Shown: one piece after another, positions 1 through 64,000 of the stretch
Layout of the letters: every line of letters starts with the position of its first letter
How positions within the stretch are numbered: the stretch's first letter is position 1
Notes under the pieces: generated by a model
Database searches by the model: none
The model's input: the letters and a program-made list of their open reading frames with translations, nothing else
What the model was told of the DNA's origin: nothing
Assembly: GCA_026016225.1 (NCBI GenBank)
Contig: CP061210.1
Location: 450,000 to 513,999, forward strand
Direction of reading: 5' to 3'
Source of the DNA: Candidatus Nealsonbacteria bacterium
GTDB taxonomy: Bacteria > Patescibacteriota > Minisyncoccia > Minisyncoccales > JANBVM01
Length of the DNA stretch: 64,000 bases
Made by a program: the position numbers and the translations under genes

Positions 1-108
1 GGTAAATTAATTGCAATAAAAATTCGATGCGGCATAATATTTTACTATAGCATGGCTTAAAATTTAGTAAAAATTGATGATTTTGCTTAAATGTTTTAAG
101 ATTAAAGA

Positions 109-1302
109 GTGATATTAAATTTTTCAAAAAAAGAACCAAGAGAATCTTTGGTGGGAATAAGTGAGATGGGAGTTGTAATTCCCGAATTTTTTATTGGAGC
201 TGAAAAAATGGCTGAAGAACAACAGCTTTCTTTAGAATATGTAAATGGAGGATTAGGATTAATGCAAGCCAGAATACCCTATAATGTTTCCCTTCAAGAC
301 CTCATAATTAAAGCTGTTCAGAAAATAAAGTATCAAGACGCAGAGAGGTTTATTATTGCCACTGAGTCAGATTACGATTTATCAAAAGCCGTAATGGCAA
401 TAAAATCAATTAATAAGGGTTTAAAACTTACAATACTTCCCTTTCAATTAAAATTTGCCTGTTTAGCTGGAGTTCAAGCTCTACTGCTGGCTTCAGAGTA
501 TGCCATATCTCATAATAAACCTGCTATTGTCATAGTGGCAGACCGTTCCATTTACGGAGATAGGAAAGCAGAAGTAACTCAGGGAACTGGAGTAATAGCA
601 TTAAGAATAGAAAAAAATCCTGAGTTATTAGCTTTGGATTTTAGAAATTATGGTCAATACGTAGAAGATATAGATGATTTTAAAATTCCGGTAAATACAG
701 CACCCTTCCCTGAAGTTGACGGTCCCTTAACAAAACCAGCTTATATAAAATGCGTCATTAAGGCATATGAGGATTACAAAAAAAAGAATCTTCAATTTAA
801 AACACCATTAGAAAAAATTAATTATATTGTAATGCATACTCCTTTTCCCAAAATGGTTGTTTGGACTTCAGCTGTCCTTTGGCGTTATGAAAAATACAGA
901 GAAAAAGAATTTATCAAGTTATTGGAAGAATCTGTAGCTAATCCGAGTTTATTTAAAAAGTTTAAAAAACTACTTGATGAAATAAGAACTCTTCCAGAAT
1001 TTCAAAAATTCTTTCAGCAAAAGGTTAAGCCCGGTTTAAAATACAATTCTTATATTGGAAATTGCTACAATGCTTCTATTTTTATTTCCTTACTACCAGT
1101 CTTGGAACAAATCAAGGAGAACCAACAGGTCTTTATTATGGGTTATGGTTCAGGTTCGGGTTCTCTTACAATAATGGCAAAGGCAATAAAACAGGGATTT
1201 CAAAGCGACTTAAAAGAGCAAATAAAAAAAGGTAAAGAGCTTACCGTTGCTCAATACCGAGAGTGGAGAAATAATGTAATAAGAGAAATTAGAAGCCCTT
1301 AA
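109..1302 (+). CDS. HMG-CoA synthase-like condensing enzyme (thiolase fold)
   Basis: 397-aa ORF with GTG start. N-terminal VGI...P motif, Cys in LKFACLAGVQAL, His in MHTPFPKM and GNCYNASIF resemble the HMG-CoA synthase family. Ends 8 nt before the next gene. Confidence 0.65.
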   Translation: MILNFSKKEPRESLVGISEMGVVIPEFFIGAEKMAEEQQLSLEYVNGGLGLMQARIPYNVSLQDLIIKAVQKIKYQDAERFIIATESDYDLSKAVMAIKSINKGLKLTILPFQLKFACLAGVQALLLASEYAISHNKPAIVIVADRSIYGDRKAEVTQGTGVIALRIEKNPELLALDFRNYGQYVEDIDDFKIPVNTAPFPEVDGPLTKPAYIKCVIKAYEDYKKKNLQFKTPLEKINYIVMHTPFPKMVVWTSAVLWRYEKYREKEFIKLLEESVANPSLFKKFKKLLDEIRTLPEFQKFFQQKVKPGLKYNSYIGNCYNASIFISLLPVLEQIKENQQVFIMGYGSGSGSLTIMAKAIKQGFQSDLKEQIKKGKELTVAQYREWRNNVIREIRSP

Positions 1303-1310
1303 TTTAAGCT

Positions 1311-2327
1311 ATGAAAGAAGCTTATCTTTACAAAAAATTAGATAACAAAAGAGTGCAATGTAAGAATTGCGCCCATTATTGTGTTATTGAACCCGGAAAA
1401 AGAGGAATTTGCGGTGTCAGAGAAAATATTGATGGAAAATTATATGCCTTAAATTATAAAAAAGCAATAGCAGTAAATATTGATCCGATTGAGAAAAAAC
1501 CTTTTTTCCATTTTTTGCCAGGCAGTCATTCCTTATCCATTGCAACGGTTGGATGCAATTTGAGGTGTTTGAGTTGTCAGAATTGGGATATTTCCCAGGG
1601 TTTTAAAGAAAAAAAAGAAATTCCGGGTCAAAATTTAACTCCAAAAGATATTGTTAAATTGGCAATCAAAAATAATTTACCAAACATCTCTTATACTTAT
1701 ACTGAACCCACCATATTTTTAGAATATGCTTTAGACACTATGAAATTGGCAAAAAAAGAGGGAATAAAAAATACCTGGGTGAGCAATGGGTTTATGACAG
1801 AAGAATCAGCAAAATTAGTTATCCCCCATCTTGATGCCAACAATATTGATATTAAAAGTTTTTCTGATGAATTTTATAAGAAATACTGCGGAGCTAAACT
1901 CAAACCTGTTTTAGAAACAGCAAAACTAATGAAAAAATCTGGAGTTTGGGTAGAAATTACAACATTGGTTATTCCTACCTTGAGCGACTCTGAGCAAATG
2001 TTTAAAGAAATTGCCAAATTCATTAAAACCGAGTTAGGACCTGAAACACCCTGGCATATAACTCAATTCTCAGGAGCTATTTCCTGGAAACTTCAACATC
2101 TGCCCGAAACCCCTGTTAAAACCTTAGAGAAAGCTTATAATATCGGTAAAGAAGCAGGTTTAAGATACGTTTATACCGGAAATATCCCGGGTTTGCCGTC
2201 TGAAGATACAATTTGTCCCAAATGCAAAGCTTTAGCTATTGATAGAAGAGGTTATATTATTAAACGATACGATAAAAATGGTAAATGCCCTGAGTGCGGA
2301 GAAGATTTAAATTTAATTTTAAAATAA
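1311..2327 (+). CDS. amrS: AmmeMemoRadiSam system radical SAM enzyme
   Basis: GCNLRCLSCQNW (CxxxCxxC radical SAM cluster) and C-terminal CPKC...CPEC pair. Clustered with Memo/LigB-like and AMMECR1 genes. Confidence 0.8.
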   Translation: MKEAYLYKKLDNKRVQCKNCAHYCVIEPGKRGICGVRENIDGKLYALNYKKAIAVNIDPIEKKPFFHFLPGSHSLSIATVGCNLRCLSCQNWDISQGFKEKKEIPGQNLTPKDIVKLAIKNNLPNISYTYTEPTIFLEYALDTMKLAKKEGIKNTWVSNGFMTEESAKLVIPHLDANNIDIKSFSDEFYKKYCGAKLKPVLETAKLMKKSGVWVEITTLVIPTLSDSEQMFKEIAKFIKTELGPETPWHITQFSGAISWKLQHLPETPVKTLEKAYNIGKEAGLRYVYTGNIPGLPSEDTICPKCKALAIDRRGYIIKRYDKNGKCPECGEDLNLILK

Positions 2328-2328
2328 A

Positions 2329-2943
2329 ATGTCTAAAATAGTTTTTGCAACTTTTGCTCCTCATCCTCCAATACTTCTTCCTTCTGTTGGTTCTGAACAA
2401 GACCGCCTTAAGCTTAAAAAAACTATTCAAAGTTTGGAAACCTTAGGAGAAAAGCTGAAAGAAAAGGCGCCTGATGTAATTTTAATTTCTTCTCCTCATC
2501 CTGATTGGGGATTTAACGTTCCTTTGTTTTTTTTAGCTAAAAATTTCAGGGGTAAAATAAAAACCTATTTAATGGGAGTAAGAGAACCTGAGTTTTATTT
2601 TAAAGAAGGGAAAAAAGTCTACCAAAGTCTTGAAAAAGGTAAAAAATATGCTTTAATTGCTTCAGGTGACCTCTCCCATTGTTTAAAAGAAGAAGGACCT
2701 TACGGTTTTAATCCACAAGGTCCCAAATTTGATAAAGCCTTAATTGAATATTTGAAAAAAAAGGATATTGATAATTTTTTAAAACTAAATGAATATTTTC
2801 CCGAAGCCGGAGAGTGCGGTCTTCGTTCTTTTTGTTTCTTGTTGGGAATTTTAGAGGCTTCAAGCATCAATTGGAAACCAGAAATCTTATCCTATGAAGG
2901 ACCTTTTGGTGTAGGTTATTTAGTAGCCAATTTTAATCTATGA
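2329..2943 (+). CDS. Memo/LigB-superfamily (class III extradiol dioxygenase-like) protein, probable protein-B equivalent of the AmmeMemoRadiSam system
   Basis: FAPHPPILLP near the N-terminus, SSPHPD and ASGDLSHCL motifs. Starts 2 nt after the amrS stop and overlaps the next ORF by 4 nt. Confidence 0.55.
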   Translation: MSKIVFATFAPHPPILLPSVGSEQDRLKLKKTIQSLETLGEKLKEKAPDVILISSPHPDWGFNVPLFFLAKNFRGKIKTYLMGVREPEFYFKEGKKVYQSLEKGKKYALIASGDLSHCLKEEGPYGFNPQGPKFDKALIEYLKKKDIDNFLKLNEYFPEAGECGLRSFCFLLGILEASSINWKPEILSYEGPFGVGYLVANFNL

Positions 2944-4307
2944 AAAACTTAAATTTTAAAACAGAAACTGATGTTTTAAGTTTTCTTAAAAAGAATGAAA
3001 ATAATATTCGATTTGTTAGGATAATCTTCCCTGATGTTTTAGGAAGAGAAATGAGCTTTTGCATTCCCTCAGAAAAAATGAAATCTGCTTTTTTGCAAGG
3101 AGTAGGATTTGATGGAAGTTCAGTAGAAGGCTTTGCCAGGGTTGAAGAGTCAGATTTGATTATTGTACCTGCCCCTGAAACCTTCAGGGTTTTGCCCTGG
3201 GGTTATGAGTTTCAAGATGTGGGGTGGAAGGAGGCTGTTGTTTTTGGTGATATTTTTACATCAAAAGGAAATCGCTTTCAAGGAGATTCTAGGTATGTTT
3301 TAAAGAAAAGCTTAGAAAAAACAAAAAAATTTGGCAACCTTTACGTAGGTCCTGAACTTGAATTTTTTATTTTTGAAAATGAAAAACAACCAAAATTATT
3401 AGACCATGGAGGTTATTTTTATGGGGGGAAATTGGGAGAAATTAGAAAAATTGTTCAAATTTATCTTCAAGAAATGGGAATTAAAGCTGAGTGCGACCAT
3501 CATGAAGTAGCTCCAAGTCAGCACGAAATAAATTTAAGATATAGTGATGCTCTAAGTGTGGCTGACTCAATAGTTTTAGCCAAATATGTAATAAAAAGAG
3601 TGGCTCGAAATTTTGGCTTTTTCGCCTCTTTTATGCCAAAACCAATCGCCAGAATTAATGGTTCCGGGATGCATCTCCATTTATCTTTGTGGGAAAAAGA
3701 CAAAAATTTATTCTTTAAAGACAAAAAAGAACCCTTATCTAATTTAGCTAAAAAATATCTAACAGGATTAATCAAGTATGGCAGAGAAACTCAATTAGTT
3801 TTGAATCAATGGGTTAATTCTTACAAAAGATTAATTCCAGGTTATGAAGCTCCTGTATATTTGGCTTGGGGAAGAAAAAATAGGTCAGCCTATATTAGAG
3901 TTCCTGAGACTCACCTGGCAAAAGCAAACACTTCCACCAGAATTGAAGTTAGGTCTCCTGACCCTGCCTGTAATATCTATTTAGCTTTAGCTATTATCCA
4001 GGCAGCGGGGGTTCAAGGAGTTAAAGAAGATTTGAAGCTTTTACCTCCCCAAGAAAAGGACATTTTTGAAATGAAAGAAAGCGAGATGAAGAAAAGAAAG
4101 ATTAAAATTTTAGCTAAAAATTTAAACGAAGCTTTAAGGCATTTTAAGAATAGTAAATTAGTTAGAGAGACCCTTGGCGAGCATTTATTTAAGAAAATAA
4201 TCCAAAACAAGAAAATCGAATGGGAAAGATACAAAAAAGCAGCTGGTAAAAAATTTGAAAAGTCAGTTAGTCCGTATGAAATAAAAGAGTATTTACCGGT
4301 ACTTTAA
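2940..4307 (+). CDS. Glutamine synthetase family protein (ATP-dependent amide ligase)
   Basis: 455 aa. FDGSSVEGF, GPELEFF, HHEVAPSQHEIN and NGSGMHLHLSLW are classic glutamine synthetase motifs. ATGA overlap gives translational coupling with the upstream gene. Confidence 0.8.
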   Translation: MKNLNFKTETDVLSFLKKNENNIRFVRIIFPDVLGREMSFCIPSEKMKSAFLQGVGFDGSSVEGFARVEESDLIIVPAPETFRVLPWGYEFQDVGWKEAVVFGDIFTSKGNRFQGDSRYVLKKSLEKTKKFGNLYVGPELEFFIFENEKQPKLLDHGGYFYGGKLGEIRKIVQIYLQEMGIKAECDHHEVAPSQHEINLRYSDALSVADSIVLAKYVIKRVARNFGFFASFMPKPIARINGSGMHLHLSLWEKDKNLFFKDKKEPLSNLAKKYLTGLIKYGRETQLVLNQWVNSYKRLIPGYEAPVYLAWGRKNRSAYIRVPETHLAKANTSTRIEVRSPDPACNIYLALAIIQAAGVQGVKEDLKLLPPQEKDIFEMKESEMKKRKIKILAKNLNEALRHFKNSKLVRETLGEHLFKKIIQNKKIEWERYKKAAGKKFEKSVSPYEIKEYLPVL

Positions 4308-4317
4308 TTAATTCTTT

Positions 4318-4626
4318 ATGAAGTTTACGGTAAAAAATAAGAAAAAACATAATATTACAACTTTAATCAGAGCGATTGGTTATCGTTATTTAGGTGAAGA
4401 TGAAGATAGAAAAGAAATAAAACTTGTCAGACCTTTAGAAATAGGCGGCTATCCAAGATTTCATCTTTTTTTGAAGACAGAACCTAAAAATCAAGAGTTT
4501 CTTTTTAATCTGCACTTAGATCAAAGGAAGCCGGTTTATAAAGGCGCTCCGGCTCATGCGGCTGACTATGAAGGAGAAGCTGTAGAAAGAGAGGCAGAAA
4601 GAATTAAACAAATTTTAGAAAAGTAA
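4318..4626 (+). CDS. Hypothetical protein (102 aa) inside the AmmeMemoRadiSam operon
   Basis: ORF only. Co-oriented with 10-20 nt gaps to its neighbours. No recognisable motif. Confidence 0.45.
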   Translation: MKFTVKNKKKHNITTLIRAIGYRYLGEDEDRKEIKLVRPLEIGGYPRFHLFLKTEPKNQEFLFNLHLDQRKPVYKGAPAHAADYEGEAVEREAERIKQILEK

Positions 4627-4646
4627 TGTGCTAAAAATTAAAATAA

Positions 4647-5324
4647 ATGTTTAAAGATTATAAGTGGCTTTCACCAAAATTTAAAAGAACGCAGGCAATA
4701 ATAAAACCAATGCTGAAAATGCTTCAGGAAGAAGGAAACAATCTGAAGGTTCTAGATATAGGATGTGGGAATGGCGTGGTTTCAGAATTGATAGTTAAAA
4801 TGGGAAATGAAGTTTGGGGAATTGATGAAAATGAAGAAGCACTTAAAGAAGCTAAAAAGAGAGAAGTGAGAGTTTTTAAAGGAAACTTGGAGAAAAATCT
4901 TCCTTTTGAGAATAAATCTTTTGATGTGCTTTGGTGTTTGCGGGTCTTAGAACATATTTTTCACACAGAGCACTTTCTAAAAGAATGCCACCGTATTTTA
5001 AAACCTAAAGGCGTATTGGTTATTACCGCTGACAACATAGTTTCTCTACCTAATCGAATAAGGGTATTTTTCGGCCTTTATCCCCTTAGGGTTGCTCCCA
5101 GTGAAAATTATCCACGGTTTACCGACCACGTAAGATGTTTTACAAAATCCACTTTTAAAAACATTTTAAAAAATTCAGGTTTTAAATTAGAAAAAATCAC
5201 ATCAGACTTTGTTTGTTTTAATTTTGGTCAATATAGTTTTCCCCCTCGTTCAGAATTTTTGGGGAAAATACTTCCATCATTAGGCTCGACATTAATTGCC
5301 AAAGCGAGAAAAACTGAGATATGA
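4647..5324 (+). CDS. Class I SAM-dependent methyltransferase
   Basis: VLDIGCGNG (motif I), FDVLWCLRVLEHI and LKPKGVLVI motifs. Confidence 0.8.
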   Translation: MFKDYKWLSPKFKRTQAIIKPMLKMLQEEGNNLKVLDIGCGNGVVSELIVKMGNEVWGIDENEEALKEAKKREVRVFKGNLEKNLPFENKSFDVLWCLRVLEHIFHTEHFLKECHRILKPKGVLVITADNIVSLPNRIRVFFGLYPLRVAPSENYPRFTDHVRCFTKSTFKNILKNSGFKLEKITSDFVCFNFGQYSFPPRSEFLGKILPSLGSTLIAKARKTEI

Positions 5325-5884
5325 ATGATTACATTTCACTTGCAAAAACAGCAGTTGAAAACTATATAAAAGAGAAAAAAGTAATTTCACCCCCCGAAGA
5401 TTTACCAAGGGAATTTTTTGAGATAAAATCTGGCGTTTTTGTAACTATTGAGAAAGACGGAAAATTAAGGGGTTGTATTGGAACTTATTTAGCGACCAAA
5501 GAGAATATTGCCAGAGAGATTATTTCAAATGCTATTGCTGCTGCCATCGAGGATTATAGGTTTGGTTCCACTCGGGAAGAAGAACTTCCCTATCTTTCTT
5601 ACACTGTTTATATTCTAAACGAACCTGAACAAGTTAAAGATATTAAAGAATTAGATACTAAAAAATATGGTATAATTGTAAAAACCATTCCTATTGTAGA
5701 TGTAGATAAAACAGATGTAGTCTTTAATGGCCATTTACCTCATAAAACAGGACTTTTACTTCCTGATTTGGAAGGAGTAAACACCATAGAAAAACAAATT
5801 TCAATTGCCTGCCAAAAAGCAGGAATTAATCCTCAAAAAGAAAAAATAATCATCTACCGATTTATTGTAAAAAAGTATCAATAG
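5321..5884 (+). CDS. amrA: AMMECR1 domain protein (AmmeMemoRadiSam system protein A)
   Basis: LRGCIGTY motif diagnostic of AMMECR1. Overlaps the methyltransferase gene by 4 nt. Confidence 0.8.
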   Translation: MNDYISLAKTAVENYIKEKKVISPPEDLPREFFEIKSGVFVTIEKDGKLRGCIGTYLATKENIAREIISNAIAAAIEDYRFGSTREEELPYLSYTVYILNEPEQVKDIKELDTKKYGIIVKTIPIVDVDKTDVVFNGHLPHKTGLLLPDLEGVNTIEKQISIACQKAGINPQKEKIIIYRFIVKKYQ

Positions 5885-5893
5885 TTTGGAATT

Positions 5894-5934
5894 AAAAAAA
5901 GCGGCTTCAGACCTCTCAAAAAAGCCGCTTTTTT
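5894..5934. terminator. Bidirectional rho-independent terminator
   Basis: aaaaaagcggctt...aagccgctttttt: GC stem flanked by an A-run and a T-run, between convergent genes. Confidence 0.7.
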
Positions 5935-5950
5935 CTCAATTTTCTTTACT

Positions 5951-6250
5951 TTACAATTTTTCCAATAATTCTTGAGAAAAACTTTTCATCTTTTCAAGTT
6001 CTCTTATTCCTTTTTTTGTTGTGCTAAAAGCAGGTTTTCCCTTAAACCTTTCTTTTTTAATGTATCCCTGAGTTCTGAGAAGATATAATACTCTTTTTGT
6101 TAATAACTTGCCAGGCAAAAAGCCAAATTTTTCAAAAATCAAACTTCTAATTTCTTCATTTGTAATTTCTTTTTCTTTTCCCAGGGTTAGAATATAAATC
6201 CAGAGATTATTTTCAGTATTTGATTTTTTAAATCTCTCAAATGGTAACAT
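5951..6250 (-). CDS. PadR-like winged-helix transcriptional regulator
   Basis: 99 aa. NLWIYILTL...YLLRTQGYIKK pattern. Paralogue of 7416..7718, with which it shares MLPxERxxKSNTxxNLW. Confidence 0.6.
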   Translation of the reverse strand: MLPFERFKKSNTENNLWIYILTLGKEKEITNEEIRSLIFEKFGFLPGKLLTKRVLYLLRTQGYIKKERFKGKPAFSTTKKGIRELEKMKSFSQELLEKL

Positions 6251-6256
6251 AAATTT

Positions 6257-7360
6257 CTATTTTTCTCTTTTTCCTAAAATGAAATCTTCAACCATTTCTC
6301 TTGCTTTTTCGTCTGTAAATTGAATCGGTGGTGATTTCATAAAATAAGCTGAAGCTGAAATTAAAGAACCTCCTATATTTCTATCTAAGGCAATCCTTAA
6401 TAATCTAATAGCATCAATCACGCACCCTCCAGAGTTTGGAGAATCTTCAACAGAAAGTCTTAATTCAACTTCAACCGGCATATTACCGAACTTTCTTCCT
6501 TCAATTCTGATAAAACAAACTTTATTATCTTTTAACCAGGGAACATAATCTGAAGGACCCACATGTAAGTTGTCATAACTTAATCTTTTTGAAAGCTGAG
6601 ATTCAACACTTTCTGTTTTTGAGATTTTTTTTGATTTAAGGCGTGAGCGAGAAAGCATATTTAAAAAGTCAGTATTTCCTCCTACGTTTAGCTGATAAGA
6701 TTTATCTATTTTGACTCCCCTTTCGGAAAAAAGATGGCTCAATATCCGATGAATAATAGTAGCTCCTACCTGAGACTTAATATCATCTCCGATACAAGGT
6801 AGATTTTTCTTTTTGAACTTTTCTGCCCAACTTTTATTTGAAACTATGAAAACCGGCATACAGTTTAAGAAAGCGCACCCGGTTTTTAAAGCTGCTTTGG
6901 CATAAAATTCTGTTGCTTTTTGAGAGCCAACAGGACAATAATTTATTAAGATTTCAGCTCCTGACTTTTTTAATTCTTTTACAACGTCTACAGGTTTTTC
7001 TTTTGATACGGCAAACCTTTTTTCTTCAGGATAATTTTTTAAGTGTTTAGCTACTCCGTCTAAAACAGGACCCATTTTTACTTTTGCCTTCAAATTTGGT
7101 ATCTTAGAATTAAAGACTTTTGTACAATTAGGTTTGGCAAAGATTGCTTTTGAAATATCTTTTCCAACCTTTCTCTTATCAATATCAAAAGCAATTACAG
7201 GTTTTATATCAGACACTCTGTATTTGTTAATAAGATTGTGCATTAAACCGGGTATTAATTCATCGTCAGTTTTTACGTTTTTATAGTAAAAAATACCCTG
7301 GATTAGAGATGAGGCACAATTCCCCAGTCCTACAATAGCAATTTTGATTCCTTTTTTCAT
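6257..7360 (-). CDS. myo-Inositol-1-phosphate synthase
   Basis: 367 aa. N-terminal Rossmann motif IAIVGLGNCASSLIQG plus GDDIKSQVGATI and SPNSGG motifs typical of archaeal/bacterial MIPS. Confidence 0.75.
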   Translation of the reverse strand: MKKGIKIAIVGLGNCASSLIQGIFYYKNVKTDDELIPGLMHNLINKYRVSDIKPVIAFDIDKRKVGKDISKAIFAKPNCTKVFNSKIPNLKAKVKMGPVLDGVAKHLKNYPEEKRFAVSKEKPVDVVKELKKSGAEILINYCPVGSQKATEFYAKAALKTGCAFLNCMPVFIVSNKSWAEKFKKKNLPCIGDDIKSQVGATIIHRILSHLFSERGVKIDKSYQLNVGGNTDFLNMLSRSRLKSKKISKTESVESQLSKRLSYDNLHVGPSDYVPWLKDNKVCFIRIEGRKFGNMPVEVELRLSVEDSPNSGGCVIDAIRLLRIALDRNIGGSLISASAYFMKSPPIQFTDEKAREMVEDFILGKREK

Positions 7361-7415
7361 TTTATTATATTATTAATACTATTTTACGCTGGTAAAATAG
7401 TCTGTCAAGAGCAAG

Positions 7416-7718
7416 ATGTTGCCAATGGAACGACTTCAAAAATCAAATACCAAGGAGAATTTATGGCTCTATATTCTTTCTCTGCTTAAAAAGAGGAAGA
7501 TTTACGGTTGGGAAATCCCCACTCTCATTAAAAAAAACTTTAATTTTAAACCAGGTAGAATTACTCCCTACAGAGTACTCTATAGATTAGAAAAAGAAGG
7601 TTTGGTTAAAAGCAAAATGGAAGAAAGAAGAAGAATTTATCAAATTACAAAAAAGGGGGAAGAAGAATTGAAACGAGCTAAAGGATTTTACAAAGAAGTT
7701 TTGAAAAAATTAAAATGA
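7416..7718 (+). CDS. PadR-like winged-helix transcriptional regulator
   Basis: 100 aa. Paralogue of 5951..6250, divergently placed from the MIPS gene. Confidence 0.6.
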   Translation: MLPMERLQKSNTKENLWLYILSLLKKRKIYGWEIPTLIKKNFNFKPGRITPYRVLYRLEKEGLVKSKMEERRRIYQITKKGEEELKRAKGFYKEVLKKLK

Positions 7719-8383
7719 TTAATAAAAAAGTAGCTCAAATATTATACGAGATAGGAGAATTATTAGATATTCAGGGAATAGCTTATAAACCTAAAGCCTA
7801 TCGAAAAGCTGCCAAGGCTTTAGAGAACCTGAAAGAAAATATTTCTCAAATTTATAAGAAAGAAGGAATTAAAGGGATTAAAGAGGTTCCGGGTATTGGG
7901 AAAAGTATTGCCGAAAAAATTGAAGAATATTCAAAAAATAAAAAAATTAAATATTATGAAGAGCTAAAGGAGAAATCAGTCATTCGACAAATTATTACTC
8001 ATTATTTTAAAACGAAGGGATTGAGTTTAGTAGAACTTAAAAAAGACGCTAAAAAAAGAAAAATAGTTTACTCCCGCTTCACTAAACCAGCTAAGCAACT
8101 TTTAGTATTAGCGGGATCTGTAGAAAAGGCAAAAAAAGCCATTGACAAAGTAGCTAAATGGGCGAAGTCAAGAGATTTAGATTATGCCATTGAAACAGTT
8201 TTTAAGAAATGGTTAGAATTAGACAGGTTAAAGCCAAAAGAAATTATAAAAAAACCCTATTATAGAGGAGATCCAATGATTTGGTCAGAAACAAAAAGAA
8301 AATGGTATGTTATAGATGAAACAGGCAGGTGGTTAGAATTTGTCGGCAAAGAATCAGAAATGGAATGGAGAATTATAAAATAA
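7715..8383 (+). CDS. Helix-hairpin-helix protein related to the N-terminal (8-kDa/HhH) region of family X DNA polymerases; no polymerase domain
   Basis: VAQILYEIGELLDIQGIAYKPKAYRKAAKALENL and VPGIGKSIAEKIEEY resemble the Pol X N-terminus. The C-terminal 120 aa are unrecognised. Confidence 0.45.
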   Translation: MINKKVAQILYEIGELLDIQGIAYKPKAYRKAAKALENLKENISQIYKKEGIKGIKEVPGIGKSIAEKIEEYSKNKKIKYYEELKEKSVIRQIITHYFKTKGLSLVELKKDAKKRKIVYSRFTKPAKQLLVLAGSVEKAKKAIDKVAKWAKSRDLDYAIETVFKKWLELDRLKPKEIIKKPYYRGDPMIWSETKRKWYVIDETGRWLEFVGKESEMEWRIIK

Positions 8384-8415
8384 GCATTAATAATTGAATA
8401 TTGAATACTAATACT

Positions 8416-8979
8416 ATGGTTTCTTATTCTGAACTAAAAAAAGGCGTAAAAATTATTTTAGAAAAAGAACCCTATGAAATAATTGACTCAGCTCCCATGT
8501 TTAAAGCAAGGGGGCATTCTGTTTTGCAAACGAGGTTAAGGAACTTAAAAACAGGAAATGTTATTTCCCGTACTTTACATCCTTCTGATTCCTTTGAAGA
8601 AGCAGATATTTTAAAAAAGAAAGCTAAATTCCTCTATTTCCATAGAGAAAAGTATGTCTTCTGTGATAAAGACAATCCTTCAAATAGATTTGAATTAAAA
8701 GCTGAACAAATTGAAGGAAAAAAAGGATTTTTAAAACCAAATCAGATTGTAGAAGCTTTAATTTTTGGGGATGAAATAATTAATATTTCTTTGCCCATTA
8801 AGATTAATTTGAAAGTAACAGAGGCTCCGCCCGGTCTCAAAGGTGAAAGGGCTCAATCAGGAACAAAAACAGTTAGTTTGGAAACAGGAGTTAAAATAAA
8901 TGTTCCCCTCTTTGTTAAGAGAGGAGACATAATTGAGGTTAATACTGAAACAGGAGAATATGTAAGAAGGATTGAATAA
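8416..8979 (+). CDS. efp: Elongation factor P
   Basis: SYSELKKGVKI...EPYEIIDS...LQTRLRNLKTGN pattern and three-domain length. ATG at 8416 preferred over the TTG at 8401. Confidence 0.85.
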   Translation: MVSYSELKKGVKIILEKEPYEIIDSAPMFKARGHSVLQTRLRNLKTGNVISRTLHPSDSFEEADILKKKAKFLYFHREKYVFCDKDNPSNRFELKAEQIEGKKGFLKPNQIVEALIFGDEIINISLPIKINLKVTEAPPGLKGERAQSGTKTVSLETGVKINVPLFVKRGDIIEVNTETGEYVRRIE

Positions 8980-8989
8980 TAATTAATCC

Positions 8990-9343
8990 CTATTTTTTTC
9001 CTGGGTGGTTACTGGAATTTGTAGAATAACCGCCAAACCTTTTAATTCGAACATGCTTAAAATTTTCTAAACCGTCAGGCAATTCCTGGTCATATCCTAA
9101 CGCAATTATATCAGGCTTTATCATTTCTACAATTTTTGTTTTATTTTTAGGGTCCCCTATTAAAATTCTATCAGCTATATTTAAAGACTTTAATATTTTT
9201 TTTCTTTCTTTAGCTGAAATAGCATAAGGTTTTTTATTATTTTTATCATTGGTTAAAACGACGATTAACTCACCACCGAGCTTCTTCGCCTCTTTTAAAA
9301 AGTATATATGTCCTGGATGGATTAGGTTGAAGCATCCACCCAC
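8990..9343 (-). CDS. Cytidylyltransferase-like nucleotidyltransferase (archaeal PPAT/RibL-like)
   Basis: GGCFNLIHPGHIYFLKEAKKLG is an (H/T)xGH nucleotidyltransferase motif. GTG start. Lies next to coaB, which suggests phosphopantetheine adenylyltransferase. Confidence 0.55.
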   Translation of the reverse strand: MGGCFNLIHPGHIYFLKEAKKLGGELIVVLTNDKNNKKPYAISAKERKKILKSLNIADRILIGDPKNKTKIVEMIKPDIIALGYDQELPDGLENFKHVRIKRFGGYSTNSSNHPGKK

Positions 9344-9414
9344 TAATATTTTTTTCTTGGATTTTGTTTTGATATTAAAATTTTCCTTTAAAAATTTTCT
9401 AAATCACTATTGGA

Positions 9415-10098
9415 TTATCTTTCTTCTTTAATTTTACTGTAAATTACATCCCAAACTCCTGCCGCTATTTTTTGCTTCGTATTAATAGCAAAGTGAACAA
9501 TCTTTTTAGTTGAGTTGATAATATAAACTTCATTGGTATCGACTCCGAAACCACAGCCTTCTTTTCCTATATCATTAGAAACCATCAAATCTAATTCTAC
9601 TTCTTTGAGTCTGTTGTATGCCTTTTCAATTAACATCTTTTTAGATACATTAACTTCTGCCTTAAAAGCACAAATAAAGACACGGGGAGCCACTTTTCTT
9701 GCCCGTTCAATTACTTTTGGTGTTGGTTTTAAAGGAATAACGAGGCCTTTTTGTTTGGATGGAATTTTACTTCCTTTTTTTTTAACAGGAGTGTAGTCAG
9801 CCGCTGCTGCAGTTGCAACAAAAACATCATAATTTTCCTCTTTTAATTCTTTGACCACGGCTCTGCACATTTCTTTCGTTGTTTCAACATTAATTACTTT
9901 AGCATTCTTGGGCAGTTTTGCTGTTCCCTTTCCCCAGACAATGGTTACCTTAGCTTTTCTATCTAAGGCTTCTTGGGCCATTGCTACCCCCATCTTTCCG
10001 GAAGAGGCATTGCTTATAAAGCGAATGGGGTCAATATATTCCCTGGTGGCACCGGCTGTTATTAATACTTTTAAATTTCTCAAAGCTGAACTTTTCAT
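9415..10098 (-). CDS. coaB: Phosphopantothenate--cysteine ligase (CoaB domain only)
   Basis: ITAGATREYIDPIRFISNASSGKMG signature. No CoaC domain is fused. Confidence 0.85.
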   Translation of the reverse strand: MKSSALRNLKVLITAGATREYIDPIRFISNASSGKMGVAMAQEALDRKAKVTIVWGKGTAKLPKNAKVINVETTKEMCRAVVKELKEENYDVFVATAAAADYTPVKKKGSKIPSKQKGLVIPLKPTPKVIERARKVAPRVFICAFKAEVNVSKKMLIEKAYNRLKEVELDLMVSNDIGKEGCGFGVDTNEVYIINSTKKIVHFAINTKQKIAAGVWDVIYSKIKEER

Positions 10099-10162
10099 CA
10101 GATGTTTTATTTCTTATTGACTTAAGATAACAGGTCTGTTTGATGGCTAATTAAACCCGTTT

Positions 10163-11611
10163 TTATTCCCCACTTAACTTCTTCTCTAAATGTGCCCGGG
10201 TTGAAGATCCGACAAAACCAGTGCCTTTTATCAATCTTATGGGTGCTAAAATTTCTGAAGCGTATTTTTCTTGATATCTAATCACTGCTGCCTTAGTAAT
10301 CAGCCCGAAATATCCCGTAGCTCCAATACCTGGTCTTTCCCATACTCCTTCTTCTATTAATATCCTTTGTAAAGCTTTAACATCATCACCCTTCATTCCT
10401 AAAGTTAAATTTAGATTAAAAGTTAATTCTTTTTGTTCAACCGATAAAGATAATTTTTTTAAATAGTCTTTAGTTTTTGAGCCGAAATATCCTGTTCCAG
10501 ATTTCAGATTAAGTGGTTCTAAAATATCTTGACTGTATTTCTCTTGAAATTTTGCCAGAGTGGTTTTGGTAATTGGTCCAAAATAACCAGTAGCCCCGAC
10601 CTCAGCATCCCATAAACCTTCATTTATCAATATTTGCTGTATAGTTCTTACTTCTTCTCCCTTACTTCCTAATGTTAAACTTTTATCCCAAAGAGAAGAG
10701 GGAAATAGCATTAAATCTCTTTTTAAATCATTTAGTTTGGCATAAATAGAGGCTTTCCTTACTTGAACTTCTTCTTCAAACAAATCTGCTACTTCTTGGG
10801 AAATTTCTTCTAATTCTTTTTTAGTTAATTCCACAGGATATCCATAATTACTAAACCAATAACGTCCGTAGTAACTATAAGGGACATTGGTGAATTTAAC
10901 TTCTTTTTTGGTAATAAGAAATAGATTAATCTCAGCTCTACTTTCACTAATTTCCGAAATTCCGCTGATGAGAATTGGATAATAAAGAAAGTCATTTTCA
11001 AAACTATAAATTAAGGGTTTTATACTTTCTTTTTCCTGACCCGCTTCAATAACATCAAAAACAAAGTATTTTATATCTTTCTTCAAATAATTAGCTACCC
11101 CATCTTTGAATTCAGAAGAAATTTCTTTTTGCTGAAATCCTTTATTTTTAGCAAAATCTCTCACCCAATCTAAGAAATAATCTAAATCATTTACTTTAAC
11201 CACCGTTATGTCATGGGCTCCAATTCTTTTTTGAAAAGTAATTTCTATCCCAATAGCTGGCACCTGAGCTTCTTTGTCCCCTAATCCCGGATATTGCTTT
11301 CTGGCTGCTTCTATTTTCTCGTTCATAATCTCTATTAGCCTTTCAAAAGATTCAAAAGTTCCTTCTTTGATTTCCGAAGGATTAGAGGGCAAGGGTATAA
11401 TCCTTAAAGCAGTGGTATTAGCAGAACTTTCTATATTAATGGAAAGAATAATTATTTCCTCATCGCCATTCCAGGCCACTATTGCATTCTGAGCAGATTG
11501 ATCTAAATGAACATCAGGAGGCCAGGGAATCATTCCCCCATCAGCAAAAACCAAAACAGGAAAGATTAGAATCAAAAAACTTATTAAAAGGTAAAAATAT
11601 ATTTTTTTCAT
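10163..11611 (-). CDS. Secreted protein with two C-terminal peptidoglycan-binding (PG_binding_1-like) domains
   Basis: N-terminal signal/TM segment. Two copies of LTLGxKGxxVxxxQxILIxEGxW...ATGYFGxITKxAxxxxQEKY. Confidence 0.6.
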   Translation of the reverse strand: MKKIYFYLLISFLILIFPVLVFADGGMIPWPPDVHLDQSAQNAIVAWNGDEEIIILSINIESSANTTALRIIPLPSNPSEIKEGTFESFERLIEIMNEKIEAARKQYPGLGDKEAQVPAIGIEITFQKRIGAHDITVVKVNDLDYFLDWVRDFAKNKGFQQKEISSEFKDGVANYLKKDIKYFVFDVIEAGQEKESIKPLIYSFENDFLYYPILISGISEISESRAEINLFLITKKEVKFTNVPYSYYGRYWFSNYGYPVELTKKELEEISQEVADLFEEEVQVRKASIYAKLNDLKRDLMLFPSSLWDKSLTLGSKGEEVRTIQQILINEGLWDAEVGATGYFGPITKTTLAKFQEKYSQDILEPLNLKSGTGYFGSKTKDYLKKLSLSVEQKELTFNLNLTLGMKGDDVKALQRILIEEGVWERPGIGATGYFGLITKAAVIRYQEKYASEILAPIRLIKGTGFVGSSTRAHLEKKLSGE

Positions 11612-11697
11612 GTTTTTATTTTTTACTTAATTGTTTAATTGTTAACCTTTATATCATTCTATCACAACAAAAACCCAAGAAAAACTCTCGGGCAGCG

Positions 11698-12273
11698 CTA
11701 TTGTTCTTCAAACTTTACTTCTTCCGGGAATAACAATTGAAATGGATAACCTACATAATTCCTTTTTATCTTTCCACAACCAAGGTTTTTAAGAAAATCT
11801 ATCATTTCTTCTGTAATTTTTTTGGGATTTGGGTTTTTATCGGGACCAACATATTCAATTTCCACGAAATATCCAAGTCCTTTTACTGAATCTAAGGAAA
11901 TTTCGTAATCTTTGTATCTCCAAACTCTCCTTTTTTTATCCACTTTAACGATGGATTTAAAATTAAGAACATCTAATATCTTTTTTAATTGAGTTAAATC
12001 TTCTAGATTGGTCTGGTATTCATTACAATAATGGCTTTCCCCACTTTCATCAAAGTGCCAATTTTTATAGTTTATAGAGTGTTTACCATCTGAATTTCTT
12101 AATCTTAGCCACTCCTTTACAGGACGAACTTCAATAAAATTGCGATGAGTTGGAGAAAAGTACTCATCTATTTGATGTTTTTCTGATTTAAATTCAGCAT
12201 TTCTTTCTAAAAAATCTATTAAAGGCTTACTTTCTTCAATATTGACTTGAATTTCAATTTCAATATCTTTCAT
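11698..12273 (-). CDS. CYTH-domain protein (class IV adenylate cyclase / triphosphate tunnel metalloenzyme)
   Basis: N-terminal IEIEIQV (ExExK-like) strand and ~190 aa length. The leaderless-type promoter module sits directly upstream. Confidence 0.65.
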   Translation of the reverse strand: MKDIEIEIQVNIEESKPLIDFLERNAEFKSEKHQIDEYFSPTHRNFIEVRPVKEWLRLRNSDGKHSINYKNWHFDESGESHYCNEYQTNLEDLTQLKKILDVLNFKSIVKVDKKRRVWRYKDYEISLDSVKGLGYFVEIEYVGPDKNPNPKKITEEMIDFLKNLGCGKIKRNYVGYPFQLLFPEEVKFEEQ

Positions 12274-12279
12274 ATTTGT

Positions 12280-12288
12280 ATTCTATCA
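12280..12288 (-). promoter_or_regulatory. Extended -10 box TGATAGAAT, 6 nt from the ATG (leaderless-type)
   Basis: Minus strand reads TTTTTTGATAGAATacaaatATG, directly after a terminator T-run. Confidence 0.5.
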
Positions 12289-12354
12289 AAAAATCGCCTA
12301 AAAGGCGATTTTCTGAAGCTAACTCCCACTATTGGACGCGTTCAGAACCGTTGA
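12288..12354 (-). repeat. S-type intergenic repeat (tRNA-Gln 3'-end-like core plus terminator hairpin)
   Basis: Minus strand: AACGGTTCTGAACGCGTCCAATAGTGGGAG...AAATCGCCTTTTAGGCGATTTTTT. Confidence 0.6.
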
Positions 12355-12411
12355 TTGGGGAAAGATTAGAGAAAATCTTCAAGATTTGAAGACTCTTTTG
12401 GTTAAAGTTTA

Positions 12412-12446
12412 AATAAAAAAATGGTTTATCTGTTTAAACAAACCAT
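12412..12446 (-). terminator. Rho-independent terminator of 12459..12836
   Basis: Minus strand: ATGGTTTGTTTAAACAGATAAACCAT followed by TTTTTTT. Confidence 0.65.
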
Positions 12447-12458
12447 TTAAAATGTTTT

Positions 12459-12836
12459 TTAACCATCTATCGTTTCTGTGTAAACCCCAGCCTCTTCCGC
12501 TGCCACCATTAGTTTTCCATCGGGAACTTCATTACGAGAACGCATAACATCAATTCCTTCCTCATCAGTTCTCTTAACTAAAGCTTTCGTTTCAAGCTGT
12601 TTTTCATTTTCAACTCCATCAAGCCAAGTAACACTTGGATAAAGACTCCAAGAGCCATCTTTATTCTGTATTTCTACTTTTCTTAGAAGCATTACTCTGT
12701 TTCCATCTTTTTTCGGAAGAGCTGGGTCATAATTACAATGACACGATAATTCAATTAAATTTTCTTCATCAAAACGAAGAGCAATTTCTTTATAGGTGCC
12801 TCTTAAATAATCCTTCGTCTCTACTATTCTTTCCAT
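12459..12836 (-). CDS. Hypothetical protein (125 aa)
   Basis: ORF with SD-like AAGGAAGAGAGGTG upstream. No recognisable motif. Confidence 0.5.
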   Translation of the reverse strand: MERIVETKDYLRGTYKEIALRFDEENLIELSCHCNYDPALPKKDGNRVMLLRKVEIQNKDGSWSLYPSVTWLDGVENEKQLETKALVKRTDEEGIDVMRSRNEVPDGKLMVAAEEAGVYTETIDG

Positions 12837-12887
12837 TGTTAAAGAATCACCTCTCTTCCTTATTTAGCAAACTCTACAATAAAAGTC

Positions 12888-12948
12888 AAGACCGAGCCAA
12901 AGGCTCGGGCTTCAATAACTCCAAGAGACGGACAAGGTTAGAACCTCT
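12888..12948 (-). repeat. S-type intergenic repeat
   Basis: Minus strand: AGAGGTTCTAACCTTGTCCGTCTCTTGGAGTTATTGAAGCCCGAGCCTTTGGCTCGGT. Shares an exact ~31-nt block with 13674..13738. Confidence 0.7.
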
Positions 12949-12966
12949 TTAATGAAGGTTTTGGAA

Positions 12967-12992
12967 TAAAAAAAAGAGGTTAGTAGCCTCTT
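12967..12992 (-). terminator. Rho-independent terminator of 12992..13576
   Basis: Minus strand: AAGAGGCTACTAACCTCTT followed by TTTTTTT. Overlaps the stop codon. Confidence 0.6.
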
Positions 12993-13576
12993 TAAGAAGT
13001 TTCTATAGACAAAACAGGGGTTGTTGCCAATTCAAGTCCAGAATCATCAAGGCGTTCAAGCACCATCTCGTCACCGATAATAAGCTTTGTTATCTTGCAA
13101 CGACTGAAATCAAGTGGTTTTCTATCACGAGAAACGTTCCGCTCCCCTTCCTCGTCCTTGCCAAAACGATATACAGAGTTCCTGGTTTTAACTATAAATG
13201 ATCCATTGGGAATTTCTTGCTCTTTCCTTAGCTTCAAGCCTAAAACCCTTTTATAGATGTCTGAAAACATTTCTTGAGTTTTACTAAACCCAACAATTTC
13301 ATGATGTCTGCCTCCTATGTCGGGATGTTGGTATTCTGGGTCTCTGTTGTAACGTTTTTTTAAGGAATCCAGATATTCTTTATGTTGTTCTAATAAATCC
13401 AACACTTCTTTGATTTTTTCTTCGTCTTGGTCGGTTGCGTGCATTAAGACATTAATAACATCGAATAACAGGCCTTCCCCATAACTATCTAAAATCTCTT
13501 CTACTCTTTTATACAAAGAGCCAAGTTTATCTTTTAGAAGTTTTTTTGCAGCTTCAACATTAAACCTTTCTACCAT
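12992..13576 (-). CDS. Hypothetical protein (194 aa)
   Basis: ORF only. Looks less AT-rich than its surroundings. Confidence 0.5.
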   Translation of the reverse strand: MVERFNVEAAKKLLKDKLGSLYKRVEEILDSYGEGLLFDVINVLMHATDQDEEKIKEVLDLLEQHKEYLDSLKKRYNRDPEYQHPDIGGRHHEIVGFSKTQEMFSDIYKRVLGLKLRKEQEIPNGSFIVKTRNSVYRFGKDEEGERNVSRDRKPLDFSRCKITKLIIGDEMVLERLDDSGLELATTPVLSIETS

Positions 13577-13673
13577 TTATATCATCTCTTTTATATTCCT
13601 TTTCATACTAAAGATTATTCAATTTTACATATTCCACTGATGAGTCTTCCATAAATTTAGAGATTAGTCAAAT

Positions 13674-13738
13674 AAAAACCCGAGCCAAAGGCTCGGGCTT
13701 CAATAACTCCCCGCAATAGACGATGTTAGAACCTGTTA
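13674..13738 (-). repeat. S-type intergenic repeat
   Basis: Minus strand: TAACAGGTTCTAACATCGTCTATTGCGGGGAGTTATTGAAGCCCGAGCCTTTGGCTCGGGTTTTT. Confidence 0.75.
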
Positions 13739-13760
13739 TCTTTGCTGTTTGTTTTTGCGG

Positions 13761-14261
13761 TTATTCTACACCGTCTTCGATTACTATATGCTCTTCGTCA
13801 TCGTCTAGTGGCTCAAAACGTTTTTTGAAAGTTTTAATTGCCGCTTCGTTTATATAAAAAGCGTCTTTTGGTGAATCATCGCTACGTTTTAAAGTTCGTT
13901 GCTTCATCAATTCATCGGAGCATTTAATGTGATAGAGCTGAAAATTTGCCCCTGCTTTTGTGATGCGATCTCTCATTTCATCTCGTCGAGACCTACTCCA
14001 AAAACCATCGTCCAGAATGATATCAACACCAGCTTTTAGACATTTAAAAGCGGTATCTAACAAAAGCTTGGTCGTTCGTTCATGGTACTCGGCAAACTTT
14101 TCAGCGGGTGGATTGCTACCGTATAGAGAAATCATCCACTCATCGTTTGTAAATCGCAAAGCACCTGTTTTCTTTTCAAGCTTTTTAGCAAATGTAGTTT
14201 TACCAGCACCGACGAACCCATAAAGCATATGAGCAACGGGCTTTTTATTAGACTTTTTCAT
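13761..14261 (-). CDS. P-loop kinase / AAA_33-like ATP-binding protein (zeta-toxin-like fold)
   Basis: Walker A GFVGAGKTTFAKKL and Walker B-like IILDDGFW. 166 aa. Confidence 0.65.
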   Translation of the reverse strand: MKKSNKKPVAHMLYGFVGAGKTTFAKKLEKKTGALRFTNDEWMISLYGSNPPAEKFAEYHERTTKLLLDTAFKCLKAGVDIILDDGFWSRSRRDEMRDRITKAGANFQLYHIKCSDELMKQRTLKRSDDSPKDAFYINEAAIKTFKKRFEPLDDDEEHIVIEDGVE

Positions 14262-14535
14262 AAAAAACGTTTTGAGTTGTAATCGATTATATCACCAAGC
14301 GGAGCAAAAACAAATGGCAGATAACTCGTTTTTATACGAAGTCTATTCATAATTTATAATAAAAATGTATATTATACGAAATCATGATCAAATTACATAA
14401 TCCTTCCTTAGATTAACTCTATTAAGAGGGGTGTCAAGAAGAAAATATGGCTATCGTCTTCTTAGTTTTCCCTTTTTATAAGCAAGGTTTTCTACCTTCA
14501 AAATAACTCTATTTTCCGAAAAATTCAAGGAAACT

Positions 14536-14716
14536 AAAACCCGAGTTTCTAGCTCGGGTTGAGTGGTCACGTAAAATGACTGCGTCGTCACGTGGCCGCG
14601 TGATGAATTCTGTAAAGAATTCATTTTACGCGGCTCCGGCGGCAGGATTCGAACCGAGGCCTCTCGGTCCTCGAACTACGCACAGCGATGCTGGCATCCT
14701 CGGTCTAGAACTTGAA
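14536..14716 (-). repeat. T-type composite repeat (tRNA-like GGTTCGAATCC...CCGCCGGAG fragment plus unique long hairpins)
   Basis: Minus strand: AGTTCTAGACCGAGGATGCCAGCATCGCTGTGCGTAGTTCGAGGACCGAGAGGCCTCGGTTCGAATCCTGCCGCCGGAG..., ending in CCCGAGCTAGAAACTCGGGTTTT. Confidence 0.7.
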
Positions 14717-14796
14717 TTTCAAAAAAAATAGGAGAAAGAAATTTCTTATTTCATCTCCCTTAATATCTCATTATCTGAATAAATTGATTAAATTAC

Positions 14797-15099
14797 TTAG
14801 TTCTTTAGTGCTTGTTTAAGTTCTCTAGCAGATTTTTCAAGTTTATTTATAACTTCTTCTCTCCAAACTTCCTCTTTTTCTTTTTTTTCCTTTGGCCACA
14901 CTATCTCTCCCAAAAGGACACAAAAAACATAGTAATTGATTTCGGGTTCATCCCACTTACCTTCGTTGTAATTCCACTCTTCTAGCAGAACTCCATTTTC
15001 TTCTGCTATTCTTTCAGCTATCCTCCTCTCCCACTTTTCAAGTACAATCGCTTTTCCCAATTTTATACCTGATTCACCATAATCATAATAATATGACAT
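14797..15099 (-). CDS. Hypothetical protein (100 aa)
   Basis: ORF with SD AAAGGAGTGA upstream. No motif. Confidence 0.5.
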   Translation of the reverse strand: MSYYYDYGESGIKLGKAIVLEKWERRIAERIAEENGVLLEEWNYNEGKWDEPEINYYVFCVLLGEIVWPKEKKEKEEVWREEVINKLEKSARELKQALKN

Positions 15100-15200
15100 C
15101 CAATCACTCCTTTTTTTATTTTTAAAATATCTTTTATATTATTTAAAGTTACAATAATTTATTAAAAAAAGCAAGTTCATTACAGCTTGAAAAAAATTAA

Positions 15201-15276
15201 CTCCGGCGGCAGGATTCGAACCCCTCTCGGTCGTCCTAGGAGGATAGGCGTCTCGGTCTCTTGAACCAAGCACAAG
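15201..15276 (-). repeat. T-type repeat (tRNA 3'-half-like fragment)
   Basis: Minus strand: GCTTGGTTCAAGAGACCGAGACGCCTATCCTCCTAGGACGACCGAGAGGGGTTCGAATCCTGCCGCCGGAG. T-loop plus acceptor-like strand but no 5' half. Confidence 0.7.
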
Positions 15277-15345
15277 TATTATTCTTCATTCTAATAGTAA
15301 GCAAAATGTAAGTTGGAGGATTGGAATTTCTATACTTGCTCCTGA

Positions 15346-16539
15346 TTATTTCTTTCGAATTATTGATGGTATAAATGTATTTTCGCCCGTCCATCTGCCT
15401 GCGGCAGTAATATTCTCTCCAGATTGAAAATCTTTTAATTCTACCTTGCCTCCATCTTTGTTCAAAAGTGTCGTTTTCTCGGTAATTGCCAAACTTATTT
15501 CCTTCCCTTGCTCATCTCGTATTGTGATGACTTTGGCACTTAATGCTATATCTGTAATTGTTCCTATTATAGTTTCGAGAAGGTATTTTTCTATGTTCTC
15601 TTTGTGTTCCTCGTAGGTTTTGGCAAGGTGAATTTGCCCCTCGCTGTCGTGTAAGTAGTAAAGGTAATCGCTGGGCTGGTCGTAGACTACTGCTTCAATT
15701 GCTGCTAATCCCGGATTGCAGATTGGGGCTGGCGGTTTACCTTCGTGCAGGTAAGTATTATATGGCGATTCTATTTTGTATTCTTCTGGCGTTACTGGTC
15801 TCCACCACCTGCCTTGTTCTCCGACAACGTATTGGATGGTTGCGTCAATTTCTAACGGCATTGGTTTAAGCAATCTGTTCCAAATAATTCCCGCTATCAA
15901 CGGCATCTCTTCTTCATTGGCTGCTTCTCTTTGAATGATAGAGGCAAGAATGATTGCGGTATCATTACGGATGTTTTGCTCTGCGAATTCTTTAAATATT
16001 TCTTGACACTTCTCATTAAAATTACTTTCCATTCTTTTAGCCGCTTGTTCTGCCATATTTTCAAAATTAAGCACTTGAAGTAAATAAGTGTCGGGGAACA
16101 AATATCCTTCTTTGGCGTAATCTAAGAATTCCTCTTTTCTGTTGTCTAACCAATAAAGTTCTTCTTGTAATATCTCGGCAATTTCTTCCTTCCGCAGTCC
16201 TTCTGGTATTACTACCCAATTCTGGTATCGAAATCTAATAAAAGTATCTACTAAAGTCCAGACATTCATATTTTTTGAAATTTTGTATCCACCTGGCTCT
16301 ATCTTTCCTTCCCATCCTTTTGTTTTTAATACAAACCTAAATGCCCACTCGCTTCTTATATAACCCTGTTCTTTTAGTTTATATATTAGTTCTTCTTCGG
16401 TTGTACCGAGATTAATAACGATTCTCTCCATTTCTAATCCTTTTTCTGGAGCTGAAAATAAACATTGGTATATTCCAATAGGAATCCCTATCACCAAAAT
16501 TATCCCGCTTATAATTCCAATTTTTTTATTTCTAGTCAT
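15346..16539 (-). CDS. mltG: Endolytic murein transglycosylase MltG (YceG-like) with C-terminal extension
   Basis: N-terminal TM segment. KEGYLFPDTY and LASIIQREA motifs of the YceG family. Confidence 0.8.
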   Translation of the reverse strand: MTRNKKIGIISGIILVIGIPIGIYQCLFSAPEKGLEMERIVINLGTTEEELIYKLKEQGYIRSEWAFRFVLKTKGWEGKIEPGGYKISKNMNVWTLVDTFIRFRYQNWVVIPEGLRKEEIAEILQEELYWLDNRKEEFLDYAKEGYLFPDTYLLQVLNFENMAEQAAKRMESNFNEKCQEIFKEFAEQNIRNDTAIILASIIQREAANEEEMPLIAGIIWNRLLKPMPLEIDATIQYVVGEQGRWWRPVTPEEYKIESPYNTYLHEGKPPAPICNPGLAAIEAVVYDQPSDYLYYLHDSEGQIHLAKTYEEHKENIEKYLLETIIGTITDIALSAKVITIRDEQGKEISLAITEKTTLLNKDGGKVELKDFQSGENITAAGRWTGENTFIPSIIRKK

Positions 16540-17276
16540 AGTTTTTCACCTTCTTTTATCTCTTTAAGATTTTGATAGATGAGATAGTTGTAGATTACAG
16601 AAAATGGAGTAAAGAGAATCATAAAAGCAAACTGACCAAGATAAGGAATAAATTGGGCGCCCATAGAAAGAGGAATGGTAATAATTATTATGGCATAAAC
16701 TCGCTTGGCTGTCGGCCACCAGTATCCTTTAACTAATTGTTTGCTTCTTGAAAGGGCTTTAAATCCTCTTTTGTCTTCGCAGATAACTATATAATAAGAA
16801 AAAACAAACCAGATAGCAAAAATAATACCAGGGATTATAAAAAGCAGAAATCCCAGCCCAATAGCCAGTCCAGTTAATAGAGAAACCAAAAAGAAAGGCC
16901 AATATTTAGACCAGCCGTTTTTAATGGCATCTTTAATTCTCCATTCTTTGGGAACTTCTTTAACGGCAGAAATAAGAGAAGTGGCCCCCAAAATACTTAC
17001 GAGAGATGTGGCTAAAATAATGGACAAGAATAAATACCAAGGCAGAGTTAAAAGCGGTTCGGCTTTGGCGGGCATAAAAATAGGAGTAGGTGAAGGTTGG
17101 ACTCTCGCTTCAGGGAGTTTGGGAATTTCCAAACCGATAAAATTCATTATTAAACCCGTGATTCCAAAAAAGATAACCGCAATCACTAAAAACTTCTTGA
17201 AATCCTTTTTATAGATATTCCAAGAACTTCGGAATAGATCCTTTATGCCTATCAGTTTTTGTGTTTCATTTGTCAT
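16536..17276 (-). CDS. Polytopic membrane protein
   Basis: 246 aa with several hydrophobic helices. 4-nt overlaps with both neighbours indicate an operon. Confidence 0.5.
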   Translation of the reverse strand: MTNETQKLIGIKDLFRSSWNIYKKDFKKFLVIAVIFFGITGLIMNFIGLEIPKLPEARVQPSPTPIFMPAKAEPLLTLPWYLFLSIILATSLVSILGATSLISAVKEVPKEWRIKDAIKNGWSKYWPFFLVSLLTGLAIGLGFLLFIIPGIIFAIWFVFSYYIVICEDKRGFKALSRSKQLVKGYWWPTAKRVYAIIIITIPLSMGAQFIPYLGQFAFMILFTPFSVIYNYLIYQNLKEIKEGEKL

Positions 17277-17521
17277 CTTTGCTTTTTTTCTATTCTCTTA
17301 TTTAGATAACCCTGGAGAAAGAAATAAACAACAAAAAACACTAAAGCACCAATTAATGATTCAATTAAATCAAATTGTCCGTGCCGAAGGTATTTTACTA
17401 GTGAAAAAGCAATAAAAAACGAAACTGTTGTGATGATCGCAATCGGCAAAGGATTCTTTTTTTGTTTTAGATTACTTCTTAACATATTTCCTTGATTTAT
17501 TACTGTAATAAAATAAGGCAA
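17273..17521 (-). CDS. Small membrane protein
   Basis: 82 aa, two hydrophobic segments. Start uncertain because it overlaps the upstream ORF. Confidence 0.35.
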   Translation of the reverse strand: MPYFITVINQGNMLRSNLKQKKNPLPIAIITTVSFFIAFSLVKYLRHGQFDLIESLIGALVFFVVYFFLQGYLNKRIEKKQR

Positions 17522-17876
17522 TACTGAATACCAATAAGATAAGGAATATCAGAATTACTAAAGGTGGTGGTATTTCAGAATCCTTTATATAAGCGTGGAT
17601 TCCAAAAACGAGCATTAACAAGCAGGTAAAAGCATAGAGAGAAGCAAACATATATCCCACAGGTATTACATCAGAAAGGGCCTCCTCTTCGCTTCTTTTA
17701 TAAAATCTTTTGATGAACAAAGCTATAATTACTCCGATTATTAAATAAGCAAATAATCTAATACCATAATTTGCTGGTAAATGTTCTAAAATAAGATATA
17801 AAACAGCGGGAACAAAAACTATGATTATTAATGATAACCTGAATATAAATTTTAATGTTTTTCTTGGGTCTTTCAT
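17472..17876 (-). CDS. Membrane protein
   Basis: Four hydrophobic segments. The ATG at 17876 is preferred because the upstream ATG lies inside the TGGTAGAAT -10 box. Confidence 0.45.
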   Translation of the reverse strand: MKDPRKTLKFIFRLSLIIIVFVPAVLYLILEHLPANYGIRLFAYLIIGVIIALFIKRFYKRSEEEALSDVIPVGYMFASLYAFTCLLMLVFGIHAYIKDSEIPPPLVILIFLILLVFSIALFYYSNKSRKYVKK

Positions 17877-17883
17877 CACTCCC

Positions 17884-17892
17884 ATTCTACCA
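17884..17892 (-). promoter_or_regulatory. Extended -10 box TGGTAGAAT, 7 nt from the ATG (leaderless-type)
   Basis: Minus strand: GGCGGTTTTTTGGTAGAATgggagtgATG. Confidence 0.5.
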
Positions 17893-18049
17893 AAAAACCG
17901 CCCGAGAGGCGACTTTTTGTTTATACTTAAAATTCGATTTCCTAGACGGATATGGCGATTTTTTCTCGAACTGCTTTTAAAATATGAGGACTTTCGGTCG
18001 CTCGAAAGGTCTCACTAGTCTGCTCTACTACTGAGATTAGAACCTGTCT
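17888..18049 (-). repeat. Composite S/T-type repeat
   Basis: Minus strand: AGACAGGTTCTAATCTCAGTAGTAGAGCAGACTAGTGAGACCTTTCGAGCGACCGAAAGTCC...GTCGCCTCTCGGGCGGTTTTTT. Starts ~10 nt after the pyrD stop. Confidence 0.7.
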
Positions 18050-18058
18050 AATGGGTAT

Positions 18059-19696
18059 TTAAATCTGGTGAGACTTTAAAAAATTACCATCAACGCAACT
18101 CCTATATCCTTTTGAAGTTGCACAACTCCCACATAAACCAATTCCACATTTTGTTAAAAACTCTATTGCAGAATATATTTTCTCCGGATTTATATATTTA
18201 CTTTCCTTCCGGATAGCAGCTTTTACCATAGGCTTTGGACCACAGTTTATACAATACTCTGGTTGGGTATTTTTTATAATTTCTTCTAACACATCGGTTG
18301 CTAATCCTTTGTAACCTATTCCACCGTTTTCTGTAACAAAATAAACTTCATCAAACACTTTCTTAAACTTTTTTAAATCAGGCAAATGATTTTTATCCTT
18401 TGCTCCTAATAATGCAATCATATTTTTGTTTCTTTTGCCAAAAAGATATAAAGCAGCAATACCCGTTCCTCCTCCAACCAAAAGAGTCTCCCCTTTTATT
18501 TTTGGAGAAGTTCCGTAAGGACCACGTGTGTAAATAACATCATCTTTTTTCAAATTTAATAACTCATTTGTAAAATATCCTCTTTTCTTAACAAGTAGAG
18601 TTAAAGGTTCATCATCAAACACAGAAAACGGTTTCTCTCCCTTCTCCGGTAGCCAGACAAAAATAAATTGCCCTGGCTCTACGTTTATACCTCTGTCTAA
18701 CTTTAAAATAAATAAATCCTCAGCTATCTGTTTATTCTCTTTCACCCTGTATCTTTTATATTCCATTTTAGTATCTTTTAAAAAGCCTTCTGCGTTGTTT
18801 GTTCCGTTTTCTAAATCCAATAGCAATTCGTAGAAATATCTTTTTATCTCTTCTGTATTCATTCCGACCAATGCAGAGCCTATTCCAAAAAAGTTGGCAC
18901 CTGCTTCCTTATATCTTTTTATATCTTTTATTGTTGAAATGCCGCCGCATGAAATTATTGGCAAATTTGTAATTTTTCTTAGCTCTCTTACACATTTTAA
19001 ACCAATCTCTAAAATTGCCTTTCCAGAAATACCTCCAACTTTATTTGAAAGAATTGAATAGCTGTCATGTAAGCACGTTTCCGGTCCCTTTGTATTTATT
19101 GCTGTTATTCCAGAAGCACCTCCTCTAATTGCATATTTTACAGTTTCTTTTACATCTAAATTGGGAGAGATTTTTACGAAAACAGGTTTTCCTAAAGAAG
19201 CAATACTTTTTGTTAATCTCTCTACCAATTCCTTATCTCTACCCACAACCTGACCGTATTCTTCAGAATGAGGACAAGATATATTTAGCTCAAATCCATC
19301 ACTATAATTATATAGAATTTTGGATATTTCTTTTAATTCCTTTTCACAATTTCCAAATACTGAAGTCAATAAGAATTTATCATTTGGAATACTTATTTTT
19401 GATAATCTTTCTGCGAATTCTTTTGCTCCGGGGTTAGTGAGACCAACAGCATTAATAAAAGATAAAGGAGCATATTGGGCAATAATAGGTTCTTTATTTC
19501 CTTCACAGGATTTTATACCAATACTTTTTGTAGTTATTATTCCCAATTCCGGGATTTCATTAGCAAACTTTTCAATAACTGATACCTCTGTAGTAACTAT
19601 ACCTGAGGGTATTGTAAAAGGCGCACTAATTGTTTTGTGAAAAAAATTATACATAGGCGTAACGGTCAGCATATAATTGTAGGGTATGGCGAGCAT
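18059..19696 (-). CDS. pyrD: Dihydroorotate dehydrogenase (class 1B-like catalytic domain) fused to a PyrK-like FAD/NAD(P)-binding and 2Fe-2S electron-transfer domain
   Basis: N-terminal TIM-barrel motifs (GLTNPG, NISCPH, AINTKGP, GGISG, SCGGIST). C-terminal LLVGGGTGIA and CGIGLCGSC. The start may be an internal Met. Confidence 0.75.
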   Translation of the reverse strand: MLAIPYNYMLTVTPMYNFFHKTISAPFTIPSGIVTTEVSVIEKFANEIPELGIITTKSIGIKSCEGNKEPIIAQYAPLSFINAVGLTNPGAKEFAERLSKISIPNDKFLLTSVFGNCEKELKEISKILYNYSDGFELNISCPHSEEYGQVVGRDKELVERLTKSIASLGKPVFVKISPNLDVKETVKYAIRGGASGITAINTKGPETCLHDSYSILSNKVGGISGKAILEIGLKCVRELRKITNLPIISCGGISTIKDIKRYKEAGANFFGIGSALVGMNTEEIKRYFYELLLDLENGTNNAEGFLKDTKMEYKRYRVKENKQIAEDLFILKLDRGINVEPGQFIFVWLPEKGEKPFSVFDDEPLTLLVKKRGYFTNELLNLKKDDVIYTRGPYGTSPKIKGETLLVGGGTGIAALYLFGKRNKNMIALLGAKDKNHLPDLKKFKKVFDEVYFVTENGGIGYKGLATDVLEEIIKNTQPEYCINCGPKPMVKAAIRKESKYINPEKIYSAIEFLTKCGIGLCGSCATSKGYRSCVDGNFLKSHQI

Positions 19697-20579
19697 TAGG
19701 CTCTATTGGAAGATCACGGAGTGCAATTTGTGCCGGTATCCAAATATAATCTTCTGCCTCTTCGTTTAATCTAACATGCTTACTTTTCACATTAACTACG
19801 TTATCAACAAAAATATGTTGTATCCCTGACAAGTAATAACCAGAATTCTTTATTTGATCAAAAGTGCAAAGATGCTCTCCAACTTTCCCCTCTAAACCTG
19901 TTTCTTCTTTAACTTCTCTAAGTAAAGCATTTTCAAGGCGTTCATTTCTACGAACTTTGCCACCTACAATTGAATAACGCCCCTTCCACTTATGAGTTTT
20001 TACAAGAAGAATTTCTTTTTCTTTTTTTCCAGAATCATATTCAATAATTCCTCCTGCAGCCACAACAGAACCAGGAACCATTAAGTCTTCCCAGAGTTTA
20101 TGAATTGTTTGTTGGTCCTGCGTTATTTTAGGTTCTGGAAGTTGCCCGTATTCTTGAATAAATCCAGCAAGATCTCGGGCTTTCCAGATGGAATTTTTAT
20201 GCACATATACAGGATGATCCCGTGGGCTCTCTGAAAAAAAACATCTTACATTTGTAACTTGAGCGATACCGAGCTCATAAGATGCACTTTTACCTATGTA
20301 TCCTTCTGGATCTATAAAGTAACTGAAACCGTTTTCTCCTAATCTCTTCAGATTATGCAAATATAATAATTCAATTATCCGAGGATCTTTATTTTCCTCT
20401 CCTTCTAAAAACGCAAAACCCTCTACAGAAGAAGTGATTTCTGCTTCACGTGGCGCTAAAACTTCAATGCCAGCTTCAGTAAAAATACGGTGAGTATTTT
20501 TAATTAAACCCCAATATTTGCGGAAACTGCCGTGCAACACACACCGAAAAGCTGTTTTTTTATTATTAGCTAATTCCAT
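19647..20579 (-). CDS. Nucleoside 2-deoxyribosyltransferase-like domain fused to a NUDIX hydrolase domain
   Basis: N-terminal half has GKSASYELGIA (NDT/DNPH1-like catalytic Glu context). C-terminal NUDIX box GGKVRRNERLENALLREVKEETGL. Confidence 0.65.
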   Translation of the reverse strand: MELANNKKTAFRCVLHGSFRKYWGLIKNTHRIFTEAGIEVLAPREAEITSSVEGFAFLEGEENKDPRIIELLYLHNLKRLGENGFSYFIDPEGYIGKSASYELGIAQVTNVRCFFSESPRDHPVYVHKNSIWKARDLAGFIQEYGQLPEPKITQDQQTIHKLWEDLMVPGSVVAAGGIIEYDSGKKEKEILLVKTHKWKGRYSIVGGKVRRNERLENALLREVKEETGLEGKVGEHLCTFDQIKNSGYYLSGIQHIFVDNVVNVKSKHVRLNEEAEDYIWIPAQIALRDLPIEPNARHTLQLYADRYAYV

Positions 20580-20613
20580 ACTTTTCCCGTCTTCATATTT
20601 ACCCGATATGATG

Positions 20614-20709
20614 AAAAAATCAAGCTTAAAATGAGCTTGATTTTACTATCTTGGCTCTTGGACGCTTGCCCTTCCGAAGCTAAAGCTGAGGAAGGATGTT
20701 AGAACCTGA
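20614..20709 (-). repeat. S-type intergenic repeat with internal hairpin insertion
   Basis: Minus strand: (TAG stop)TCAGGTTCTAACATCCTTCCTCAGCTTTAGCTTCGGAAGGGCAAGCGTCCAAGAGCC...ATCAAGCTCATTTTAAGCTTGATTTTTT. Confidence 0.7.
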
Positions 20710-21237
20710 CTAAGCTATCCCATCTCTTAAACTTTTATCTGATGTATTATTATATTTACCTTTCCAAGTATCTTTCTTACCTTTCTTTAGAATCTTATCA
20801 ACCAGTTCAATTTCTTCTCTAAGACCAGGAACGAATTTGTATTTATCTAACTCAACTGCTGTAATCCAGGCATAATCTACTGATTCTTCTGAAAGTTTAA
20901 CCTCTCCTGAACCATAGTCACAATAAAGACTAATAATTATAGTTGGAATATCATCTGCTCTAATGAAAGAAAGACTTAAAAGGTAACGAATGTTTTTAAC
21001 CTTTAATCCGACTTCTTCTTCAATTTCTCTTTCTAAAAGATTTTCCAGGACATTATACCAGTGGTCAGCTGTGTCTTTGGGCAGGCTTGAGTAATCACTC
21101 TGTTTAAGTTTTCCTCCAGGAACCGTCCAAAGTCCTGGAAATGCTTTTTCTTTTGGACTTCTTTTTGTAATCAAATATTTACCATCTTTAACAATAATTC
21201 CAGTAACTACTACATAGTGAAGTTTTTTGTCTATCAT
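20710..21237 (-). CDS. NUDIX hydrolase
   Basis: NUDIX box GGKLKQSD...LLEREIEEEVGL. 175 aa. Confidence 0.8.
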   Translation of the reverse strand: MIDKKLHYVVVTGIIVKDGKYLITKRSPKEKAFPGLWTVPGGKLKQSDYSSLPKDTADHWYNVLENLLEREIEEEVGLKVKNIRYLLSLSFIRADDIPTIIISLYCDYGSGEVKLSEESVDYAWITAVELDKYKFVPGLREEIELVDKILKKGKKDTWKGKYNNTSDKSLRDGIA

Positions 21238-21243
21238 ATCTTG

Positions 21244-21252
21244 ATTCTACCA
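21244..21252 (-). promoter_or_regulatory. Extended -10 box TGGTAGAAT, 6 nt from the ATG (leaderless-type)
   Basis: Minus strand: TTAGATTGGTAGAATcaagatATG. Confidence 0.5.
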
Positions 21253-21286
21253 ATCTAAAATAGGATTTTTACAATGTTTATTTTTT

Positions 21287-21514
21287 CTACTTTAATACCT
21301 CCTCCATCCTTTCCTTTATTTTTGCAATTTCTTCATCTAGTTCATCTTCCCGAGATTCTAATGCCTTCTTTTTTCCCTCTCCTAATTCATCAGGGTGTAT
21401 AAGTTTTGTCTCGATATCAGCTTTCTCCTCCATTAATTTTTTCAATTTCTCTGCTAATTCCTGCGCTTCGGGAGTCGGTTCTCTTGACTCTCCTCTTGGT
21501 TCTCCTATTGGCAT
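21287..21514 (-). CDS. Small acidic coiled-coil protein (75 aa)
   Basis: ORF only. E/K-rich. Confidence 0.35.
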   Translation of the reverse strand: MPIGEPRGESREPTPEAQELAEKLKKLMEEKADIETKLIHPDELGEGKKKALESREDELDEEIAKIKERMEEVLK

Positions 21515-21581
21515 ATTTATAAAAAATAAATTAAATATTAATAAAATCGACCTTTTATTTTATCCCACTTCCTTACAAGAT

Positions 21582-21653
21582 AAAACCCGAAACAACAACT
21601 CTCGGGCAAAAAATCGTAACTCCCGCCGACTGGACGCTGTTAGAACCTGTTTG
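21582..21653 (-). repeat. S-type intergenic repeat
   Basis: Minus strand: CAAACAGGTTCTAACAGCGTCCAGTCGGCGGGAGTTACGATTTTTTGCCCGAGAGTTGTTGTTTCGGGTTTT. Confidence 0.75.
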
Positions 21654-21663
21654 GTTGGATTAA

Positions 21664-22872
21664 TTACTCTGAGAAGCCAAAAGTAAAAAGGATTTGGCTG
21701 TAGAGCGTTTTATTATCTTCGTTGTCTACATCTAACATACTAATCTTAAAAAGTTTATCATTCTTTATGAAGTAAGTATCTTCTTGAGAATAAGCCATAG
21801 GTGATTTGGGGGTATAGACTCTGATAGCTGGTATTCCGTCTACTTCCATATTTATCTCATCGGGAATATCTTCGTAATAAGGAAAGTTTTCTTTAACCCA
21901 TTGAACAAGGTCTGTGCCAACAGGAGGACTATAATAATCAACATAAATAGAATGGAAAACAACGAATGAAGCACCGGTTAAATCAGATTTTGTGCCGGTA
22001 AATGTTCCGAGAGACACGCTGTCTGGATCTTCGCCATTTAAGTAACACAGGCATTCTCGAGGTCTTTCTTCTGGTGGTTTTAGTTTACAATAACCGGGCA
22101 AAGGACCATAAAGACAGTCTGTGGGATACTTAAAAGAGTAGCCATATTTTTCACTCGTATAAACCTGCCAGTCCTCGGTTGCATATTCCATCTCGGTTTT
22201 CTCTAACTTGCCGCATTTGACAGTTATATCCCACTCCCACTTATCAGCTTCAGGCATAATCATCGGACCTTCTGCCTCTTTATATCCAGTAAGACCTCCT
22301 GCAACCGCACAAACATCTTTATCTTTCTTGTATCCTGTTGATTCCGAAATAGTGCCAGCTGCTATATTGTAAAGATCTACCTCAAAGCCATTATCTTTTA
22401 AAAACTGTTCAATACTATCATATTGTTCACTTGATATTCTATTAGCTTCAAATCCTTTTCCAACCACAATCTCCTCTGTTATTTCTGGGTCTACCTTAAC
22501 AATCCACTTAAATTCAACTTCTTCTGCTTCTGAAAAATCTATAACTGTCTCTTGCTTAAGATTTTCAAGAAGAGCTAAAACCTCATCTGAAGATACACAC
22601 TCACTTCCGTTAAAGCATTTGTCGGGTCCGCAATCACAAATTTTTACTTGATGACTGTTTTCTGGCGAACAGCCACAAGGACCAATAAGGCACAGGTTAG
22701 GAAAATCACCGGTTGCTTTGCAGCACAATGAAGTTGATACCTCTCCTCCAGAATCTATACAAGCTTGTTCTTTTTCGGTTAGTTCTTCAGGCGTTGTCAT
22801 TAATTGGTAAATCCAGTAACCCATTCCTGCAACAATTATTATAATAATGATTGCAATTATTGTTTTTGACAT
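21664..22872 (-). CDS. Membrane-anchored, Cys-rich extracytoplasmic protein (402 aa)
   Basis: N-terminal TM helix, then a Cys-dense segment (CIDSGG...CCKATG...CLIGPCGCSPEN...CDCGPDKC). Confidence 0.5.
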   Translation of the reverse strand: MSKTIIAIIIIIIVAGMGYWIYQLMTTPEELTEKEQACIDSGGEVSTSLCCKATGDFPNLCLIGPCGCSPENSHQVKICDCGPDKCFNGSECVSSDEVLALLENLKQETVIDFSEAEEVEFKWIVKVDPEITEEIVVGKGFEANRISSEQYDSIEQFLKDNGFEVDLYNIAAGTISESTGYKKDKDVCAVAGGLTGYKEAEGPMIMPEADKWEWDITVKCGKLEKTEMEYATEDWQVYTSEKYGYSFKYPTDCLYGPLPGYCKLKPPEERPRECLCYLNGEDPDSVSLGTFTGTKSDLTGASFVVFHSIYVDYYSPPVGTDLVQWVKENFPYYEDIPDEINMEVDGIPAIRVYTPKSPMAYSQEDTYFIKNDKLFKISMLDVDNEDNKTLYSQILFTFGFSE

Positions 22873-22927
22873 ATTATTTTATCATTAAGCTTATATTTTG
22901 ACCTTTCGTTTCTATTCTACCACAAAC

Positions 22928-22990
22928 AAAACCCGATAAAAATTCTCGGGCGTGCCATGTTGCGGATATTGGATGATATTACCTGTTCAG
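22928..22990 (-). repeat. S-type intergenic repeat (divergent core)
   Basis: Minus strand: GAACAGGTAATATCATCCAATATCCGCAACATGGCACGCCCGAGAATTTTTATCGGGTTTTG. Confidence 0.6.
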
Positions 22991-23000
22991 TAGGAAATTA

Positions 23001-23498
23001 TTAACCTTTTTCTCTTTTAAAAATCCCCAACTTAATTAAATAAAATAATATTCCAACCAAAAAGGATAAAGCACAAAAAAGATAAATTTGTTGGGATGAA
23101 AACAAGCCAAAAAATGGATTGTTTTCAAAGGGGTAAAATGGATTCATCTCTTTATAGAGGAATGAATCTAAAAGAAGATGGAAATAAACGCCAAAAAATG
23201 ATGTCCAGAGGATTTTTTTAAATGAGGAATCTTGAGGTATTTTGAAAATAGCCATTATTTTTTTAATCTTACCTTTTAAAAGATATAAGATTATGGCAGC
23301 TAACACTGCTAATATTGAGCCACCCAAAAAGCTATGAAAGAATCCATGAAGCGGATAATTTAAGTTTAGAAAAAGAACACAAAAGGGCTCAATATCAACT
23401 ATGACACTGGCTATAAGAAGCGTAGGGAAATCAAGAATCTTAAATAGAAGTAATCCTATCCAAGAACTTGGTCCCCAATGAAAAGGTGTAAGTGGCAT
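23001..23498 (-). CDS. Polytopic membrane protein, possibly a metal-dependent hydrolase (His-rich motifs)
   Basis: MPLTPFHWGP..., HGFFHSFLGG and YFHLLLDS motifs. 165 aa. Confidence 0.35.
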   Translation of the reverse strand: MPLTPFHWGPSSWIGLLLFKILDFPTLLIASVIVDIEPFCVLFLNLNYPLHGFFHSFLGGSILAVLAAIILYLLKGKIKKIMAIFKIPQDSSFKKILWTSFFGVYFHLLLDSFLYKEMNPFYPFENNPFFGLFSSQQIYLFCALSFLVGILFYLIKLGIFKREKG

Positions 23499-23516
23499 TT
23501 TTAAAATTTTAGTTCT

Positions 23517-24383
23517 TTAGGACTCAACTTCTATCAAACTTTTCTCATAAGCCCACCTTAGCTTTTTATCTCCCTCATATTTTTTCCTTATTTCCCAAGC
23601 TTTCTTTGAGTCATTGCCAGCTAAACTCATAAGAACTTCAGCAGGAGTAACATCTTCGAGTTCATTTCTTAACTCCCAGGATTTTTCTGAATCAAGGCCA
23701 GTAGTACTTCTTACCACATCACCTGGTAAATATAATCCCCATAATTTTTTTCCTAATCCTGTATTAAAAGCCTCTTTTAATCTAAAAAACCTTTCTGATT
23801 TATGAAGACCAATAGATTTTTGAATCCTTGCCCATACTCCTCCTCTAATTCTGTTTACTTTTGAATCGAATTTAAGGTGGTCTCTTATTTTCCAGGCTTC
23901 TTCCGAATCATCGCCCATCAGCCCCCGGCTTATTCCCCACCATAATTTTAGAGTTTCTTTATGTTCATCTAACCATTCTCGGGATTTTTCAGATGCTACA
24001 CCAGCTAAACTTATACATACGTCTGTTGCATCTTTACTCTCTCTTTCTTTCCAGGCTTCTTCTGAATCATCCCCCATTAGATCCTTAAGCGTTTCCGGGA
24101 CTCTTTCTCCCATTACTTCTTTTATTGTCTCTAAATTTTTTTCTTTTCCTTCAGACTTTTTCTCTTCTGATTTTTCTTTCTCTATTTTTTTAAATGTTTC
24201 TTCTAACTCTTCTTGTGTTCTTTCTATCTTTTCTTCTTCCTCTTTTTGCATTTTTTCTAACTCTGCCTGGTTGAATTCTTTTTCTATTTCCTTTTTTTCT
24301 TTGATTTCTTCTTCCACCCTCTTTTCTTCTTCAGGCTTTTTTTCTGTCTCCTTTTCTTTAAATTTTGGTTCTTTTTCGAACAT
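23517..24383 (-). CDS. Acidic repeat protein with (S/G)L(A/M)G-x-DS-x-x-(A/S)W-x-x-R repeats
   Basis: E/K-rich N-terminal half. At least 5 repeat copies (LMGDDSEEAWKER, SLAGVASEKSREW, LMGDDSEEAWKIR, TGLDSEKSWELR, SLAGNDSKKAWEIR). Confidence 0.5.
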   Translation of the reverse strand: MFEKEPKFKEKETEKKPEEEKRVEEEIKEKKEIEKEFNQAELEKMQKEEEEKIERTQEELEETFKKIEKEKSEEKKSEGKEKNLETIKEVMGERVPETLKDLMGDDSEEAWKERESKDATDVCISLAGVASEKSREWLDEHKETLKLWWGISRGLMGDDSEEAWKIRDHLKFDSKVNRIRGGVWARIQKSIGLHKSERFFRLKEAFNTGLGKKLWGLYLPGDVVRSTTGLDSEKSWELRNELEDVTPAEVLMSLAGNDSKKAWEIRKKYEGDKKLRWAYEKSLIEVES

Positions 24384-24415
24384 ATATTGATTAAACTAGA
24401 AGTTAAATAAAGCCT

Positions 24416-24937
24416 TTATAAGCCCTGTTTCGTACCCTTAACTTTCTTAATCAACTCTTCCCTTAATTGCTCTGCTATTTGAACATCAAGTCCAGGAAGC
24501 TTACCTTCAGTTCTTCCTATTTCATAACGCCCATATCCTCCTGAATAGCCAGCGGTTTGAATCTGGAGGTTACTTAGTCCAAGAAGTCTTGCGAAAACTC
24601 CTCTATAAATATCAACATTTTGAACTCTTTCATAGGGAATTGAAATATATTTTTTCCAGATTACTCCTTTTTCTATTTTTATCGCGTCTTCGGTTAATTC
24701 ATAACGCCAGAAACGATAAGTTAATTTAGCCCAAATGTAACAGAAAATAATATATAAAAGAAAGAATAAAATTAACCATTCCCTTGGAAGAGCAAACACT
24801 TCTTGGCTAATTGCTTTCTGAATCGTTATAAGAAAGGGCACAATGAAAAAGATGGCCAAAAGGAATCCGAAAATACCGAAGGCGAAAAAAAACTGGAAGA
24901 AAAATAACCAAACTGCTTTAGGGTGTAATTTTTCCAT
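24416..24937 (-). CDS. Membrane protein with bacterial PH domain (bPH_2 / YdbS-like)
   Basis: Two N-terminal TM helices, then YRFWRYELTEDAIKIEKGVIWKKYISIPYERVQNVDI. Confidence 0.7.
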   Translation of the reverse strand: MEKLHPKAVWLFFFQFFFAFGIFGFLLAIFFIVPFLITIQKAISQEVFALPREWLILFFLLYIIFCYIWAKLTYRFWRYELTEDAIKIEKGVIWKKYISIPYERVQNVDIYRGVFARLLGLSNLQIQTAGYSGGYGRYEIGRTEGKLPGLDVQIAEQLREELIKKVKGTKQGL

Positions 24938-24997
24938 ATTTAAACTTTATTTTAACTATAATAACCGACCTTTCTTTTTATTATATCATTATATCAT

Positions 24998-25063
24998 AAA
25001 AACCCGAGAAAAGAAAAACTCTCGAGCCGGGCCATGCTGCAGGTCTTGGACGAGAAAGTTTAA
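24998..25063 (-). repeat. S-type intergenic repeat (5'-truncated core)
   Basis: Minus strand: AAACTTTCTCGTCCAAGACCTGCAGCATGGCCCGGCTCGAGAGTTTTTCTTTTCTCGGGTTTTT. Confidence 0.6.
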
Positions 25064-25113
25064 ATAAAAAAGAGCGGCTCTATATTACCGCATCTCTATT
25101 TTATTAGATAGAA

Positions 25114-25413
25114 CTACTTAATTTTAAGAATACTGAATTTTGCTTTTTTTATACTAATGTCAAATACCCAGTCATCAGGGACAGTGTTACCATTTACCTC
25201 TAAGAGATACCAATAGTCATCAAAAAAAACACTAAAATTGTGAAAGCTATTCTTTGCTGAAACAAAGAGAATTTCTTTTAATTTTTGTATTGCTTCTTCA
25301 AAAGAATCTGCTTCTATTTCTTCTTTTCTTTTTCTGGCATCCTTATATTGTGGCCGTATCATGCTTCCAGAACACTCTTCCGTAAACTTAAAAACAAACT
25401 TTTTACTTAACAA
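25114..25413 (-). CDS. Hypothetical protein (99 aa)
   Basis: ORF only, non-ATG start. Confidence 0.35.
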   Translation of the reverse strand: MLSKKFVFKFTEECSGSMIRPQYKDARKRKEEIEADSFEEAIQKLKEILFVSAKNSFHNFSVFFDDYWYLLEVNGNTVPDDWVFDISIKKAKFSILKIK

Positions 25414-25480
25414 CCTAACATCACATTTTATTTTTTATACTTTTTAAAATTGGAGCTATACCAAGTTTATCAAAATCTAT

Positions 25481-25554
25481 AAAAAAATCAAGTTCAGAAC
25501 GAGCTTGATTTTACTCACTGGGGGCCTTGGACGATGTTAGAACCTGTTTTATGA
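25481..25554 (-). repeat. S-type intergenic repeat
   Basis: Minus strand: TCATAAAACAGGTTCTAACATCGTCCAAGGCCCCCAGTGAGTAAAATCAAGCTCGTTCTGAACTTGATTTTTTT. A separate terminator precedes it. Confidence 0.8.
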
Positions 25555-25563
25555 TGGTTTGAA

Positions 25564-25597
25564 TAAAAAAAATAGCCTTGTTGTATTACCAAGGCTT
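25564..25597 (-). terminator. Rho-independent terminator of the dUTPase-deaminase gene
   Basis: Minus strand: AGCCTTGGTAATACAACAAGGCT followed by ATTTTTTTT. Confidence 0.7.
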
Positions 25598-25610
25598 GCA
25601 TGTTTAATGA

Positions 25611-26462
25611 TTATAAATTTACATAACGAACACTAATTCCCGCTTCTTTTAACACACTTATTCCATCAGTAGTAGAGACTTCTTCTAATAAAATTACATT
25701 TTCTATTCCACTTTGGACAATCAATTTTGAACAAATATCACACGGTGCAGCATTAAGATACATATCAGCGCCTCTTGAAGAGGTGCCACCAGTAGCTACT
25801 AAATTACTCAAAGCTTGCATTTCAGCACAAATTATGCCTTTATTCCCCATGGAAATTATGTTAGAATTTTTAACTATTAAACAACCTGCTCCTTCAGGAG
25901 AATGTTCAGCTACTAATTGAACAATCGTCATATAAAACTTATCTTTTTCTTTAATCTGTTTTTGATACTCTGTAGTTCCCTCTTTAATTTCAAATAGACC
26001 GGTAGAACCAAAACCTCCTGCCCCCCTAAGGGTTTCTGGAAGATCTTCAGATTCTTCTAATACAGGAATTTTAACTTCAGAGAAAATTAGCTGAGCAACT
26101 CTCATACTTTCTTCTACTATAAAAGGTTTCTTACCCCGGTTCCTTAAGAGAACCCCTGCCTCTCCCCTGAAATCTGGATCAATGGTCCCAGGAGAATTAG
26201 ATAATTCAATATCATATTTGCATGCCAAACCACTACGGGGCCGCACTTGAGCTTCATATGTCCAAGGTATTGCAAATTGGACCCCTATTCCAATTAAAGC
26301 GCTTTCTCCAGGTTTTATTGTTATTGGGAGTTTTCCAGTTATCTCTTTGGTAATTTTATTTAACACTATTGAAGCATAAGCATCGAAACCTACTGCATTA
26401 TACGTGGCCCTTTCCGGTATACGAGCATTTTTTCTAATCTTTCTTACTTTAACATTATTCAT
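25611..26462 (-). CDS. dUTPase fused to a dCMP/cytidine deaminase-like zinc domain
   Basis: dUTPase motifs VGFDAYA, RPRSGL, GTIDPDFRGE and RGAGGFGSTG. C-terminal CAEMQAL...PCDICSKLIVQSGI deaminase motifs. Confidence 0.75.
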   Translation of the reverse strand: MNNVKVRKIRKNARIPERATYNAVGFDAYASIVLNKITKEITGKLPITIKPGESALIGIGVQFAIPWTYEAQVRPRSGLACKYDIELSNSPGTIDPDFRGEAGVLLRNRGKKPFIVEESMRVAQLIFSEVKIPVLEESEDLPETLRGAGGFGSTGLFEIKEGTTEYQKQIKEKDKFYMTIVQLVAEHSPEGAGCLIVKNSNIISMGNKGIICAEMQALSNLVATGGTSSRGADMYLNAAPCDICSKLIVQSGIENVILLEEVSTTDGISVLKEAGISVRYVNL

Positions 26463-26532
26463 TTCTTTTTCATCACTTCCGACTTTTAAAGAGCTTTTTC
26501 TTTTTAATAAGTCATATTATTAAATAATTATT

Positions 26533-26604
26533 AAAAAATCAAGTTCACTCTGAGCTTGATCTTAGCATCTGCGGGTCTTGGACGATTTTAGAATTTGTTC
26601 GATG
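26533..26604 (-). repeat. S-type intergenic repeat
   Basis: Minus strand: CGAACAAATTCTAAAATCGTCCAAGACCCGCAGATGCTAAGATCAAGCTCAGAGTGAACTTGATTTTTT. Confidence 0.75.
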
Positions 26605-26617
26605 AATACAAATTATT

Positions 26618-27145
26618 CTACTTCAGCTTTTTTAATATCTTTTGAATAAAAGCTGATTTGCGGGTCGTATATGTATCACGGTCATATTTATATTTCTGTG
26701 CTAATTTCTTTTTTAACTCCGTATATTTTTTAGCAATCTTTTTGTTTTTACGAAGATAATCTCTAAAAAGTATATGATTTTTCCAAAGTTCTCCGCTTAA
26801 CTTCTCTATATGGACATAATGAGTTCTATTAACCTCGCTTCCCTTTGCAAAGAAATGTCTTCCTCTTATGCCCGCATCTCCTTTATATTCATATCCTAAT
26901 TTTTTAAGAAGCTTAATACATTCTTCTCCAACTTTTAGAGATTTTACGCCAATAGCTATATCAATTATGGGTTTAGCTTTAACTCCAGGAATTGAAGTAG
27001 CACCAACATGTTGAATATCTAAAACATATTTTCCAATCGTAGAAAGAAGTAGTTTTTCTTCTTTTTTATATAATTTTTTCCATTCTGGTTTGTAAGTGGA
27101 TAATTTAACTTTACCTCTTTGGAGACCTATAATTTTTGATTTCAT
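26618..27145 (-). CDS. GrpB family protein
   Basis: HVGATSIPGVKAKPIIDIAIGV motif. Start moved to Met45 (27145) because the 5' extension of the tracked ORF runs through a repeat/terminator and a -10 box. Confidence 0.7.
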   Translation of the reverse strand: MKSKIIGLQRGKVKLSTYKPEWKKLYKKEEKLLLSTIGKYVLDIQHVGATSIPGVKAKPIIDIAIGVKSLKVGEECIKLLKKLGYEYKGDAGIRGRHFFAKGSEVNRTHYVHIEKLSGELWKNHILFRDYLRKNKKIAKKYTELKKKLAQKYKYDRDTYTTRKSAFIQKILKKLK

Positions 27146-27152
27146 ATACTTT

Positions 27153-27161
27153 ATTTTATCA
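27153..27161 (-). promoter_or_regulatory. Extended -10 box TGATAAAAT, 7 nt from the ATG (leaderless-type)
   Basis: Minus strand: CGCGTTTTGTGATAAAATaaagtatATG. Confidence 0.45.
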
Positions 27162-27162
27162 C

Positions 27163-27262
27163 AAAACGCGAGAGAAAAACTCTCGGGAGCTAGTGGATCC
27201 GGGGATGGTACAATATACAAACCGCTACGCTGTAATTCCTTCGGAATTAAGAGAACTTGGTT
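27163..27262 (-). repeat. S-type intergenic repeat (divergent)
   Basis: Minus strand: AACCAAGTTCTCTTAATTCCGAAGGAATTACAGCG...CTAGCTCCCGAGAGTTTTTCTCTCGCGTTTT. Confidence 0.5.
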
Positions 27263-27361
27263 TGTAAGCTTGTCCAATTAGAGCCTTGACAGAAATTAAG
27301 AGATAGGTTAAAAGTAAGGTAGAAAATTAAATTATTAATAAAAGATAACTTGTGATAAAAA

Positions 27362-27682
27362 TTGGAAATATATACTCCAGGGTTTAATAAGATTAGAAGG
27401 CTTTTATATCCTATCATTTTAGACTTTTTAGGAAAATACGGGGAAGCTAGTGGAACGGAAATTATGGGATTCATTAAAAAGATGAAGGGAAAGGAGGAGA
27501 AAAAGTTTAAGTTAATAGATTTTGTATATAGATCTTTAGCAGATTATAGCGACCAGATTCAGGAAGTTCTTGTAGATATGATAAGACTTTGTTTAGTTGA
27601 CCAAACAAGATTTGGATATAAATTATCATTATTAGGAAAAGATTCTATTGGTAAAGATTTTGATGAAATAATATTAGGATAA
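27362..27682 (+). CDS. Hypothetical small protein, possibly winged-helix
   Basis: 106 aa. The only plus-strand ORF in the 12-42 kb array. A plus-strand terminator follows it. Confidence 0.35.
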   Translation: MEIYTPGFNKIRRLLYPIILDFLGKYGEASGTEIMGFIKKMKGKEEKKFKLIDFVYRSLADYSDQIQEVLVDMIRLCLVDQTRFGYKLSLLGKDSIGKDFDEIILG

Positions 27683-27722
27683 AATATAGAAAACAAAGGA
27701 AGATTAATTTATTCGATAATTT

Positions 27723-27748
27723 GGTGCAATAGCACCTATTTTTTTTAT
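27723..27748 (+). terminator. Rho-independent terminator
   Basis: ggtgcaatagcacc followed by tatttttttt. Confidence 0.6.
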
Positions 27749-27756
27749 TTCTAAAC

Positions 27757-27897
27757 CTTAAAATCCGAGACAATCCGCCAGCTGGCAGAACCCGGGTTTT
27801 AAAAGCCCCCTTAGTCGGTCTCGAACATAGTTTTTAAGGGGAAACTAAGGGCTTTTTGAAGGTGTCCCACAATGCCCCTCGGTCGGAGCTGTTTTAA
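27757..27897 (-). repeat. L-type long intergenic repeat
   Basis: Minus strand: AAACAGCTCCGACCGAGGGGCATTGTGGGACACCTTCAAAAAGCCCTTAGTTTCCCCTTAAAAACTATGTTCGAGACCGACTAAGGGGGCTTTTAAAACCCGGGTTCTGCC... Confidence 0.7.
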
Positions 27898-27909
27898 ATA
27901 AGGAAAATT

Positions 27910-28938
27910 TTAGTCTAAAATTTCTGTGAACCATCTTTTGATCACTTCTTTTGTTTTTGGGTTCTGTTCAATAAAAAATCCTGGAAGATCTACTTCGAGA
28001 AAATAAAATCTAAAAGCAAAAAATCCAACAACCTTGTCCTTTCCCTTTTCAAGCACTATTTCATAGGCTCTGGCAATCTCTTCTTCATTCCAAGGTCCGC
28101 CCATCAACACTCCAAATTCAGTAATTATGACACCCTTGCAGCCATCCCTCTCTGCTTTGGCGAGCATGAAATCTAAAGCTCCTTCAACACTTTCTGAATA
28201 CTCTTCTAACGTCTGCTCAGACATTAACATACTGCCAAACCCTATATAATCATATCCTGCGAAATCGCCCGGGGGCTGTTCAGGTGTTTTGGATATCGAT
28301 TCTTTATCAGGAAAGCCAGGCATAGCCCCATTCCAAGCAACCTCGCCATTGTAAACCTCTTTTATCTTTAGGAGAATCTCCTGTCTCCACACTCCAATAT
28401 TTTTCTTAAAAATCTTCTCCGGTTCATTTAAAGGAGTAAAAAGTTCAACATCATACTCTTCTGCCAGTTTAGCCACCTCAATGATTCTGGAATTAAGAGC
28501 TTCTAAATCTACGTTTTCTGGCACAGGAGGATCCCCTACAGTTAATGCAACCTTCAAACCATTTCTGTGAACAGTTTGGATGTTATTAATTATAAGCTCT
28601 TTTTCAACAGGAAGGATCTCTTTAAGCTTTTCAAGCAGCTCAGGAGAAAAAACTTCTCTAATTCTTTCAAAATCAGGCTCGGCAAGAGGAGAAAGGGCCG
28701 CAATGAAAATCGTATTGATCCCAAGATCTTTCAGCTTCTGTATATTGGAAGCCAGGTAATTCGGATCCTGAAGCAATAACGTGGGCATCCAAGCTCCTTT
28801 ATAAATATAAACTTCTTCCTCTGCTTTTTCTTCCTTTGTTTTTTCCGTATCAGCAACAAAAATATTTTTATAGACAAAAAATCCTCCTATACCTAAACCA
28901 ATCAAAATTATTAAAATGATTAAAGTTTTTGTTTTCAT
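27910..28938 (-). CDS. Secreted/anchored TIM-barrel glycoside hydrolase-like protein (GH5-like)
   Basis: N-terminal TM helix. FTPLNEPE (acid/base NEP) and VIITEFGV (nucleophile-like) motifs. Confidence 0.5.
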   Translation of the reverse strand: MKTKTLIILIILIGLGIGGFFVYKNIFVADTEKTKEEKAEEEVYIYKGAWMPTLLLQDPNYLASNIQKLKDLGINTIFIAALSPLAEPDFERIREVFSPELLEKLKEILPVEKELIINNIQTVHRNGLKVALTVGDPPVPENVDLEALNSRIIEVAKLAEEYDVELFTPLNEPEKIFKKNIGVWRQEILLKIKEVYNGEVAWNGAMPGFPDKESISKTPEQPPGDFAGYDYIGFGSMLMSEQTLEEYSESVEGALDFMLAKAERDGCKGVIITEFGVLMGGPWNEEEIARAYEIVLEKGKDKVVGFFAFRFYFLEVDLPGFFIEQNPKTKEVIKRWFTEILD

Positions 28939-28946
28939 GTTTCTTT

Positions 28947-28955
28947 ATTCTACCA
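28947..28955 (-). promoter_or_regulatory. Extended -10 box TGGTAGAAT, 8 nt from the ATG (leaderless-type)
   Basis: Minus strand: GCGGTTTTTTGGTAGAATaaagaaacATG. Confidence 0.5.
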
Positions 28956-28973
28956 AAAAACCGCTTGCAACCA

Positions 28974-29288
28974 CTATTTCCATCTATTCTTATCTCTCTT
29001 CTCATACTTTTCCAATACCTTATTAAAAGCATCTTCCAAGTCTATTTCCATTGAATTAGCCATACACACCAAAATATAGAGAATATCAGCTATTTCGGAA
29101 CTAATTTCTTTTTCTTTTTCATTTGCCTTCTTAGTCTTCTCTCCGTATCTATGATTTATTTCCCTTGCTAATTCTCCAACCTCTTCGGTTAGTCTCGCCA
29201 TCATGCTTAACGGCTTCCAATAGGTCTGAGTGCGAGTGTTCTTCTTTATCCAATCATCTACTTTTTTTTGCATCTCTTGTATCTGCAT
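28974..29288 (-). CDS. MazG-like nucleotide pyrophosphohydrolase
   Basis: LTEEVGELAREI and EIADILYILVCMAN (EExxE/ExxD-type helices). 104 aa. Confidence 0.75.
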   Translation of the reverse strand: MQIQEMQKKVDDWIKKNTRTQTYWKPLSMMARLTEEVGELAREINHRYGEKTKKANEKEKEISSEIADILYILVCMANSMEIDLEDAFNKVLEKYEKRDKNRWK

Positions 29289-29327
29289 AGTTTTATTGTT
29301 TTTAAATTTATCATCTTATATTATAAC

Positions 29328-29398
29328 AAAAACCCGATAAATAATCTCGGGCTAAACAGAGCTCCGGGGGCTGGACGATGTTCAAACCTATTTTATGA
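29328..29398 (-). repeat. S-type intergenic repeat
   Basis: Minus strand: TCATAAAATAGGTTTGAACATCGTCCAGCCCCCGGAGCTCTGTTTAGCCCGAGATTATTTATCGGGTTTTT. Confidence 0.75.
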
Positions 29399-29539
29399 AT
29401 AATAAAGAGGTTTTTGAGATGCCAGTTTTGGCTGATCTTTGATCTTACCCCACCCTGCTACTCACTATTTTAAAATATAGCTCAAAAAAAACAACCCACC
29501 GAGAAAATCCCGATAGGCTGTCTTTTATTTAAGACTGGA

Positions 29540-30403
29540 TTAAAATTCTATCTTTATATTTCCGTTGTCCAATCCTGTCCTTGCAGTTCCTACACAATCA
29601 CTTTCATCTGTAAAGTCACCATCATGAGTATCGTATATTGCACCTCCTTGAGGGTTAAAAATCTGTACCCGTGCCGTATCATAAATTCTTGGTTCGCCGG
29701 AATCTCCAGCCCTGAAAATCATCTTATAGCCAGGCTCATGATTCAATTCTCCCATTGCAGTAAAGTTCATGGCAGAGCAAGTTGTGCCCGTAAAGAAATT
29801 CAAGTCCGTTATATTGGTCATATGAAATTTGGACTTATTAAATTCTTCTGTATTAACATTGTGGAAATTAACTTGCCACTCACCAATTAATCCATAACTA
29901 CCTACATTAGCAACAGCTCCTCCAAAGCTAATATCTAGCTAGTCCTTACGTTTACCTTCAACCTCTTCTAGTAAATGCCCTCCACCACTTATATAATCAT
30001 CATTGATAATCCAGAACCAGCGTGTAAGGCGAACATCTATAGCACCTGCATCTTCTCGAGGATTTAATATAAAGCAATACTTTCCAGAAGTCCAGGTGGA
30101 TACATCGGCAGTTGCACTGAATAAGCTTCCATCCCATAAATATGGGTCATTGTAACCATCGACATTTCCTAAAACAGTATTAGTGCCAGCAGCACAAGTA
30201 CCTTCTCTAACCGCCCAAGAAACAGGATCCCAATCTTTATTCTCATCAATATAGATGGCTTTTAGATTTATAGTTCCAAAAACAAATTCACCTTCGTCTG
30301 AAGAGGTAATTGTACTGTTACTTAAAGCAAGTCCAGGTAATGTTAAAATCATACTACTTGAAAGAGTGACTGTGGTTATAATTGCAATAATAAGTTTTTT
30401 CAT
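29540..30403 (-). pseudogene. Secreted protein gene interrupted by a single in-frame TAG (29939..29941): pseudogene or read-through candidate
   Basis: ORFs 29939..30403 and 29540..29821 are in the same frame. Manual translation of 29822..29938 shows no other stop (..GKRKD*LDISFGGAVANVGSYGLIGEWQVNFHNVNTEEFNKSKFHMTNIT..). Confidence 0.6.
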
Positions 30404-30506
30404 TTTTTATATGGCCGATTTAATTTTTATTTCTCGACCTTTGCTCCTCCTTTTCGCTTTCACACTAAAGCTCATTTATTGAAAAGTCAAGCCCGAAATG
30501 GACTTT

Positions 30507-30586
30507 CTACCAAAAAACCGCCCTCTTGAGAAAACGATTGAAGTTGGCTGTGGGTCATGGACGACATTAGAACCTGTTTTATGACT
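30507..30586 (-). repeat. S-type intergenic repeat
   Basis: Minus strand: TCATAAAACAGGTTCTAATGTCGTCCATGACCCACAGCCAACTTCAATCGTTTTCTCAAGAGGGCGGTTTTTTGG. Confidence 0.75.
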
Positions 30587-30671
30587 ACAGAAAGGTTTGT
30601 TGTTATACCGAATTATACATAAAAAACTCCCCTCTTTAAGTCTGTCCAGAGAGTTCATAAATAAAGAGGTG

Positions 30672-31649
30672 CTATTTTTCTTGTTCTAATTTTGGTTCTT
30701 TATCTAAATCTACTTCTACTTCTCCGACTTTTAATTTCTTTTTATTTATCCAAACAAAACCTTTGTCTGGAGTGATTACGGCAACATCAACAAGACCTCC
30801 AACTCCAGGTATACCCCCTGGGTCAGCTGCAATACCATCAGAGAAGCGCTGAATAGCAGAAGTGGTTTGAATCATCAAAACACAAAAGTCAATTGCATCT
30901 TGAAGGGTCATTGTTCCCCACTGAATAACGTATTCTAAATTTCTGAGTTGCTTATGTACTTCTTCCTGCCCATATTTATCAGCCGCTTCATTAACAAACT
31001 TTATGTTCCTAATCCGACCGTCCCAGCCCAAAACAATCCTTGAAACTACATCAATCTGTCCAATCCAAGAAGCCCCGTATTCTTTGCCTTTTTCTTTACC
31101 ATCTCTTTTCTTTTGGATCTCGCCAGGAATATAGCACGTATAAACCTCATGTGAACCATCTTTGTTATAACCTGCTATAATGAAATTTATCACATCGACC
31201 CCACCTACGCCATTTTTCAAATTACCTTTAGCATCTTTAAAACGGAACTTAACAGCGTATTGCTCTTTTTTAATCTCTATAACTTCGCAACCCTGTTTCT
31301 GAAGGTCATTTTTAATCTTTTCTGGTAATTTATCTAATTGTTCCTGCCAGTTATATTTCTTATTAAATAAATAATGTAATTTTTCAGCTGCCTCCTTAAC
31401 ATCTAATTTTTCTATATCTATTTCTCGCTTAAATTGCTCGATAAATTTACTAATATTTTTCATTATTCCATCCTCTGGTAAAAAAGCTAGACCGGTTACT
31501 GCTACACCAATTCTTTTATTCAACTGAAAAAGCTTAGAAGCATTATCGCTTCCAATCCGTGCCATTCCTTTCCTGTTACGATAGGACTGCCGACTATCAG
31601 CAGCTAAAATGATTCCTTCTGGAGTTGTAGTGTTAATTGCTAAGGACAT
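30672..31649 (-). CDS. Proteasome beta-subunit/HslV-type Ntn hydrolase homologue with large insertion
   Basis: MSLAINTTTPEGIILAADSRQS (Thr nucleophile context), NASKLFQL, GVAVTGLA and IIAGYNKDGSHEVY. 325 aa. Confidence 0.65.
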   Translation of the reverse strand: MSLAINTTTPEGIILAADSRQSYRNRKGMARIGSDNASKLFQLNKRIGVAVTGLAFLPEDGIMKNISKFIEQFKREIDIEKLDVKEAAEKLHYLFNKKYNWQEQLDKLPEKIKNDLQKQGCEVIEIKKEQYAVKFRFKDAKGNLKNGVGGVDVINFIIAGYNKDGSHEVYTCYIPGEIQKKRDGKEKGKEYGASWIGQIDVVSRIVLGWDGRIRNIKFVNEAADKYGQEEVHKQLRNLEYVIQWGTMTLQDAIDFCVLMIQTTSAIQRFSDGIAADPGGIPGVGGLVDVAVITPDKGFVWINKKKLKVGEVEVDLDKEPKLEQEK

Positions 31650-31651
31650 AC

Positions 31652-32278
31652 TTAAAGATCGTTTTGAAAGATAAATTTAAGGAGAGGTTGGTATAAGGTT
31701 AAGACCCTATTGTTCCAAGTTGTGTCGAAAGCGGTGAACCCTACCTGGTTATTTTTGCCACACCACTTACTTCTAATGTTTACGTATTCTGAAGAAGAAG
31801 AATCCACACTGTTGCAGTCCATCGTCAGCATTTCATATTGCTGGCTAGAAATAACATAGTATCCTTCGTTCCGAAGAGCTTTCGTTAGATTAGTGTTATC
31901 ACTCACTCGGATAAAATTTTGGGGGTACTCAAAAAGTGAAAAATGCTGACCTTCTATGCCATAGGAGGTAGCAAGATTATCAAGACGAGAAGGATATGAA
32001 GAACGCCAGGCCGATGATTCAGGATAATCTACCGTAAAATGGTCCTCCCAAAAAGCATCGCTTGAAAGTTCTGTAAAACTACAAGAACAGAATATTCCAG
32101 AGGCAAACCCCAAGACCATCGCATTTTTCTCTTCTGAGGGCAAAAAGCAATCTTCCTTTTTGTGGGTTCCAAAAATATAAGCAGAGCCAGCACTATCACC
32201 CTCAAAAACAAACTTTACTCTACCCCCATGGTAGCGTTCAATAACTTCTTTCTGACTATAAAATAAATCTTTTTTCAT
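31652..32278 (-). CDS. Hypothetical protein (208 aa), operon partner of the proteasome-like gene
   Basis: Its stop lies 2 nt before the start of 30672..31649. No recognisable motif. Confidence 0.5.
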   Translation of the reverse strand: MKKDLFYSQKEVIERYHGGRVKFVFEGDSAGSAYIFGTHKKEDCFLPSEEKNAMVLGFASGIFCSCSFTELSSDAFWEDHFTVDYPESSAWRSSYPSRLDNLATSYGIEGQHFSLFEYPQNFIRVSDNTNLTKALRNEGYYVISSQQYEMLTMDCNSVDSSSSEYVNIRSKWCGKNNQVGFTAFDTTWNNRVLTLYQPLLKFIFQNDL

Positions 32279-32394
32279 ATTTCTTATTATTCTTATTATC
32301 TATGAATATTTAAGAAATGTCAAACTGGGCGGAACTCTTATTCCTAGCTAGAAATCGACTTCTTAGTATGGAGTATAAACTAACTTTCTATTAC

Positions 32395-32450
32395 TACGAA
32401 TCGAACCCCTCTCGGTCTCTCGAAAGTCTCACAGCTTAGCTCCCCCTAAT
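32395..32450 (-). repeat. T-type repeat fragment
   Basis: Minus strand: GGGGAGCTAAGCTGTGAGACTTTCGAGAGACCGAGAGGGGTTCGATTCG. Confidence 0.6.
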
Positions 32451-32715
32451 ATATGACTCGGCTATGGAAATAACTATGGGAACACCAAATATGAGAACCC
32501 AAAACCACCAAAATGGCTTTATAAAAGTTATCCAAAATGTTCTTATTAGTTTCGTATAATCAATGTGGATCATTCTTTATTGATTTTAACACAAAATAAG
32601 ACAAATGAGAGAGTATAAAAAGGTTCGACATGATTTTAATATTATTAAAAAATCAGAGTTGACACGATTTTTAGTTCACAAAATTTTGATTTTTGACAAA
32701 TAGTTATTTCTCTTA

Positions 32716-34641
32716 TTACAAATCCGCTTTTTGAGTGCATTGAGAATCAATATAAATTTCGCTATCAATGGAATTGAAAAAATATCCTGGGTAATAAATA
32801 GACTTAGGACACCAGGACACTACTCTTTGGGTGCAATTACTATCCCAGTACTCGTTATACCCATCATAGTAAGTATCGGAATAATTGGGAGAGGGCCTAC
32901 AGAAGATTGCCCTCTGGATGCACCAAGAATCAGAATAATAATCAACACCGTTATAAAAGTATCCTGGATAATTTGTTGATTTAGAACATCCCTTTACTAC
33001 TTTTTGAGTGCAATTACTATTCCAGTAAAATTCTTCTCTATTAACATCCCAATAGAAATCAGGGTTATCTGGATAACGAAGACAGGTGGTTAAATTTCGA
33101 CATTGGTTGTCTGAATAATAATTACTACCGTCATAATAATAACCAGGAAAGTCTGGTGAAGCGTAGCAGGGTTTTATATATCGCGGGTACACAGTAATTG
33201 ATTCATTGGAAGGAATTTTAACTATTGAGGCAGAGACATTACGATATTCGGGTGGTAAATCTCCAATACTAAACTCTTCGCCAGTTGTTTCAAAGTAGTA
33301 GTAATTTCTACCATTACTTAATGGATAATAATAGCCGCTAGGGTTGTTAGAAAATGGTACCGCTACGGCCATGTGGCCTGGTAATTCAACTAAGACAACA
33401 TCAATAGGCATGGCAATAATAACTGCTGCAGCTAAATAACTAGTATCTTCGCAATCTCCATTTTGTTCTGCAATTGTTTCCAATGGATATTTAGGATAGT
33501 CGTTATAACCTATAACATCATCGCCAACATACCCTAGTGATTGGATAAACGATATGGCAAAATCAGATTTTGTGTAGCCATTATCATCAGCAGTTTTTTT
33601 AAGCATTTCTGCTATTTGTTTAATATATTTATCATCGTAGGTAACATAAGTTGCTCCATGCGATTCACGTTTTTTATTTTTATAATAATCATACCAATCC
33701 GATGGGAAAGAATAATCCCATTTCCAAGATTCACCGCCATAGTCCCATTCAAAATGCTGAGCTATTAACCTCCCTCCCCCAGCTGGATGAGAATCTAGGC
33801 TGTCGATAATCCCATCGCTATCGGAATCGGGGTTTAAATCTGATGTCCCAGCAACTAATTCTTGAGCGTAAGTTAAGCCGTCGCCATCATTATCGGCATT
33901 CATTCTTTTTTCTTCAGCTTCTTTTTCTGACAATTTCTGTTCGGCGATTTTCCTCTCTAATTCTTCTTGAGCTCTTTTAGCTTCTTCTTTGGCTCTTTTG
34001 ACAGCTTCTTCCTTTGCTTTTTGTTCAGCTTCCTCTCTGGCTATTTTTTCTCCAGTAAGCTCTCCTTCAACTATTTTCCTTTTTGCCTCTTCTATTTTAG
34101 TTTGAGCTTTTTGATAATAAAAAGACTGTTCAGGAAGCTCTGACAATAAATCTACGGCTTCTTGATAATTACCCTTACCGAACTCATCTAATCCTTGATT
34201 ATATTTTGATAAATCTTTGATTAGCTTCTCGGTCTCTTCTTGTTTATTAGTAATTTCTTGCTTTTTAATACCTAAATTTTTAACAAACCAACTAATCTGA
34301 GCGAGATTTAATTTTTCGCTCGCCTCATTATATTTTTCTTCCGTTGTTAACCGTTCGGCCTCTTTTACCAATTTAGAAATTTTATTATATTCAATCGCTC
34401 CATAAGCAATTCCTGTAGTTACTAAAATAGAGACTACAATTCCTGCCAACAGCGGAATCTTAATAAGGTCTTTATTTTTCTTTATCGTTTTCTTATATCT
34501 TCCGAGATTCTTTCTTAAATCATCAGAAAGCGCTTTAAAAGCTCTATTTAAGACTTCAGGTTTTGCTTTATAAATATATCTCAGTTTTGTCTTTTTATTT
34601 TTTCGTCTCCCTCTTTTATTTTCCTTAATTTTTTCTTTCAT
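32716..34641 (-). CDS. Large membrane-anchored protein: coiled coil, Ca-binding Asp-rich (thrombospondin type-3-like) repeats, transglutaminase-like Cys protease core, C-terminal Cys/Tyr-rich repeats
   Basis: TM helix near residue 65. DNDGDGLTY...NPDSDSDGIIDSLD. NGDCEDTSYL...PGHMAVAV (Cys/His core). Four or more copies of a PGY(F/Y)YxGxxYYSDxxC-like repeat. Confidence 0.6.
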   Translation of the reverse strand: MKEKIKENKRGRRKNKKTKLRYIYKAKPEVLNRAFKALSDDLRKNLGRYKKTIKKNKDLIKIPLLAGIVVSILVTTGIAYGAIEYNKISKLVKEAERLTTEEKYNEASEKLNLAQISWFVKNLGIKKQEITNKQEETEKLIKDLSKYNQGLDEFGKGNYQEAVDLLSELPEQSFYYQKAQTKIEEAKRKIVEGELTGEKIAREEAEQKAKEEAVKRAKEEAKRAQEELERKIAEQKLSEKEAEEKRMNADNDGDGLTYAQELVAGTSDLNPDSDSDGIIDSLDSHPAGGGRLIAQHFEWDYGGESWKWDYSFPSDWYDYYKNKKRESHGATYVTYDDKYIKQIAEMLKKTADDNGYTKSDFAISFIQSLGYVGDDVIGYNDYPKYPLETIAEQNGDCEDTSYLAAAVIIAMPIDVVLVELPGHMAVAVPFSNNPSGYYYPLSNGRNYYYFETTGEEFSIGDLPPEYRNVSASIVKIPSNESITVYPRYIKPCYASPDFPGYYYDGSNYYSDNQCRNLTTCLRYPDNPDFYWDVNREEFYWNSNCTQKVVKGCSKSTNYPGYFYNGVDYYSDSWCIQRAIFCRPSPNYSDTYYDGYNEYWDSNCTQRVVSWCPKSIYYPGYFFNSIDSEIYIDSQCTQKADL

Positions 34642-34647
34642 AGATTA

Positions 34648-35049
34648 TTAAACTCCTCTAATTTTGCGATATTTAGAGATTAAATTATTTATACTTTCTG
34701 AAGATAAATATCCTGTTTGTTCTTCTATTTTTAAAATAAATTCAATAAACCCTAATAGATCTTTGGGATTTGCTTTTAAAATTTCTCCTTCTGTTTTAGA
34801 ATCATACATTCTTGCTTTTGAAATACGCTGAAAAATATCTTTATCAGCAAGATATTGCATATTCGATTTATAACAAAAATAACCATCTACTACTGTTATT
34901 ACCGTAGCCTCTGGTAAGCCCATTAATACAAAAGTTGGTAAGTTTCTACCAGTAATCTTCCTAATAAGATTAGCTAACGGTTCTCCCCAAAGTGGCTTTA
35001 ATGATTGTTTAGGTTGCTTACCAAATAGAATTCTTTTAATTTTTTTCAT
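34648..35049 (-). CDS. Hypothetical protein (133 aa)
   Basis: ORF preceded by a leaderless-type promoter module. Confidence 0.45.
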   Translation of the reverse strand: MKKIKRILFGKQPKQSLKPLWGEPLANLIRKITGRNLPTFVLMGLPEATVITVVDGYFCYKSNMQYLADKDIFQRISKARMYDSKTEGEILKANPKDLLGFIEFILKIEEQTGYLSSESINNLISKYRKIRGV

Positions 35050-35055
35050 ATTTCT

Positions 35056-35064
35056 ATTCTACCA
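35056..35064 (-). promoter_or_regulatory. Extended -10 box TGGTAGAAT, 6 nt from the ATG (leaderless-type)
   Basis: Minus strand: GGTTTTTTGGTAGAATagaaatATG. Confidence 0.5.
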
Positions 35065-35210
35065 AAAAACCATCCACCTCGTCGAGCGAAGCGAGACAGG
35101 CCTTCCTACCCACAATGTTTCATATGTAAAAAGAAAAGTTATTTTATATATAACACTTATTTTGTCAAACTAAACTAAGAACAAATCCAGAATAGACCCA
35201 AAAATTTTAA

Positions 35211-35249
35211 CTCAGCCCCCCCTGGTGCCACAATTTTAGAATCTGTTCT
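35211..35249 (-). repeat. S-type core (divergent, no adjacent hairpin)
   Basis: Minus strand: GAACAGATTCTAAAATTGTGGCACCAGGGGGGGCTGAG. Confidence 0.5.
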
Positions 35250-35286
35250 TATATATTTGTCCTTAAAAATTACCTTATAAATTTGC

Positions 35287-36276
35287 TTAAGATGCTAACT
35301 GACCACAAGCAGCTTTAATATCTTGACCAAAACGATAACGCTGGGTAACCTGAACACCCCCTTTTTCCAAAATTTCTTTGAACTTTTTCATACGCCAAGA
35401 TGAGGATGGTTTAAAAACTCCTGTTGGATTGTAGGAAATTAGGTTTACAAAATAAAGAGGTTTTTTCATTAACTTGCTTAATTTTTGGGCGTAGACGTCA
35501 GAATCATTTAAGTCTTTCATCATCAGATATTCAAACATAACTTTACGTTTGGTTTTTCCAATATAATCATCAACTACCTCAAGCACATCAGCAATAGGAT
35601 ATTTTTTATTTATTGGCATTATTTTTGAACGCAAATCATCATCAGGAGCATGAAGAGAGATAGCTAAATTTACCTGAAGTTTTTCTTCAGCTAATTTCTT
35701 AATGCCTTCTAAAATCCCAACGGTTGAGATAGAAATATGTCTGGCTCCCAAATTAAACCCTTCTTTGTCATTTAAAACCCTTATAGCGCTAATAACATTC
35801 TCATAATTCAGAAAAGGTTCTCCCATTCCCATAAAAACAATATTGGTAACTTTTTCTCCTTTTTTCTTTAGGTGACGGGCAAAAAATAGAACTTGTTCCA
35901 CAATCTCAGAAATTTCAAGGTTTCTTTTGAAACCAGTTTGTCCGGTAGCGCAAAATGAACAACTCAAGGCACAACCCACCTGTGAAGAAATACAAACAGT
36001 ATTCCGACCATCTTTATGTTTCATTAAAACAGACTCAATCTTTAGTCCATCTTTTAATATAATGAGAGTTTTTGCAGTCTTTTTGTCTTTAGAAAAAAGA
36101 GTTTGAGCATTAATTTTAATGGGACATATTTTGTTCAGATTCTCTCGCAACAACAAAGGCAAAATATTCGCTTCTCTCCAGTCTTCAATCAAATCAACAA
36201 ATAAGGCTTTTTTGGCTTGTTTTAGACGATAGGGATGTTCCTTATTAAGAAGGTTTTCAAGTTGAGTTAAATCCAT
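35287..36276 (-). CDS. rlmN: 23S rRNA/tRNA (adenine-C2)-methyltransferase RlmN (radical SAM)
   Basis: GCALSCSFCATG cluster motif, MGMGEPFLNY, and C-terminal GQDIKAACGQL. Confidence 0.85.
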   Translation of the reverse strand: MDLTQLENLLNKEHPYRLKQAKKALFVDLIEDWREANILPLLLRENLNKICPIKINAQTLFSKDKKTAKTLIILKDGLKIESVLMKHKDGRNTVCISSQVGCALSCSFCATGQTGFKRNLEISEIVEQVLFFARHLKKKGEKVTNIVFMGMGEPFLNYENVISAIRVLNDKEGFNLGARHISISTVGILEGIKKLAEEKLQVNLAISLHAPDDDLRSKIMPINKKYPIADVLEVVDDYIGKTKRKVMFEYLMMKDLNDSDVYAQKLSKLMKKPLYFVNLISYNPTGVFKPSSSWRMKKFKEILEKGGVQVTQRYRFGQDIKAACGQLAS

Positions 36277-36284
36277 ATTGACTT

Positions 36285-36293
36285 ATTATATCA
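36285..36293 (-). promoter_or_regulatory. Extended -10 box TGATATAAT, 8 nt from the rlmN ATG (leaderless-type)
   Basis: Minus strand: GGGTTTTTGATATAATaagtcaatATG. Confidence 0.5.
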
Positions 36294-36385
36294 AAAACCC
36301 GAGCTAAATGCTCGGGCTTTAAAAACTTGCACTGAGCTTGCCGAAGTGCTCCCCGCAATAGACGATGTTAGAACCTGTTTTATGA
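36293..36385 (-). repeat. S-type intergenic repeat (long spacer)
   Basis: Minus strand: TCATAAAACAGGTTCTAACATCGTCTATTGCGGGGAGCACTTCGGCAAGCTCAGTGCAAG...GCCCGAGCATTTAGCTCGGGTTTTT. Confidence 0.8.
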
Positions 36386-36525
36386 CTTTTTCTTGGGTAT
36401 GAAACAAAAAACCATACCAACCAAAGAATCCAAAGAGCTTCTAAATAATCTCCATTTATAATTCCTATTATTCCTTTTATTCCAAAAAATCCCAGAAATC
36501 CAAATACCCATCTTTTACGCATCAT
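36319..36525 (-). CDS. Possible small membrane protein whose predicted C-terminus is encoded by the S-type repeat
   Basis: The N-terminal ~45 aa are hydrophobic. The tail ...SHKTGSNIVYCGEHF... is the translation of the repeat core. Confidence 0.3.
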   Translation of the reverse strand: MMRKRWVFGFLGFFGIKGIIGIINGDYLEALWILWLVWFFVSYPRKSHKTGSNIVYCGEHFGKLSASF

Positions 36526-36650
36526 AAACTAATTGTTTAGTTATCAATTAAAACCCTTACTATATTTTATCAAAAAACCACCTAACTGATTATGAAAAAA
36601 AAGCCCAAGAATGGGCTTGATTTCATTTATTTGATTTACTGAATTAATTC

Positions 36651-36848
36651 TTAAAGGCGGGTTACGTTTGTTGCGTTAGGGCCCTTTGGAGAATCAGCTT
36701 TTTCGAAAGACACTCTATCACCTACTTTTAACTCTTCGTAGGTTACGCCCTTAAGTTCGTTGCTGTGAAAGAATAAATCTTTCTCTTCACCATCAACGGT
36801 AATAAATCCAAATCCTTTATCTGTAAGGTTTTTAATTGTTCCTTCCAT
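36651..36848 (-). CDS. Cold-shock protein (CspA family)
   Basis: KGFGFI (RNP1) and DLFFH (RNP2-like) motifs. 65 aa. Confidence 0.9.
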   Translation of the reverse strand: MEGTIKNLTDKGFGFITVDGEEKDLFFHSNELKGVTYEELKVGDRVSFEKADSPKGPNATNVTRL

Positions 36849-36951
36849 GATTGTGATATAAATTAATTAATATTTTAAGGTTTTATCCTAAAGTTTAGTT
36901 TCCTGAAAAAACTCAACTAAATTTTCATTAGGCAACTATCTTATGTAAATA

Positions 36952-36980
36952 ATATTAACATCTAAAAAATAATTGGTCAA
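36952..36980 (-). promoter_or_regulatory. Sigma70-type promoter of the csp gene (TTGACC-17 nt-TAATAT), giving a ~100-nt 5'UTR
   Basis: Minus strand: TTGACCaattattttttagatgtTAATAT. Confidence 0.5.
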
Positions 36981-37110
36981 CCAAAAAACCACCTAACTGA
37001 TAAGGTGGAAAATGCGAGCTCCCATACTCGGTCTAGAACCTTTGTTTTAAGGGGAAATTCAGCAGTTTTTGGAGCCTTTGAATAACGCGTCTCGGTCAGG
37101 GTATTTTAAG
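36981..37110 (-). repeat. L-type long intergenic repeat
   Basis: Minus strand: CCCTGACCGAGACGCGTTATTCAAAGGCTCCAAAAACTGCTGAATTTCCCCTTAAAACAAAGGTTCTAGACCGAGTATGGGAGCTCGC...CCACCTTATCAGTTAGGTGGTTTTTTGG. Confidence 0.7.
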
Positions 37111-37141
37111 CTAAAATGAGACAAATGAAACAGTAAATAGG

Positions 37142-37939
37142 CTAAAGAATATATTTTTCTTCAACTAAGAATCCTGGATGTTTAAAGATAGCTATAGCGA
37201 ACTTGTTATCTGGGGAGGTAACAATATAATTGTGTTTATCTTTATCTAATGGCACGGGCTCATATTTTTTCACGCTTGAGCCCTCAGGGATATATTGAAG
37301 ATCAAAAACAGGAGAAATAAAATAGCAATTAGCGTTTACCTTAAAGAACTCGTCTAAATCTTCGCTTTTGTAATTCAAAAAGTCCCTTTGATAAACCAAA
37401 ACAATCTCTTCGTAATTTTTTACTATCATTTGAAGTTTTTCAACATCTATGGGTCGGAAGGGAGATAAGGAATCACCTACTAAATTTTCATAATCAACAT
37501 ACTCTTTAACTTGGAAAAGATAAGGTAAATGTTCCGCAGGCAATCTGAGCTGTTTATCGTCCAATTTATCAATCTTTACTCCGGGTTCAACAATCATCAC
37601 CGCAGTATCGCACGAGGATTCTTTTTTTGGCAAAACAACAAAAATTAAACTACCGGAAGGGAACTTACTTTCCAAATATCTGAGGAATACTGTTGTAATA
37701 AATAACTCTTTTACCTTCTGTCCGTCTATTTGTTTACTGGCTACTGTAAGTTGGTCTTGTGCATTTAATTTGAAAATAGAATCGGTTAATATTTGGGCAT
37801 CAACAGGAATTACACTACCAGGCGGAAGATTCTTGAATTTATATGCTAAAGCAGCTCTAAAAATCTCTTCATAAACTCCCTGACAATTTACTCCCTCCTC
37901 ACGGCGATAGCCAAAAATTATTTTCCATGGTGTTTGCAT
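37142..37939 (-). CDS. Hypothetical protein (265 aa), third gene of a three-gene operon
   Basis: ORF only. Starts 6 nt after the upstream gene. Confidence 0.5.
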   Translation of the reverse strand: MQTPWKIIFGYRREEGVNCQGVYEEIFRAALAYKFKNLPPGSVIPVDAQILTDSIFKLNAQDQLTVASKQIDGQKVKELFITTVFLRYLESKFPSGSLIFVVLPKKESSCDTAVMIVEPGVKIDKLDDKQLRLPAEHLPYLFQVKEYVDYENLVGDSLSPFRPIDVEKLQMIVKNYEEIVLVYQRDFLNYKSEDLDEFFKVNANCYFISPVFDLQYIPEGSSVKKYEPVPLDKDKHNYIVTSPDNKFAIAIFKHPGFLVEEKYIL

Positions 37940-37945
37940 TATAAC

Positions 37946-38203
37946 TTACTTCAGGTCAATATTTTTTATTCTATCTAAAATTTTTTGATACCATTGAATT
38001 TGTTTTATTGTATCTTCAAAATCGTAATATGTTAATTTCCTATGTATTCTATTCCAAATAGCTGATCTTGTTATCGTTCCATTTTTGAAGAAAATATACA
38101 TCTTGGATTCAACAGAAGCGCCACCGTACACAAGCGGATATGTTCTAACAGTTTCGCCCCTCTCTTTTGCTTCTTCTTTTATTAGTTTTGTTAGCTCTGT
38201 CAT
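37946..38203 (-). CDS. Hypothetical protein (85 aa)
   Basis: 4-nt ATGA overlap with the upstream ORF. Confidence 0.45.
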   Translation of the reverse strand: MTELTKLIKEEAKERGETVRTYPLVYGGASVESKMYIFFKNGTITRSAIWNRIHRKLTYYDFEDTIKQIQWYQKILDRIKNIDLK

Positions 38204-38754
38204 ATTTTCAAAATTTTAATTTTCTTAATTTTTTCTTTCATAAGAACTTTAATTAATTTATCCCAGTCTCCAGTTATATGCAATTCTCCTCTTTCAATCG
38301 CCCTCTCAAGGTTGGTCTTTCTTTCTAATAATAAGAAAGAAAAGTCTCCTAATTTTTGTTCATCTGGATAGTATTTGTAGTTGGTGTTTTCAGAAACAGT
38401 CAGGTAAATACACTTTATTTCTTTATTGACTCTTTTTATAGAGCCAAATACCTTTTTTATATTTTCAACTCCCTCTTTTGAATAAATCCCTCTGAATTTT
38501 ATTTCCAAAACTGCAATAACTTGCTTAGGTTTATAAAGTAAATTTTCTTGAGCTTTTTCTCCTTCTTTTAGCACTATCAAATCTAATTCATAAGGAATGC
38601 CTTTGATAAAAACATCTCTATTACTTACATTGAGTCCCTTTTTAATGAACTCTTTTCTTAAAAGCTCGATAGTTAATGCACCAATGAATTTGGTAGCTCT
38701 CATTTCGTTCCTAAATTTCATTATTGTGTTTAGTAGTTTGAGTTCCTTTTTCAT
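38200..38754 (-). CDS. PD-(D/E)xK nuclease-fold candidate (184 aa)
   Basis: YELDLIVLK ... VIAVLEIKF spacing fits a D...ExK catalytic core, with a preceding helix Glu (LTIELL). Confidence 0.4.
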   Translation of the reverse strand: MKKELKLLNTIMKFRNEMRATKFIGALTIELLRKEFIKKGLNVSNRDVFIKGIPYELDLIVLKEGEKAQENLLYKPKQVIAVLEIKFRGIYSKEGVENIKKVFGSIKRVNKEIKCIYLTVSENTNYKYYPDEQKLGDFSFLLLERKTNLERAIERGELHITGDWDKLIKVLMKEKIKKIKILKI

Positions 38755-38836
38755 CTATTTTATGATTTCTAAAAATCAGTTTCTCTGCTTTTAAAATAAC
38801 CTCATTTCTTTGAAATTTCAAGCCGAAATAAAAATT

Positions 38837-38850
38837 GCCCAGCGATGGGC
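38837..38850. terminator. Hairpin GCCCAGCGATGGGC with flanking A/T runs (copy 1 of 3 identical)
   Basis: aaaaattGCCCAGCGATGGGCtttttaaat. Identical 14-mers at 61905 and 63214. Confidence 0.6.
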
Positions 38851-38894
38851 TTTTTAAATCAAATTAAGAAAAAACTAATTTATCCATCAAAAAT

Positions 38895-39674
38895 TTAAAC
38901 ATCCATTTTTTCTTCAGCAACTTGTTTAATCTTCTGTTGAATTTTCTCTTTAAATTCCTTACCAACTGAATCAAATAGTGTTAAAAGCTGTTCGAAGGTA
39001 TCTTCGCCACCGAGAAAATTCCAATATTCTTCACCAATTAAAAATTCTTTTCCTCTTTCTAAAACTCCTTGTTCTGTAAATCTTTCGTATGGCTTTGGAT
39101 GATAGGGATTATAGGGGAAAGATAGGAAAACTTTTACTGGTTTTCTGCGCCGTGCTATCCATTCTAATAATTTTGTCTTTGATTTTGTAAAAACATCGAT
39201 ATTAGGTTTTACGGTTTTAATTTCAAAATAATGTTCTACGCCCCCTTTAAGTATATAAAGGTCAGCTATTCTACCTTCTTTCTGAGCCTTACCATCTCTT
39301 GGAGAAGCACTTAAAACTTCTTTCATTTCTCTTTCACTATTTACCCTTCTTTCCTTATTCCTTAATTCGCGGACTATATTACCTATAATGGACTTTTGCT
39401 CTTTTGAAAGTACGCCACCAATATCATATTTAGTAAAACATTCTTTGGCAGAATCAGAAGCAATAATTTTTGAAACGTCTTCATAAATAGACATTCCTAA
39501 CGTCGTAGCTAAAGAATGAATAAAGGAATAAGCAGCAACTTTTTCGCTGTCTTGAATAAGACGAGTAAGAAATGGCATTGAGGTAGTTTCTCGGCTATAT
39601 CTTTTTAACTTACTCTCAATTTTTTGCTGTAATAATCCTTTAATCTGTTGTTTTTGATTGCTTGATAATGGCAT
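38895..39674 (-). CDS. Probable type II restriction endonuclease (TdeIII-like by recollection)
   Basis: Starts 5 nt after the methyltransferase gene. FIHSLATTLGMSIYE and YFEIKTVKPN (ExK-like) motifs. The family assignment needs an HMM check. Confidence 0.45.
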   Translation of the reverse strand: MPLSSNQKQQIKGLLQQKIESKLKRYSRETTSMPFLTRLIQDSEKVAAYSFIHSLATTLGMSIYEDVSKIIASDSAKECFTKYDIGGVLSKEQKSIIGNIVRELRNKERRVNSEREMKEVLSASPRDGKAQKEGRIADLYILKGGVEHYFEIKTVKPNIDVFTKSKTKLLEWIARRRKPVKVFLSFPYNPYHPKPYERFTEQGVLERGKEFLIGEEYWNFLGGEDTFEQLLTLFDSVGKEFKEKIQQKIKQVAEEKMDV

Positions 39675-39679
39675 AGGAT

Positions 39680-40855
39680 CTAGTGATTTTTAATAAAATA
39701 ATAAATGCTTTCGCTAAACCTTATGTTGTCACGCTCTGTTCTCATAAGAACAGGGCGGTGATATATTTTTTCAATACTGTAATTACAAAGTTTAGCGATG
39801 TCCGGATAGAGATTATCTCTGTCATTAACAACGACAAATATTTTTGCTTTTGGTTTCAACCACTGATTAATATTTTTAAAAACTTCAATAATATCCCTTT
39901 TATACTCTTCTTTGGCTTCCTGACTTTTGCCTTTTGATGCAGGGCCAATTTCTTTTACACAATTATTATCAAACCCAAAAAGCTCATAAGCATAACGGTG
40001 TTGGTCGTGATAATCGATTAAGCCAATATAGGGAGGAGAGGTAAAAATGCCGTCAAATTTACCACCCTTATAATCCGGAAGCTCATTTAGTTTTATTTCC
40101 CTTGAGTCTCCTTGAATAATTTTCATTTTAGCGTTAGTTCTTAACTCATCAAATTCTTTAATACGCCTTATAGTACCTAAACTGTAACGATTTATGAATT
40201 TTAGAGCTTCATCAACTGGCCGACATGTCCTCTTGTGTTTTATACACCAATAGGGCTTTTTTATTGGCTTTTTAGGTCTTGCCAAATCATAATGAGGTAT
40301 TTGACGAGCACTCCGAGCCGAACGACTTAATATTATTTTTAGGATATCTTGGTTTTTATAATTTTTAATTTGTTCTCGATAAAACAAAATCTCCTGCAAT
40401 GCTCTTTTAGAGAACCATGTATTGAAATAATTATTATCTATCGTAAACTCTTTGTATCCCTTTTTAAACAAGGCAGGTTGTTTTGAATGTCGATACCAAT
40501 TACTAAAATCTTTTGTTTTAGATAGAATATCCTTAATCTCAGCTTCTACTTCTGGAATGTTATATTTTTTTGTTTTAATTTCAGAAATTAAACAATTAAA
40601 AAGGGAAATCTCTATACCTGCTGAATTCATACCAAGGATGTTAGATTCAATAAGAGCAGTTCCTGACCCCAAAAAGGGATCTAATATCCAATCTCCTTTT
40701 TTGAAGTAATGTTTTAAAAATGCCTCTACGAGTTGCGGTATAAATTTACCTAAATAAGGATGTAAACGATGGACATGTTTTGTTCTTTTATATTCTTGCA
40801 CATTGGCAAAAGATAAATCTATCCCGTTTAATGATGTTAGAGATTTGTTTGACAT
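39680..40855 (-). CDS. DNA methyltransferase (N6-adenine/N4-cytosine type)
   Basis: DPFLGSGT (SAM motif I) in the N-terminal part and FTSPPY (catalytic motif IV) in the C-terminal part. Confidence 0.75.
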   Translation of the reverse strand: MSNKSLTSLNGIDLSFANVQEYKRTKHVHRLHPYLGKFIPQLVEAFLKHYFKKGDWILDPFLGSGTALIESNILGMNSAGIEISLFNCLISEIKTKKYNIPEVEAEIKDILSKTKDFSNWYRHSKQPALFKKGYKEFTIDNNYFNTWFSKRALQEILFYREQIKNYKNQDILKIILSRSARSARQIPHYDLARPKKPIKKPYWCIKHKRTCRPVDEALKFINRYSLGTIRRIKEFDELRTNAKMKIIQGDSREIKLNELPDYKGGKFDGIFTSPPYIGLIDYHDQHRYAYELFGFDNNCVKEIGPASKGKSQEAKEEYKRDIIEVFKNINQWLKPKAKIFVVVNDRDNLYPDIAKLCNYSIEKIYHRPVLMRTERDNIRFSESIYYFIKNH

Positions 40856-40902
40856 ATCTATTCCTTAATTTACCTTACACTTATTTTTGTTTTTTATCAA
40901 AT

Positions 40903-40938
40903 GATTTTTGACAATTTTTGACGACTTTTGACAAAAAA
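40903..40938 (-). promoter_or_regulatory. Three helically phased direct repeats GTCAAAA (10-nt period) upstream of the methyltransferase gene
   Basis: Minus strand: TTGTCAAAAGTCGTCAAAAATTGTCAAAAATC. Lies ~50-80 nt upstream of the ATG. Confidence 0.45.
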
Positions 40939-40960
40939 CGAAGCCTTATGGTTTCGCTAG
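40936..40960 (-). terminator. Rho-independent terminator of 41051..41704
   Basis: Minus strand: CGAAACCATAAGGCTTCG followed by TTTTTTG. Confidence 0.5.
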
Positions 40961-40978
40961 GATAATTTTTTTATATAG

Positions 40979-41105
40979 ATTTTGGCTGCTTGCATTGAGC
41001 TTGCCGAACTGCTAGCATTCTCGGTCCAGAACAGAAATTTTAAGAGGAAATTAAGGGCTTTTTGGGGGTGTTTCAGAACGCGTCTCGGTCGGTTCGTCTT
41101 TGGTG
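40979..41105 (-). repeat. L-type long intergenic repeat (overlaps the 3' end of the upstream ORF)
   Basis: Minus strand: GACCGAGACGCGTTCTGAAACACCCCCAAAAAGCCCTTAATTTCCTCTTAAAATTTCTGTTCTGGACCGAGAATGCTAGCAGTTCGGCAAGCTCAATGCAAGCAGCC. Confidence 0.7.
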
Positions 41106-41704
41106 GGTTGCGGCGGCTGGGTTGCGGCGGACGGCTTTTTCTTCTTATAGACCCAGGAATATATCCATTCTATGGGCATCGGCTTCACTTGTTTTTTTGA
41201 TATTTTTTCAATTTCTTGATTTAGATAAAAAAGCATTATACTTGCAATCGTTAAAAAATCACCTCTAGCTCCCTCTGGATAAATACTTCTTGCCTCTTGT
41301 AAATTTCTTACAATATCGGAAGAGTAAATTAAAGTAGTTAATAGGTCTTTTACAACACCACTTTCTAGATTTGAGCCATATACATTATGAGCAAAATCAT
41401 TTCTTATTTTTCTTATTATATGAAGATCATGCGCAAGTTTTTGACTAATTAAACCTAAACGATGTGCAAATTGTACTTTCGAATTGAAATTTGACAGGGG
41501 AGCTGTAGGACCATCAAATAATTCATCATCCTTGGTGCTTACCTGAACAAGATAATTTTTTAATAAAGTAGTTAGTGTGTTCTCAATTAGAGAGGCGGTT
41601 AAAATCATGGCCGCACGATCTGTTTCTTTAGAAAACTCCTCTAAAAGAAAATCTGCCCAATATTCTGGCAAACTTTTTTTTATTTTTTTTTCATTATCTG
41701 GCAT
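41051..41704 (-). CDS. DUF4145-like protein (domain common in R-M/abortive-infection contexts)
   Basis: IRKIRNDFAHN motif. Start moved to MPDNEKK because the upstream 25 codons lie in the tRNA-like repeat. The Pro/Thr-rich C-terminal tail is encoded by the L-type repeat. Confidence 0.5.
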   Translation of the reverse strand: MPDNEKKIKKSLPEYWADFLLEEFSKETDRAAMILTASLIENTLTTLLKNYLVQVSTKDDELFDGPTAPLSNFNSKVQFAHRLGLISQKLAHDLHIIRKIRNDFAHNVYGSNLESGVVKDLLTTLIYSSDIVRNLQEARSIYPEGARGDFLTIASIMLFYLNQEIEKISKKQVKPMPIEWIYSWVYKKKKPSAATQPPQPTKDEPTETRSETPPKSP

Positions 41705-41759
41705 AAATTTATATATATTTTTCGTTAATCTCGAAACTATATCTACATCCGCTGACGTC

Positions 41760-41869
41760 CTCTCGGTCGCAAAAACCAAGCACTAACCTGCTCCGGCGTT
41801 AGGATTCGAACCCCTCTCGGTCGCCCTAACGCCATAAGCGTCTCGGTCCTCGAACTGCGCTCAACGATG
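41760..41869 (-). repeat. T-type tRNA-like repeats directly abutting the 3' end of tRNA-Gln
   Basis: Minus strand after the tRNA: GCATCGTTGAGCGCAGTTCGAGGACCGAGACGCTTATGGCGTTAGGGCGACCGAGAGGGGTTCGAATCCTAACGCCGGAGCAGGTTAGTGCTTGGTTTTTGCGACCGAGAG. It contains a 9-bp stem, GGCGTTAGG/CCTAACGCC. Confidence 0.75.
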
Positions 41870-41940
41870 CTGCGGGGCTAGGATTCGAACCTAGATTGAG
41901 TTCTTCAAAGGAACCTGTGCTACCATTACACCACCCCGCA
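41870..41940 (-). tRNA. tRNA-Gln (anticodon UUG)
   Basis: Minus strand: TGCGGGGTGGTGTAATGGTAGCACAGGTTCCTTTGAAGAACTCAATCTAGGTTCGAATCCTAGCCCCGCAG. Manual cloverleaf has a 7-bp acceptor (U1-A72), anticodon loop CTTTGAA and T-loop TTCGAAT. No encoded CCA. Confidence 0.85.
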
Positions 41941-41951
41941 TTAATAAGTGA

Positions 41952-43076
41952 TTAAGCCAGTGATTCAGTAATTTCAACTATTGCCAGTTCTAAAGGTAGT
42001 TGTGGAATTGAGGAGTATTTCATTTTGTTTTGGGCCTGCAAAAATATATCTACAATTTTTCTCAAATCTTCTTGTTTAAATTTCTCTGTTTGTCTCTTAA
42101 GTGTTCTAATTTCTTCTTTTGTCAAACCTGATAAATATCCATACGAAGAAGCAGGATTTTCACCCTCCCCCATTATCTTAAGAATTAATGCTTTTCTTAG
42201 ATAACCAACCAGGGTTTTAGCAAACTCGTCTAAATCTAAACCCTTTCCACTAATTTCATTTAAATATTCTATTGTTTTAAAGGTTTTTTTATCCGAGAGA
42301 AAATCAGTGAATTTGCTGACTAACTCTATCTCTACCAAGCCTAATAAATCTTTAATGTCTTCAGCTTTTATCTCTTTTTCAGAATCTTTATAAAAAGTAG
42401 AAACCTGGTCTAATAAGCTTTCTGCATCTCTGATTGAACCTCCGGCATTTAGAGCTATTAATTCTAAGGCTGGTTTTTCGATTTTAATATTTTCCTTTTT
42501 AATGATAATTGTCAACTTTTTTATAATTTCTGACAAGGTGAACTTTCTAAAATCAAATCTCTGACATCTGGAGATGATTGTTGGAATCATTTTATGGATT
42601 TCTGTTGTAGCTAAAACGAAAATAGCATGGGCTGGCGGTTCCTCTAAAGTTTTCAAAAGGGCGTTAGCAGCATCTTTTGAAAGTTGATGAGCTTCATCCA
42701 GAATAAAGACTTTATATTTTGATTTTGTTGGAGAAAATCTAATTCCATTTTTCAGTTCTCTGATATCATCAATTCCCCTGTGGGAAGCAGCATCAATTTC
42801 AATTAAATCTATTGCTCTTCCTCCCATAATTTCAACACATGAAGAACACTTATCACAGGGTTCAAATTCCCCTTCTTTTCTATTTTGACAATTAACAGCT
42901 TTAGCTATTAGCCGGGCCATAGTTGTCTTCCCCGTTCCCTTAGGTCCTGAAAATAAATAAGCATGGGAAATCATTCCCTTTGAAATTGCATTGGTTAAGG
43001 TTTTGGCAATGTGTTCTTGACCAATAAATTCAGCGAAAGTTTGGGGACGATATTTTCGATATAGAACTAAAGACAT
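41952..43076 (-). CDS. dnaX: DNA polymerase III subunit gamma/tau (short form)
   Basis: GPKGTGKTTMARLIAKAVNC Walker A, zinc module CxxC, and SRCQRFDF sensor motif. Confidence 0.9.
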   Translation of the reverse strand: MSLVLYRKYRPQTFAEFIGQEHIAKTLTNAISKGMISHAYLFSGPKGTGKTTMARLIAKAVNCQNRKEGEFEPCDKCSSCVEIMGGRAIDLIEIDAASHRGIDDIRELKNGIRFSPTKSKYKVFILDEAHQLSKDAANALLKTLEEPPAHAIFVLATTEIHKMIPTIISRCQRFDFRKFTLSEIIKKLTIIIKKENIKIEKPALELIALNAGGSIRDAESLLDQVSTFYKDSEKEIKAEDIKDLLGLVEIELVSKFTDFLSDKKTFKTIEYLNEISGKGLDLDEFAKTLVGYLRKALILKIMGEGENPASSYGYLSGLTKEEIRTLKRQTEKFKQEDLRKIVDIFLQAQNKMKYSSIPQLPLELAIVEITESLA

Positions 43077-43077
43077 A

Positions 43078-43674
43078 TTATTTCTTAAATACTATGAATT
43101 TATAGCCTAAAAAATTCCAGACAAAACCAATAAAAACAGCAGTCATATTTCCAATACTTGCCCACATCCGCTCACTTACTCCGAATCTTACACCAATAAT
43201 ATTTATTACAATATAAATAATTATGGTATGGATTAAAAGTCCTCCAGACGTTACAAGGAAAAACTGCACTGCCTCTTTAACTTTATTTTGGGTATCCTTT
43301 TTTTGAAAGGTCCAGAACTTATTCCAAAAATATGAATTTACTGCTCCACAGGCAAAAGATACAATTTTAAACAGAACAGGCAGCCAGCCAGAAGCAACGG
43401 AAAAAAACCATGTTAAGCAATCAAACACTCCCATATCAATGGAACTATTTAATATTCCAACCAAAAACGATTTTCCAAATTGTACAAGAGTGGAAGTTTT
43501 TTTAAAAACAGTTTCTAAAATCCAGACGCCCAGTAAAGACAAAACAGGTAGAAGTACTGGGAAATATTTTAATACCTGCTCGGGAAAAACTCCTGCAAAA
43601 AGGACGACACGGGGTAAGATAAATCCGCATGCTAAACCAATAATTAAAGAAGCTAAAATATCTCCTTTTTTCAT
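43078..43674 (-). CDS. GtrA-like membrane protein
   Basis: FLVGILNSSIDMGVFD and FWNFLGYKFIVF motifs. Its stop lies 2 nt... upstream gene dnaX follows with a 1-nt gap. Confidence 0.6.
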   Translation of the reverse strand: MKKGDILASLIIGLACGFILPRVVLFAGVFPEQVLKYFPVLLPVLSLLGVWILETVFKKTSTLVQFGKSFLVGILNSSIDMGVFDCLTWFFSVASGWLPVLFKIVSFACGAVNSYFWNKFWTFQKKDTQNKVKEAVQFFLVTSGGLLIHTIIIYIVINIIGVRFGVSERMWASIGNMTAVFIGFVWNFLGYKFIVFKK

Positions 43675-43777
43675 TGAATTATTTTATCACGAATTAGCTA
43701 AAAATCAAACCGCTAACACTCTTTTTAAAGAAATATTTAAATGCAGACTTGTTCATTTAAATAAAAAAAAGAGCTGA

Positions 43778-44662
43778 TTATTCGCTCTTTAATGCTTCTA
43801 AAATTTTTTTAAATTCTTTATATCGGGTTCTTAATGTTACTTCAGTTACGTTAGCGGCCTTAGCTAATTCCCGTTGTGTTATCTTTTCACCATATTGTTT
43901 GCAAGCGAGATATAGGGCAGCAGCTACTAATCCAGTAGGTTTTTTTCCCAGGGCGAGACCACCTTCTTCAGCCGTTTTTAAGAGCTGGCCAGCCAGAATT
44001 TGACTTCTTCCAGAAATAGCAAGCTTTTCAGAAATTCCTGGAATATATTTTAGTGGATCTAACGGTGCAATTTTTATATCAAGCACATTGAGTAAAAGTT
44101 TACAATAGCGATTAATAGTTTTTTTGCTGATAGAAGTTATCTCTGAAATTTCTTCAATAGTTTTTGGAATTTCCTTTACTCTATAGGCAATATAAATAAC
44201 AGCAGCAGCTAAATGTTCAAAACTTCTACCTTGAGTAGGAAGTTTTTTTAAAGCTTTATATAAAATCACTGCTGATTCTAATTTAACGGGCCATTCAACA
44301 TTGAGCTGGCTTAATAAAGAATGAAGTCTATCCATTGCTACATTAATTCTGTGTTTTTCTGGACCAAGGAGGCAACTGTGCCATTTTCTCATTCGATTTA
44401 TTACAGGTTGTGTATGTGAGGGAATTTTGTTTCCTCTAAAATCAAGATTTTTATGATCTATATAGCCTCCTGGGATTCCGTAATAAGTTATCGCTCCTAC
44501 AGGATATTTCGGCTCTCCATATTTTCGTTTTACACCTCCTGTCTGGTCTAATTCTTTATCCCTGATTATAAGTCCGCATTCACAACACCATTCACCTCTT
44601 GTCAGGTCGTAACTGAAATTACTATTTCCACATTCCGGGCATACTTCAACCTCTTCTTTCAT
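43778..44662 (-). CDS. Transcription factor IIB / archaeal TFB homologue
   Basis: N-terminal zinc ribbon CPECG...CCECG. Two cyclin-like repeats (GRSFEHLAAAVIYIAYR...TINRYCKLL and GKKPTGLVAAALYLACK...TLRTRYKEF). Confidence 0.8.
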   Translation of the reverse strand: MKEEVEVCPECGNSNFSYDLTRGEWCCECGLIIRDKELDQTGGVKRKYGEPKYPVGAITYYGIPGGYIDHKNLDFRGNKIPSHTQPVINRMRKWHSCLLGPEKHRINVAMDRLHSLLSQLNVEWPVKLESAVILYKALKKLPTQGRSFEHLAAAVIYIAYRVKEIPKTIEEISEITSISKKTINRYCKLLLNVLDIKIAPLDPLKYIPGISEKLAISGRSQILAGQLLKTAEEGGLALGKKPTGLVAAALYLACKQYGEKITQRELAKAANVTEVTLRTRYKEFKKILEALKSE

Positions 44663-44796
44663 TCAATCACCTATTCTTTTTTAAATGAGCAAACATATTA
44701 TTTTAATGTTGAATTATAACAGAGTTTCTAATTTTGTCAAAATAGTAAAGAAATTATAATTTGGTATAATAAAATTGATAATAATTTATTTAGTCT

Positions 44797-46155
44797 ATGT
44801 TGAAACTATACAATACTTTAACTCGGAAAAAAGAAATTTTTAAGCCAATTAAAAAGGGCCGCGTTGGGATGTATACCTGCGGTCCCACGGTCTATGGTCC
44901 GGGTCATTTAGGTCATGGTCGAAGCTATGTGAACTTTGATATCTTAAAGAGAGTATTTCTTTATAGTAGATACAAGGTAAAACACATTCTTAATATCACC
45001 GATGTCCATGATGATATGATTAAAAAAGCCAAGGAAATAGGAATCACTATCCGCCAGTTAGCTAACCTCTACACCCCCCTCTTTCTAAAAGATTTGAAAG
45101 ATTTGAATGTTATTCCGGCCGATGAGTATCCTACAGTTACAGGGCATATACCAGAAATTATTAAGATGGTTAAAATTTTGGTTGATAAAGGCTTTGGTTA
45201 TGTAGAAAAAGATGGATCTGTTTATTATGATGTTTCGAAATTTAAAGACTATGGTAAGCTTTCTGGTATTAAGTTAGATAAATCAAAGACTGGAACTAGA
45301 GTAGAGACTGATAAATACGAAAAGGGAGATGTGGCTGATTTTGCGCTTTGGAAAGGATGGAAGAAAGGAGAGCCTTATTGGAAAAGCCCCTGGGGAAAGG
45401 GCAGGCCAGGATGGCATATTGAGTGTTCGGTGATGGCTAATAAGTATTTAGGAAAGACGATTGATATTCATGGGGGCGCGATGGACTTAAAGTTTCCTCA
45501 TCATGAGAATGAAATTGCCCAATCTGAGGCAGCCAATGGAACAAAATTTGTTAACTATTGGTTTCACGCAGGGCTTTTAGAGATTGAAGGACAGAAGATG
45601 AGCAAATCTCTAGGGAACTATATTGAAATTCATGAAGTAAAAGATAAGGGTTTTGACCCTCTAGTCTTGCGCTACCTATTTTTAACAGCTCATTATCGCT
45701 CGAAAATGAATTTTACCTGGAAAAGTTTAGAAGCGGCAGAGAAAGCATTAGATAATCTTCATGAGAGGATAAGAGAAATGAAATCAAATATCAAGAAGCA
45801 AGAAGCAAGAAGCAAAAAAATAAAATATTATCAGAAAAAATTCTTGGGGTTTATTAATGATGATTTAAATACTCCTAAAGCTTTAGCTTTAATGTGGAAG
45901 GTGGTTAAAGATGAAAAAATATCTAATAAAGGAAAATACACTCTTTTATTAGACTTTGACAAGGTTTTTGGTTTAAATTTAACAAAGGTTAAAAAAATAA
46001 AAATTCCTCAAAAAGTAAGGAAGTTAGTTAAAGAAAGAGAAGACTATCGAAAGAAAAAAGAATGGAAGAGGGCTGATAAAATTAGAAAGGAGATAAAAAA
46101 ATTAGGTTATTTGATTGAAGATACAAAGGAGAAACCTAAGATTAAAAAAGCCTAA
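44797..46155 (+). CDS. cysS: Cysteine--tRNA ligase
   Basis: CGPTVYGPGHLGHGRSY (HIGH), WHIECS and QKMSKSLGN (KMSKS). Confidence 0.95.
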   Translation: MLKLYNTLTRKKEIFKPIKKGRVGMYTCGPTVYGPGHLGHGRSYVNFDILKRVFLYSRYKVKHILNITDVHDDMIKKAKEIGITIRQLANLYTPLFLKDLKDLNVIPADEYPTVTGHIPEIIKMVKILVDKGFGYVEKDGSVYYDVSKFKDYGKLSGIKLDKSKTGTRVETDKYEKGDVADFALWKGWKKGEPYWKSPWGKGRPGWHIECSVMANKYLGKTIDIHGGAMDLKFPHHENEIAQSEAANGTKFVNYWFHAGLLEIEGQKMSKSLGNYIEIHEVKDKGFDPLVLRYLFLTAHYRSKMNFTWKSLEAAEKALDNLHERIREMKSNIKKQEARSKKIKYYQKKFLGFINDDLNTPKALALMWKVVKDEKISNKGKYTLLLDFDKVFGLNLTKVKKIKIPQKVRKLVKEREDYRKKKEWKRADKIRKEIKKLGYLIEDTKEKPKIKKA

Positions 46156-46164
46156 ATTTATTTT

Positions 46165-47316
46165 TTATTCTAAAAGAGAAATTTTAATTTTTCTCTTTTT
46201 TAATTTGTTCTTGTGACAAAGTTCATAGAAATTTAAAACCCTATCGACAACCTTGTCCCAGGAGTATTCTTTCGCTTCTTTAATCCCCTGTTCTGCTGTC
46301 TCTTTTCTTAATTTTGGATTTTTAATTAAGACTTCGATTTTTTTAGCTAAGCCCTTGTAATCTTTTGGCTTTGCCAAAAATCTTTCACCTGATTTTCCTT
46401 TCAAAAAACCTGCATAACCTTTATTGGCAAAAGCTACAACAGGTGTTCCACAAGCCATAGCTTCTAAAAGCACCAACCCAAAACTTTCTCCAAAAATAGC
46501 CGGACTGACAAAAATATCTGCTGTTCTGTAATAAAAGGCAACTTCTTTTGTTTTCTCGCCTTCAAAAATAACATTCTTTAATTCTTGCTCTTTAACATAT
46601 TCTTTACACTCTTTTTTTAAAGGACCCTTGCCGACAATAATTAATCTTAGGTTTGAAAATTTTTCTTGTAAGATTTCAAACGCTTTAATCAAGTAAATTA
46701 ATCCTTTTCTTTCTTCGATTCTACCAACAAACAAGATATTAGTTTTGCCATCGCAAAATTTCTTAATTTTGGGTACTTTGGTATTAAATTTATCAAGGTC
46801 AATTCCATTTGGTATAACTGTTTTCAGACCCTTAAAATCTTTAAAATAATCTAAAGCTAAAGGAGCTACTCCTATTACTCCATCTATTTTCCATCGGCAG
46901 GTTTTATTTAAAATATATAAAAGAGTAGGAGACTTTTTTAAGAGCTTACTCCTGCTGTGGAAAGTTAAGATATTTAAGGTGTTTGAAGTAGAAGGACTGA
47001 GTAATATTTGTAGTGTTGAAGGAAGTCCACAATTATGGAAGTGTAAAACATCAAATTTTTCTTTTCTGAGAGTTCTCTCAATAGATATAGGATTAAAATG
47101 GATATCAAAATCTGATTGACTTCCATCAACAACCATTGGAAAAGAGGTTCCCAACAAAATTACATTTCTGCCATAGTTCTCTGAGCTTTTCCTTCTTGGG
47201 ACAATAATTTTGGTCTCAATCCCCTTTTTCTTAAATTCTTTAAACAATCCTAAGATATGCCTTTTTACTCCGCCCGGGTTAGAAAAAGAATGGAAAGAGA
47301 TTAAACCAACTTTCAT
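46165..47316 (-). CDS. Glycosyltransferase family 4 (GT-B)
   Basis: GRIEERKGLIYLIKAF and ESFGLVLLEAMACGTPVVA motifs. Confidence 0.85.
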   Translation of the reverse strand: MKVGLISFHSFSNPGGVKRHILGLFKEFKKKGIETKIIVPRRKSSENYGRNVILLGTSFPMVVDGSQSDFDIHFNPISIERTLRKEKFDVLHFHNCGLPSTLQILLSPSTSNTLNILTFHSRSKLLKKSPTLLYILNKTCRWKIDGVIGVAPLALDYFKDFKGLKTVIPNGIDLDKFNTKVPKIKKFCDGKTNILFVGRIEERKGLIYLIKAFEILQEKFSNLRLIIVGKGPLKKECKEYVKEQELKNVIFEGEKTKEVAFYYRTADIFVSPAIFGESFGLVLLEAMACGTPVVAFANKGYAGFLKGKSGERFLAKPKDYKGLAKKIEVLIKNPKLRKETAEQGIKEAKEYSWDKVVDRVLNFYELCHKNKLKKRKIKISLLE

Positions 47317-47369
47317 AGTGTAAATCTAAGACTTGCCAAACTTGGAAGTCTTTTGCTATATTATACTTG

Positions 47370-48743
47370 ATGGTTAATAATTCTTCAATCTCTAACTTAC
47401 CTGAGAAATTACCTCCTCAGTCAATCGAAGCTGAGCAAGGTGTACTTGGTTGTTTAATGCTCGATAAATTAGCTATTATAAAGGTGGCTGACTTTTTGTC
47501 ACCCGAAGACTTTTATCGTAAAACTCATCAGCAAATTTATAGAACATGCATGGAGCTTTTTGAAAAAAATGAACCGATTGATTTTTTATCAGTTTCAAAC
47601 AGATTAAAAGAAAAAAATTTATTAGAACAAATAGGAGAAAACAGTTATTTGACAGAATTAATAAATCTTGTTCCTACCCCCTACCATGTTTTAAATTATG
47701 CAAAGATTATTTATAATAAGAGAGTTTTAAGAGACTTAATCGGTGCTTCTCAGGAAATAGCCCATTTGGGATACAATGAGGCCGAAGACATAAATAGTCT
47801 TTTAGATAAAGCTGAAAGAAGAATTTTTAGTATTGCCCAAAAAGGTCTTTGCCAGGAATTTATACTTATAAAAGATACCTTAGAGGAAGCTTTTGAGAGA
47901 ATTGATAACTTATCCAAACATAAATCAGGTCTTAGAGGAGTGAGTACCGGTTTTGATGATTTAGATAATATATTAGCTGGTTTCCAAAAATCTGACTTAA
48001 TAATTTTAGCTGCACGTCCTTCTCTTGGAAAGAGTGCTTTAGCTCTTAACTTTGCAGCCAATTTAGCCATTAATCAAAAGATGCCTGTGGGGATATTTTC
48101 TTTAGAGATGTCAAAAGACCAGGTAGTTGACAGATTAATAGCCAGTCTTTCGGGAGTTGATTTGTGGAGATTAAGAACGGGCAGGCTTTCTGGTGAAGGT
48201 CAAAACAATGATTTTACAAGAATCCAACAAGCTTTAGCAATTTTATCTGAAGCTCCTATCTATGTTGATGATGTTTTTTCTTCCACTGTTTTACAAATGA
48301 AGGCAATGTCCCGGAGATTGCAGGCAGAGAAAGACCTGGGAATGATTATTGTAGATTATCTGCAGTTAATGGAGCCCTTAAATCCAAATGCCAGCCCTGT
48401 CCAGCAGGTATCTGAAAATTCAAGAGCTTTGAAAGGTTTAGCTAGAGAACTTAAGGTACCGGTACTGGTAGTATCTCAATTATCTCGAGCTGTTGAACAT
48501 CGGTCTCCGCAAATTCCAAGATTAGCAGATTTAAGACAGTCAGGAACCATTGAACAAGATGCAGATGTTGTTATGTTTATTTATCGAGAGAACCGTTATC
48601 AGGAGGAAACCTCAAAAAAGAATATTGCTGATTTAATTATTGCTAAACACCGTAACGGTCCGGTTGGAAGAGTTAAGCTTTATTTTGACGAAAGAAGGGT
48701 AACTTTTAGGAGTTTAGAAAAATCCATTGAAAATCAACAATAA
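47370..48743 (+). CDS. dnaB: Replicative DNA helicase DnaB
   Basis: PPQSIEAEQGVLGCLM, Walker A ARPSLGKSALALN, DYLQLM and SQLSRAVE motifs. Confidence 0.95.
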   Translation: MVNNSSISNLPEKLPPQSIEAEQGVLGCLMLDKLAIIKVADFLSPEDFYRKTHQQIYRTCMELFEKNEPIDFLSVSNRLKEKNLLEQIGENSYLTELINLVPTPYHVLNYAKIIYNKRVLRDLIGASQEIAHLGYNEAEDINSLLDKAERRIFSIAQKGLCQEFILIKDTLEEAFERIDNLSKHKSGLRGVSTGFDDLDNILAGFQKSDLIILAARPSLGKSALALNFAANLAINQKMPVGIFSLEMSKDQVVDRLIASLSGVDLWRLRTGRLSGEGQNNDFTRIQQALAILSEAPIYVDDVFSSTVLQMKAMSRRLQAEKDLGMIIVDYLQLMEPLNPNASPVQQVSENSRALKGLARELKVPVLVVSQLSRAVEHRSPQIPRLADLRQSGTIEQDADVVMFIYRENRYQEETSKKNIADLIIAKHRNGPVGRVKLYFDERRVTFRSLEKSIENQQ

Positions 48744-48754
48744 ACTCAATTCGA

Positions 48755-49387
48755 ATGAACTATCCACCTACTATTGAAAAATTAATTAAACTTTTCTCCA
48801 AATTCCCAACGGTCGGGCCAAAAACAGCTGCCCGTTTTGTTTTTTATCTTTTAAAATCCAAAAAAGAAGATATTGATGAACTTATCGATACTATATTCCG
48901 TCTTAAAAAAAACGTAAAAGCTTGTAATTTGTGCTTTAATTCTTTTGAGCCCTCCTACGCTGAAGCTACGAAGGGCAAGTCATCCGAAGCGAAACTATGT
49001 GATATTTGTTCTAATCCTACCAGAGATAAAAGTTTACTTTGTATTATTGAGAAAGAAACTGATTTATTAGCTATTGAAAAGACAAAAAAATATAAGGGAC
49101 TTTATTTTATTCTGGGAGGAATAATTTCAACTCTAAGAAAAAAAGATATTGAAAAAATAAGAAGTGAAGAGCTAAAAGAAAGAATAGAAAAAGACCTCGT
49201 AATTAAAGAAATTATTATTGCCACAAATCCAACCTCAGAAGGGGAAGCTACAGCTTTATATTTAGAAAGATTATTAAATCCTTTTAATAAAAAAATCACC
49301 CGTTTAGCCCGAGGATTACCAGTAGGAGGAGAGTTAGAATATGCTGACGAGGAAACCCTAAAAAGTGCATTGGAAGGAAGGAAATAA
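48755..49387 (+). CDS. recR: Recombination protein RecR
   Basis: PTVGPKTAARFVFYLL HhH, a C4 zinc finger (with an insertion) and a Toprim segment. Confidence 0.85.
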   Translation: MNYPPTIEKLIKLFSKFPTVGPKTAARFVFYLLKSKKEDIDELIDTIFRLKKNVKACNLCFNSFEPSYAEATKGKSSEAKLCDICSNPTRDKSLLCIIEKETDLLAIEKTKKYKGLYFILGGIISTLRKKDIEKIRSEELKERIEKDLVIKEIIIATNPTSEGEATALYLERLLNPFNKKITRLARGLPVGGELEYADEETLKSALEGRK

Positions 49388-49399
49388 TTTGGACATTAC

Positions 49400-49423
49400 A
49401 AAAACAGCCAAAAGGCTGTTTTA
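49400..49423. terminator. Bidirectional rho-independent terminator
   Basis: aaaaacagccaaaaggctgtttt, between convergent recR and rplU. Confidence 0.7.
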
Positions 49424-49445
49424 AAATCTCTATGTTTATTAATAC

Positions 49446-49760
49446 TTACTCTTTTTCAATTTTAGTTATTTCTACCTCTGTAAAGCGTTGTCTGTGACCC
49501 TTTTTAACCTTATACCTCTTACTCGCCTTATATTTAAACACAATCACTTTTTTGGATTTGCCCTGTTTGATAATCGTTGCCTCAACCTTTGCCTTCTTAA
49601 CCAAAGGAGTTCCAATTTCCAGTGTTTTGCCTTTTTGTAACAACAAAACCTCATTGAAAGTTGTTTTTTCACCTTCTTCCTTGTTTATCTTTTCTATTTT
49701 TATTTTGTCTCCCGGGGAAACAATATATTGTTTCCCGCCTGTTCTAATTATTGCAAACAT
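49446..49760 (-). CDS. rplU: 50S ribosomal protein bL21
   Basis: MFAIIRTGGKQYIVSPGDKI N-terminus and KKGHRQRFT motif. Confidence 0.9.
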   Translation of the reverse strand: MFAIIRTGGKQYIVSPGDKIKIEKINKEEGEKTTFNEVLLLQKGKTLEIGTPLVKKAKVEATIIKQGKSKKVIVFKYKASKRYKVKKGHRQRFTEVEITKIEKE

Positions 49761-49765
49761 AGTGA

Positions 49766-50764
49766 TTAATTCGGTCCTTCTAACTTTTTATTTTCTTTTA
49801 TTTCTAATAATTTTTCTACTCTGCCTGAAAATAAAGTAAGACGTTTTTCTGAATTATCGTAGGCAGAAATAGCATGTTTTAAATGGCTGCCGAGCTTTTT
49901 AAAGCTTCCTTCTAATTTTTCTGCGTCTTGATTAATTCTATTCAATCGTTTTAGAATTTGCTGGGTTTGCCTTGAGATTTGAGTATCTTTAAACCAGTGT
50001 TCAATTGTTCTTAAGGTCAAATAAATTGTATTAGGAGAGGTTAAAACAATTTTTTTTGCCCAGGCATAATTAGTAGCATCTTCTTTTCTTAAATCAAACA
50101 TTATTTGATAATAAATAGCTTCAGCCGGAATATACATTAAAGCAAAATCGACCGTTCCTTCTGAAGGAAGAACATATTTGGAAGAAATTTCATCTATTCT
50201 TTTTTTTAAATCTCGAAGAAATCTTTGTTGGTAAAGATTTTTTTTCTCTTCTGAAACAGAGCTTATCATTCTTTCAAAATTATCTGAAGAGAATTTGGAA
50301 TCAATTGGCAAAATTTTGCCGTTTGGAAGTTTTAAGACCGCATCCACTTTTTCTCCCGAAGAGAAAATATATTGTTTTTTCCAAAGTTCTTGAGGAAAGT
50401 GCTGGGTTAAGATGTGTTCTAATGAAGCCTCTCCCCACTGTCCCTTTAATTTTGGGGATTTAAAAATCTCCTGGAAGGTAGAAACGTCTTTAACTCTTTT
50501 CTGAATTTGCTTTAAATCCTCTCGAATCTGAGTTGTTCCTTCAGTAAATGCTCTTATTTGCTCATTAAGGACTCTTGAAGCGCCATTTTGAGTATCTCTA
50601 ATTTCTTTCATTTGATTTATCATTAAATCTGTCAAACGTCTTTCCAAATCTCTAATAGATTCACTTTGGGTTTCATCAATTTTTGATTTTTTTCTGAAAA
50701 AAATAAAAAATACAGCCCCGATTAAAACAAAAACACCTATGAGAATAAAAAAAACCTCGTTCAT
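49766..50764 (-). CDS. rmuC: DNA recombination protein RmuC
   Basis: N-terminal TM helix, coiled coil, DAVLKLPNGKILPIDSKF nuclease-core motif. Confidence 0.8.
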   Translation of the reverse strand: MNEVFFILIGVFVLIGAVFFIFFRKKSKIDETQSESIRDLERRLTDLMINQMKEIRDTQNGASRVLNEQIRAFTEGTTQIREDLKQIQKRVKDVSTFQEIFKSPKLKGQWGEASLEHILTQHFPQELWKKQYIFSSGEKVDAVLKLPNGKILPIDSKFSSDNFERMISSVSEEKKNLYQQRFLRDLKKRIDEISSKYVLPSEGTVDFALMYIPAEAIYYQIMFDLRKEDATNYAWAKKIVLTSPNTIYLTLRTIEHWFKDTQISRQTQQILKRLNRINQDAEKLEGSFKKLGSHLKHAISAYDNSEKRLTLFSGRVEKLLEIKENKKLEGPN

Positions 50765-50801
50765 TGCTCTATCTTAATTTATGAGGGGCTTTTAGTCAAC
50801 T

Positions 50802-51758
50802 TTATTTAAGAAAAATTTCTGTGGCAACAAAAAAGATATAAATTCCAAGCAAAAATATAGCCTCTCTTTTGGTAATTCTACGGTCAGTTCTGGCAAAAAT
50901 GACAAAAAACAAACAAGTGGCTACCGTGAAGATAATCCCCCTCAGATAGGGTGAAAAATCAGAAACATCAAAAGGGGAAATTAAAGCTGTCAAACCTAAT
51001 ACTAAAGTAGAGTTAATTATTACAGAGCCCATTACATTTCCAAGAATCATTTCTTTGTGACCCATAGTAATTGACCTTATTCCAAAAGCTATCTCTGGAA
51101 GAGAAGTTCCTAAAGCTACAAAAATAGTACCGATAATTACCAGAGGTAAATTAAGAGAAGCAGCTAATTTCATTGCTGAGAAAACAACCCCTTCAGCACT
51201 TATTAAGAGTAGACCGGACCCTATCCAAAACATCGCCAGGTTCTTTAAGAATAATTTAAAGTAAGGCCAGTCTTCTTTAAAATGATTTGAAAAAATTTTA
51301 GTAAATCTTTCTTCTTCAGATAAAAGCTGATCGAAATAAAAACTCAAGGCTAAAAGCAAAACTATTCCATCTACTCTGGAAACTCTACCATCCAACATTA
51401 AAAGAAGAGGGAAAAGTCCATAAATCCCAGCATAGACACTTGATTTTTGTAGGATTTTTCCTTTAAACTTTAGTCCCCCTGCTAATATTACCCCAATAGT
51501 TATTACTAAGGTAAGAACAATAATGTTAGAACCAATAATGTTTCCAAATGAGAGTTCAGGTTTTTGATGAAGGGCTGAGGTAATTCCAATAAAAATCTCT
51601 GGAAATGAAGTTGAAAAGGCTATCAAAACAGAAGCTACTATAAATTCCTTCCATTTCAAAAATTGAGCTATTTTAGTTAGACTTTTTACTACCCAGACTC
51701 CTGAGCGGATTAAAACCAGACAAGAGATAATAAAAATTAGAATATAAAGCCAGACCAT
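50802..51758 (-). CDS. Ca2+/cation antiporter (CaCA family, YrbG-like)
   Basis: Two alpha-repeats, GNIIGSNI and GNVMGSVI. ~10 TM helices. Confidence 0.8.
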   Translation of the reverse strand: MVWLYILIFIISCLVLIRSGVWVVKSLTKIAQFLKWKEFIVASVLIAFSTSFPEIFIGITSALHQKPELSFGNIIGSNIIVLTLVITIGVILAGGLKFKGKILQKSSVYAGIYGLFPLLLMLDGRVSRVDGIVLLLALSFYFDQLLSEEERFTKIFSNHFKEDWPYFKLFLKNLAMFWIGSGLLLISAEGVVFSAMKLAASLNLPLVIIGTIFVALGTSLPEIAFGIRSITMGHKEMILGNVMGSVIINSTLVLGLTALISPFDVSDFSPYLRGIIFTVATCLFFVIFARTDRRITKREAIFLLGIYIFFVATEIFLK

Positions 51759-51759
51759 T

Positions 51760-52914
51760 TCACTGTTTTAAGAAGTAAATTATTTGTAAAATGAAACCTG
51801 CAACAAAAATTAAAATTAAGGGCAGGGTTAAAAGCCATGTTTTTTTACCCTTACTTCCTTCGGTTTTTCTCAGAACAAGTTTTTGGTACATTAATAAAAT
51901 TAAAATTCCTTCAACACCGAGCATAACTCCCCCAGCTATACTTATTACCGTAATAAAACTTTTAAGACCGAGCAGAAAGAGAATTAAGGGAGGAAAACAA
52001 GTAAGTGCCCAGGCTAAATTCTTTCCTATCTTTAAATCATACCAAAAAACGCGTTTTAAAGTAAGTCCCAAGGTAATAAAAGAAGTAAAAGTTGTTAAAA
52101 GACCAAATAAAAGAGTTAAATTAACCAATCTTCCACCCAGGTAATTAGACAATCCTGTTAATGCAGATTCTGTTGTTTCCGGCCCTGTAATCCCTAAAAC
52201 TAAATAAATAAAGAATATGTAGATTATTATCGGTATAAAGGTAGCAACAGGAATTATTTTTTGAAGTAAATTCTTATCTTTTCCTAACATTTCTTCCACT
52301 TCCGGAATTAAGACCGCTCCCCAAAGTGAAAAAAGAACTGCTCCATAGGGCAAGAAAAAAGTTAAAATATCAAGATTAGCCGGGGGTAGAAAAAACTGTT
52401 CTATTCTAATAATAGGATAGGCACGAATAAAAATAATGATTAAAACAGCAAAAAAGAGAATTAGTCCCCAAACCTCTATTTGAGCTATAATTTTAATTCC
52501 AAGGAAGATAAGAATAGCTCCTGTAATAAAATAAAGCAGAGTATAAAAAACATTTCCTTCAATATTGAGGATTGGAGAAAGTAAACTTTCTAAAAAACTA
52601 CCGCCTACGATTAAATAAGCTAAAATTGCACCAAATGCTCCTAAAACCGCACAAATAAAAGCTATTCTTTCACCCCACTTACCTAAATGGAATTTTGCAA
52701 AACCGGGCAGTCTCTTAAAATCAGGAGTGGCAATAGCCAGTTTTCCAAAGAGTGAATGAATTATGGTAACTATTATTCCCAGAACTAAAAAATAGCCAAG
52801 CATTACCCAAAAGCCAACTTTTGAAGCTATATAAGGTAAAGAAAAAAGACCTACTCCTATGGTGGTACCAGAAAGAGTAGCTATTGAATAAATAATTTTT
52901 TTCAGTTTGGACAT
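51760..52914 (-). CDS. Amino-acid-transporter-like polytopic membrane protein
   Basis: 384 aa, ~11 TM helices. The N-terminal GTTIGVGLFSLPY motif resembles the aromatic/hydroxy amino acid permease family. Confidence 0.5.
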   Translation of the reverse strand: MSKLKKIIYSIATLSGTTIGVGLFSLPYIASKVGFWVMLGYFLVLGIIVTIIHSLFGKLAIATPDFKRLPGFAKFHLGKWGERIAFICAVLGAFGAILAYLIVGGSFLESLLSPILNIEGNVFYTLLYFITGAILIFLGIKIIAQIEVWGLILFFAVLIIIFIRAYPIIRIEQFFLPPANLDILTFFLPYGAVLFSLWGAVLIPEVEEMLGKDKNLLQKIIPVATFIPIIIYIFFIYLVLGITGPETTESALTGLSNYLGGRLVNLTLLFGLLTTFTSFITLGLTLKRVFWYDLKIGKNLAWALTCFPPLILFLLGLKSFITVISIAGGVMLGVEGILILLMYQKLVLRKTEGSKGKKTWLLTLPLILIFVAGFILQIIYFLKQ

Positions 52915-52920
52915 AATACT

Positions 52921-55566
52921 TCAGAGCTCTGTTTGATGCCTAACAATAAAATACCATTTGGTAGCTTCAATTAAAGTTATTTCAATCAACCCTAAGGATA
53001 TTATGATTGTCCAATCTTGAAGATTAAGAGGAACGGTTTTTAAAAGCGTTTGAAATAAAGGGAGGTAGATAGCCATGACAAGCACTAAAACTCCAATTAT
53101 TAAAGCTGCAATCAAAAGTTTATTTGAAAAGGGATTAATATGCCATAGATTGCGCCTTAGACTCTTGCAGGAAAAAACATAAAAAAGAGAATCAATAGAT
53201 AAGCAAGCGAAAATCATTGTTCTAATATGAACAATATTATGGTCTTTATGGAAAAGCCAAAAGAATAATCCCAAAAGTATTAAATCTGTAATCAGTCCGA
53301 TGATAAAAATTATTACCTTCATTTCTTGGGTCAGAAGATGAATCTTATGGGCTGCAGGCTTCATTTTCATTAAATCCTTTTCTTTCGGTTCAAAAGCTAA
53401 GGCAATATCTGGTAATCCGTCTTCAATTAAATTTACCCATAAAATTTGGATAGCTGTAATTGGTAAAGGAAATCCAGCTAAAATACTTACACTGATTAAG
53501 ATTACTTCTGTAAAGCTATCTGAAAGTAAATAAGTTATAACCTTTCTGATGTTGTCCAAGATTGCTCTACCTTCTTCAACTGCTTTAACAATTATTGAAA
53601 AGCTATCATTTAATAAAATTAAGTCAGAAGTTTCTTTAGCTACCTCGGTTCCAGAACCTAAAGCCACCCCAATATCAGCTTTTTTTAAAGCCGGAGCGTC
53701 GTTTATTCCATCGCCTGTCATAGCTACCACCTCTCCTCTTTTTTGCCAGGCTTCAATAATTCTTGTTTTGTGTTTTGGTTCAACCCTGGCATAGATTTTG
53801 ATTTTTTCTAATATCTTTTCAAAATCTTTATCGGAAAGTTTATCTAATTCTTTTCCCTCTAAAATATTTTCTTTTGCTATTTTAAAACCAATTTCTTTAG
53901 CCACAGATTCTGCTGTTAATTTATGGTCACCAGTAGCAATAATTGTTCTCATCCCTGCCTGGCGGCAGATTCTTATGGCTTCCTTGACTTCTTTTCTTAT
54001 AGGGTCTTTTAGGGTGATAAAACCTGCAAATAATAGATTGTTAATTTGGTCTTCTAATTTTTGAGTTGTTAGTTTTGAACCTTGAACTTTTTTGTATCCT
54101 GTTCCGACCACTCTCAATCCGGCTCTTGCTAATTTTCTTAGTTCTGATTGGAACATTTTCAGAGTTTCAGGACTAAGAGGAAGAATATCATCTTTTAATT
54201 GGTAAAAATTACAACGTTCTAAGATTCGTTCTGGAGCTCCGCAAACATAGAGAAAATGTTTTTCATTTTCTTCAAATACCGTCGCAATAAATTTATTTAT
54301 TGGATTGAAAGGAAGTTCAGCAATTTTTTTCTTTTCAAATTCCTTTTTCTGATTAAACCCTGCTTCAATTCCAGCTTCCAAGAGAGCTTTATCTGTAGGT
54401 CTTCCTCTTAAAATCCATTCTTCTCTGGGAGATTCTGGATTTTCAATAAAAGCCTCTGAAGTTAAGGCAGCAATTTTAAGAGTCAAGAACTCTGCTTTTT
54501 CATTAGGTTTTTTTTCCAAAATTTGACCGGGAGTTATTATCCTGTTTACTTTCATTTTTCCCTCGGTTAAGGTGGCTGTCTTATCCGTACAAATTATAGA
54601 GGTACTTCCAAGGGTCTCTGCCGAAGATAATTTTCTAACCAATCCACCTTTTTTCAAAATCCTCTGCATTCCAAGAGCTAAAATTACAGTCATTGCTACA
54701 GGTAGTCCTTCGGGAATGGCAGCTACAGCTACAGCTACTGCAATAATAAACATTTCTATAAATTCTCCCCCTGTTATTATTCCCTCAATAAAAATTCCAA
54801 AACATACTATTCCAATTATTATTCCGATAGCTCCTGAAAATCTTGCTATTTTTTTTTGATAAGGGGTTTTTTCCTCCGGAGTCTCCTTAATCATTGTGGC
54901 TATTTTTCCAATTTCGGTTTGAACTCCAGTTTCAACAACTACTGCTTTTCCTTTTCCATCTTCAACAATTGTTCCCATATAAACCATATTATCTCTGTCA
55001 GCCAGGGGCGTTTCTTTTGTTAAAACATCTGCTTTTTTTTCTGCCGATAACCATTCTCCCGTTAAAGTCATTTCATTTGTCTTAAGATTATGACTTTCTA
55101 TTATTCTCCCGTCAGCAGGGACCTTGTCTCCTGGATTTAAGATAATAATATCGCCGGGAACTAATTCGCTTGAATCAATAATTTTTAAATTTCCTTCCCT
55201 TAAAACTTCGGCTGTATATTTTACTAGCTTTTTTAGTTCTTTTAGGGTTTTGGATGCTTTATTTTCTTGAATATATCCTACAACAGTATTTAAAAAAACA
55301 GCGCCAAAAATCACAATGGCGTCTGTAAATTCTTTTAGAACTAAAGTAATAATTCCTGCAATCAACAAAATATAAATTAAAGGGCTTTTAAATTGTTCTA
55401 AAAATATCCTTAATCTTGAAAGAGGTTTTTCTTTGGGAAGTTCATTTTTACCAAATTCTTTGAGAGACAGTTTTACTTCTTTTTCACTTAAACCTTTTTC
55501 AATATTGGTTCTTAAAATTCTTTCTACTTCCTCTATTTCCAAATTGTGCCAAAAAAACTTAGCCAT
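52921..55566 (-). CDS. P-type ATPase, type IIA/IIB Ca2+-transporting-like
   Basis: TGEW (TGES-like), ICTDKTATLT (phosphorylation motif with Gly to Ala), TGDHKLTA, MTGDGINDAPALKKADIG. 881 aa. Confidence 0.9.
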   Translation of the reverse strand: MAKFFWHNLEIEEVERILRTNIEKGLSEKEVKLSLKEFGKNELPKEKPLSRLRIFLEQFKSPLIYILLIAGIITLVLKEFTDAIVIFGAVFLNTVVGYIQENKASKTLKELKKLVKYTAEVLREGNLKIIDSSELVPGDIIILNPGDKVPADGRIIESHNLKTNEMTLTGEWLSAEKKADVLTKETPLADRDNMVYMGTIVEDGKGKAVVVETGVQTEIGKIATMIKETPEEKTPYQKKIARFSGAIGIIIGIVCFGIFIEGIITGGEFIEMFIIAVAVAVAAIPEGLPVAMTVILALGMQRILKKGGLVRKLSSAETLGSTSIICTDKTATLTEGKMKVNRIITPGQILEKKPNEKAEFLTLKIAALTSEAFIENPESPREEWILRGRPTDKALLEAGIEAGFNQKKEFEKKKIAELPFNPINKFIATVFEENEKHFLYVCGAPERILERCNFYQLKDDILPLSPETLKMFQSELRKLARAGLRVVGTGYKKVQGSKLTTQKLEDQINNLLFAGFITLKDPIRKEVKEAIRICRQAGMRTIIATGDHKLTAESVAKEIGFKIAKENILEGKELDKLSDKDFEKILEKIKIYARVEPKHKTRIIEAWQKRGEVVAMTGDGINDAPALKKADIGVALGSGTEVAKETSDLILLNDSFSIIVKAVEEGRAILDNIRKVITYLLSDSFTEVILISVSILAGFPLPITAIQILWVNLIEDGLPDIALAFEPKEKDLMKMKPAAHKIHLLTQEMKVIIFIIGLITDLILLGLFFWLFHKDHNIVHIRTMIFACLSIDSLFYVFSCKSLRRNLWHINPFSNKLLIAALIIGVLVLVMAIYLPLFQTLLKTVPLNLQDWTIIISLGLIEITLIEATKWYFIVRHQTEL

Positions 55567-55589
55567 TATATTATTTTATCTCAAAACAG

Positions 55590-55616
55590 AAATAAAAAGA
55601 AGAGACATGTCTCTCT
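55590..55616 (-). terminator. Candidate terminator upstream of the ATPase gene
   Basis: Minus strand: AGAGACATGTCTCT palindrome followed by TCTTTTTATTT. Confidence 0.4.
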
Positions 55617-55775
55617 TTAAACGAACTTTTTCAAAACAAAAAAAGGAGATAAAAGTTTAAAGAAAAAAAATGAATTTAATTATTATTTATAAATAAGGGA
55701 GGAAAGGTTCTTGTTCTACTTCTTACCTCTTTGAGGGAGACATAATTACCCTTTTAAGGAGCGTACACTCCAACC

Positions 55776-55994
55776 TTACCTTAGTTTTTTTCTCAGAGAG
55801 CTAATCTCTTCTCCGCATACTTCTGTTATTAGAATCTTTGCGAACTCCGAAAGTTCAGTTAGAGGAATGCCAGTTTCTTGACTGATATTGCCCAAATCTC
55901 TCTTAATATTACTTATCTCACCAATATGCATCCGTTTTTTGACATCCCTTTTAGTTAACTCCCAGGCTATTTCTCCTTTTCTCTTCTCGTCCAT
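55776..55994 (-). CDS. Hypothetical small protein (72 aa)
   Basis: Strong SD, AAAGGAGGTGA, 7 nt upstream of the ATG. Confidence 0.5.
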   Translation of the reverse strand: MDEKRKGEIAWELTKRDVKKRMHIGEISNIKRDLGNISQETGIPLTELSEFAKILITEVCGEEISSLRKKLR

Positions 55995-56136
55995 TTTTTT
56001 TCACCTCCTTTTTATTATTTTTATATATTATAAAAGATCTTAATAAGAGCAAAACTCTTACGCTTTTATAATACAAAATTTATTAGCTTTTGTCAAGTTA
56101 ATATATTAAAAAATTAGTCTTTCAGCTAATCTTCTG

Positions 56137-56209
56137 TGGCCCCAAGGGGAGTCGAACCCCTGTTACCGGGATGAGAACCCGACGTCCTAAACCATTAGAC
56201 GATGGGGCC
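56137..56209 (-). tRNA. tRNA-Glu (anticodon CUC)
   Basis: Minus strand: GGCCCCATCGTCTAATGGTTTAGGACGTCGGGTTCTCATCCCGGTAACAGGGGTTCGACTCCCCTTGGGGCCA. Manual cloverleaf has anticodon loop TTCTCAT. Confidence 0.85.
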
Positions 56210-56294
56210 AGTGGCAGTACGAATTAAACTAAATTTTATATTTTTAATATTATACTCAAAAAATTAAAAAAAAGCAACCTATCATTCCCAACAA

Positions 56295-57953
56295 CTATTC
56301 CTCATAATCAGGTGGAATTTGATACTGATGAATAATATATTCTGCTAATTCTTTGAATATCGGTACAGTTGAATATTCAGCTGTTTTTGTTTCGGGGTTA
56401 TCTAATTTTACTAAAATTAGAAACTGAGGATCAAAAGCTGGAGCGAAACCAATGAAGGTTTGAATGGTTTTTTCAGAGTAACCTTCTTTCTCAATTCCTA
56501 AAGCACCGAAAGAAACCTGGGCTGTTCCCGTTTTACCGGCAATGAAATAACCCGGAACCTGAGCTTGTTTTGCAAAACCATTTTCAACAACGCTTACCAG
56601 CATAGCGGTTAATTGATAAGCTATCCTGGAGGAAATAATTTTTTCTTCTTCAGTTTCTATATCACTTTTTAAATTATAGTCTTTTACAATGTCATCTGGA
56701 TTTGTGATTTTTTCTACTAAATAGGGCTTTATTAATTTACCCCCATTGGCAATAACACAATAAGCCCTGACTAATTGGATTGGAGTCATTTGAATTCCTT
56801 GACCAAAGGAAGCTGTAGCAAAATTTATTTCTCTGCCCTTTTTTAATTCTTCATTTAATGAATAGGTTTCCTGGACATCAATTCCGGTGGGCTCAAAAAA
56901 ACCGAACTTTTCTGCATATTTTAAAAAAAGATTTTGTCCCAGTTCTTTTTGAACAAAAACAGCCCCGGTATTAATTGATTTTTCCAAAACATTGGTCATT
57001 GTTTGTTCTCCATGAACTTTCTGACCGTAATTATAAATAGGAGTCGGATAACCATCAATTTTTACAGACCCTTCGTCAATGTAAGTTGTTTGAGGGGAAA
57101 TTTTATTTTCTTCCAAGGCAGCGGCCATTGTTATTGCTTTAAAAACAGAACCTGGTTCAAACAGGTCTTGAGTAGCCCTATTCTTAAAAATTTCCAGATT
57201 GCCTTCTTTAGCATATTTTTCATAATGATTGGGATTAAAATTAAATAAATCTGCCATTGCCAATATTTTTCCAGAATCAGGTTCAATAACAATAATTTGT
57301 CCACCTTCAATATTAAAATTCTCTTTTGCTTTTTGTAATATTTTCTCTGCCTGGAATTGAACGTTATAATTAATGGTTAATGTTAAATCAGAACCTTTTT
57401 CTTCATCTATCAGGCTTTTTTTAGCTTCCAAAACATTATTATACGACTGTTCCAAACCGTATTGTCCTTTTCCTTCAGCTCCTAAGAAACCAGTTATCTG
57501 GGAAGCCAAAAGCTCTTTCGGATAATATCTTCCTATTTCTTTTTTCAGATAAATACCTTTTAGATTTAAATTTTTTAAACTTTCAAACTCTTCCTCATTT
57601 AGCTTTCTTTTTAATAAAGAATAAGAATTATCTTTGTCTAATTTTTCTAAAATAAAGTTTTCTTCGAGATTAAGAATTTGACTTAAAATTTGAGCGGTTT
57701 CTTCAGTATTTTCAATTTCTTTAGGGTGGGCAAAAACTAACGGCCAATCTATATTAATAGCCAAAGATTCTCCTCCTTCTAAAAAAATCTTTCCTCTATC
57801 TCCCTGGTTTTCATTAAAAGAACTATGGAGTCCTTGTGAAAGAGCCCGATAGAAACCACCTTGAAGGATTTGAATAAAAACTAAGCGACCTATGATAGTC
57901 GCTGAGATAATAAGAAAAGCAAGAAAAACAATATTAATCCTCCAGTTTTTCAT
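56295..57953 (-). CDS. ftsI: Penicillin-binding protein 2 / FtsI-type transpeptidase
   Basis: N-terminal TM helix. SVFK (SxxK), SIN (SxN) and KTGTA motifs. Confidence 0.85.
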   Translation of the reverse strand: MKNWRINIVFLAFLIISATIIGRLVFIQILQGGFYRALSQGLHSSFNENQGDRGKIFLEGGESLAINIDWPLVFAHPKEIENTEETAQILSQILNLEENFILEKLDKDNSYSLLKRKLNEEEFESLKNLNLKGIYLKKEIGRYYPKELLASQITGFLGAEGKGQYGLEQSYNNVLEAKKSLIDEEKGSDLTLTINYNVQFQAEKILQKAKENFNIEGGQIIVIEPDSGKILAMADLFNFNPNHYEKYAKEGNLEIFKNRATQDLFEPGSVFKAITMAAALEENKISPQTTYIDEGSVKIDGYPTPIYNYGQKVHGEQTMTNVLEKSINTGAVFVQKELGQNLFLKYAEKFGFFEPTGIDVQETYSLNEELKKGREINFATASFGQGIQMTPIQLVRAYCVIANGGKLIKPYLVEKITNPDDIVKDYNLKSDIETEEEKIISSRIAYQLTAMLVSVVENGFAKQAQVPGYFIAGKTGTAQVSFGALGIEKEGYSEKTIQTFIGFAPAFDPQFLILVKLDNPETKTAEYSTVPIFKELAEYIIHQYQIPPDYEE

Positions 57954-57967
57954 ATAGTGGTATTTAG

Positions 57968-58276
57968 TTATTTAGTTACAACTGAACCTTCTAAAATTTG
58001 AATATATTTTACCTGACTCTGAGTGGGTTTTACAAAATCTCTATTGGCAAGATAATTTTCAATATTCGATAAAGAACTCATTTTTGAAAAATTAATATCT
58101 AAACTTTTGTTATTTTCTAAAAGAGTTGCTAATTTTATTTTGTAATCTTCAACTAAATATATATCTTGGCTTAAGCCTCCCACTTGAAAAAGATAATAAA
58201 TCATAACAAACAGACCCGAGATTATAGTTAGAATAAAGAGAAGATTTATATTTAATAGTTTAGTTGTACTAGACAT
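57968..58276 (-). CDS. FtsL-like small bitopic cell-division protein
   Basis: 102 aa, single TM helix followed by coiled coil. Lies between mraZ and ftsI. Confidence 0.45.
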   Translation of the reverse strand: MSSTTKLLNINLLFILTIISGLFVMIYYLFQVGGLSQDIYLVEDYKIKLATLLENNKSLDINFSKMSSLSNIENYLANRDFVKPTQSQVKYIQILEGSVVTK

Positions 58277-58313
58277 AATTTTACTGAACCTTTTTTACTT
58301 TTAATAACTTAGG

Positions 58314-58745
58314 TTAAATACCAAGTTCTTCTAAACGACCTGCCATGTCTCCAATTTCTTTTTCGGTTTTTTGTCTGTAATCCTTCCAAGTTTTCTCATC
58401 CCAGATTTCTATTTTATTAGAAAGACCTATGATAACAACATCTTTTTTTAAGCCAGCATATTTTTTTAAATAATCAGGGATTAAAATTCTTCCCAGTTTA
58501 TCGAGGTTTACATCTACTGCTCCAGACAGTATTATTCTTGAAAATCCCCTGGCATCTATTTTACTGCTGGGTAGATTTTCTAATTTTTCACTTACTTTTT
58601 GCCATTCATTAATTGGATAGACAACTAAACAATTATCTAATCCTCTAGTAATAACCGCCTTTTTCCCAAGACTTTTGCGAAACTTCGAAGGTATAGATAA
58701 TCTTTTTTTATGGTCAATTATATATGAGTATTCACCAATAAACAT
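58314..58745 (-). CDS. mraZ: Transcriptional regulator MraZ
   Basis: MFIGEY...DHKKRLSIPSKFR and a second GRILIPDYL SpoVT/AbrB repeat. Confidence 0.9.
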   Translation of the reverse strand: MFIGEYSYIIDHKKRLSIPSKFRKSLGKKAVITRGLDNCLVVYPINEWQKVSEKLENLPSSKIDARGFSRIILSGAVDVNLDKLGRILIPDYLKKYAGLKKDVVIIGLSNKIEIWDEKTWKDYRQKTEKEIGDMAGRLEELGI

Positions 58746-58755
58746 ATTAATTTAA

Positions 58756-58806
58756 TTATCCACAGTTTTAGTCTCTTATTAACATATTTATCCACAATTC
58801 CCCACC
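58756..58806 (-). promoter_or_regulatory. Candidate MraZ operator: GTGGGG / GTGGAT / GTGGAT direct repeats upstream of mraZ
   Basis: Minus strand: GGTGGGGAATTGTGGATAAATATGTTAATAAGAGACTAAAACTGTGGATAA. The first two boxes are 10 nt apart and the third is 32 nt further. A fourth TGTGGAT lies at 58898..58906. Confidence 0.45.
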
Positions 58807-58913
58807 TACATTCACTTTATCTCACTTTATATATTATAGTCAACCTATAATAAAAATATACTCAAATTGAATATAAAAATACAACTTTATACACAGGAAA
58901 TCCACAGTATATC

Positions 58914-58986
58914 AAAAAACCCAAGAGAAAAACTCTCGGGATAGTGATTTATCCTGAGCTTTCGGAATTAGAACTTTAGACTGGAG
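58914..58986 (-). repeat. S-type intergenic repeat (divergent)
   Basis: Minus strand: AAAGTTCTAATTCCGAAAGCTCAGGATAAATCACTATCCCGAGAGTTTTTCTCTTGGGTTTTTT. Confidence 0.55.
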
Positions 58987-59001
58987 AAATGCTTAATTAT
59001 T

Positions 59002-59030
59002 AAAAGAGGCGCCAATATTTGGCGCCTCTT
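59002..59030. terminator. GC-rich hairpin terminator
   Basis: aagaggcgccaatatttggcgcctctt. Confidence 0.6.
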
Positions 59031-59043
59031 ACATATTCTTCTT

Positions 59044-59157
59044 TTACCACTCCTCTCCTTCCTCTTCTTCCTCTTTTTCTGATTCTTCCTTTTCTTCTTC
59101 CTTTTCCTCTTCTTCTGGGTCGTAATCTTCTTGTAGTTTGAATTTTCTCAGAAGCAT
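59044..59157 (-). CDS. Possible 37-aa highly acidic micro-protein
   Basis: Manual translation: MLLRKFKLQEDYDPEEEEKEEEKEESEKEEEEEGEEW*. The hairpin at 59002..59030 follows immediately. Below the ORF-track length cutoff. Confidence 0.25.
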   Translation of the reverse strand: MLLRKFKLQEDYDPEEEEKEEEKEESEKEEEEEGEEW

Positions 59158-59356
59158 TATTTTCAGGAACTTCTTAATGCTTTTAAGAAAATCTAAAGAT
59201 TTTCTGTTATTGCATTATTGAAGCTTATATTTTGCGAAAGTTCAACGGGAGACCAACCCCGTAAAAACCATTCTAAGAAAATTGTATGCTAACCAGAATC
59301 CTTGTCAATTGTGAATAACTTATAAGTATTTATCTAACTTCTCTTGTAGAAAAATA

Positions 59357-59665
59357 TTAAAACCTTCTTTTATCAAATCCTTTGCGATTACCAGAGAATT
59401 TTCTGAAAGGTTTCTCTTCCCTCGGCTTGGCTTCATTCACTATGATGTTCCTTCCGTCTAATTCTTTTCCATTAAACATTTCTATCGCTTTTTTTGCTTC
59501 TTTTTCTGAAGACATCTCCACGAATGCAAATCCCTTTGATCTGCCAGAGAATTTATCCATCACAATAGAAACAGAATCTACTGTTCCAGCCTTGGAAAAC
59601 AAATCTTTTAAAGTGTCTTCAGTTGTGTTAAAAGAAAGACTTCCTACGTAAACTTTATTTGTCAT
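59357..59665 (-). CDS. RRM-type RNA-binding protein
   Basis: VYVGSLSF (RNP2) and KGFAFVEM (RNP1). Gly/Arg-rich tail. Confidence 0.9.
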   Translation of the reverse strand: MTNKVYVGSLSFNTTEDTLKDLFSKAGTVDSVSIVMDKFSGRSKGFAFVEMSSEKEAKKAIEMFNGKELDGRNIIVNEAKPREEKPFRKFSGNRKGFDKRRF

Positions 59666-59782
59666 CTTTTTTTAGAAATTTATTAAACTTACCGACCTAC
59701 TTCTAAGCTCTCACAGATAAAAAATTTAACGTAAGATTTAGATAGTACGACATTTCTCTTTGTAAAAAGGAAAGTAATTTTA

Positions 59783-59810
59783 AGTATACATTTAACATTT
59801 ATTTTGTCAA
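59783..59810 (-). promoter_or_regulatory. Sigma70-type promoter of the RRM gene (TTGACA-16 nt-TATACT), giving a ~110-nt 5'UTR
   Basis: Minus strand: TTGACAaaataaatgttaaatgTATACT. Confidence 0.5.
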
Positions 59811-59825
59811 ATTAAATAATCAACT

Positions 59826-59860
59826 TCTCCGAGGAAGGGACTATGTTAGAATCTATTTGG
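59826..59860 (-). repeat. S-type core abutting the stop of 59862..60083
   Basis: Minus strand: CCAAATAGATTCTAACATAGTCCCTTCCTCGGAGAAG. Confidence 0.55.
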
Positions 59861-59861
59861 T

Positions 59862-60083
59862 TTAAAGTTCTTCTTTTTGAAATTTCTCTTCCTGGGTTTT
59901 ATCTAACTTTCTAATGAGTTTTATTAACTCAGCAACATGTTCTTTTTCGTCATCTCTAATATGACCTAAAACCTTTTTCACTTCTTCATTGTCAATTTCG
60001 TCTATATGTTCTTGATATTGATTGATAGCCCCTAATTCTCCTATTAAATCTTCTCTTAAATTTTTTAAATCTTTGTTATCCAT
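59862..60083 (-). CDS. Small ferritin-like four-helix protein (encapsulated-ferritin/rubrerythrin-like)
   Basis: ELGAINQYQEH...DDEKEHVAELIKLI (ExxH-type di-iron ligand pattern). 73 aa. Confidence 0.45.
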   Translation of the reverse strand: MDNKDLKNLREDLIGELGAINQYQEHIDEIDNEEVKKVLGHIRDDEKEHVAELIKLIRKLDKTQEEKFQKEEL

Positions 60084-60107
60084 AACCTTTAATATTATTT
60101 ACTTAAG

Positions 60108-60794
60108 TTAAGATTTAAAATCAGTTATATTCTTGAAACTGCATGTACACGGTGCGTTTTTACACACATGACAATTATTAGAGAACATTACAGAAAGCTC
60201 TTTTGCCATACTCATTCCTAATGAGTTGAAAGCACTCATTATACAAGAGAAAAAATCAGCAGCTTCTAATTCAAGAGTTTTAAAATCTTCATCTGTATGT
60301 TCTCCACGATAAGTTAATAATGCTTCTGAAAACTCACCTGCTTCCTCCGCCAAATGAATACCTGCATGCTCTATGGTTCGTCTTTCAGCTGGATATATCT
60401 TATTAAACATATCTTGAAATTCTTCAAGCGTTCTTGGTCGCTTACTTTCATCTACAGAGACATTTTGTCTTTTCTCTATCTTTTTTTCCTTACAGAAACA
60501 TGGACACGAACCACAATAAGAGCACAGATAGGGAAATCTCTTCCATATTTGACTTTCTATATCAATATGAAGCTGATTCATTATAGACATAAACCAGCTA
60601 AAAGCTATTAATAAATTAATTTTTGTCTTTTCTTTATTGTTTTTTCTAATACCTTTAAGTCCCCTCATCATAAAACGCTCCATATTACTAATCATATCCC
60701 ACAAACTAAAATATCTATCATTAGATAAGCCATATACCTTTTTTACGAAACTCTGATATTCTTTTATTGTTGTATTTTGTTTAACTGAAGCCAT
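60108..60794 (-). CDS. MazG-like NTP pyrophosphohydrolase domain protein with two Cys clusters
   Basis: HLAEEAGEFSEAL and LELEAADFFSCIMSAF helices. CSYCGSCPCFC and CHVCKNAPCTC clusters. Confidence 0.5.
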   Translation of the reverse strand: MASVKQNTTIKEYQSFVKKVYGLSNDRYFSLWDMISNMERFMMRGLKGIRKNNKEKTKINLLIAFSWFMSIMNQLHIDIESQIWKRFPYLCSYCGSCPCFCKEKKIEKRQNVSVDESKRPRTLEEFQDMFNKIYPAERRTIEHAGIHLAEEAGEFSEALLTYRGEHTDEDFKTLELEAADFFSCIMSAFNSLGMSMAKELSVMFSNNCHVCKNAPCTCSFKNITDFKS

Positions 60795-60802
60795 ATTATC
60801 CC

Positions 60803-60811
60803 ATTATACCA
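60803..60811 (-). promoter_or_regulatory. Extended -10 box TGGTATAAT, 8 nt from the ATG (leaderless-type)
   Basis: Minus strand: CTCGGTTTTTTGGTATAATgggataatATG. Confidence 0.5.
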
Positions 60812-60873
60812 AAAAACCGAGCTAAATGCTCGGGCTACAAAAATTCCGAGGGGCGGACGATGTTAGAACCTGT
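60811..60873 (-). repeat. S-type intergenic repeat starting immediately after a stop codon
   Basis: Minus strand: (TAA)ACAGGTTCTAACATCGTCCGCCCCTCGGAATTTTTGTAGCCCGAGCATTTAGCTCGGTTTTTT. Confidence 0.8.
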
Positions 60874-61716
60874 TTACTTGAATTTTGCAGCGTGTCCTAA
60901 CCCGAAATAAATAGTTACAGGAATCTTATATTCCTTTGATAACTGCCTAATCTTGCCTTGGGCTTTATTGTAGAACTCATAAAATTTCTTTTTATTAAAA
61001 AGCGTTTCTTGTATTTCGGATAAGAGTTTTGGATAATTTTTTTTGAGCACTTTTTCTACACCAGTCCAGTTTCCTCCAACAGTATTAAAACTTTCTGTAA
61101 AGATATACTTTACCCTCACCCTTTTAAACTCTTTAAATAGGGCTTCGGGGTTTGTGAAAACTGGCCAGTATGGACCCATCATCACCAAAACAGTTATTCC
61201 TTCCTTAGTTAGCTTTTTCACTGCTTTTAAGCGTTGTCTTATTGTTGAGGAATTTGGTTCGATGAGCTTTTTCCATTTCTCATCAAGCGTAGTAACTGTA
61301 AAGTTAACATCAACATCTTTCATTTTTTTCAACAAAGCAATATCGCGGAGCACCAAATCAGATTTTGTAAGAATACTTACTGGGTTCTTATAATCTATTA
61401 AAACTTGTAATATGCCCCTTGTAAGCTTATATTCCTTTTCAATCGGCTGATATGGGTCAGTAACGGTTCCTATAAAAATTCGTTCACCTTTATATTTAGG
61501 TGACTTTAATTGTTTTTTAAGGACATCAGCAATGTTTATGCGTGCATCTACAAAGGTTCCCCATTCTTCAGTATGGCCTGTAAATCTTTTGATAAAACGG
61601 GCATAGCAATATACGCAACTATGGCCACAACCAACATAAGGATTTATTGCTAATCCGCCTCCGGGAAAACCACACTTTCCAATCGCTGATTTGCATTGTA
61701 TTTCTCTGACTTTCAT
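60874..61716 (-). CDS. Radical SAM protein of the SplB / DNA-repair-photolyase-like family
   Basis: NPYVGCGHSCVYCYARF cluster motif. 280 aa. Confidence 0.7.
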   Translation of the reverse strand: MKVREIQCKSAIGKCGFPGGGLAINPYVGCGHSCVYCYARFIKRFTGHTEEWGTFVDARINIADVLKKQLKSPKYKGERIFIGTVTDPYQPIEKEYKLTRGILQVLIDYKNPVSILTKSDLVLRDIALLKKMKDVDVNFTVTTLDEKWKKLIEPNSSTIRQRLKAVKKLTKEGITVLVMMGPYWPVFTNPEALFKEFKRVRVKYIFTESFNTVGGNWTGVEKVLKKNYPKLLSEIQETLFNKKKFYEFYNKAQGKIRQLSKEYKIPVTIYFGLGHAAKFK

Positions 61717-61731
61717 TCTTTTATTTTACAT

Positions 61732-61826
61732 AAAAACCGCCTTCTTGGCGATTTTTTATGCCTCTCGGTCGCTCGAACCGAGCACTATTCTGCTCCGGGG
61801 AGCAGACGACGTTCGAACCTATTGGC
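61732..61826 (-). repeat. Composite S/T-type repeat
   Basis: Minus strand: CAATAGGTTCGAACGTCGTCTGCTCCCCGGAGCAGAATAGTGCTCGGTTCGAGCGACCGAGAGGCATAAAAAATCGCCAAGAAGGCGGTTTTT. Confidence 0.75.
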
Positions 61827-61904
61827 TTAATACCAAAGAATATTTTGAAATACCGGTTTTGGCTATTCCTTAATCTGCTCATTCGCTACTCGCTATTTCT
61901 TGAT

Positions 61905-61918
61905 GCCCAGCGATGGGC
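61905..61918. terminator. Hairpin GCCCAGCGATGGGC (copy 2 of 3 identical)
   Basis: gatGCCCAGCGATGGGCtttttgttgg. Confidence 0.5.
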
Positions 61919-61952
61919 TTTTTGTTGGCTTCATTAGTACAAAGTTAAGAAA

Positions 61953-63134
61953 CTATTTTGAGTAAACAGGTTGAAAGGCTTCTTCTGTGTAAACATTTGA
62001 TGAGCTCCACAGCATAAAACCCCTAAAATTGTCTTTGGTGGCATCGTAAACCGCTTTAATCTCAGACCTTACCATTTCAGCATCATAAATGGCTCCTAAA
62101 CTAAAATCCTGAAGCCAGGGACGTAATTGAACGTTTCTTTTTTTTATTTGGTTATAGGCTGATAATCTCCTTAAAGCACTCTCCATCGAATATTTTACCA
62201 CTTCATAAGGATAATCGGCTGGGTTTTGATAGCCTAAAAATCCCTCGGCGTAGTGAGAAGGATAAATCATTGGACATACATAATCAAAATATTCAAAAGC
62301 ATCTTCAATTATTTGACCTACCCCCAAATCATTATAACTAACGGTAGATAATCCAAAAAAGTCAATCGATAACTTAACATCAGGAAGCTCTTGTCGAAGC
62401 TGTTTAAAAAACTCCTTGATGATTAAATGTTTTGAAATACTTTCATTCCAAAAAGAAAAACTCATATCTTTTAAATCGCCGTCCGAAGGAAATCTAACAT
62501 AATCAAAATTTATTTCATCAAATCCTTGTTTTAGAGTATCTTTGGCAATAGCAATATTGTAATCCCAACTTTCTTTTGCGGCAGGATCAATCCAGGCTAA
62601 TCCCGATTTATCAAGCCAGAGAGAAGATAGAGAAAGAGGTGCAAAAGCTAATTTAGATTTACTATGAACTGCTAAATCCGGCCTAGCTTCAGCTAATCTT
62701 GGGTCTTGAAAGATAGTGATTCTGGCAATTACATAAATTCCTTCTTCATGAAGTCTTTGGATAAGAGAACCAATATCTTTAATTCTGATACTTTTTGCAT
62801 TATATTTCTCCACCTTTGGCACTTTTGTATCATAGTCCACATATCCAGACCAATCCTTAATGTCAATTACGACGCTGTTAATTTCTGTATTCTTTGCAAT
62901 ATCAATTACATGATTAATGTAATCTTCTTTGGTTGCTGACCAACTTGTTACATAGATGGCTTTTACTACTTCCGGTGGCTGAAAAGGTGGTTTTGGAGTT
63001 TCAGAAATAACACTGGTGTCCTGACCTAGTTTTACTGCTGATTTTTGAAAGAGAATAAAAAATATCCCGATTATTGTCAGGGTTACCACAATTAAAAGAA
63101 TTATTATGTAAGGCTTGGCTAATTTCATAATCAA
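61953..63134 (-). CDS. Membrane-anchored putative glycoside hydrolase (DUF4015-like TIM barrel)
   Basis: N-terminal TM helix. VKAIYVTSWSA...INSVVIDIKDWSGYV and DEINFDYVRFP motifs. Confidence 0.6.
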   Translation of the reverse strand: MIMKLAKPYIIILLIVVTLTIIGIFFILFQKSAVKLGQDTSVISETPKPPFQPPEVVKAIYVTSWSATKEDYINHVIDIAKNTEINSVVIDIKDWSGYVDYDTKVPKVEKYNAKSIRIKDIGSLIQRLHEEGIYVIARITIFQDPRLAEARPDLAVHSKSKLAFAPLSLSSLWLDKSGLAWIDPAAKESWDYNIAIAKDTLKQGFDEINFDYVRFPSDGDLKDMSFSFWNESISKHLIIKEFFKQLRQELPDVKLSIDFFGLSTVSYNDLGVGQIIEDAFEYFDYVCPMIYPSHYAEGFLGYQNPADYPYEVVKYSMESALRRLSAYNQIKKRNVQLRPWLQDFSLGAIYDAEMVRSEIKAVYDATKDNFRGFMLWSSSNVYTEEAFQPVYSK

Positions 63135-63213
63135 AAATAGCTACCTATAACTGGTCTCAACAGAAAAAAGTTAATTACTTTATTATACATTTTAAACAGA
63201 AAATAAAAAAATT

Positions 63214-63227
63214 GCCCAGCGATGGGC
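63214..63227. terminator. Hairpin GCCCAGCGATGGGC (copy 3 of 3 identical)
   Basis: aaaaaaattGCCCAGCGATGGGCttttttgtttg. Confidence 0.6.
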
Positions 63228-63249
63228 TTTTTTGTTTGTTTAAATAAAA

Positions 63250-63370
63250 TAAAACAGGGTTAAAAACCCTGTTTTCGCTGCTGAGGTCCGGCGGTAGGAC
63301 TCGAACCCGTCTCGGTCTCTCGAACCGAGCACTAGCCTGCTCCCCAATAGGACTCGAACCCCTACGGGTT
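63250..63370 (-). repeat. T-type repeat with two tandem T-loop-like units
   Basis: Minus strand: GTAGGGGTTCGAGTCCTATTGGGGAGCAGGCTAGTGCTCGGTTCGAGAGACCGAGACGGGTTCGAGTCCTACCGCCGGACCTCAGCAGCGAAAACAGGGTTTTTAACCCTGTTTT. Confidence 0.75.
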
Positions 63371-63601
63371 GATTCTTAGTTAAAAATCAAAGTTGACACC
63401 ATTTTTTGCAATTAATTCTTCGACTTTTTGTTTTCAATAGAATTTTAAAAAAATCAGAAATGTTTTTAATCAACCTCGGGTGTTGAGTAATTTTTGGAGA
63501 GTTTTCTTATTTATTTTTTCTAAAGAGGGGCTGAAAAACCGCTGCCGGAATTTTAGTTTTCTAATTTTATTTTACCTAATTGGCCTTTAGATAGATTGTT
63601 T

Positions 63602-63916
63602 TCATCTTGCTAACTTATTTAATTCTACCTGAAATATTATCATAGCCACTGGAGGTAGAAAAAAATACAGCAAGAACCACAATATTCCTTTATTGTCTTT
63701 TTTAACATAGGTGGAGAATCCATCAGCATATTTATACCAGAAGTAAAAATTAGCTATAGGTATGATGAGTAAAAATGCGGTTGGTATATCCGCTCCTAAT
63801 CTATTTATTTCGTTTTTTGTCTTCACGGCCCAATAAATGGCATATAGGCCAAATGTAATAATGCTAAATATTATCACGAATGCAGGATTTCTTTTTTTTA
63901 TCTTTATACCATTCAT
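63602..63916 (-). CDS. DUF4234-like small membrane protein
   Basis: RNPAFVIIFSIITFGLYAIYWAVKTKNEINRLG pattern. 104 aa. Confidence 0.65.
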   Translation of the reverse strand: MNGIKIKKRNPAFVIIFSIITFGLYAIYWAVKTKNEINRLGADIPTAFLLIIPIANFYFWYKYADGFSTYVKKDNKGILWFLLYFFLPPVAMIIFQVELNKLAR

Positions 63917-64000
63917 AATTTTGCTATCTCTTTTTTAATATTTAATTTTCGACCTTTGCTCCTACTTTTAATTTTAACACTAAAGTTTTGTTAATATAAA

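Follow-up and report, generated by a model that had tools for sequence, protein, structure and literature searches.

The 64,000-nt stretch of Candidatus Nealsonbacteria DNA analysed here (the window; contig CP061210.1) carries a family of repeats that are pseudo-tRNA 3' ends, all in one orientation, at which homology with close relatives frequently begins or ends. We give about even chances to the reading that these repeats are DNA-level junction or recombination sites, forming the seams of small, mobile, self-contained cassettes.

Repeat copies in the window

The repeat, motif A, comprises 33 bases: a 21-nt core (AAACAGGTTCTAACATCGTCC), then 3 + 7 variable bases, then G-C. When trained on 221 copies from other genomes and none from the window, an HMM detected 12 window copies at E<0.01, all on the minus strand, in agreement with the single orientation claimed in the original prediction. 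A seed HMM returned 11 strong copies, and the core AACAGGTTCTAACATCGTCCA had 8 window matches at ≤3 mismatches versus 0 in 100 shuffles. Copies grade continuously from perfect to decayed. The predicted number of about 22 copies in 12288–41940 was close to the roughly 21 elements counted there, but these are not one repeat; the set is heterogeneous, with 9 strong and 5 weak motif A copies, 3 near-exact tRNA-Asn-like 3' ends, one related piece and 3 copies of an 80-nt variant. The repeat is real, but the proposed local array, bounded by and anchored on tRNA-Gln, is not: three strong copies (59827–59858, 60845–60875 and 61792–61823) and tRNA-Asn-like copies at 63287–63317 and 63348–63380 lie beyond both tRNA-Gln and tRNA-Glu, and copies outside that interval span 59.8–63.4 kb of the window. 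The elements are as follows (foreign HMM, the model built on copies of other genomes).

12319–12349, minus: weak, decayed motif A (CAACGGTTCTGAACGCGTCCAATAGTGGGAG); HMM scans
12919–12946, minus: motif A (AGGTTCTAACCTTGTCCGTCTCTTGGAG), then GC hairpin; foreign HMM, E 0.007
13707–13737, minus: motif A, then hairpin GCCCGAGCCTTTGGCTCGGG and T-run; foreign HMM, E 7e-8, and fold prediction
14633–14669, minus: tRNA-Asn-like 3' end with true T-loop (GGTTCGAATCCTGCCGCCGGAG), without 5' half; 20.6 bits; an L133 homology block stops here
15201–15232, minus: tRNA-Asn-like 3' end without 5' half; 19.9 bits
17925–18052, minus: decayed motif A (18013–18052); its trailer (>100 nt) shows homology to the sequence that follows a real tRNA-Asn gene (L039)
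20686–20708, minus: motif A with decayed tail, ~1 nt past the stop of the NUDIX gene 20710–21237; E 0.002; an L058 homology block terminates here
21623–21652, minus: motif A, 11 nt past the stop of a 402-aa gene; core match and foreign HMM; a motif likewise follows this gene in L058, L128 and L131, where the DNA beyond it differs in each
22961–22985, minus: weak motif A (GAACAGGTAATATCATCCAATATCCGCA); foreign HMM
25036–25053, minus: partial motif (TCGTCCAAGACCTGCAGC; 3' half of core plus tail), the 3' end of a cassette missing from L133
25522–25549, minus: motif A, perfect core, tRNA-Gln-like tail; core match and foreign HMM; 5' end of the same ~525-nt cassette (25549 to ~25030; L133 is here 94–96% identical)
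26569–26599, minus: motif A, tail TCCAAGACCCGCAG 13/14 identical to CPR tRNA-Gln 3' ends (tail comparison); left boundary of a dUTPase cassette common to the window, L125, L126 and L133
27805–27884, minus: 80-nt variant (GACCGAG...CCCCTTAAAAAC..GTTCGAGACCGAC..); family D3
29361–29393, minus: motif A, tRNA-Asn-like tail CCAGCCCCCGGAGC (12/14); 8.6 bits, tRNA 3'-end HMM
30547–30579, minus: motif A, then hairpin and TTTTTTGGTAGAA (promoter-like -10); core match, fold and foreign HMM
32395–32424, minus: related piece (GAGACCGAGAGGGGTTCGATTCG)
35231–35247, minus: weak motif A downstream of a radical-SAM (RlmN-like) gene; HMM scans
36348–36380, minus: motif A; foreign HMM and L058 homology; a 96.7%-identical block common to the window and L058 stops inside it, after ..TCGTC
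37018–37097, minus: 80-nt variant, end AAACAAAGGTTCTAGACCGAGTATGGGAGC; repeat-family and breakpoint comparison; replaced by motif A or a tRNA-Asn-like end in seven other genomes
41011–41090, minus: 80-nt variant; family D3
41790–41822, minus: tRNA-Asn-like 3' end, GGCGTTAGG pairing with CCTAACGCC, then GGAGCAGGTTAGTG trailer; 19.4 bits; 50 nt downstream of tRNA-Gln
41869–41940, minus: intact tRNA-Gln(TTG), with the U1-A72/G73 acceptor end that repeat tails imitate; not a boundary of the repeat field
59827–59858, minus: motif A; foreign HMM; an RRM-gene cassette common to the window, L058 and L134 begins here
60845–60875, minus: motif A; core match and foreign HMM
61792–61823, minus: motif A, then tRNA-Asn-type trailer GGAGCAGAATAGTG and hairpin CTCGGTTCGAGCGACCGAG; foreign HMM and trailer alignment
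63287–63380, minus: two tRNA-Asn-like 3' ends linked by GGAGCAGGCTAGTG trailer and hairpin; tRNA 3'-end HMM

Origin from a tRNA 3' end

The repeat is derived from the 3' end of a tRNA, as had been proposed: it can be matched from T-loop through discriminator, with the core corresponding to a T-loop that carries a G57 to T change and a 5-nt insertion, and the following 3 + 7 bases imitating the T-stem and the 3' acceptor strand of either tRNA-Asn or tRNA-Gln. The same consensus was obtained from 120 copies picked independently of an exact 19-mer, and the spacer from GTCC to GGAG/CAG is 7 nt long in 170 of the 199 copies in which both flanks could be located. Variant copies score ~20 bits with a tRNA-Asn/Gln 3'-end HMM, compared with 7.6 for the best shuffle. 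Tails are identical to tRNA-Gln/Asn at 11–13 of 14 positions in 7 of 11 copies, the majority being nearer to tRNA-Asn than to tRNA-Gln; the earlier 12/14 match to the local tRNA-Gln is right for the copy at 26599, which reaches 13/14 with other CPR tRNA-Gln genes. Real tRNA-Asn genes end in ...GGTTCGAGTCCTACCCGCGGAGC; AGGCTAGTG comes next, then a hairpin and CATATTTT. Motif copies with their trailers align with real tRNA-Asn 3' halves plus >100 nt of trailer.

Proposed cassette seams at the repeats

The elements are patchily present, cassettes are gained, lost and translocated, and breakpoints are enriched at the elements. Gene order is not identical in relatives: blocks are reordered and cassettes come and go between genomes of 87–99% identity, and 10 of the 20 homology breakpoints with these relatives are no more than 15 nt from an element (P = 2e-11 when compared with all positions, about 1e-4 when compared with intergenic ones). 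The predicted behaviour of the bracketed units as cassettes is borne out in individual comparisons. Parts of one 8-kb stretch of L058 correspond to 37.0, 22.9, 59.8 and 21.2 kb in the window. The sole DNA shared by the window and L125/L126 runs from the motif at 26599 through dUTPase to the core at 25548. L128 and L131 are 96% identical over 258 nt to the core end and unrelated beyond, and in L133 (94–99% identity) the window blocks are rearranged and the 525-nt cassette 25549–25030 is missing. In each of 8 contexts, a csp (cold-shock) cassette (95–97% identity) begins exactly after GGAGC; its left partners are of 3 kinds, among them the 80-nt variant at 37018–37097.

Several observations count against seams of this kind. 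The other half of the close-relative breakpoints lies away from any element, the csp cassette has a different repeat (ATCAGTTAGGTGGTTTTTTG) at its right end, and the variable 7-mer travels with the left flank in some cases and with the right in others. Gene adjacency over long intergenic regions is mostly lost regardless of motif content, being conserved in 1 of 41 cases with the motif and 4 of 91 without. No hybrid site occurs in L133 where the window has its extra cassette, which argues against simple two-site recombination, since this would leave one; also, read as sequence, the repeat has no dyad symmetry like that of two-arm recombinase sites, which speaks against a recombination site.

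We hypothesize that a cassette would consist of a terminator, a promoter and 1–3 genes, and would join its neighbour at the position equivalent to a tRNA 3' end; the left partner appears interchangeable and may be a true tRNA-Asn-like end, motif A or the 80-nt variant. Joining could be mediated by a putative recombinase acting in trans, in integron or tRNA-att fashion, or might instead proceed by exchange via short shared sequences after DNA uptake. One-strand gene arrays would then result because all sites are directly oriented. Pfam searches found no recombinase in the window, as originally noted, and no enrichment in motif loci (only 2 tyrosine-recombinase-like ORFs in ~900 kb); because none was found, site-specific and homology-driven exchange are indistinguishable.

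Alternative readings

It is unlikely that motif A plus trailer is the end of a non-autonomous, MITE- or REPIN-like unit moved as ssDNA by an HUH (Y1) or other transposase in trans, with adjacent genes carried along by one-ended or read-through transposition. The L133 indel fits such an element: it begins with the first motif base, finishes where the partial motif ends, and no site remains. The patchy distribution, the gradation from perfect to decayed copies and the uniform polarity also fit, the motif strand being the coding strand and, provided that genes and replication run in the same direction, probably the template of the lagging strand. A Y1_Tnp gene occurs among the same cassettes in L134; however, the inverted repeat on its flanks, GGTGTCAACTCTGAATTT, is a different one. 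The window contains no transposase, the motif A core forms no hairpin, inverted pairs of copies are absent, and an identical core throughout a phylum is unusual for MITEs.

A quite unlikely role, also raised in the original prediction, is RNA-level punctuation, in which the motif, lying in the 3' UTR with a terminator, would be a REP- or t-element-like signal for processing, stability or termination that imitates a tRNA 3' end. In favour of this role, 195 of 219 copies lie downstream of a same-strand ORF, with 0–20 nt from the stop codon as the mode over these 195, as predicted. The predicted hairpin and T-run were likewise recovered at a preferred distance (in 52 of 205 copies, 60–69 nt separate the start of the core from that of the T-run), and copies are often followed by a trailer of the tRNA type with a terminator, the trailer being the one that terminates real tRNA-Asn genes. 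The core is also kept 3' of the 402-aa gene in four genomes with coding DNA only ~77% identical. Against a role in RNA, the 140 nt upstream and 90 nt downstream of the repeat contain no 5' acceptor partner, and the repeat matches no Rfam family and shows no conserved fold, the core being predicted unpaired and doublets lacking covariation. Strand polarity is a property of the region and not of the gene: of 64 gene ends on the opposite strand, 0 have a copy oriented as they are, versus 118 of 299 gene ends on the motif strand, and the two orientations never occur in one locus. The motif comes and goes with the cassette, and four related loci (L122, L123, L129 and L130; ~56 kb) contain 0 copies although orthologues of window genes are present (66–82% identity). 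Corresponding copies in close relatives are conserved no better than their flanks: 82% versus 88% for the copy at 25548 against L126 and 95% versus 96.7% for that at 36379 against L058 (upstream flank shared in both), and 71% versus 87% for that at 26599 against L126 (only the downstream cassette shared). Uniform orientation, the ~56 kb of copy-free related loci and breakpoints at elements thus favour a DNA-level role.

Serial integration of integrase elements into the local tRNA-Gln, with the copies as decayed att duplications, is very unlikely, even though the copies are directly oriented partial tRNA 3' ends. They occur on both sides of tRNA-Gln and tRNA-Glu, and the exact 19-mer is present in other genomes too, in >120 stretches that come mostly from Patescibacteria; the family is widespread in that phylum, mainly in Parcubacteria-type lineages, and patchy between lineages. 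In all lineages sampled, one and the same insertion distinguishes the core from any real tRNA. Viral contigs are nearly free of the repeat (1 match in 2.9 million), no integrase or remnant is present in the window and none is enriched in motif loci, and the units between repeats measure 0.4–3 kb and hold housekeeping-type genes. From the original interpretation, the tRNA origin, the cassettes and the lack of a recombinase in the window are supported; integration at tRNA-Gln is not, and the RNA-level role is disfavoured.

A polar protein-binding site with a chromosomal role (a roadblock to transcription, an insulator, a signal oriented with replication or a DNA-uptake sequence, with recombination as a side effect of the repeats) is hardly credible: the 21 conserved nucleotides are asymmetric and unstructured, and the motif is confined to intergenic DNA and uniformly polar per region, yet related loci lack it, individual copies decay, the motif moves with cassettes, and known uptake or orienting sequences, which lie within genes as well, are much shorter.

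Comparison with known systems

The junction sites favoured here resemble integrons in their small co-oriented cassettes, each bounded by a recombination-site-like element just past the stop, in the variation of cassette order and content among close relatives, and in a recombinase that would act in trans. However, attC is an imperfect palindrome with little sequence conservation that is recognised as folded ssDNA, whereas motif A is conserved and unstructured; the cassettes bear their own promoters and terminators, and neither an intI nor an attI platform was detected. With REP/BIME and REPIN-RAYT systems, motif A shares abundance as an intergenic repeat 3' of genes, association with terminators and patchiness between lineages, and a Y1 transposase is present in a related locus, but REPs are palindromic, often in inverted pairs and lineage-specific, while motif A is non-palindromic, never inverted and phylum-wide.

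In Acinetobacter plasmids, pdif (XerC/D) modules are gene modules between short recombination sites, shuffled among replicons without their own recombinase. The discrete units here are similarly bounded by short sites and lack their own recombinase. Sites of the dif type alternate in orientation and consist of a 6-bp spacer between two inverted arms of 11 bp, unlike motif A with its 3-bp TCC/GGA symmetry and single orientation. Mitochondrial tRNA punctuation and t-elements, tRNA-like folds cut by RNase P and RNase Z, also place tRNA-like sequences at the ends of coding units; motif A differs in having no acceptor 5' strand and no conserved fold.

Integration into tRNA genes leaves partial-tRNA repeats and arrays of remnants (bioRxiv 10.1101/2020.12.28.424599). 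Compared with the tycheposons of Prochlorococcus described there, the main repeat is a fixed non-tRNA variant, with its T-loop insertion, across many Patescibacteria lineages; the units are single genes with their own promoter and no integrase on or near them, and copies are spread over at least 50 kb, on both sides of tRNA genes, and not in one island. In both, cargo lies between direct repeats of a tRNA 3' segment, arrays form and remnants accumulate, and islands vary among close relatives; some window copies are near-exact tRNA-Asn 3' ends, and one cassette abuts the exact tRNA-3'-end position.

Organisation of the repeat field

Motif A, the main repeat, is a pseudo-tRNA 3' end of ~33 nt with a 21-nt core and a variable tail. 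The core, AACAGGTTCTAACATCGTCCA, matches the window eight times at ≤3 mismatches, always on the minus strand, and 100 shuffles gave no match. A seed HMM yielded 11 strong copies, and an HMM built from 221 foreign-genome copies only recovered 12 window copies at E<0.01. Every copy found by HMM lies on the minus strand, as originally predicted. Nearly all minus-strand intergenic regions of ≥80 nt bear an element. Further elements share this orientation:

Minus strand, five weak copies of motif A
Minus strand, five near-exact tRNA-Asn 3' ends with a normal T-loop and without the 5' half
Minus strand, one related fragment and three copies of an 80-nt variant

About 22 repeats had been proposed for the interval 12288-41940; ~21 elements were counted there, but they belong to several types. 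Others lie outside it:

59827-59858, minus strand, strong motif A copy
60845-60875, minus strand, strong motif A copy
61792-61823, minus strand, strong motif A copy
63287-63380, minus strand, tRNA-Asn-like copies

Because copies sit beyond both tRNA-Gln (41869-41940) and tRNA-Glu, the field is not anchored on tRNA-Gln, contrary to what had been suggested. The repeat is genuine, yet broader and more heterogeneous than first described. At window ~6000-10000, the GC skew changes sign, the cumulative skew peaks and gene orientation turns from plus to minus, with no motif copies on the plus-strand side; this switch may mark where replication starts or ends.

Distribution and placement relative to genes

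An exact 19-mer of the motif, AACAGGTTCTAACATCGTC, was found in more than 120 stretches, at least, of a species-level genome collection. Among the matches listed, almost all are from Patescibacteria, with Nealsonbacteria, Paceibacterota, Colwellbacteria, Moraniibacteriota, Nomurabacteria and others represented; these loci hold ~250 copies, and none of them bears copies on both strands. The 120 copies not picked by the 19-mer display an identical consensus, AAAcAGGTTCTAACaTCGTCCa followed by 6-7 variable bases and GGAGc, and the spacer from GTCC to GGAG/CAG is 7 nt in 170 of the 199 copies with both flanks locatable.

In 195 of 219 cases the motif shares its strand with the closest ORF upstream, at a modal gap of 0-20 nt past the stop codon. 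In 52 of 205 copies, a T-run starts 60-69 nt past the beginning of the core, and in 75 of 205 an upstream T-run ends ≤20 nt from the core; the usual order is therefore a gene (sometimes with its own terminator), core and tail, hairpin and T-run, -10 box, and the next gene. A simple terminator scan was insensitive here (18 found, 12 expected). The units bear their own promoters, either TGnTAnAAT -10 boxes or TTGACA-N17-TATACT. For genes of ≥150 aa with a 3' spacer of ≥70 nt, the motif follows 118 of 299 genes on its own strand, and copies in their own orientation follow none of 64 opposite-strand genes, an asymmetry still significant when one seed copy per locus is allowed for. Polarity is thus a property of the region, not of the single gene. 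Two simple roles were discarded: a promoter element, as the motif's spacing from the -10 box varies and a terminator intervenes, and, by reading, a small ORF or backup stop codon, as the three positions preceding the core vary in base and a frame relation is absent.

Neighbouring copies are spaced 46-91 nt or ≥300 nt apart, with nine pairs at exactly 55 nt (L018, L024, L040, L047, L089 and others; L numbers denote loci from other genomes). Within a doublet, an atypical tail marks the first copy, whereas the second ends in the canonical ..GGAGC tail. The motif also occurs in clearly non-Patescibacteria genomes, namely L016 (Zixibacteria chromosome OY970208.1), L100, L055 and L056 (a Terriglobales MAG), with AcrB/TolC efflux genes nearby. 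There it is embedded in a conserved non-coding stretch within differing gene contexts (up to ~800 nt at 95.5% for L016 against L100; ~530 nt at 87-88% with L056), and a degenerate second copy lies 83 nt further on. L016 carries three tandem 91-aa GIY-YIG ORFs near the motif, with a tRNA-like 3' fragment just downstream of the array. Small GIY-YIG nuclease-like ORFs (82-106 aa) lie 80-170 nt downstream of the motif at L052:518, L072:5579 and L116:2947, and another immediately follows tRNA-Gln in L123 (L123:5387).

Relationship to tRNA 3' ends

Real tRNA-Asn(GTT) genes in motif-bearing loci end in ...AGGTTCGAGTCCTACCCGCGGAGC, followed by a trailer composed of AGGCTAGTG, a GNRA-capped hairpin with GACCGA, and CATATTTT. 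A trailer of this type also follows many motif copies, and one real tRNA-Asn 3' half with its trailer aligns colinearly with five motif copies over >100 nt. Motif A departs from the real tRNA by a G-to-T change and a 5-nt T-loop insertion, reading AGGTTCTA/ACATC/GTCC. Among the 11 window copies, seven have tails that agree with CPR tRNA-Gln or tRNA-Asn 3' ends at 11-13 of 14 positions, and the best tail match is Asn or Gln in 10 of the 11. The constant ...A-G end of the tail arises because tRNA-Asn and tRNA-Gln both have U1-A72 and G73.

With a tRNA-Asn/Gln 3'-end HMM, the true-T-loop copies at 14633, 15201, 41790 and 63287 scored ~20 bits against 7.6 for the best shuffled window; owing to the T-loop insertion, only a single motif A copy exceeded that value (8.6 bits). 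It is thus chiefly the tails, the common trailer and positional equivalence, and not the profile score by itself, that liken motif A to a tRNA. Sequence comparison supports the view that the repeat derives from a tRNA 3' end; as to the source, tRNA-Asn is at least as good a model as the tRNA-Gln first named. A functional tRNA gene was rejected: ARAGORN and Rfam detect tRNA-Gln and tRNA-Glu only, and the tails lack a 5' acceptor partner. So was a hidden, split or permuted tRNA, the complementary 5' strand being absent both upstream and downstream.

Cassette seams in close relatives

L125/L126 (88% identical) share a sole block with the window; it starts at the motif copy at 26599, takes in the dUTPase-deaminase gene with its terminator, and stops at the core of the copy at 25548. 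Beyond either end of this block the DNA is unrelated to the window, and the next gene in L126 is an orthologue of the window gene at 27910-28938. In L058 (Nealsonbacteria chromosome CP179887.1), 8 kb consist of four blocks mapping to window 37.0, 22.9, 59.8 and 21.2 kb; the RRM-gene block starts at the motif's first base, and the cold-shock block (96.7% identical) begins at "GGAGC" and extends as far as the next motif's core. A gene for a 402-aa protein is followed by the motif 14-18 nt after its stop in the window, L058, L128 and L131, with a different tail and downstream cassette in each; L128 and L131 are 96% identical over the 258 nt that end in ...ATCGTC and become unrelated once the tail has ended. 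The 102-aa RRM-domain protein (window 59357-59665, minus) forms a single-gene cassette whose neighbours differ in L058, L130 and L134.

An identical cold-shock protein is encoded on 13 contigs. Its cassette (95-97% identity) begins at (G)GAGC/TCGCATTT in eight contexts, with the following elements to its left:

Motif A: L058, L135, L140 and L142
True-T-loop tRNA-Asn-like end: L133, L134 and L136
80-nt variant: the window

These three types of left partner indicate that the elements are interchangeable, with the joint at the tRNA-3'-end position. L133 (complete chromosome CP179891.1, 694,748 bp; locus CP179891.1:549285-555482) contains blocks 94-99% identical to the window in a different order, corresponding to window 15.2 kb, 37.0-35.3 kb, 26.6-25.55 kb and 25.02-24.5 kb. 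It is without a 525-nt unit, 25549 to ~25030, composed of motif A, a 99-aa ORF, a terminator and a partial motif. For comparing the window in full, CP179891.1 is the most suitable reference at hand.

Twenty distinct endpoints of blocks of ≥87% identity were scored. Half of them (10/20) fall ≤15 nt from an element, where 2.6% of all positions or 14.3% of intergenic positions would be expected (P = 2e-11 and 1e-4, respectively). Breakpoints cluster at motif positions ~21-33. In the best-supported account, to which we give about an even chance, the motif serves at the DNA level as a junction between mobile cassettes that bear their own promoters; it is conserved in many lineages of Patescibacteria and present in only some.

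The other half of these breakpoints are not at elements. The right end of the cold-shock cassette is at ATCAGTTAGGTGGTTTTTTG, which is also present at its left end; the two copies form direct repeats (36570-36590 and 36980-37000, minus), each the 3' half of a hairpin with its T-run. At the right-hand copy, or no more than ~80 nt from it, lie five breakpoints with other genomes; seams thus also form at intergenic modules besides the motif.

Possible modes of cassette exchange

Recombinase domains were sought in all non-shadow ORFs of ≥80 aa, and the scan of the 64 kb came out empty, in line with the original reading. A pattern scan of ~900 kb of motif-bearing loci gave two tyrosine-recombinase-like ORFs and no serine-recombinase motif. 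The motif site is without two-arm symmetry, and no hybrid site is kept in L133 at the position of the window's extra cassette. The variable 7-mer goes with the left flank in some cases and with the right in others. Adjacency across long spacers is conserved in 1 of 41 cases with the motif and 4 of 91 without it; "motif-specific loss of synteny" was dropped, as long motif-free intergenic regions lose adjacency equally often. Given these limits, homology-assisted exchange via short conserved intergenic modules, or element-end transposition, fits as well as a dedicated site-specific system.

A transposable unit mobilised in trans is unlikely. REP and REPIN-RAYT elements are palindromic and often form inverted pairs, whereas motif A is non-palindromic and no locus has both orientations; a RAYT gene is flanked by its own REP repeat, whereas in L134 a repeat other than motif A borders the Y1_Tnp gene.

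An RNA or terminator-associated role, suggested by the position between stop codon and terminator, appears improbable. No complementary partner for the variable tail was found beyond cross-locus controls within 50 or 140 nt upstream or 90 nt downstream. In eight window units, the predicted fold is the terminator hairpin only, with the core unpaired, and the recurrent 55-nt doublets yielded no consensus structure. Rfam 15 families gave no match besides tRNAs at gathering or E-value thresholds. The region-wide polarity of the motif likewise speaks against an RNA role. Four loci (L122, L123, L129 and L130, ~56 kb in total) have no copy despite orthologues of window genes (82% nucleotide identity for the dUTPase gene in L122; at the protein level, 66% in L123 and, for the 402-aa protein, 68% in L129 and 72% in L130), and a housekeeping expression signal should not be so dispensable. 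Corresponding copies in close relatives are no slower to diverge than their flanks: core and flank identities are 82% and 88% for 25548 against L126 and 95% and 96.7% for 36379 against L058, both with a common upstream flank, and 71% and 87% for 26599 against L126, with only the downstream cassette in common. Overall, no support was found for the motif working at the RNA level. A t-element or tRNA-like processing signal was also rejected, the required tRNA-like fold being absent from predicted folds.

Classical integrase scars are a decidedly remote prospect, and serial integration at the local tRNA-Gln, as originally proposed, is not supported: the field extends past that gene, and the window has no integrase, which tRNA-att elements carry or adjoin. 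Partial tRNA repeats of such elements are identical or nearly identical to the 3' part of a full-length tRNA; here this applies to the copies at 14633, 15201, 41790 and 63287, whereas motif A matches in the tail only and has the T-loop insertion. The nearest described analogue is the partial-tRNA repeats of tRNA-targeting integrative elements (bioRxiv 10.1101/2020.12.28.424599). A phage attP was discarded, with a single match in a viral collection. No description of the sequence or the phenomenon was found in the literature searched or in Rfam.

Integron attC sites are imperfect inverted repeats (R''-L''/L'-R') that fold as hairpins, whereas the motif core and tail are predicted to be unpaired, and the only hairpin near the motif, unlike attC, is a variable terminator followed by a T-run. 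Integrons have intI, attI and Pc at the array head and mostly promoterless cassettes; here no integrase lies within 64 kb and the units bear promoters. The dif/Xer site has two 11-bp inverted arms and a 6-8-bp spacer, whereas the motif consensus is symmetric only in TCC..GGA, and the ATGTTA that its reverse complement has in common with the XerD arm is a weak likeness. A dif-like or Ter-like site was rejected by reading, with partial hexamer matches only. The single orientation might also be that of a polar protein-binding site, a reading with hardly any likelihood in our view.

Implications for Patescibacteria genomes

Much of the bacterial diversity that has not been cultured belongs to the Patescibacteria, whose genomes are minimal and are commonly regarded as containing few mobile elements. 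Taking the junction reading further, we tentatively hypothesize, with considerable doubt, that in many Parcubacteria-type Patescibacteria much of the chromosome could be a genome-wide integron-like field of promoter-bearing cassettes, which a putative recombination system would swap from genome to genome at pseudo-tRNA(Asn/Gln) 3'-end sites. Such a field would account for one-strand gene arrays and for gene order being lost quickly even though the genomes are tiny, and a conserved pseudo-tRNA site at many seams between exchangeable cassettes of one gene each would be a concrete vehicle for gene-content turnover. One 33-nt motif provides a search handle for mapping cassette seams across thousands of MAGs and helps to mark transcription-unit boundaries where genomes have no transcriptomes; software that calls tRNAs, pseudogenes or genomic islands could be misled by the motif and its variants. 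The long asymmetric site could interest tool builders, should there be a dedicated recombinase.

Neighbouring elements and genes

A second conserved box, AATAGTGAGTAGCRGGGTGGGGTA, is present at window 29446-29469 (minus) and in seven loci (L036, L043, L078, L093, L099, L112 and L026). It is also found alone, and has no Rfam match. A conserved ~110-125 nt element ending in motif A is present in L034, L036, L043, L078, L085, L090, L093 and L099, and in the five of these loci that the box search also returned, the element begins with the box. Within this element, GAGTAGTGG base-pairs with CCACTACTC of the motif. In L134, a related contig, the gene for an IS200/IS605-type Y1 transposase (L134:3275-3973) lies between inverted GGTGTCAACTCTGAATTT repeats, and this 13-mer occurs twice in intergenic DNA of the window (32653-32665 and 63387-63399), which points to a REP-like family distinct from the motif.

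At window 38895-40855 (minus), a TdeIII-like endonuclease and an N6/N4 methylase, together a type II restriction-modification pair, form one unit between intergenic elements. A TFIIB-like protein with two TFIIB cyclin repeats and a zinc ribbon is encoded at window 43778-44662 (minus) and at L123:1255-2178, in an otherwise bacterial context (DnaB, EF-P, MraZ, PBP, pol III); a Zn_ribbon_TFIIB ORF is present in L134.

Follow-up and report, generated by a model that had tools for sequence, protein, structure and literature searches.

DNPH1 (Rcl), a 2'-deoxynucleoside 5'-phosphate N-hydrolase, and the nucleoside 2-deoxyribosyltransferases (NDTs) of Pfam family PF05014 are built on an alpha/beta domain of three layers. 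NudI is a pyrimidine deoxynucleoside triphosphate pyrophosphohydrolase with the NUDIX box of MutT-type enzymes. Dcd:Dut uses one dUTPase-fold domain to make dUMP for thymidylate synthesis from dUTP and a cytosine deoxynucleotide, keeping dUTP low. At the level of gene arrangement, integron cassette arrays and CALINs (clusters of attC sites without an integrase) carry short conserved sites after small ORFs, all on the same strand and uniform within an array, and gain and lose gene-sized units from strain to strain; their sites are imperfect palindromes with an R''/L''/L'/R' structure.

We compared with these systems a 64,000-nucleotide stretch (the window) of the complete genome of a Candidatus Nealsonbacteria bacterium (Patescibacteria; UZE accessions). 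An initial annotation had described here a concentration of nucleotide-pool-modifying enzymes and had proposed that, in a reduced genome, they served conflict or salvage functions. The genome is indeed reduced, consisting of a single 661,413-bp contig. What follows on domains and motifs, on distribution, on the order of genes in relatives, and on the ends of indels was observed directly. The genes are as follows.

11698-12273, minus strand: CYTH, class IV adenylate-cyclase-like protein (CyaB), above the NCBIfam cut-off
13761-14261, minus strand: AAA_33, zeta-toxin-like P-loop kinase (Pfam, E 9e-25)
18059-19654, minus strand: DHODH-like PyrD-PyrK fusion, under the NCBIfam pyrD cut-offs
19647-20579, minus strand: putative NDT/DNPH1-like domain (~residues 1-168) fused to a NudI-like NUDIX domain (residues 175-301), 310 aa (Pfam, family links)
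20710-21237, minus strand: stand-alone NUDIX protein, 175 aa, here NUDIX175 (Pfam, E 2.4e-10; NCBIfam)
25611-26462, minus strand: dUTPase fused to a zinc (CDA-fold) deaminase (Pfam, NCBIfam, motifs)
26618-27145, minus strand: GrpB, nucleotidyltransferase-fold family (Pfam, E 7.7e-50)
28974-29288, minus strand: MazG/YpjD-type, single-domain all-alpha NTP pyrophosphohydrolase, 104 aa (Pfam MazG, E 3e-19)
60108-60794, minus strand: Cys-rich protein, 228 aa, NCBI name "MazG-like family" (PDB match, E 0.65)

The ORFs of the initial annotation were confirmed at their coordinates, and its domain calls were upheld by Pfam except for the NDT-like half and 60108-60794, which had no direct Pfam match; the DHODH-like and CYTH genes had been absent from it. 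A literature search found no paper on either fusion.

The NUDIX half of the NDT-NUDIX protein (E 4.9e-14) has an intact NUDIX box, as in NudI and MutT-type enzymes, and its closest solved sequences are the NudI structures 3n77, 3oga, and 6dt3 (PDB). It differs from NudI in that the similarity is low (E ~1e-9), under the NudI equivalog cut-off, and in that the NUDIX domain is the C-terminal part of a two-domain protein. Pfam and PDB sequence searches with the N-terminal domain gave no direct match. A profile search yielded 751 representatives, and 5 of 10 distant stand-alone members had sub-threshold matches to PF05014 (Nuc_deoxyrib_tr; E 2e-5 to 0.04). The domain is likewise predicted to be alpha/beta and three-layered, and its family has an invariant Glu within a (Y/F)E(L/M)G motif. 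In this protein the motif reads SYELG, and its Glu aligns with that in GYELG of human DNPH1, the catalytic residue of that enzyme; the GSFR after strand 1 resembles, by eye, GSIR of DNPH1. An AF2 model of the protein had a pLDDT of 75 and the model of the N-terminal domain one of 69.5, a modest confidence, and a Foldseek search with the N-terminal domain model returned nothing significant (best E 0.1). These sub-threshold and transitive matches indirectly support an NDT/DNPH1-like identity for the domain, which, unlike DNPH1, has a NUDIX hydrolase as its fusion partner.

The dUTPase half of the second fusion (E 8e-22) is a canonical trimeric Dut, having all five dUTPase motifs and exceeding the NCBIfam dut cut-offs. 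Its second half is a minimal zinc deaminase (dCMP_cyt_deam_1, E 5e-14) that retains CAE and PCxxC. The protein is a short, 283-aa form that lacks two stretches present in the usual form of 337 aa; ~55 residues are missing in this genus, among them the Cys-rich insert that dCMP deaminases carry. The NCBIfam ComEB and anti-phage deaminase models scored equally on it, far under their own cut-offs. The net chemistry predicted for the fusion equals that of Dcd:Dut. Whereas Dcd:Dut is one dUTPase-fold domain, the deaminase here is a separate, zinc-dependent, CDA-fold domain at the C terminus, its putative substrate being dCMP or dCTP.

The initial annotation had called both architectures unusual, and this did not hold up. 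Homologues of the NDT-NUDIX protein numbered 766, and the best 120 of these align over their full length at 65 to 82% identity, with one near-identical sister at 99%. The gene is highly conserved across the phylum (51 to 84% identity between Patescibacteria classes), the 39 genome loci recovered representing Nealsonbacteria, other Paceibacteria, Daviesbacteria, WWE3, and Saccharibacteria; two loci are in MAGs labelled archaea. Among the best 120 homologues of the dUTPase fusion, named dUTP diphosphatase of Patescibacteria, Parcubacteria, or Paceibacterota, all keep the dUTPase half and 117 have both Pfam domains, the other three (P0027, P0049, and P0070) having a C-terminal extension without a deaminase call. 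This fusion is the standard dUTPase gene of the phylum, and its deaminase half, trimmed in this genus, may be under relaxed selection. In the viral contigs searched, we found no relative of the NDT-NUDIX protein and matches to the dUTPase half alone, the complete dUTPase-deaminase fusion being absent. The initial annotation had set against its own reading the alternative that the fusions are common, vertically inherited genes with conserved synteny. Since both are common across the phylum, the first half of that description applies to them; the synteny holds within the genus only, not across the phylum.

In the NUDIX box of NUDIX175, the REIEEEVGL half is intact and the first half carries an insertion. 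Homologues of GrpB are mostly from Patescibacteria (67 to 75%). The MazG protein aligns end to end with the Bacillus subtilis YpjD-type MazG (PDB 2gta, E 5e-33), with no difference of note. A second MazG-like protein had been proposed at 60108-60794; the NCBI name agrees, but the protein has no Pfam or NCBIfam match, and its sole PDB match (E 0.65) is to the MazG-related Sulfolobus protein SSO3215, whose PDB entry, 1vmg, calls it hypothetical. Nearby, at 38895-40855, is a restriction-modification pair of the TdeIII type.

Each enzyme had also been said to lie in its own repeat-bounded unit. The repeats and rearranged segments are as follows.

12919-61823, minus strand: dispersed post-stop-codon motif AAACAGGTTCTAACATCGTCCA plus tail, all copies on the gene strand
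12919-12949, 13707-13737, 21621-21651, 25518-25548, 26569-26599, 29362-29392, minus strand: motif copies
30548-30578, 36349-36379, 59827-59857, 60844-60874, 61793-61823, minus strand: motif copies, continued
Inside 20580-20709, an interrupted motif copy; ending near 18050, a partial copy
13737-18050, minus strand: 4.3-kb insertion relative to sister genome L188 (junction J1)
20580-20709, minus strand: ~130-bp intergenic repeat element, with a 31-nt hairpin interrupting the motif and a terminator-like hairpin after it
25553-26599, minus strand: dUTPase cassette, 1,047 bp, with motif, hairpin, promoter, gene, and its own terminator
26594-35287, minus strand: 8.7-kb segment, 10 ORFs including MazG and GrpB (alignment with L188)

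The repeat is real (10 matches versus 0 expected), and so are the cassettes: they correspond to indels the size of a gene, with a repeated module after the stop codon at their borders. Only the dUTPase fusion, however, is a clean single-gene unit: the motif copies that bound it end at 26599 and 25548, and the 1,047-bp block was found by blastn in other contexts at 95% (L058, 9864-10910) and 94% (L188, 4513-5557). The NUDIX175 unit also holds a 75-aa ORF, a 342-aa gene follows MazG after 35 nt, GrpB has no canonical motif upstream, and the end of the NDT-NUDIX gene overlaps the start of the DHODH-like gene (true start, 19654) by 8 nt, with no repeat between them. The module also flanks the core genes RlmN, DnaX, and PBP2/MraZ and the DHODH-like gene.

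Against four sister genomes, a backbone can be told from strain-specific additions. The order NUDIX175, NDT-NUDIX, DHODH-like, and then CYTH is fixed in all four, with NUDIX175 immediately before NDT-NUDIX, the DHODH-like gene immediately downstream of it, and CYTH downstream of a variable slot; separate acquisition, as initially proposed, thus fails for these genes. The dUTPase cassette is semifixed, lying 0 to 5 genes upstream of the backbone in three of the four genomes. GrpB, MazG, and the kinase are strain specific at these positions. Only a remnant of GrpB is left in sister L189, and the 8.7-kb segment, which lies here between RlmN and the dUTPase cassette, is absent in L188 (L188 2710-4443 matches 37021-35288, and L188 4513-5557 matches 26593-25554). 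Of the genomes compared, only this one has the kinase in the variable slot that separates the DHODH-like gene from CYTH; the 4.3-kb insertion that holds it, together with an acyltransferase fragment, two small ORFs, YceG, and a 100-aa ORF, is bordered on either side by ACAGGTTCTAA. In a MAG relative, the NUDIX stop codon abuts the NDT-NUDIX ATG and the 20580-20709 element is absent; insertions with their own terminator and promoter split genes (518 bp in the MAG, ~130 bp here). The modularity that had been proposed is borne out, since indels of gene size distinguish the sister genomes at repeated intergenic modules.

The concentration of enzymes is real, though the test of it is post hoc and rough: this region has 4 extra family members in 9.6 kb, against ~6 phmmer matches to these families in ~607 kb of other Patescibacteria loci (~0.1 per 10 kb), giving a Poisson P of ~3e-6 by hand arithmetic on the counts. 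Because this density is well above the measured background, pure coincidence is not a comfortable explanation. Within 10 kb on either side of NDT-NUDIX in 39 other genomes, however, we found none of the other enzymes except one adjacent NUDIX gene, and in 396 kb of other contigs bearing the motif these families did not recur. The clustering is local, probably from gene shuffling, and is not conserved.

Taken together, these results suggest that the concentrated genes are no single system and that they are probably a lineage-specific juxtaposition of ordinary Patescibacteria salvage and house-cleaning genes in a repeatedly rearranged stretch, and this is the cause that we infer for their co-location. 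An integron-like, site-specific platform capturing single-gene cassettes at the motif, with the enzymes as adaptive cargo gained one by one, is an unlikely alternative on balance. It would explain why the dUTPase block is discrete and motif bounded in contexts that differ among sister genomes, why the 4.3-kb insertion has identical flanks, and why metagenome contigs carry dense same-strand motif arrays with small ORFs (for example, 14 copies in 5.8 kb), the tails being uniform within each array; in the opposite-strand reading of the motif, GTTAGAA comes near the integron core GTTRRRY. However, neither integrases nor other recombinases were found when ORFs of the window were scanned or when 221 ORFs from contigs bearing the motif were crudely screened for box II, and the motif has no R''/L'' partner or attC-like palindrome. 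Several junctions fall outside the motif, at a stop codon or within the repeated hairpin/promoter, with no single fixed position, core genes are followed by the sites too, and NUDIX175, NDT-NUDIX, and the DHODH-like gene never relocate among the four genomes. A further alternative is cooperation of the four backbone genes in pyrimidine salvage or catabolism, with the dUTPase fusion kept nearby to the same end. The invariant order, the 8-nt overlap, the abutting genes of the MAG, and the recurrent position of the dUTPase cassette agree with such a genus-level module, and the backbone could be a functional unit in the genus. We nevertheless regard the module as a decidedly doubtful explanation, since NDT-NUDIX is never beside the DHODH-like gene, CYTH, or the dUTPase fusion in the 39 other Patescibacteria genomes, terminator- and promoter-bearing insertions split the genes in some strains, and the shared order may be plain recent ancestry because the four genomes are 93 to 99% identical in DNA.

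The conflict reading, under which these genes would be anti-phage or counter-defence effectors (dNTP depletion, signalling-nucleotide degradation) in a defence-island-like variable region, appears very improbable. Strain-to-strain variability, an enzyme density above background, the restriction-modification pair, and a KAP NTPase adjoining the dUTPase cassette in the MAG relative are in its favor. So are two PADLOC matches, that of NUDIX175 to the NUDIX-family candidate model PDC-S07 (E 1.5e-17) and that of ~50 residues around the deaminase zinc motif to a dCTP-deaminase model. The defence models match generic domain cores alone, however, with 44 bits against a cut-off of 400 for the NCBIfam anti-phage deaminase; sensor and partner genes are absent, the MazG is the YpjD-type housekeeping form, the fusions are single-copy-like, and neither the viral-contig nor the motif-contig searches, like those with PADLOC and NCBIfam, gave positive evidence. 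An anti-phage system was rejected as an identity for the two fusions, which are housekeeping genes conserved phylum-wide; the PADLOC matches in the region are weak, partial, and to generic domains.

With juxtaposed salvage and house-cleaning genes as the preferred reading, salvage or sanitation is the natural role for these enzyme families, and from their domains we infer substrates and activities. NUDIX175 and the YpjD-type MazG would be generic house-cleaning pyrophosphatases. The dUTPase half of the second fusion would remove dUTP, giving dUMP, and its deaminase half would supply a second uracil nucleotide, either by a parallel route from dCMP to dUMP or by converting dCTP to dUTP, which the fused dUTPase would then hydrolyze, as a two-domain analogue of the single-domain Dcd:Dut. 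Either route would supply thymidylate synthesis. The NDT-NUDIX protein most likely carries out two consecutive steps, in which the NUDIX half would convert a (deoxy)nucleoside triphosphate to the monophosphate and the DNPH1-like half would cut the N-glycosidic bond to give the base and (deoxy)ribose 5-phosphate. If so, unwanted or modified nucleotides would be disposed of or recycled in an organism subsisting on scavenged nucleic acids.

The segment from 19647 to 29288 lies within a run of minus-strand genes with a G+C content of ~33%. The source genome is complete at 661,413 bp (the proteins of the window are UZE92994 to UZE93048), which bears out its description as a reduced genome of the Patescibacteria/CPR. 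The initial annotation had placed several nucleotide-pool-modifying enzymes here, and nearly all of its domain calls proved right when compared with Pfam, NCBIfam and the motifs in the translations. The genes concerned are as follows.

19647-20579, minus strand: NDT-NUDIX, an NDT/DNPH1-like N-terminal domain (probable) and then, at the C terminus, a NUDIX domain whose NUDIX box is perfect
20710-21237, minus strand: NUDIX175, a stand-alone NUDIX protein
25611-26462, minus strand: dUTPase fusion, a complete trimeric dUTPase, then a zinc deaminase with CAE and PCxxC
26618-27145, minus strand: GrpB (PF04229)
28974-29288, minus strand: MazG, a single domain, with an end-to-end alignment to Bacillus YpjD
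13761-14261, minus strand: AAA_33 kinase (Pfam)
18059-19654, minus strand: DHODH-like PyrD-PyrK fusion, its start overlapping the NDT-NUDIX stop by 8 nt
11698-12273, minus strand: CYTH/CyaB-like protein, nucleotide-related

The last two had been overlooked. MazG scored 69.3 bits against PF03819 (cut-off, 22), carries EEVGE and EIAD and matched YpjD with an E value of 5e-33, and GrpB scored 169.6 bits against PF04229 (cut-off, 25.5); we know of no established nucleotide-pool role for the GrpB family. The proposal of a second MazG-like protein at 60108-60794 fared poorly: this protein had no NCBIfam or Pfam match and showed no above-cut-off MazG domain with the EExxE...D metal motifs, and what is left of the likeness is an E value of 0.65 to SSO3215, which we take to be MazG related. 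The DHODH-like fusion fell below every NCBIfam pyrD cut-off (190 versus 270 bits), and its substrate may therefore not be dihydroorotate; its conserved start is at 19654, and the longest open reading frame (start 19696) over-extends. Elsewhere in the window, a 294-aa bacterial protein (43778-44662, minus strand) has a strong match to the TFIIB repeat (Pfam E value, 1.1e-32) and a weak one, under the cut-off, to the TFIIB zinc ribbon (E value, 3e-4). Its gene adjoins GtrA, DnaX and CysS, and gene and neighbours recur in L003, which belongs to a less closely related Patescibacteria genome. At 38895-40855 on the minus strand lies a type II restriction-modification pair, consisting of a TdeIII-family endonuclease (Pfam E value, 1.6e-57) and an N6/N4 DNA methylase.

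The reported concentration of nucleotide-pool enzymes was upheld, in that the window has four extra family members in 9.6 kb, against ~6 phmmer matches to the same families in ~607 kb of other Patescibacteria loci (~0.1 per 10 kb), a rough, post hoc comparison. This clustering is not conserved. In 39 other genomes, the 10 kb on either side of NDT-NUDIX contained no other member of the set, apart from one adjacent NUDIX gene, and these families did not recur in 396 kb of other contigs bearing the intergenic repeat described below, apart from the DHODH-like gene.

To see how the cluster is composed, we compared the window with three close relatives, namely, CP179891 (L188), CP179892 (L189) and a metagenome-assembled genome (MAG; L006, L007 and L058), at a DNA identity of 93 to 99%. 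A backbone is fixed in all four genomes, in the order bPH_2, a 288-aa protein, YdjM, a 402-aa protein, a 75-aa protein, NUDIX175, NDT-NUDIX, the DHODH-like gene, a variable slot, CYTH and DUF2330. This slot holds no genes in the MAG (L007), two in L188, five in L189 and eight, including YceG and the kinase, in the window. The dUTPase fusion occupies a discrete 1,047-bp block (window positions 25553-26599) that lies directly upstream of bPH_2 and right after RlmN in L188, one gene from bPH_2 in the window and five genes from it in the MAG; in L189, there is no copy within 5.6 kb of bPH_2. Between RlmN and the dUTPase block, the window is 8.7 kb longer than L188, and this extra DNA carries MazG and GrpB. 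In L189 (2353-2485), the GrpB promoter and ~35 codons are all that is found of the gene, 96% identical to window positions 27053-27187, and GrpB was therefore deleted there rather than gained in the window. Going by these gene positions, the five enzymes in 10 kb differ in status: NUDIX175 and NDT-NUDIX belong to the backbone, the dUTPase fusion is a semi-fixed core gene, and GrpB and MazG are strain-specific additions.

The initial annotation had also described these genes as repeat-bounded units, and the repeat is real: a 20-mer matched 10 times, compared with 0 expected. On the gene strand, just after stop codons, the repeated module consists of AAACAGGTTCTAACATCGTCCA, an ~11-nt tail (..CCGGAGC or ..CCGCAGC), in most cases a G+C-rich hairpin that has a T-run, and a promoter of the extended −10 type. 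Copies of the motif in the window end at 12949, 13737, 18050 (partial), 20710, 21651, 25548, 26599, 29392, 30578, 36379, 59857, 60874 and 61823. In 69 of 76 cases, it points the same way as the gene upstream, and its median distance past the stop codon is 34 nt. Among the matches listed, the motif occurs in more than 120 metagenome contigs (loci L068 to L147, especially L092, L119, L107, L136 and L144), where it forms dense same-strand arrays, with as many as 14 copies within 5.8 kb and open reading frames of 50 to 230 aa; the tails are uniform inside an array and different between arrays. Viral contigs gave seven matches to a 16-mer derived from the motif.

The ends of the insertions and deletions between the sister genomes fall in these modules. 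The cleanest case is a 4.3-kb insertion (13737-18050) with ACAGGTTCTAA on both flanks, in place of which L188 has a single motif. The module is also gained or lost without a gene. A ~130-bp element (20580-20709) parts NUDIX175 from NDT-NUDIX in the window and is absent from the MAG, and a 518-bp element found only in the MAG (L007, 10925-11442) parts NDT-NUDIX from the DHODH-like gene, replacing the last two NDT-NUDIX codons. Both elements bear the motif, carry a terminator and a promoter, and interrupt gene pairs whose translation is otherwise coupled.

A dedicated site-specific system, and an integron in particular, was weighed as the source of these rearrangements. Copies of GTTAGAAC are confined to one strand and have no inverted partner close by, and the motif has neither a palindrome nor the R''-L''...L'-R' boxes of an attC site. 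Several junctions fall at stop codons or in the repeated hairpin and promoter rather than in the motif, and the module also follows core genes (RlmN, DnaX, PBP2/MraZ and the DHODH-like gene). No Phage_integrase domain was found in Pfam scans of nearly all window open reading frames of at least 100 aa, and a crude HxLRH regular expression run over 221 open reading frames of motif-bearing contigs returned a single candidate, an NRAMP transporter. We found no paper on integrons in this phylum. The data are accounted for equally well by homologous recombination among the dispersed repeats between genes and by a dedicated site-specific system. A tRNA reading of the motif was likewise considered, as the motif tail resembles, by eye, the 3' end of tRNA-Gln, an unproven resemblance. 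The motif is unable to form a T-arm, ARAGORN and Rfam found only tRNA-Gln and tRNA-Glu, and an Rfam search of four motif arrays at permissive thresholds returned no family.

The window also contains repeated fragments that resemble tRNA 3' ends (GGTTCGAATCC...CCGGAG) and a hairpin GCTCGGTTCGAGNGACCGAGA, at 15201-15286, 41759-41848, 61761-61798, 63286-63345 and 32395-32424. One set lies directly after tRNA-Gln (41869-41940), and ARAGORN and Rfam call none of them a tRNA; in other genomes (L011 and L083), this hairpin comes after the motif. A separate 80-nt repeat family is present in three copies (27805-27884, 37018-37097 and 41011-41090).

Both fusions had been singled out as unusual in architecture, a view that did not survive wider searches. 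Each is phylum-wide and very conserved, and the two are already in public databases as hundreds to thousands of generically named entries. NDT-NUDIX has 766 homologues, the best 120 of which are all full length, and it was found in 39 genomes in a scan of one genome per species. Identity to the window protein is 84% in Nealsonbacteria and 61 to 70% in other Paceibacteria, Daviesbacteria, WWE3 and Saccharibacteria. Two further full-length matches at ~52% (L047 and L048) come from MAGs labelled Nanoarchaeia and Methanosarcinales, which could reflect cross-domain transfer or mis-binning. Among the best 120 homologues of the dUTPase fusion, all have the dUTPase half and 117 have both Pfam domains, the other 3 having a C-terminal extension without a deaminase call; the named ones are annotated as "dUTP diphosphatase" of Patescibacteria. 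Our literature search found no paper on either fusion.

In NDT-NUDIX, GKVRRNERLENALLREVKEETGL fits the NUDIX box GX5EX7REUXEEXGU exactly, the Pfam NUDIX match is above the cut-off and the nearest relative of this half is NudI. The neighbouring NUDIX175 retains an intact REIEEEVGL and has an insertion in the first half of the box. The designation of the N-terminal domain of NDT-NUDIX as NDT-like found no backing in direct searches, and what stands in its favour is three indirect lines of evidence. There was no direct match in Pfam (E values up to 10) or in a PDB-sequence profile search, and Foldseek comparisons with two models gave nothing significant; for a model of modest confidence (pLDDT, 69.5), the best matches were to TIR domains and other flavodoxin-like folds (E value, ~0.1). 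An hhalign comparison with DNPH1 gave an E value of 0.014 and a probability of 3%. On the positive side, a profile of the domain retrieved 751 representatives from a library of 1.84 billion proteins, many of them stand-alone proteins of 130 to 180 aa. Five of 10 distant stand-alone members matched PF05014 (nucleoside 2-deoxyribosyltransferase), all below threshold; no further family was matched except, in one of these members, the related PF15891. Finally, E102, in SYELG, is the sole invariant acidic residue of the family (in all three alignments, A2, A3 and A4) and, with its (Y/F)ExG context, lines up with GYELG in human DNPH1, for which the sequence used was checked against the PDB. We take the Glu of GYELG to be the catalytic nucleophile of DNPH1; in the superfamily of DNPH1 and the nucleoside 2-deoxyribosyltransferases, the nucleophilic Glu stands where the central strand ends. 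The N-terminal domain is thus a probable NDT/DNPH1-like domain. In the same library, a protein of 7,573 aa (P0284) contains 43 distinct stretches that match the domain profile.

The domain order and the nearest relatives, NudI and DNPH1, suggest that the two halves take consecutive steps in the disposal or recycling of unwanted nucleotides: the NudI-like NUDIX half would convert dNTP to dNMP, which the DNPH1-like half would then split into base and deoxyribose 5-phosphate.

The dUTPase half of the second fusion is, as judged by its motifs and profile scores, a canonical trimeric Dut. It has all five motifs (AVGFDAYA, RPRSG, GTIDPDFRGE, RVAQL and RGAGGFGSTG, the last being the C-terminal arm RGxxGFGSTG), which are conserved in the alignment of the fusion (A1), and it passes both NCBIfam dut cut-offs (NF001862, 140.1 versus 103 bits; TIGR00576, 135.7 versus 102.55 bits). 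The deaminase half has the zinc-binding CAE and PCDIC. Most homologues are 337 aa long, whereas the Nealsonbacteria form has 283 aa, with two deaminase segments (~25 and ~30 residues) deleted. Among the relatives in A1, P0004 to P0006 carry CAG or CAV, having lost the Glu, and P0049 and P0070 are without PCxxC. Because near relatives have lost the catalytic Glu or PCxxC, the alignment hints that the deaminase half is under relaxed selection or decaying in this clade, with the dUTPase half intact.

Profiles of known deaminases did not settle what this half acts on. ComEB (TIGR02571) scored 35 bits against the window protein and 49 to 51 bits against long-form homologues (cut-off, 219); dCMP deaminases of the ComEB/DCTD type have a Cys-rich insert, placed after strand 2 and before the HAE helix, that is deleted in the 283-aa form. 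The anti-phage dCTP deaminase model (NF041025) gave 44 bits against a cut-off of 400. As both models score equally low, the substrate is not readable from the sequence. The Dcd:Dut profile TIGR02274 (dCTP_deam) reached 31.9 of the 92.8 bits needed; Dcd:Dut has both activities in one dUTPase-fold domain, whereas in the window protein the deaminase is a separate CDA-fold domain. Two routes can be proposed. In the parallel one, the predicted deaminase half would turn dCMP into dUMP. In the sequential one, put forward by analogy with CDA-fold dCTP deaminases (vertebrate CDADC1 is described as such an enzyme) and with single-domain Dcd:Dut, the deaminase would turn dCTP into dUTP and the dUTPase would turn dUTP into dUMP, making the protein a two-domain analogue of Dcd:Dut.

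The enzymes had been interpreted as serving either phage-host conflict or salvage. For conflict, PADLOC, the NCBIfam anti-phage model and scans of viral contigs gave nothing specific. PADLOC-DB 2.0 returned no significant full-length match, only generic partial matches to NUDIX, zinc-motif and P-loop regions, with its dCTPase model covering residues 211 to 260 of the dUTPase fusion. NF041025, the anti-phage dCTP deaminase model, takes in an N-terminal kinase-like domain, and the dUTPase fusion matches this model over only ~50 residues round the zinc motif. IMG/VR contained no relative of NDT-NUDIX and, for the dUTPase fusion, relatives of the dUTPase half only. The salvage and sanitation half of the interpretation gained support, and the conflict half did not. 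CPR bacteria have been described as relying on nucleotide salvage, in a paper that does not discuss these enzymes (PMC7304191). Most likely, the enzymes perform independent housekeeping and salvage functions.

A bolder joint reading is that both fusions are sequential two-step machines and that the motif is a new recombination platform. NDT-NUDIX, which ranks among the most conserved proteins of Patescibacteria (~65 to 70% identity from class to class) and is also present in MAGs labelled as DPANN archaea, would then break unwanted or modified (deoxy)nucleotides down into base and sugar phosphate. The dUTPase fusion would channel dCTP by way of dUTP to dUMP, and the motif would mark an integron-like system that lacks attC hairpins and moves even core genes around tiny genomes. 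Judged from sequence comparisons, we regard this combination as rather unlikely; if true, the two fusions would form a nucleotide-sanitising toolkit indispensable to organisms that live off DNA they scavenge.

The enzyme families are well known, and the cluster as such matters little. Both fusions are good candidates for essential pool-sanitising enzymes in nucleotide-scavenging bacteria that are unable to make nucleotides. The comparison of four near-identical genomes shows that gene order in these 0.65- to 0.69-Mb chromosomes changes by modules of gene size at a conserved repeat between genes, which bears on how reduced symbiont genomes maintain a flexible gene pool.

Follow-up and report, generated by a model that had tools for sequence, protein, structure and literature searches.

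Do three closely packed genes beside an R-M pair in a Candidatus Nealsonbacteria (CPR) genome make up a dedicated defence operon, or do they owe their arrangement to something else? The question was raised by a 64,000-nucleotide stretch of contig CP061210.1 (referred to here as the window; all coordinates are window positions), in which the trio had been proposed, from sequence, to be an undescribed nuclease-based defence or conflict system. The genes, which we call A, B, and C, lie in a variable islet of ~4.8 kb that extends from tRNA-Gln/dnaX to cspA and that also contains a HEPN-like gene and a TdeIII-type R-M pair.

The physical description of the locus in the original prediction was correct. 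The three tightly packed minus-strand ORFs were found again at exactly the coordinates given for them, with a 4-nt ATGA overlap between A and B (38200-38203) and a 6-nt gap between B and C (37940-37945). The hairpin that had been described between the R-M pair and gene A (GCCCAGCGATGGGC) is terminator-like on both strands; an identical copy (100%) was found at the end of contig L029 (loci with relatives of A, B, or C are designated by L numbers). The repeat downstream of gene C is real and has a 74%-identical direct copy, and the genes upstream of the trio, annotated by Pfam and PADLOC, are a PF09520 TdeIII-type restriction endonuclease and an N6_N4 methyltransferase (Table 1). A, B, and C are probably co-transcribed in this genome, from the promoter-like leader, which moves along with A, to the hairpin past C. 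As judged from protein-level homologues elsewhere, all three are real genes: 46 homologues were found for A, seven for B, and five for C, the last number increasing to 55 cluster representatives, among 1.84 billion, in a profile search.

Table 1. Features of the A-B-C locus and the surrounding islet
Feature	Position	Strand	Basis or remark
Terminator-like hairpin with T-run, likely end of the A-B-C transcript	36989..37008	-	terminator scoring
80-nt dispersed repeat, 3' region of gene C, GACCGAG(A) motifs at its bounds	37018..37097	-	direct repeat of 41011-41090
Gene C, 265 aa	37142-37939	-	ORF
Gene B, 85 aa	37946-38203	-	ORF
Gene A, 184 aa	38200-38754	-	ORF
Promoter-like site TTGAAA-17-TATTTT, in conserved leader upstream of A	38793..38821	-	consensus scan
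Bidirectional terminator-like hairpin, boundary of R-M pair and gene A	38837..38850	.	both-strand terminator scoring
Type II restriction endonuclease, TdeIII/HinfI family, PF09520	38895..39674	-	Pfam E 1.6e-57; PADLOC REase_II
N4/N6 DNA methyltransferase, partner of the PF09520 enzyme	39680..40855	-	Pfam N6_N4_Mtase; PADLOC MTase_II E 3.3e-113
80-nt repeat, copy 2, upstream of the methyltransferase, overlaps 3' end of HEPN-like ORF	41011..41090	-	direct repeat search
HEPN/DUF4145-like accessory gene, weak assignment	41051..41779	-	phrog_22031 E 1.4e-13
tRNA-3'-like fragment after tRNA-Gln(UUG)	41789-41812		repeat D11
tRNA-Gln(UUG), upstream islet border	41869..41940	-	ARAGORN; Rfam 62.6 bits

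The products of the three genes had been described as uncharacterised, and the family-library scans bear this out, since neither a housekeeping assignment nor a match to a known defence family was obtained for any of them. Scans of Pfam, PADLOC, NCBIfam, and PHROGs with the single proteins and with whole family alignments gave nothing significant (a match of A to DUF6602 was below threshold), and searches of PDB sequences with profiles of A, B, and C, as well as with two divergent A members, returned chance matches only.

The predicted structure of A (AF2 monomer model; pLDDT 93.9, pTM 0.89) was compared with the PDB using Foldseek. The 14 best matches were all chains of NucC (E 1.2e-4 to 4.8e-3, TM up to 0.61), the best of them having E 1.2e-4, probability 1.00, and TM 0.58-0.61. 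The RMSD values were high, 4.4-9.9 Å. Weaker matches (E 0.006-0.3) were to NucS/EndoMS, BbvCI, PspGI, and SgrAI. In an alignment of 31 A-family sequences, which are 28-83% identical, residues K22, G25, E30, S44, V48, E56, Y74, E84, G89, F103, C115, and E122 are invariant, R46, D47, D58, and K86 are conserved in at least 90% of the members, and a T-G-D-W motif near the C-terminus is kept in most. The ELDL...LEIKF segment of A, which had been read as the D...ExK core of a restriction-endonuclease fold, thus contains two of the invariant residues (E56 and E84) and two of the nearly invariant ones (D58 and K86), and the AF2 and Foldseek results back the fold. From the modelled core fold and the catalytic pattern, we confidently assign A to the PD-(D/E)xK/restriction-endonuclease-fold proteins. 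A would be a compact stand-alone Mg2+-dependent endonuclease, with E30, D58, and E84-x-K86 as the putative catalytic set. A search of plasmids and phages with tblastn revealed one phage homologue of A, in which E30, E56, D58, E84, and K86 are also kept, and nothing else; scans of viral contigs for A and C gave no match. Sub-threshold matches to DUF6602 were seen in 13 of the 31 A-family members (best E 8e-5); for A of the window, the match covered profile positions 18-100 of 104 and scored 13.4 bits (E 0.076), against a gathering score of 27. These matches point to A being a distant relative of DUF6602, below the Pfam membership threshold.

By the same kind of comparison, C is the founder of a small unannotated family. 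No Pfam or PADLOC match was found in any of the 46 members aligned (19-78% identity), and hhalign found no relation between the C and A families. Invariant columns in the C family are limited to F56, E78, D111, Q143, and K145. The AF2 model of C (pLDDT 75, pTM 0.80) yielded no significant Foldseek match in the PDB or BFVD; the non-significant ones include BsmI, PaqCI, Card1, and Can2, most of which we take to have the restriction-endonuclease fold. The predicted order of secondary-structure elements is helix(E78)-strand-strand(D111)-strand(QxK)-helix-strand, and the positions of the conserved residues fit a predicted helix at 73-90 and strands at 98-104, 112-117, and 138-147. C is most likely a PD-(D/E)xK-variant nuclease with E78, D111, and Q143-x-K145 as its putative active-site set, an assignment that draws on the motifs and on the predicted secondary-structure order. 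It would be the second stand-alone nuclease of the locus, unrelated to A.

B is a small conserved protein to which no role is assigned. Its seven homologues have an invariant core, VxTYPLVYGGASVE, and no Pfam, PADLOC, PHROG, NCBIfam, or PDB match was obtained for it. Homology within the family stops near residue 74, and the C-terminus is chimeric over its final ~11 residues: the terminal KNIDLK is found both in B and in an unrelated ORF of 250 aa, located ahead of the C homologue in L027. A toxin-antitoxin pair formed by B with A or C was considered and rejected, since the three contexts of B contain no A or C neighbour and have no neighbour in common.

The distribution of the three genes in other genomes is what bears most directly on the operon proposal. 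Relatives of A, B, and C are sparse and patchy, and are scattered across CPR, Anaerolineales, and Acidobacteriota in multi-billion-protein libraries. Exactly one of the three genes was present in each of 37 related loci, as determined by blastp and by six-frame tblastn; many of the comparison contigs are short (1-5 kb), so that a more distant partner gene may lie beyond their ends, and the 37 loci correspond to ca. 22 independent contexts (eight for A, three for B, and 11 for C). Even in the nearest relatives, which are 85-91% identical in DNA, the neighbouring genes are unrelated. A C homologue at 89% amino acid identity is preceded by the unrelated 250-aa ORF mentioned above, downstream of A homologues with 85-88% identity there are likewise unrelated ORFs, and no conserved neighbour of C was found in its 11 contexts. 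Four neighbouring ORFs were compared with A, B, and C and ruled out as cryptic relatives of them: those that follow B in L030 (184 aa), A in L028 (267 aa), and A in L037 (92 aa), and the one that precedes C in L027 (250 aa).

DNA homology breaks at the gene borders. The A unit extends from window position 38834 (in L029, where it takes in ~80 nt upstream of the ATG) or 38777 (in L028) down to 38206 or 38218, the B unit begins at 38204, and the C unit extends from 37981 or 37939 down to 37023. The 6-nt B-C spacer and the last 12 codons of B accompany C in the unrelated context of L027. Given the absence of co-occurrence, the unrelated neighbours, and the breaks at gene borders, the tight spacing of A, B, and C appears to be a by-product of the joining of pieces and does not speak for a functional link between them. 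We therefore consider it likely that the locus is a juxtaposition, specific to this lineage, of three accessory genes with independent inheritance, of which A and C are putative stand-alone nucleases. Under this explanation, the three genes would be co-transcribed by accident of their insertion into the variable islet beside tRNA-Gln and dnaX, the 3' end of B would have been rewritten on attachment of the segment that carries C, and A and C would each act alone on invading DNA, in a restriction-like or abortive-infection-like manner. We infer nuclease activity for both proteins, each being a putative single-gene conflict or defence nuclease.

Defence-gene surroundings, the other element of the original prediction, were encountered beyond this genome as well: A and C recur among R-M, KAP NTPase, GmrSD, CBASS-like, and recombinase genes, a possible association with defence islands. 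Their contexts include GmrSD-HNH together with two R-M sets; a type I S subunit, HARE-HTH, and DUF3800; KAP NTPase with SMODS/SLATT; PLD-SNF2 with an MmeI-type methyltransferase, KAP NTPase, and a serine recombinase; and, in further loci, HsdR-like, DUF4238 with PIF1, and Replic_Relax genes. A recognisable defence gene was absent from contexts L009, L016, L037, and L015, the last of which adjoins xanthine dehydrogenase.

Such neighbours could mean that A, C, or both are orphan or accessory restriction endonucleases (Type II enzymes with a distant methylase, or Type IV modification-dependent ones) that widen the coverage of the neighbouring R-M genes. A stands beside a PF09520 endonuclease and an N6_N4 methyltransferase in the window and in L006, the Type II enzymes BbvCI and PspGI are among its structural matches, one A-family member matched the PADLOC REase_II model (E 0.0022), and a Dcm methylase is located 1.5 kb from C in L025. 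However, the PF09520 enzymes of the window and L006 are not detectably similar to each other, so that co-inheritance of A with its R-M neighbour was rejected as the source of the adjacency. Moreover, a methyltransferase is found beside A in two of eight contexts and near C in at most two to three of 11, which leaves six A contexts and about nine C contexts without an adjacent methylase. On balance, we regard an accessory restriction function as unlikely.

Of the end motif of the repeat, GACCGAGA, the window contains 13 copies, all of them on the minus strand, compared to 0.54 copies expected. The 80-nt repeat is also present 3' of the C homologue in L001, and islands adjoin tRNA genes in the window, L006, L017, and L031. 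When the locus and a repeat-rich region were scanned with Rfam, the tRNA was the sole match, and the base composition of the islet is not distinct from that of its flanks. Matches of the HEPN-like ORF to DUF4145 (E 0.0033) and to several HEPN families all stayed below threshold. An integron with attC sites was ruled out, since the 80-nt repeat is unstructured as RNA (z +0.5 to +1.3) and no integrase gene is present at 36.5-42 kb. One bolder proposal, to which we would give a small chance, is that two undescribed single-gene immune nucleases adjoin here. In this proposal, C would found a new E-D-QxK family that has no structural relative and A would be a minimal NucC-like enzyme that may be gated by a ligand in the absence of a cognate cyclase. 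CPR genomes would exchange each of them as a unit of one gene, with breakpoints that coincide precisely with the gene border, and this movement would be linked to the strand-specific GACCGAGA/tRNA-3'-like repeat that brackets accessory modules. Patescibacteria might then have a mode of cassette exchange that has gone unrecognised.

Another possibility, which we find distinctly doubtful, is that A is a minimal NucC-type effector, gated by a cyclic oligonucleotide that is produced from another locus of the genome or by a different cell, and acting by abortive infection. NucC is a CD-NTase-associated or type III CRISPR-associated endonuclease that is activated by cA3 (PDB 6p7p, 6q1h, 6uxf, 7zgw). 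The leading position of NucC chains among the structural matches of A and the similar active-site motifs (LDx25EIK in A, resembling IDx30EAK in NucC; bioRxiv 10.1101/694703) are in agreement with such a role. In addition, the order R46...D58...Y74...E84xK86, followed by T-G-D-W, recalls the NucC ligand residues R53, Y81, and T226 (bioRxiv 10.1101/694703), a likeness of order and not of superposed positions. Yet no CD-NTase/SMODS or Cas10 gene adjoins A in any of its eight contexts, and A is ~56 residues shorter, so that the gate loop and the trimer embellishments may be missing. There is also no similarity at the sequence level (no NucC chain at E values up to 10 in profile and single-sequence searches of PDB sequences), and the RMSD values given above are high.

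As to the proposal from which we started, that a dedicated operon of A, B, and C specifies a single new nuclease-based defence system of three components, the features that had suggested it are all present: the tight spacing with its overlap and short gap, a single promoter-like site with terminator-like hairpins on both flanks, the R-M pair next door, and the lack of housekeeping annotation. Nevertheless, the trio was not found together in any of the 37 related loci beyond this genome (ca. 22 independent contexts), relatives at 85-91% identity have other neighbours, and homology breaks at gene borders, with the end of B moving together with C in L027. The single-system proposal is thus very improbable and close to refuted. 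Since the ATGA overlap and the 6-nt gap permit translational coupling, A, B, and C may have evolved cooperation locally, in this genome. Least probable of all is that the genes are housekeeping or repair factors (a NucS/EndoMS-like mismatch nuclease or a Holliday-junction resolvase) or decaying functionless remnants: NucS/EndoMS is among the structural matches of A and the C-terminus of B is chimeric, but the very sparse and patchy distribution (46, seven, and 55 relatives) in variable contexts speaks against the former, and strictly conserved catalytic-type residues in intact frames argue against decay of A and C.

The preferred explanation, the juxtaposition of separately inherited genes, carries a methodological lesson: tight spacing beside an R-M pair mimicked a multi-gene system, and comparative context resolved it into three separately travelling genes. 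In CPR/Patescibacteria, genomes are tiny and recognised defence systems other than R-M are few, which makes unannotated nuclease genes in their variable islets plausible additions to the immune repertoire. The C family comprises ~55 clusters, has no relative in Pfam, PADLOC, or the PDB, and is, as a small and clean family, well suited to structural and functional work. Through the A family, the NucC/DUF6602 branch of restriction-fold nucleases is linked with CPR genomes, other phyla, and one phage.

Among known systems, Type II restriction endonucleases (BbvCI, PspGI, SgrAI) and NucS/EndoMS have the core fold and the catalytic pattern in common with A. The likeness to the Type II enzymes includes the R-M genes that adjoin A in two of its eight contexts and ends at the dedicated methylase, which most A copies lack. 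When set against stand-alone PD-(D/E)xK nucleases, C differs in having Gln in place of the usual Asp/Glu of (D/E)xK and in showing no significant structural or profile match to a known family; it resembles them in the invariant acidic/Lys set E78...D111...Q143-x-K145(E146), carried on a predicted helix-strand-strand-strand-helix-strand core. A and NucC have in common the restriction-endonuclease fold, an N-terminal pair of helices, and a D-x(25-30)-E-x-K motif; A is smaller (184 aa vs. ~240 aa) and has no cyclase or Cas10 next door. A further point of comparison is Damona, an experimentally validated single-gene anti-phage cassette with DUF6602 from the Vibrio cholerae chromosomal integron, which its authors describe as related to RmuC and to the small CBASS endonuclease (bioRxiv 10.1101/2024.07.02.601686). 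Unlike Damona, A is found at a locus with no integron, structured attC, or IntI; like Damona, it appears to be a small nuclease-like gene that stands alone and is moved in cassette fashion.

The three packed minus-strand genes next to a restriction-modification (R-M) pair, A, B and C, encode proteins identical to the database hypothetical proteins IB617_02595, IB617_02600 and IB617_02605, annotated on a 661-kb contig; the source genome is a Candidatus Nealsonbacteria (CPR/Patescibacteria) MAG. The original prediction, which suggested that the three genes might be an undescribed nuclease-based defence or conflict system, described the locus accurately wherever this could be checked, including the ORFs, the ATGA overlap of A and B, the 6-nt spacer between B and C, the hairpin, the repeat, and the R-M neighbour.

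Features of the A-B-C locus and of the dispersed repeats (window positions, except where L001 is named)
Feature	Position	Strand	Remarks
Gene A	38200-38754	-	184 aa
Gene B	37946-38203	-	85 aa
Gene C	37142-37939	-	265 aa
N4/N6 DNA methyltransferase	39680-40855	-	upstream of A
TdeIII/HinfI-family restriction endonuclease (PF09520)	38895-39674	-	upstream of A; Pfam E 1.6e-57
GC-rich hairpin	38837-38850	both	upstream of A; terminator-like score
Promoter-like site	38821-38793	-	5' of A
Hairpin with T-run	37008-36989	-	3' of C
80-nt repeat	37018-37097		between C and 3' hairpin; 74%-identical copy at 41011-41090
tRNA-Gln(UUG)	41869-41940		directly after dnaX; one islet border
Octamer GACCGAGA, 5' bases	14669, 15232, 15258, 32417, 34234, 37097, 41026, 41090, 41768, 41822, 41848, 61770, 63317	-	window
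Octamer GACCGAGA	8844, 8944, 11175	+	L001
tRNA-3'-like fragments (GGTTCGAATCCTnnCGCCGGAGC)	41789-41812, 15201-15238, 14633-14693, 63287-63317, 32401-32417		window

Homologues were gathered for A (46), B (7) and C (5, rising to 55 cluster representatives after a full HMMER profile search), and 37 loci carrying one were fetched from genomes and metagenomes. Based on blastp against the ORFs and six-frame tblastn against the DNA, all 37 loci contained exactly one of the three genes, so that no co-occurrence of the trio was found outside this genome. With duplicates collapsed, the loci represent eight independent contexts for A, three for B, and eleven for C; no neighbour is conserved across the eleven contexts of C or common to the three of B. 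Close relatives are also differently flanked: a contig with a C homologue at 89% amino acid identity has an unrelated 250-aa ORF in the place expected for B, and contigs with A homologues at 85-88% identity carry unrelated ORFs downstream. Thus, the claim of a single defence system does not hold, and the trio, taken as a system, is not a real unit.

DNA homology to near relatives stops at gene borders. The A unit extends from position 38834, directly after the hairpin and with an 80-nt leader included, to 38206; the B unit begins at 38204; the C unit runs from 37981 or 37939 (as judged from L027 and L001, respectively, two loci with C homologues) to ~37023, including the 80-nt repeat. The final 12 codons of B (residues ...KNIDLK), together with the stop codon and the 6-nt spacer, recur at the 3' end of an unrelated 250-aa ORF upstream of the L027 C homologue, with ~91% DNA identity between window positions 37946-37981 and L027 positions 756-794, while the similarity of B to its own family ends near residue 74. 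The common tail implies that B is chimeric at its C-terminus and that the C-carrying segment starts inside the upstream gene; together with the end of family similarity, it indicates that the tightness of the B-C junction came with that segment. The tight spacing carries no information on functional coupling. A, B and C are real genes that are joined at their borders here and are independent elsewhere.

The variable islet that holds these genes is bounded by tRNA-Gln(UUG) on one side and cspA/rlmN on the other, and its gene order is HEPN/DUF4145-like gene, R-M pair, A, B, C. L031, a B-family locus from a related genome, also begins with dnaX-tRNA-Gln but continues into other cargo, which suggests that the position 3' of dnaX-tRNA-Gln is an insertion hot spot common to both genomes. 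Other A and C loci (L006 and L017) lie directly downstream of tRNA genes, a placement consistent with a recombination hot spot. The L031 cargo (positions 1-4800, compared with window positions 36600-43076) comprises a dCTP deaminase, tRNA-Asn, a 241-aa Hjc-like/PD-(D/E)xK-like ORF, the B homologue and an unrelated 184-aa ORF. In the window, the HEPN/DUF4145-like ORF runs into the second 80-nt repeat copy (41051-41135) and so ends in an unusual Pro/Thr-rich stretch (...PSAATQPPQPTKDEPTETRSETPPKSP), which leaves the real C-terminus of the protein uncertain. Between cysS and a membrane-protein gene adjoining dnaX, this CPR bacterium encodes a clear 294-aa TFIIB homologue (43778-44662, minus strand; PF00382 TFIIB repeat, E 1.1e-32), with an N-terminal TFIIB-type zinc ribbon match under the Pfam cut-off. 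TFIIB is usually an archaeal or eukaryotic transcription factor.

The octamer GACCGAGA occurs 13 times in the window, always on the minus strand, against 0.54 copies expected (none of 100 shuffles reached 13). Twelve of the copies are intergenic, downstream of a minus-strand gene or tRNA-Gln, and those that follow a protein gene lie 45-300 nt past its stop codon. Octamer copies bracket accessory modules both in the window and in L001, namely, the HEPN-like gene, the R-M, A, B and C block, and a SMODS-SLATT operon. At several sites a 7-bp hairpin (CUUGGUU...GACCGAG) has the octamer as its 3' arm, and this hairpin carries a compensatory change (CUCGGUU) at positions 61770 and 63317; the octamer may serve as a signal for 3' ends, for processing or for recombination. 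Dispersed fragments resembling the T-arm and acceptor 3' part of tRNA (GGTTCGAATCCTnnCGCCGGAGC) were also observed, one of them directly after tRNA-Gln, and the 41775-41870 piece folds stably (z -2.5). ARAGORN and Rfam made no tRNA call for these fragments; repeated integration may have left them behind as scars, or they may represent tRNA-like RNA elements.

The AlphaFold model of A (31-sequence alignment) is of very high confidence, with a pLDDT of 93.9 and a pTM of 0.89. Its best PDB matches are 14 NucC chains (E 1.2e-4 to 4.8e-3, TM up to 0.61), followed by NucS/EndoMS, BbvCI and PspGI, all of them of restriction-endonuclease fold. Conserved columns of the family include the classical constellation: E30 (core helix 1), E56/D58 (preceding strand 2) and E84-x-K86 (strand 3). 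Model and alignment bear out the predicted D...ExK core: A has the restriction-endonuclease fold with its catalytic set intact. The sole phage homologue, a 204-aa hypothetical protein of Ruminococcus phage NatCom_28274 (PV036439.1 40409-41023; L038 3971-4585), is 31% identical, keeps the catalytic residues, and is encoded by the gene next upstream of that for the large terminase subunit; it might be an A-family nuclease carried by a phage.

The original prediction recognised no motif in B or C. No relative of known function was detectable for B, although its core (VxTYPLVYGGASVE...YIFF) is strongly conserved. C and 46 relatives matched no family library; a search of 1.84 billion proteins yielded a small family of 55 representatives (50% identity level), uniformly ~260 aa long. 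In an alignment of 46 sequences, with identities as low as 19%, F56, E78, D111, Q143 and K145 are the sole invariant columns and give C an invariant acidic/Lys set. In an AF2 model built from only five sequences (pLDDT 75, pTM 0.80), the invariant residues fall in helix 73-90, at the start of strand 112-117, and in strand 138-147.

Neighbours of A include GmrSD-HNH with two R-M sets in one context, a type I specificity subunit, HARE-HTH and DUF3800, a PIN toxin-antitoxin pair, and an integrase. Those of C include a KAP NTPase with a SMODS-SLATT operon; a PLD-SNF2 helicase with an MmeI-type methylase, KAP NTPase and serine recombinase; an HsdR-like helicase, DUF4238 with a PIF1 helicase, and a Replic_Relax protein; and a Dcm methylase. 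In other contexts no neighbour is recognisable, and the defence association, judged from raw neighbour lists, is suggestive only. L001 (Patescibacteria group bacterium, JANBVM010000003.1; 1-11072) is a dense island in a CPR genome, where the order is ParB-fused N6_N4 methylase, S24 peptidase, KAP NTPase (970 aa), three ORFs of unknown function, the C homologue, and then a CBASS-like operon in which a 211-aa ORF stands between a SMODS (CD-NTase-like) and a SLATT_4 gene.

We propose that A and C are each probably an Mg2+-dependent DNA endonuclease acting as a solo conflict or defence nuclease, and that the three genes are probably co-transcribed here, from the leader of A to the terminator after C, merely through their mode of insertion. 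Self-DNA might be spared by modification dependence, NucC-style ligand gating, or low basal activity with abortive-infection logic. Two alternatives refine this stand-alone nuclease model without contradicting it: that these are orphan or Type IV restriction enzymes, which is unlikely, and that A is a ligand-gated orphan NucC-type effector, which is slightly less likely still. A true three-gene system is highly improbable given one gene per locus, and housekeeping genes or remnants are scarcely credible. A joint reading, in which C is a single-gene immune nuclease of new structure, A a cyclase-less ligand-gated mini-NucC, and the exact gene-border junctions and strand-specific GACCGAGA/tRNA-3'-like repeats reflect an unrecognised process of cassette exchange in CPR bacteria, is unlikely when taken as a whole.

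NucC is a cA3-activated endonuclease of CBASS and type III CRISPR systems. The LDx25EIK of A resembles the NucC motif, IDx30EAK (bioRxiv 10.1101/694703). Membership of A in the NucC family was rejected by the tests run, because there was no sequence-level match and no cyclase or Cas10 in any of its eight contexts. Sub-threshold matches to DUF6602 (Pfam) were found in 13 of 31 A-family members (best E 8e-5; window protein 13.4 bits, cut-off 27). DUF6602 marks Damona, a validated single-gene anti-phage cassette of the Vibrio cholerae chromosomal integron, related, according to its authors, to RmuC and the small CBASS endonuclease (bioRxiv 10.1101/2024.07.02.601686). A is a new distant member among solitary restriction-fold nucleases, in the NucC/DUF6602 branch. 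The helix-strand-strand-strand-helix-strand order of the C model fits the PD-(D/E)xK layout, except that Gln replaces the first residue of the (D/E)xK triad. C is well suited to structural study, and its small, unannotated family probably represents a further variant of the restriction-fold superfamily.
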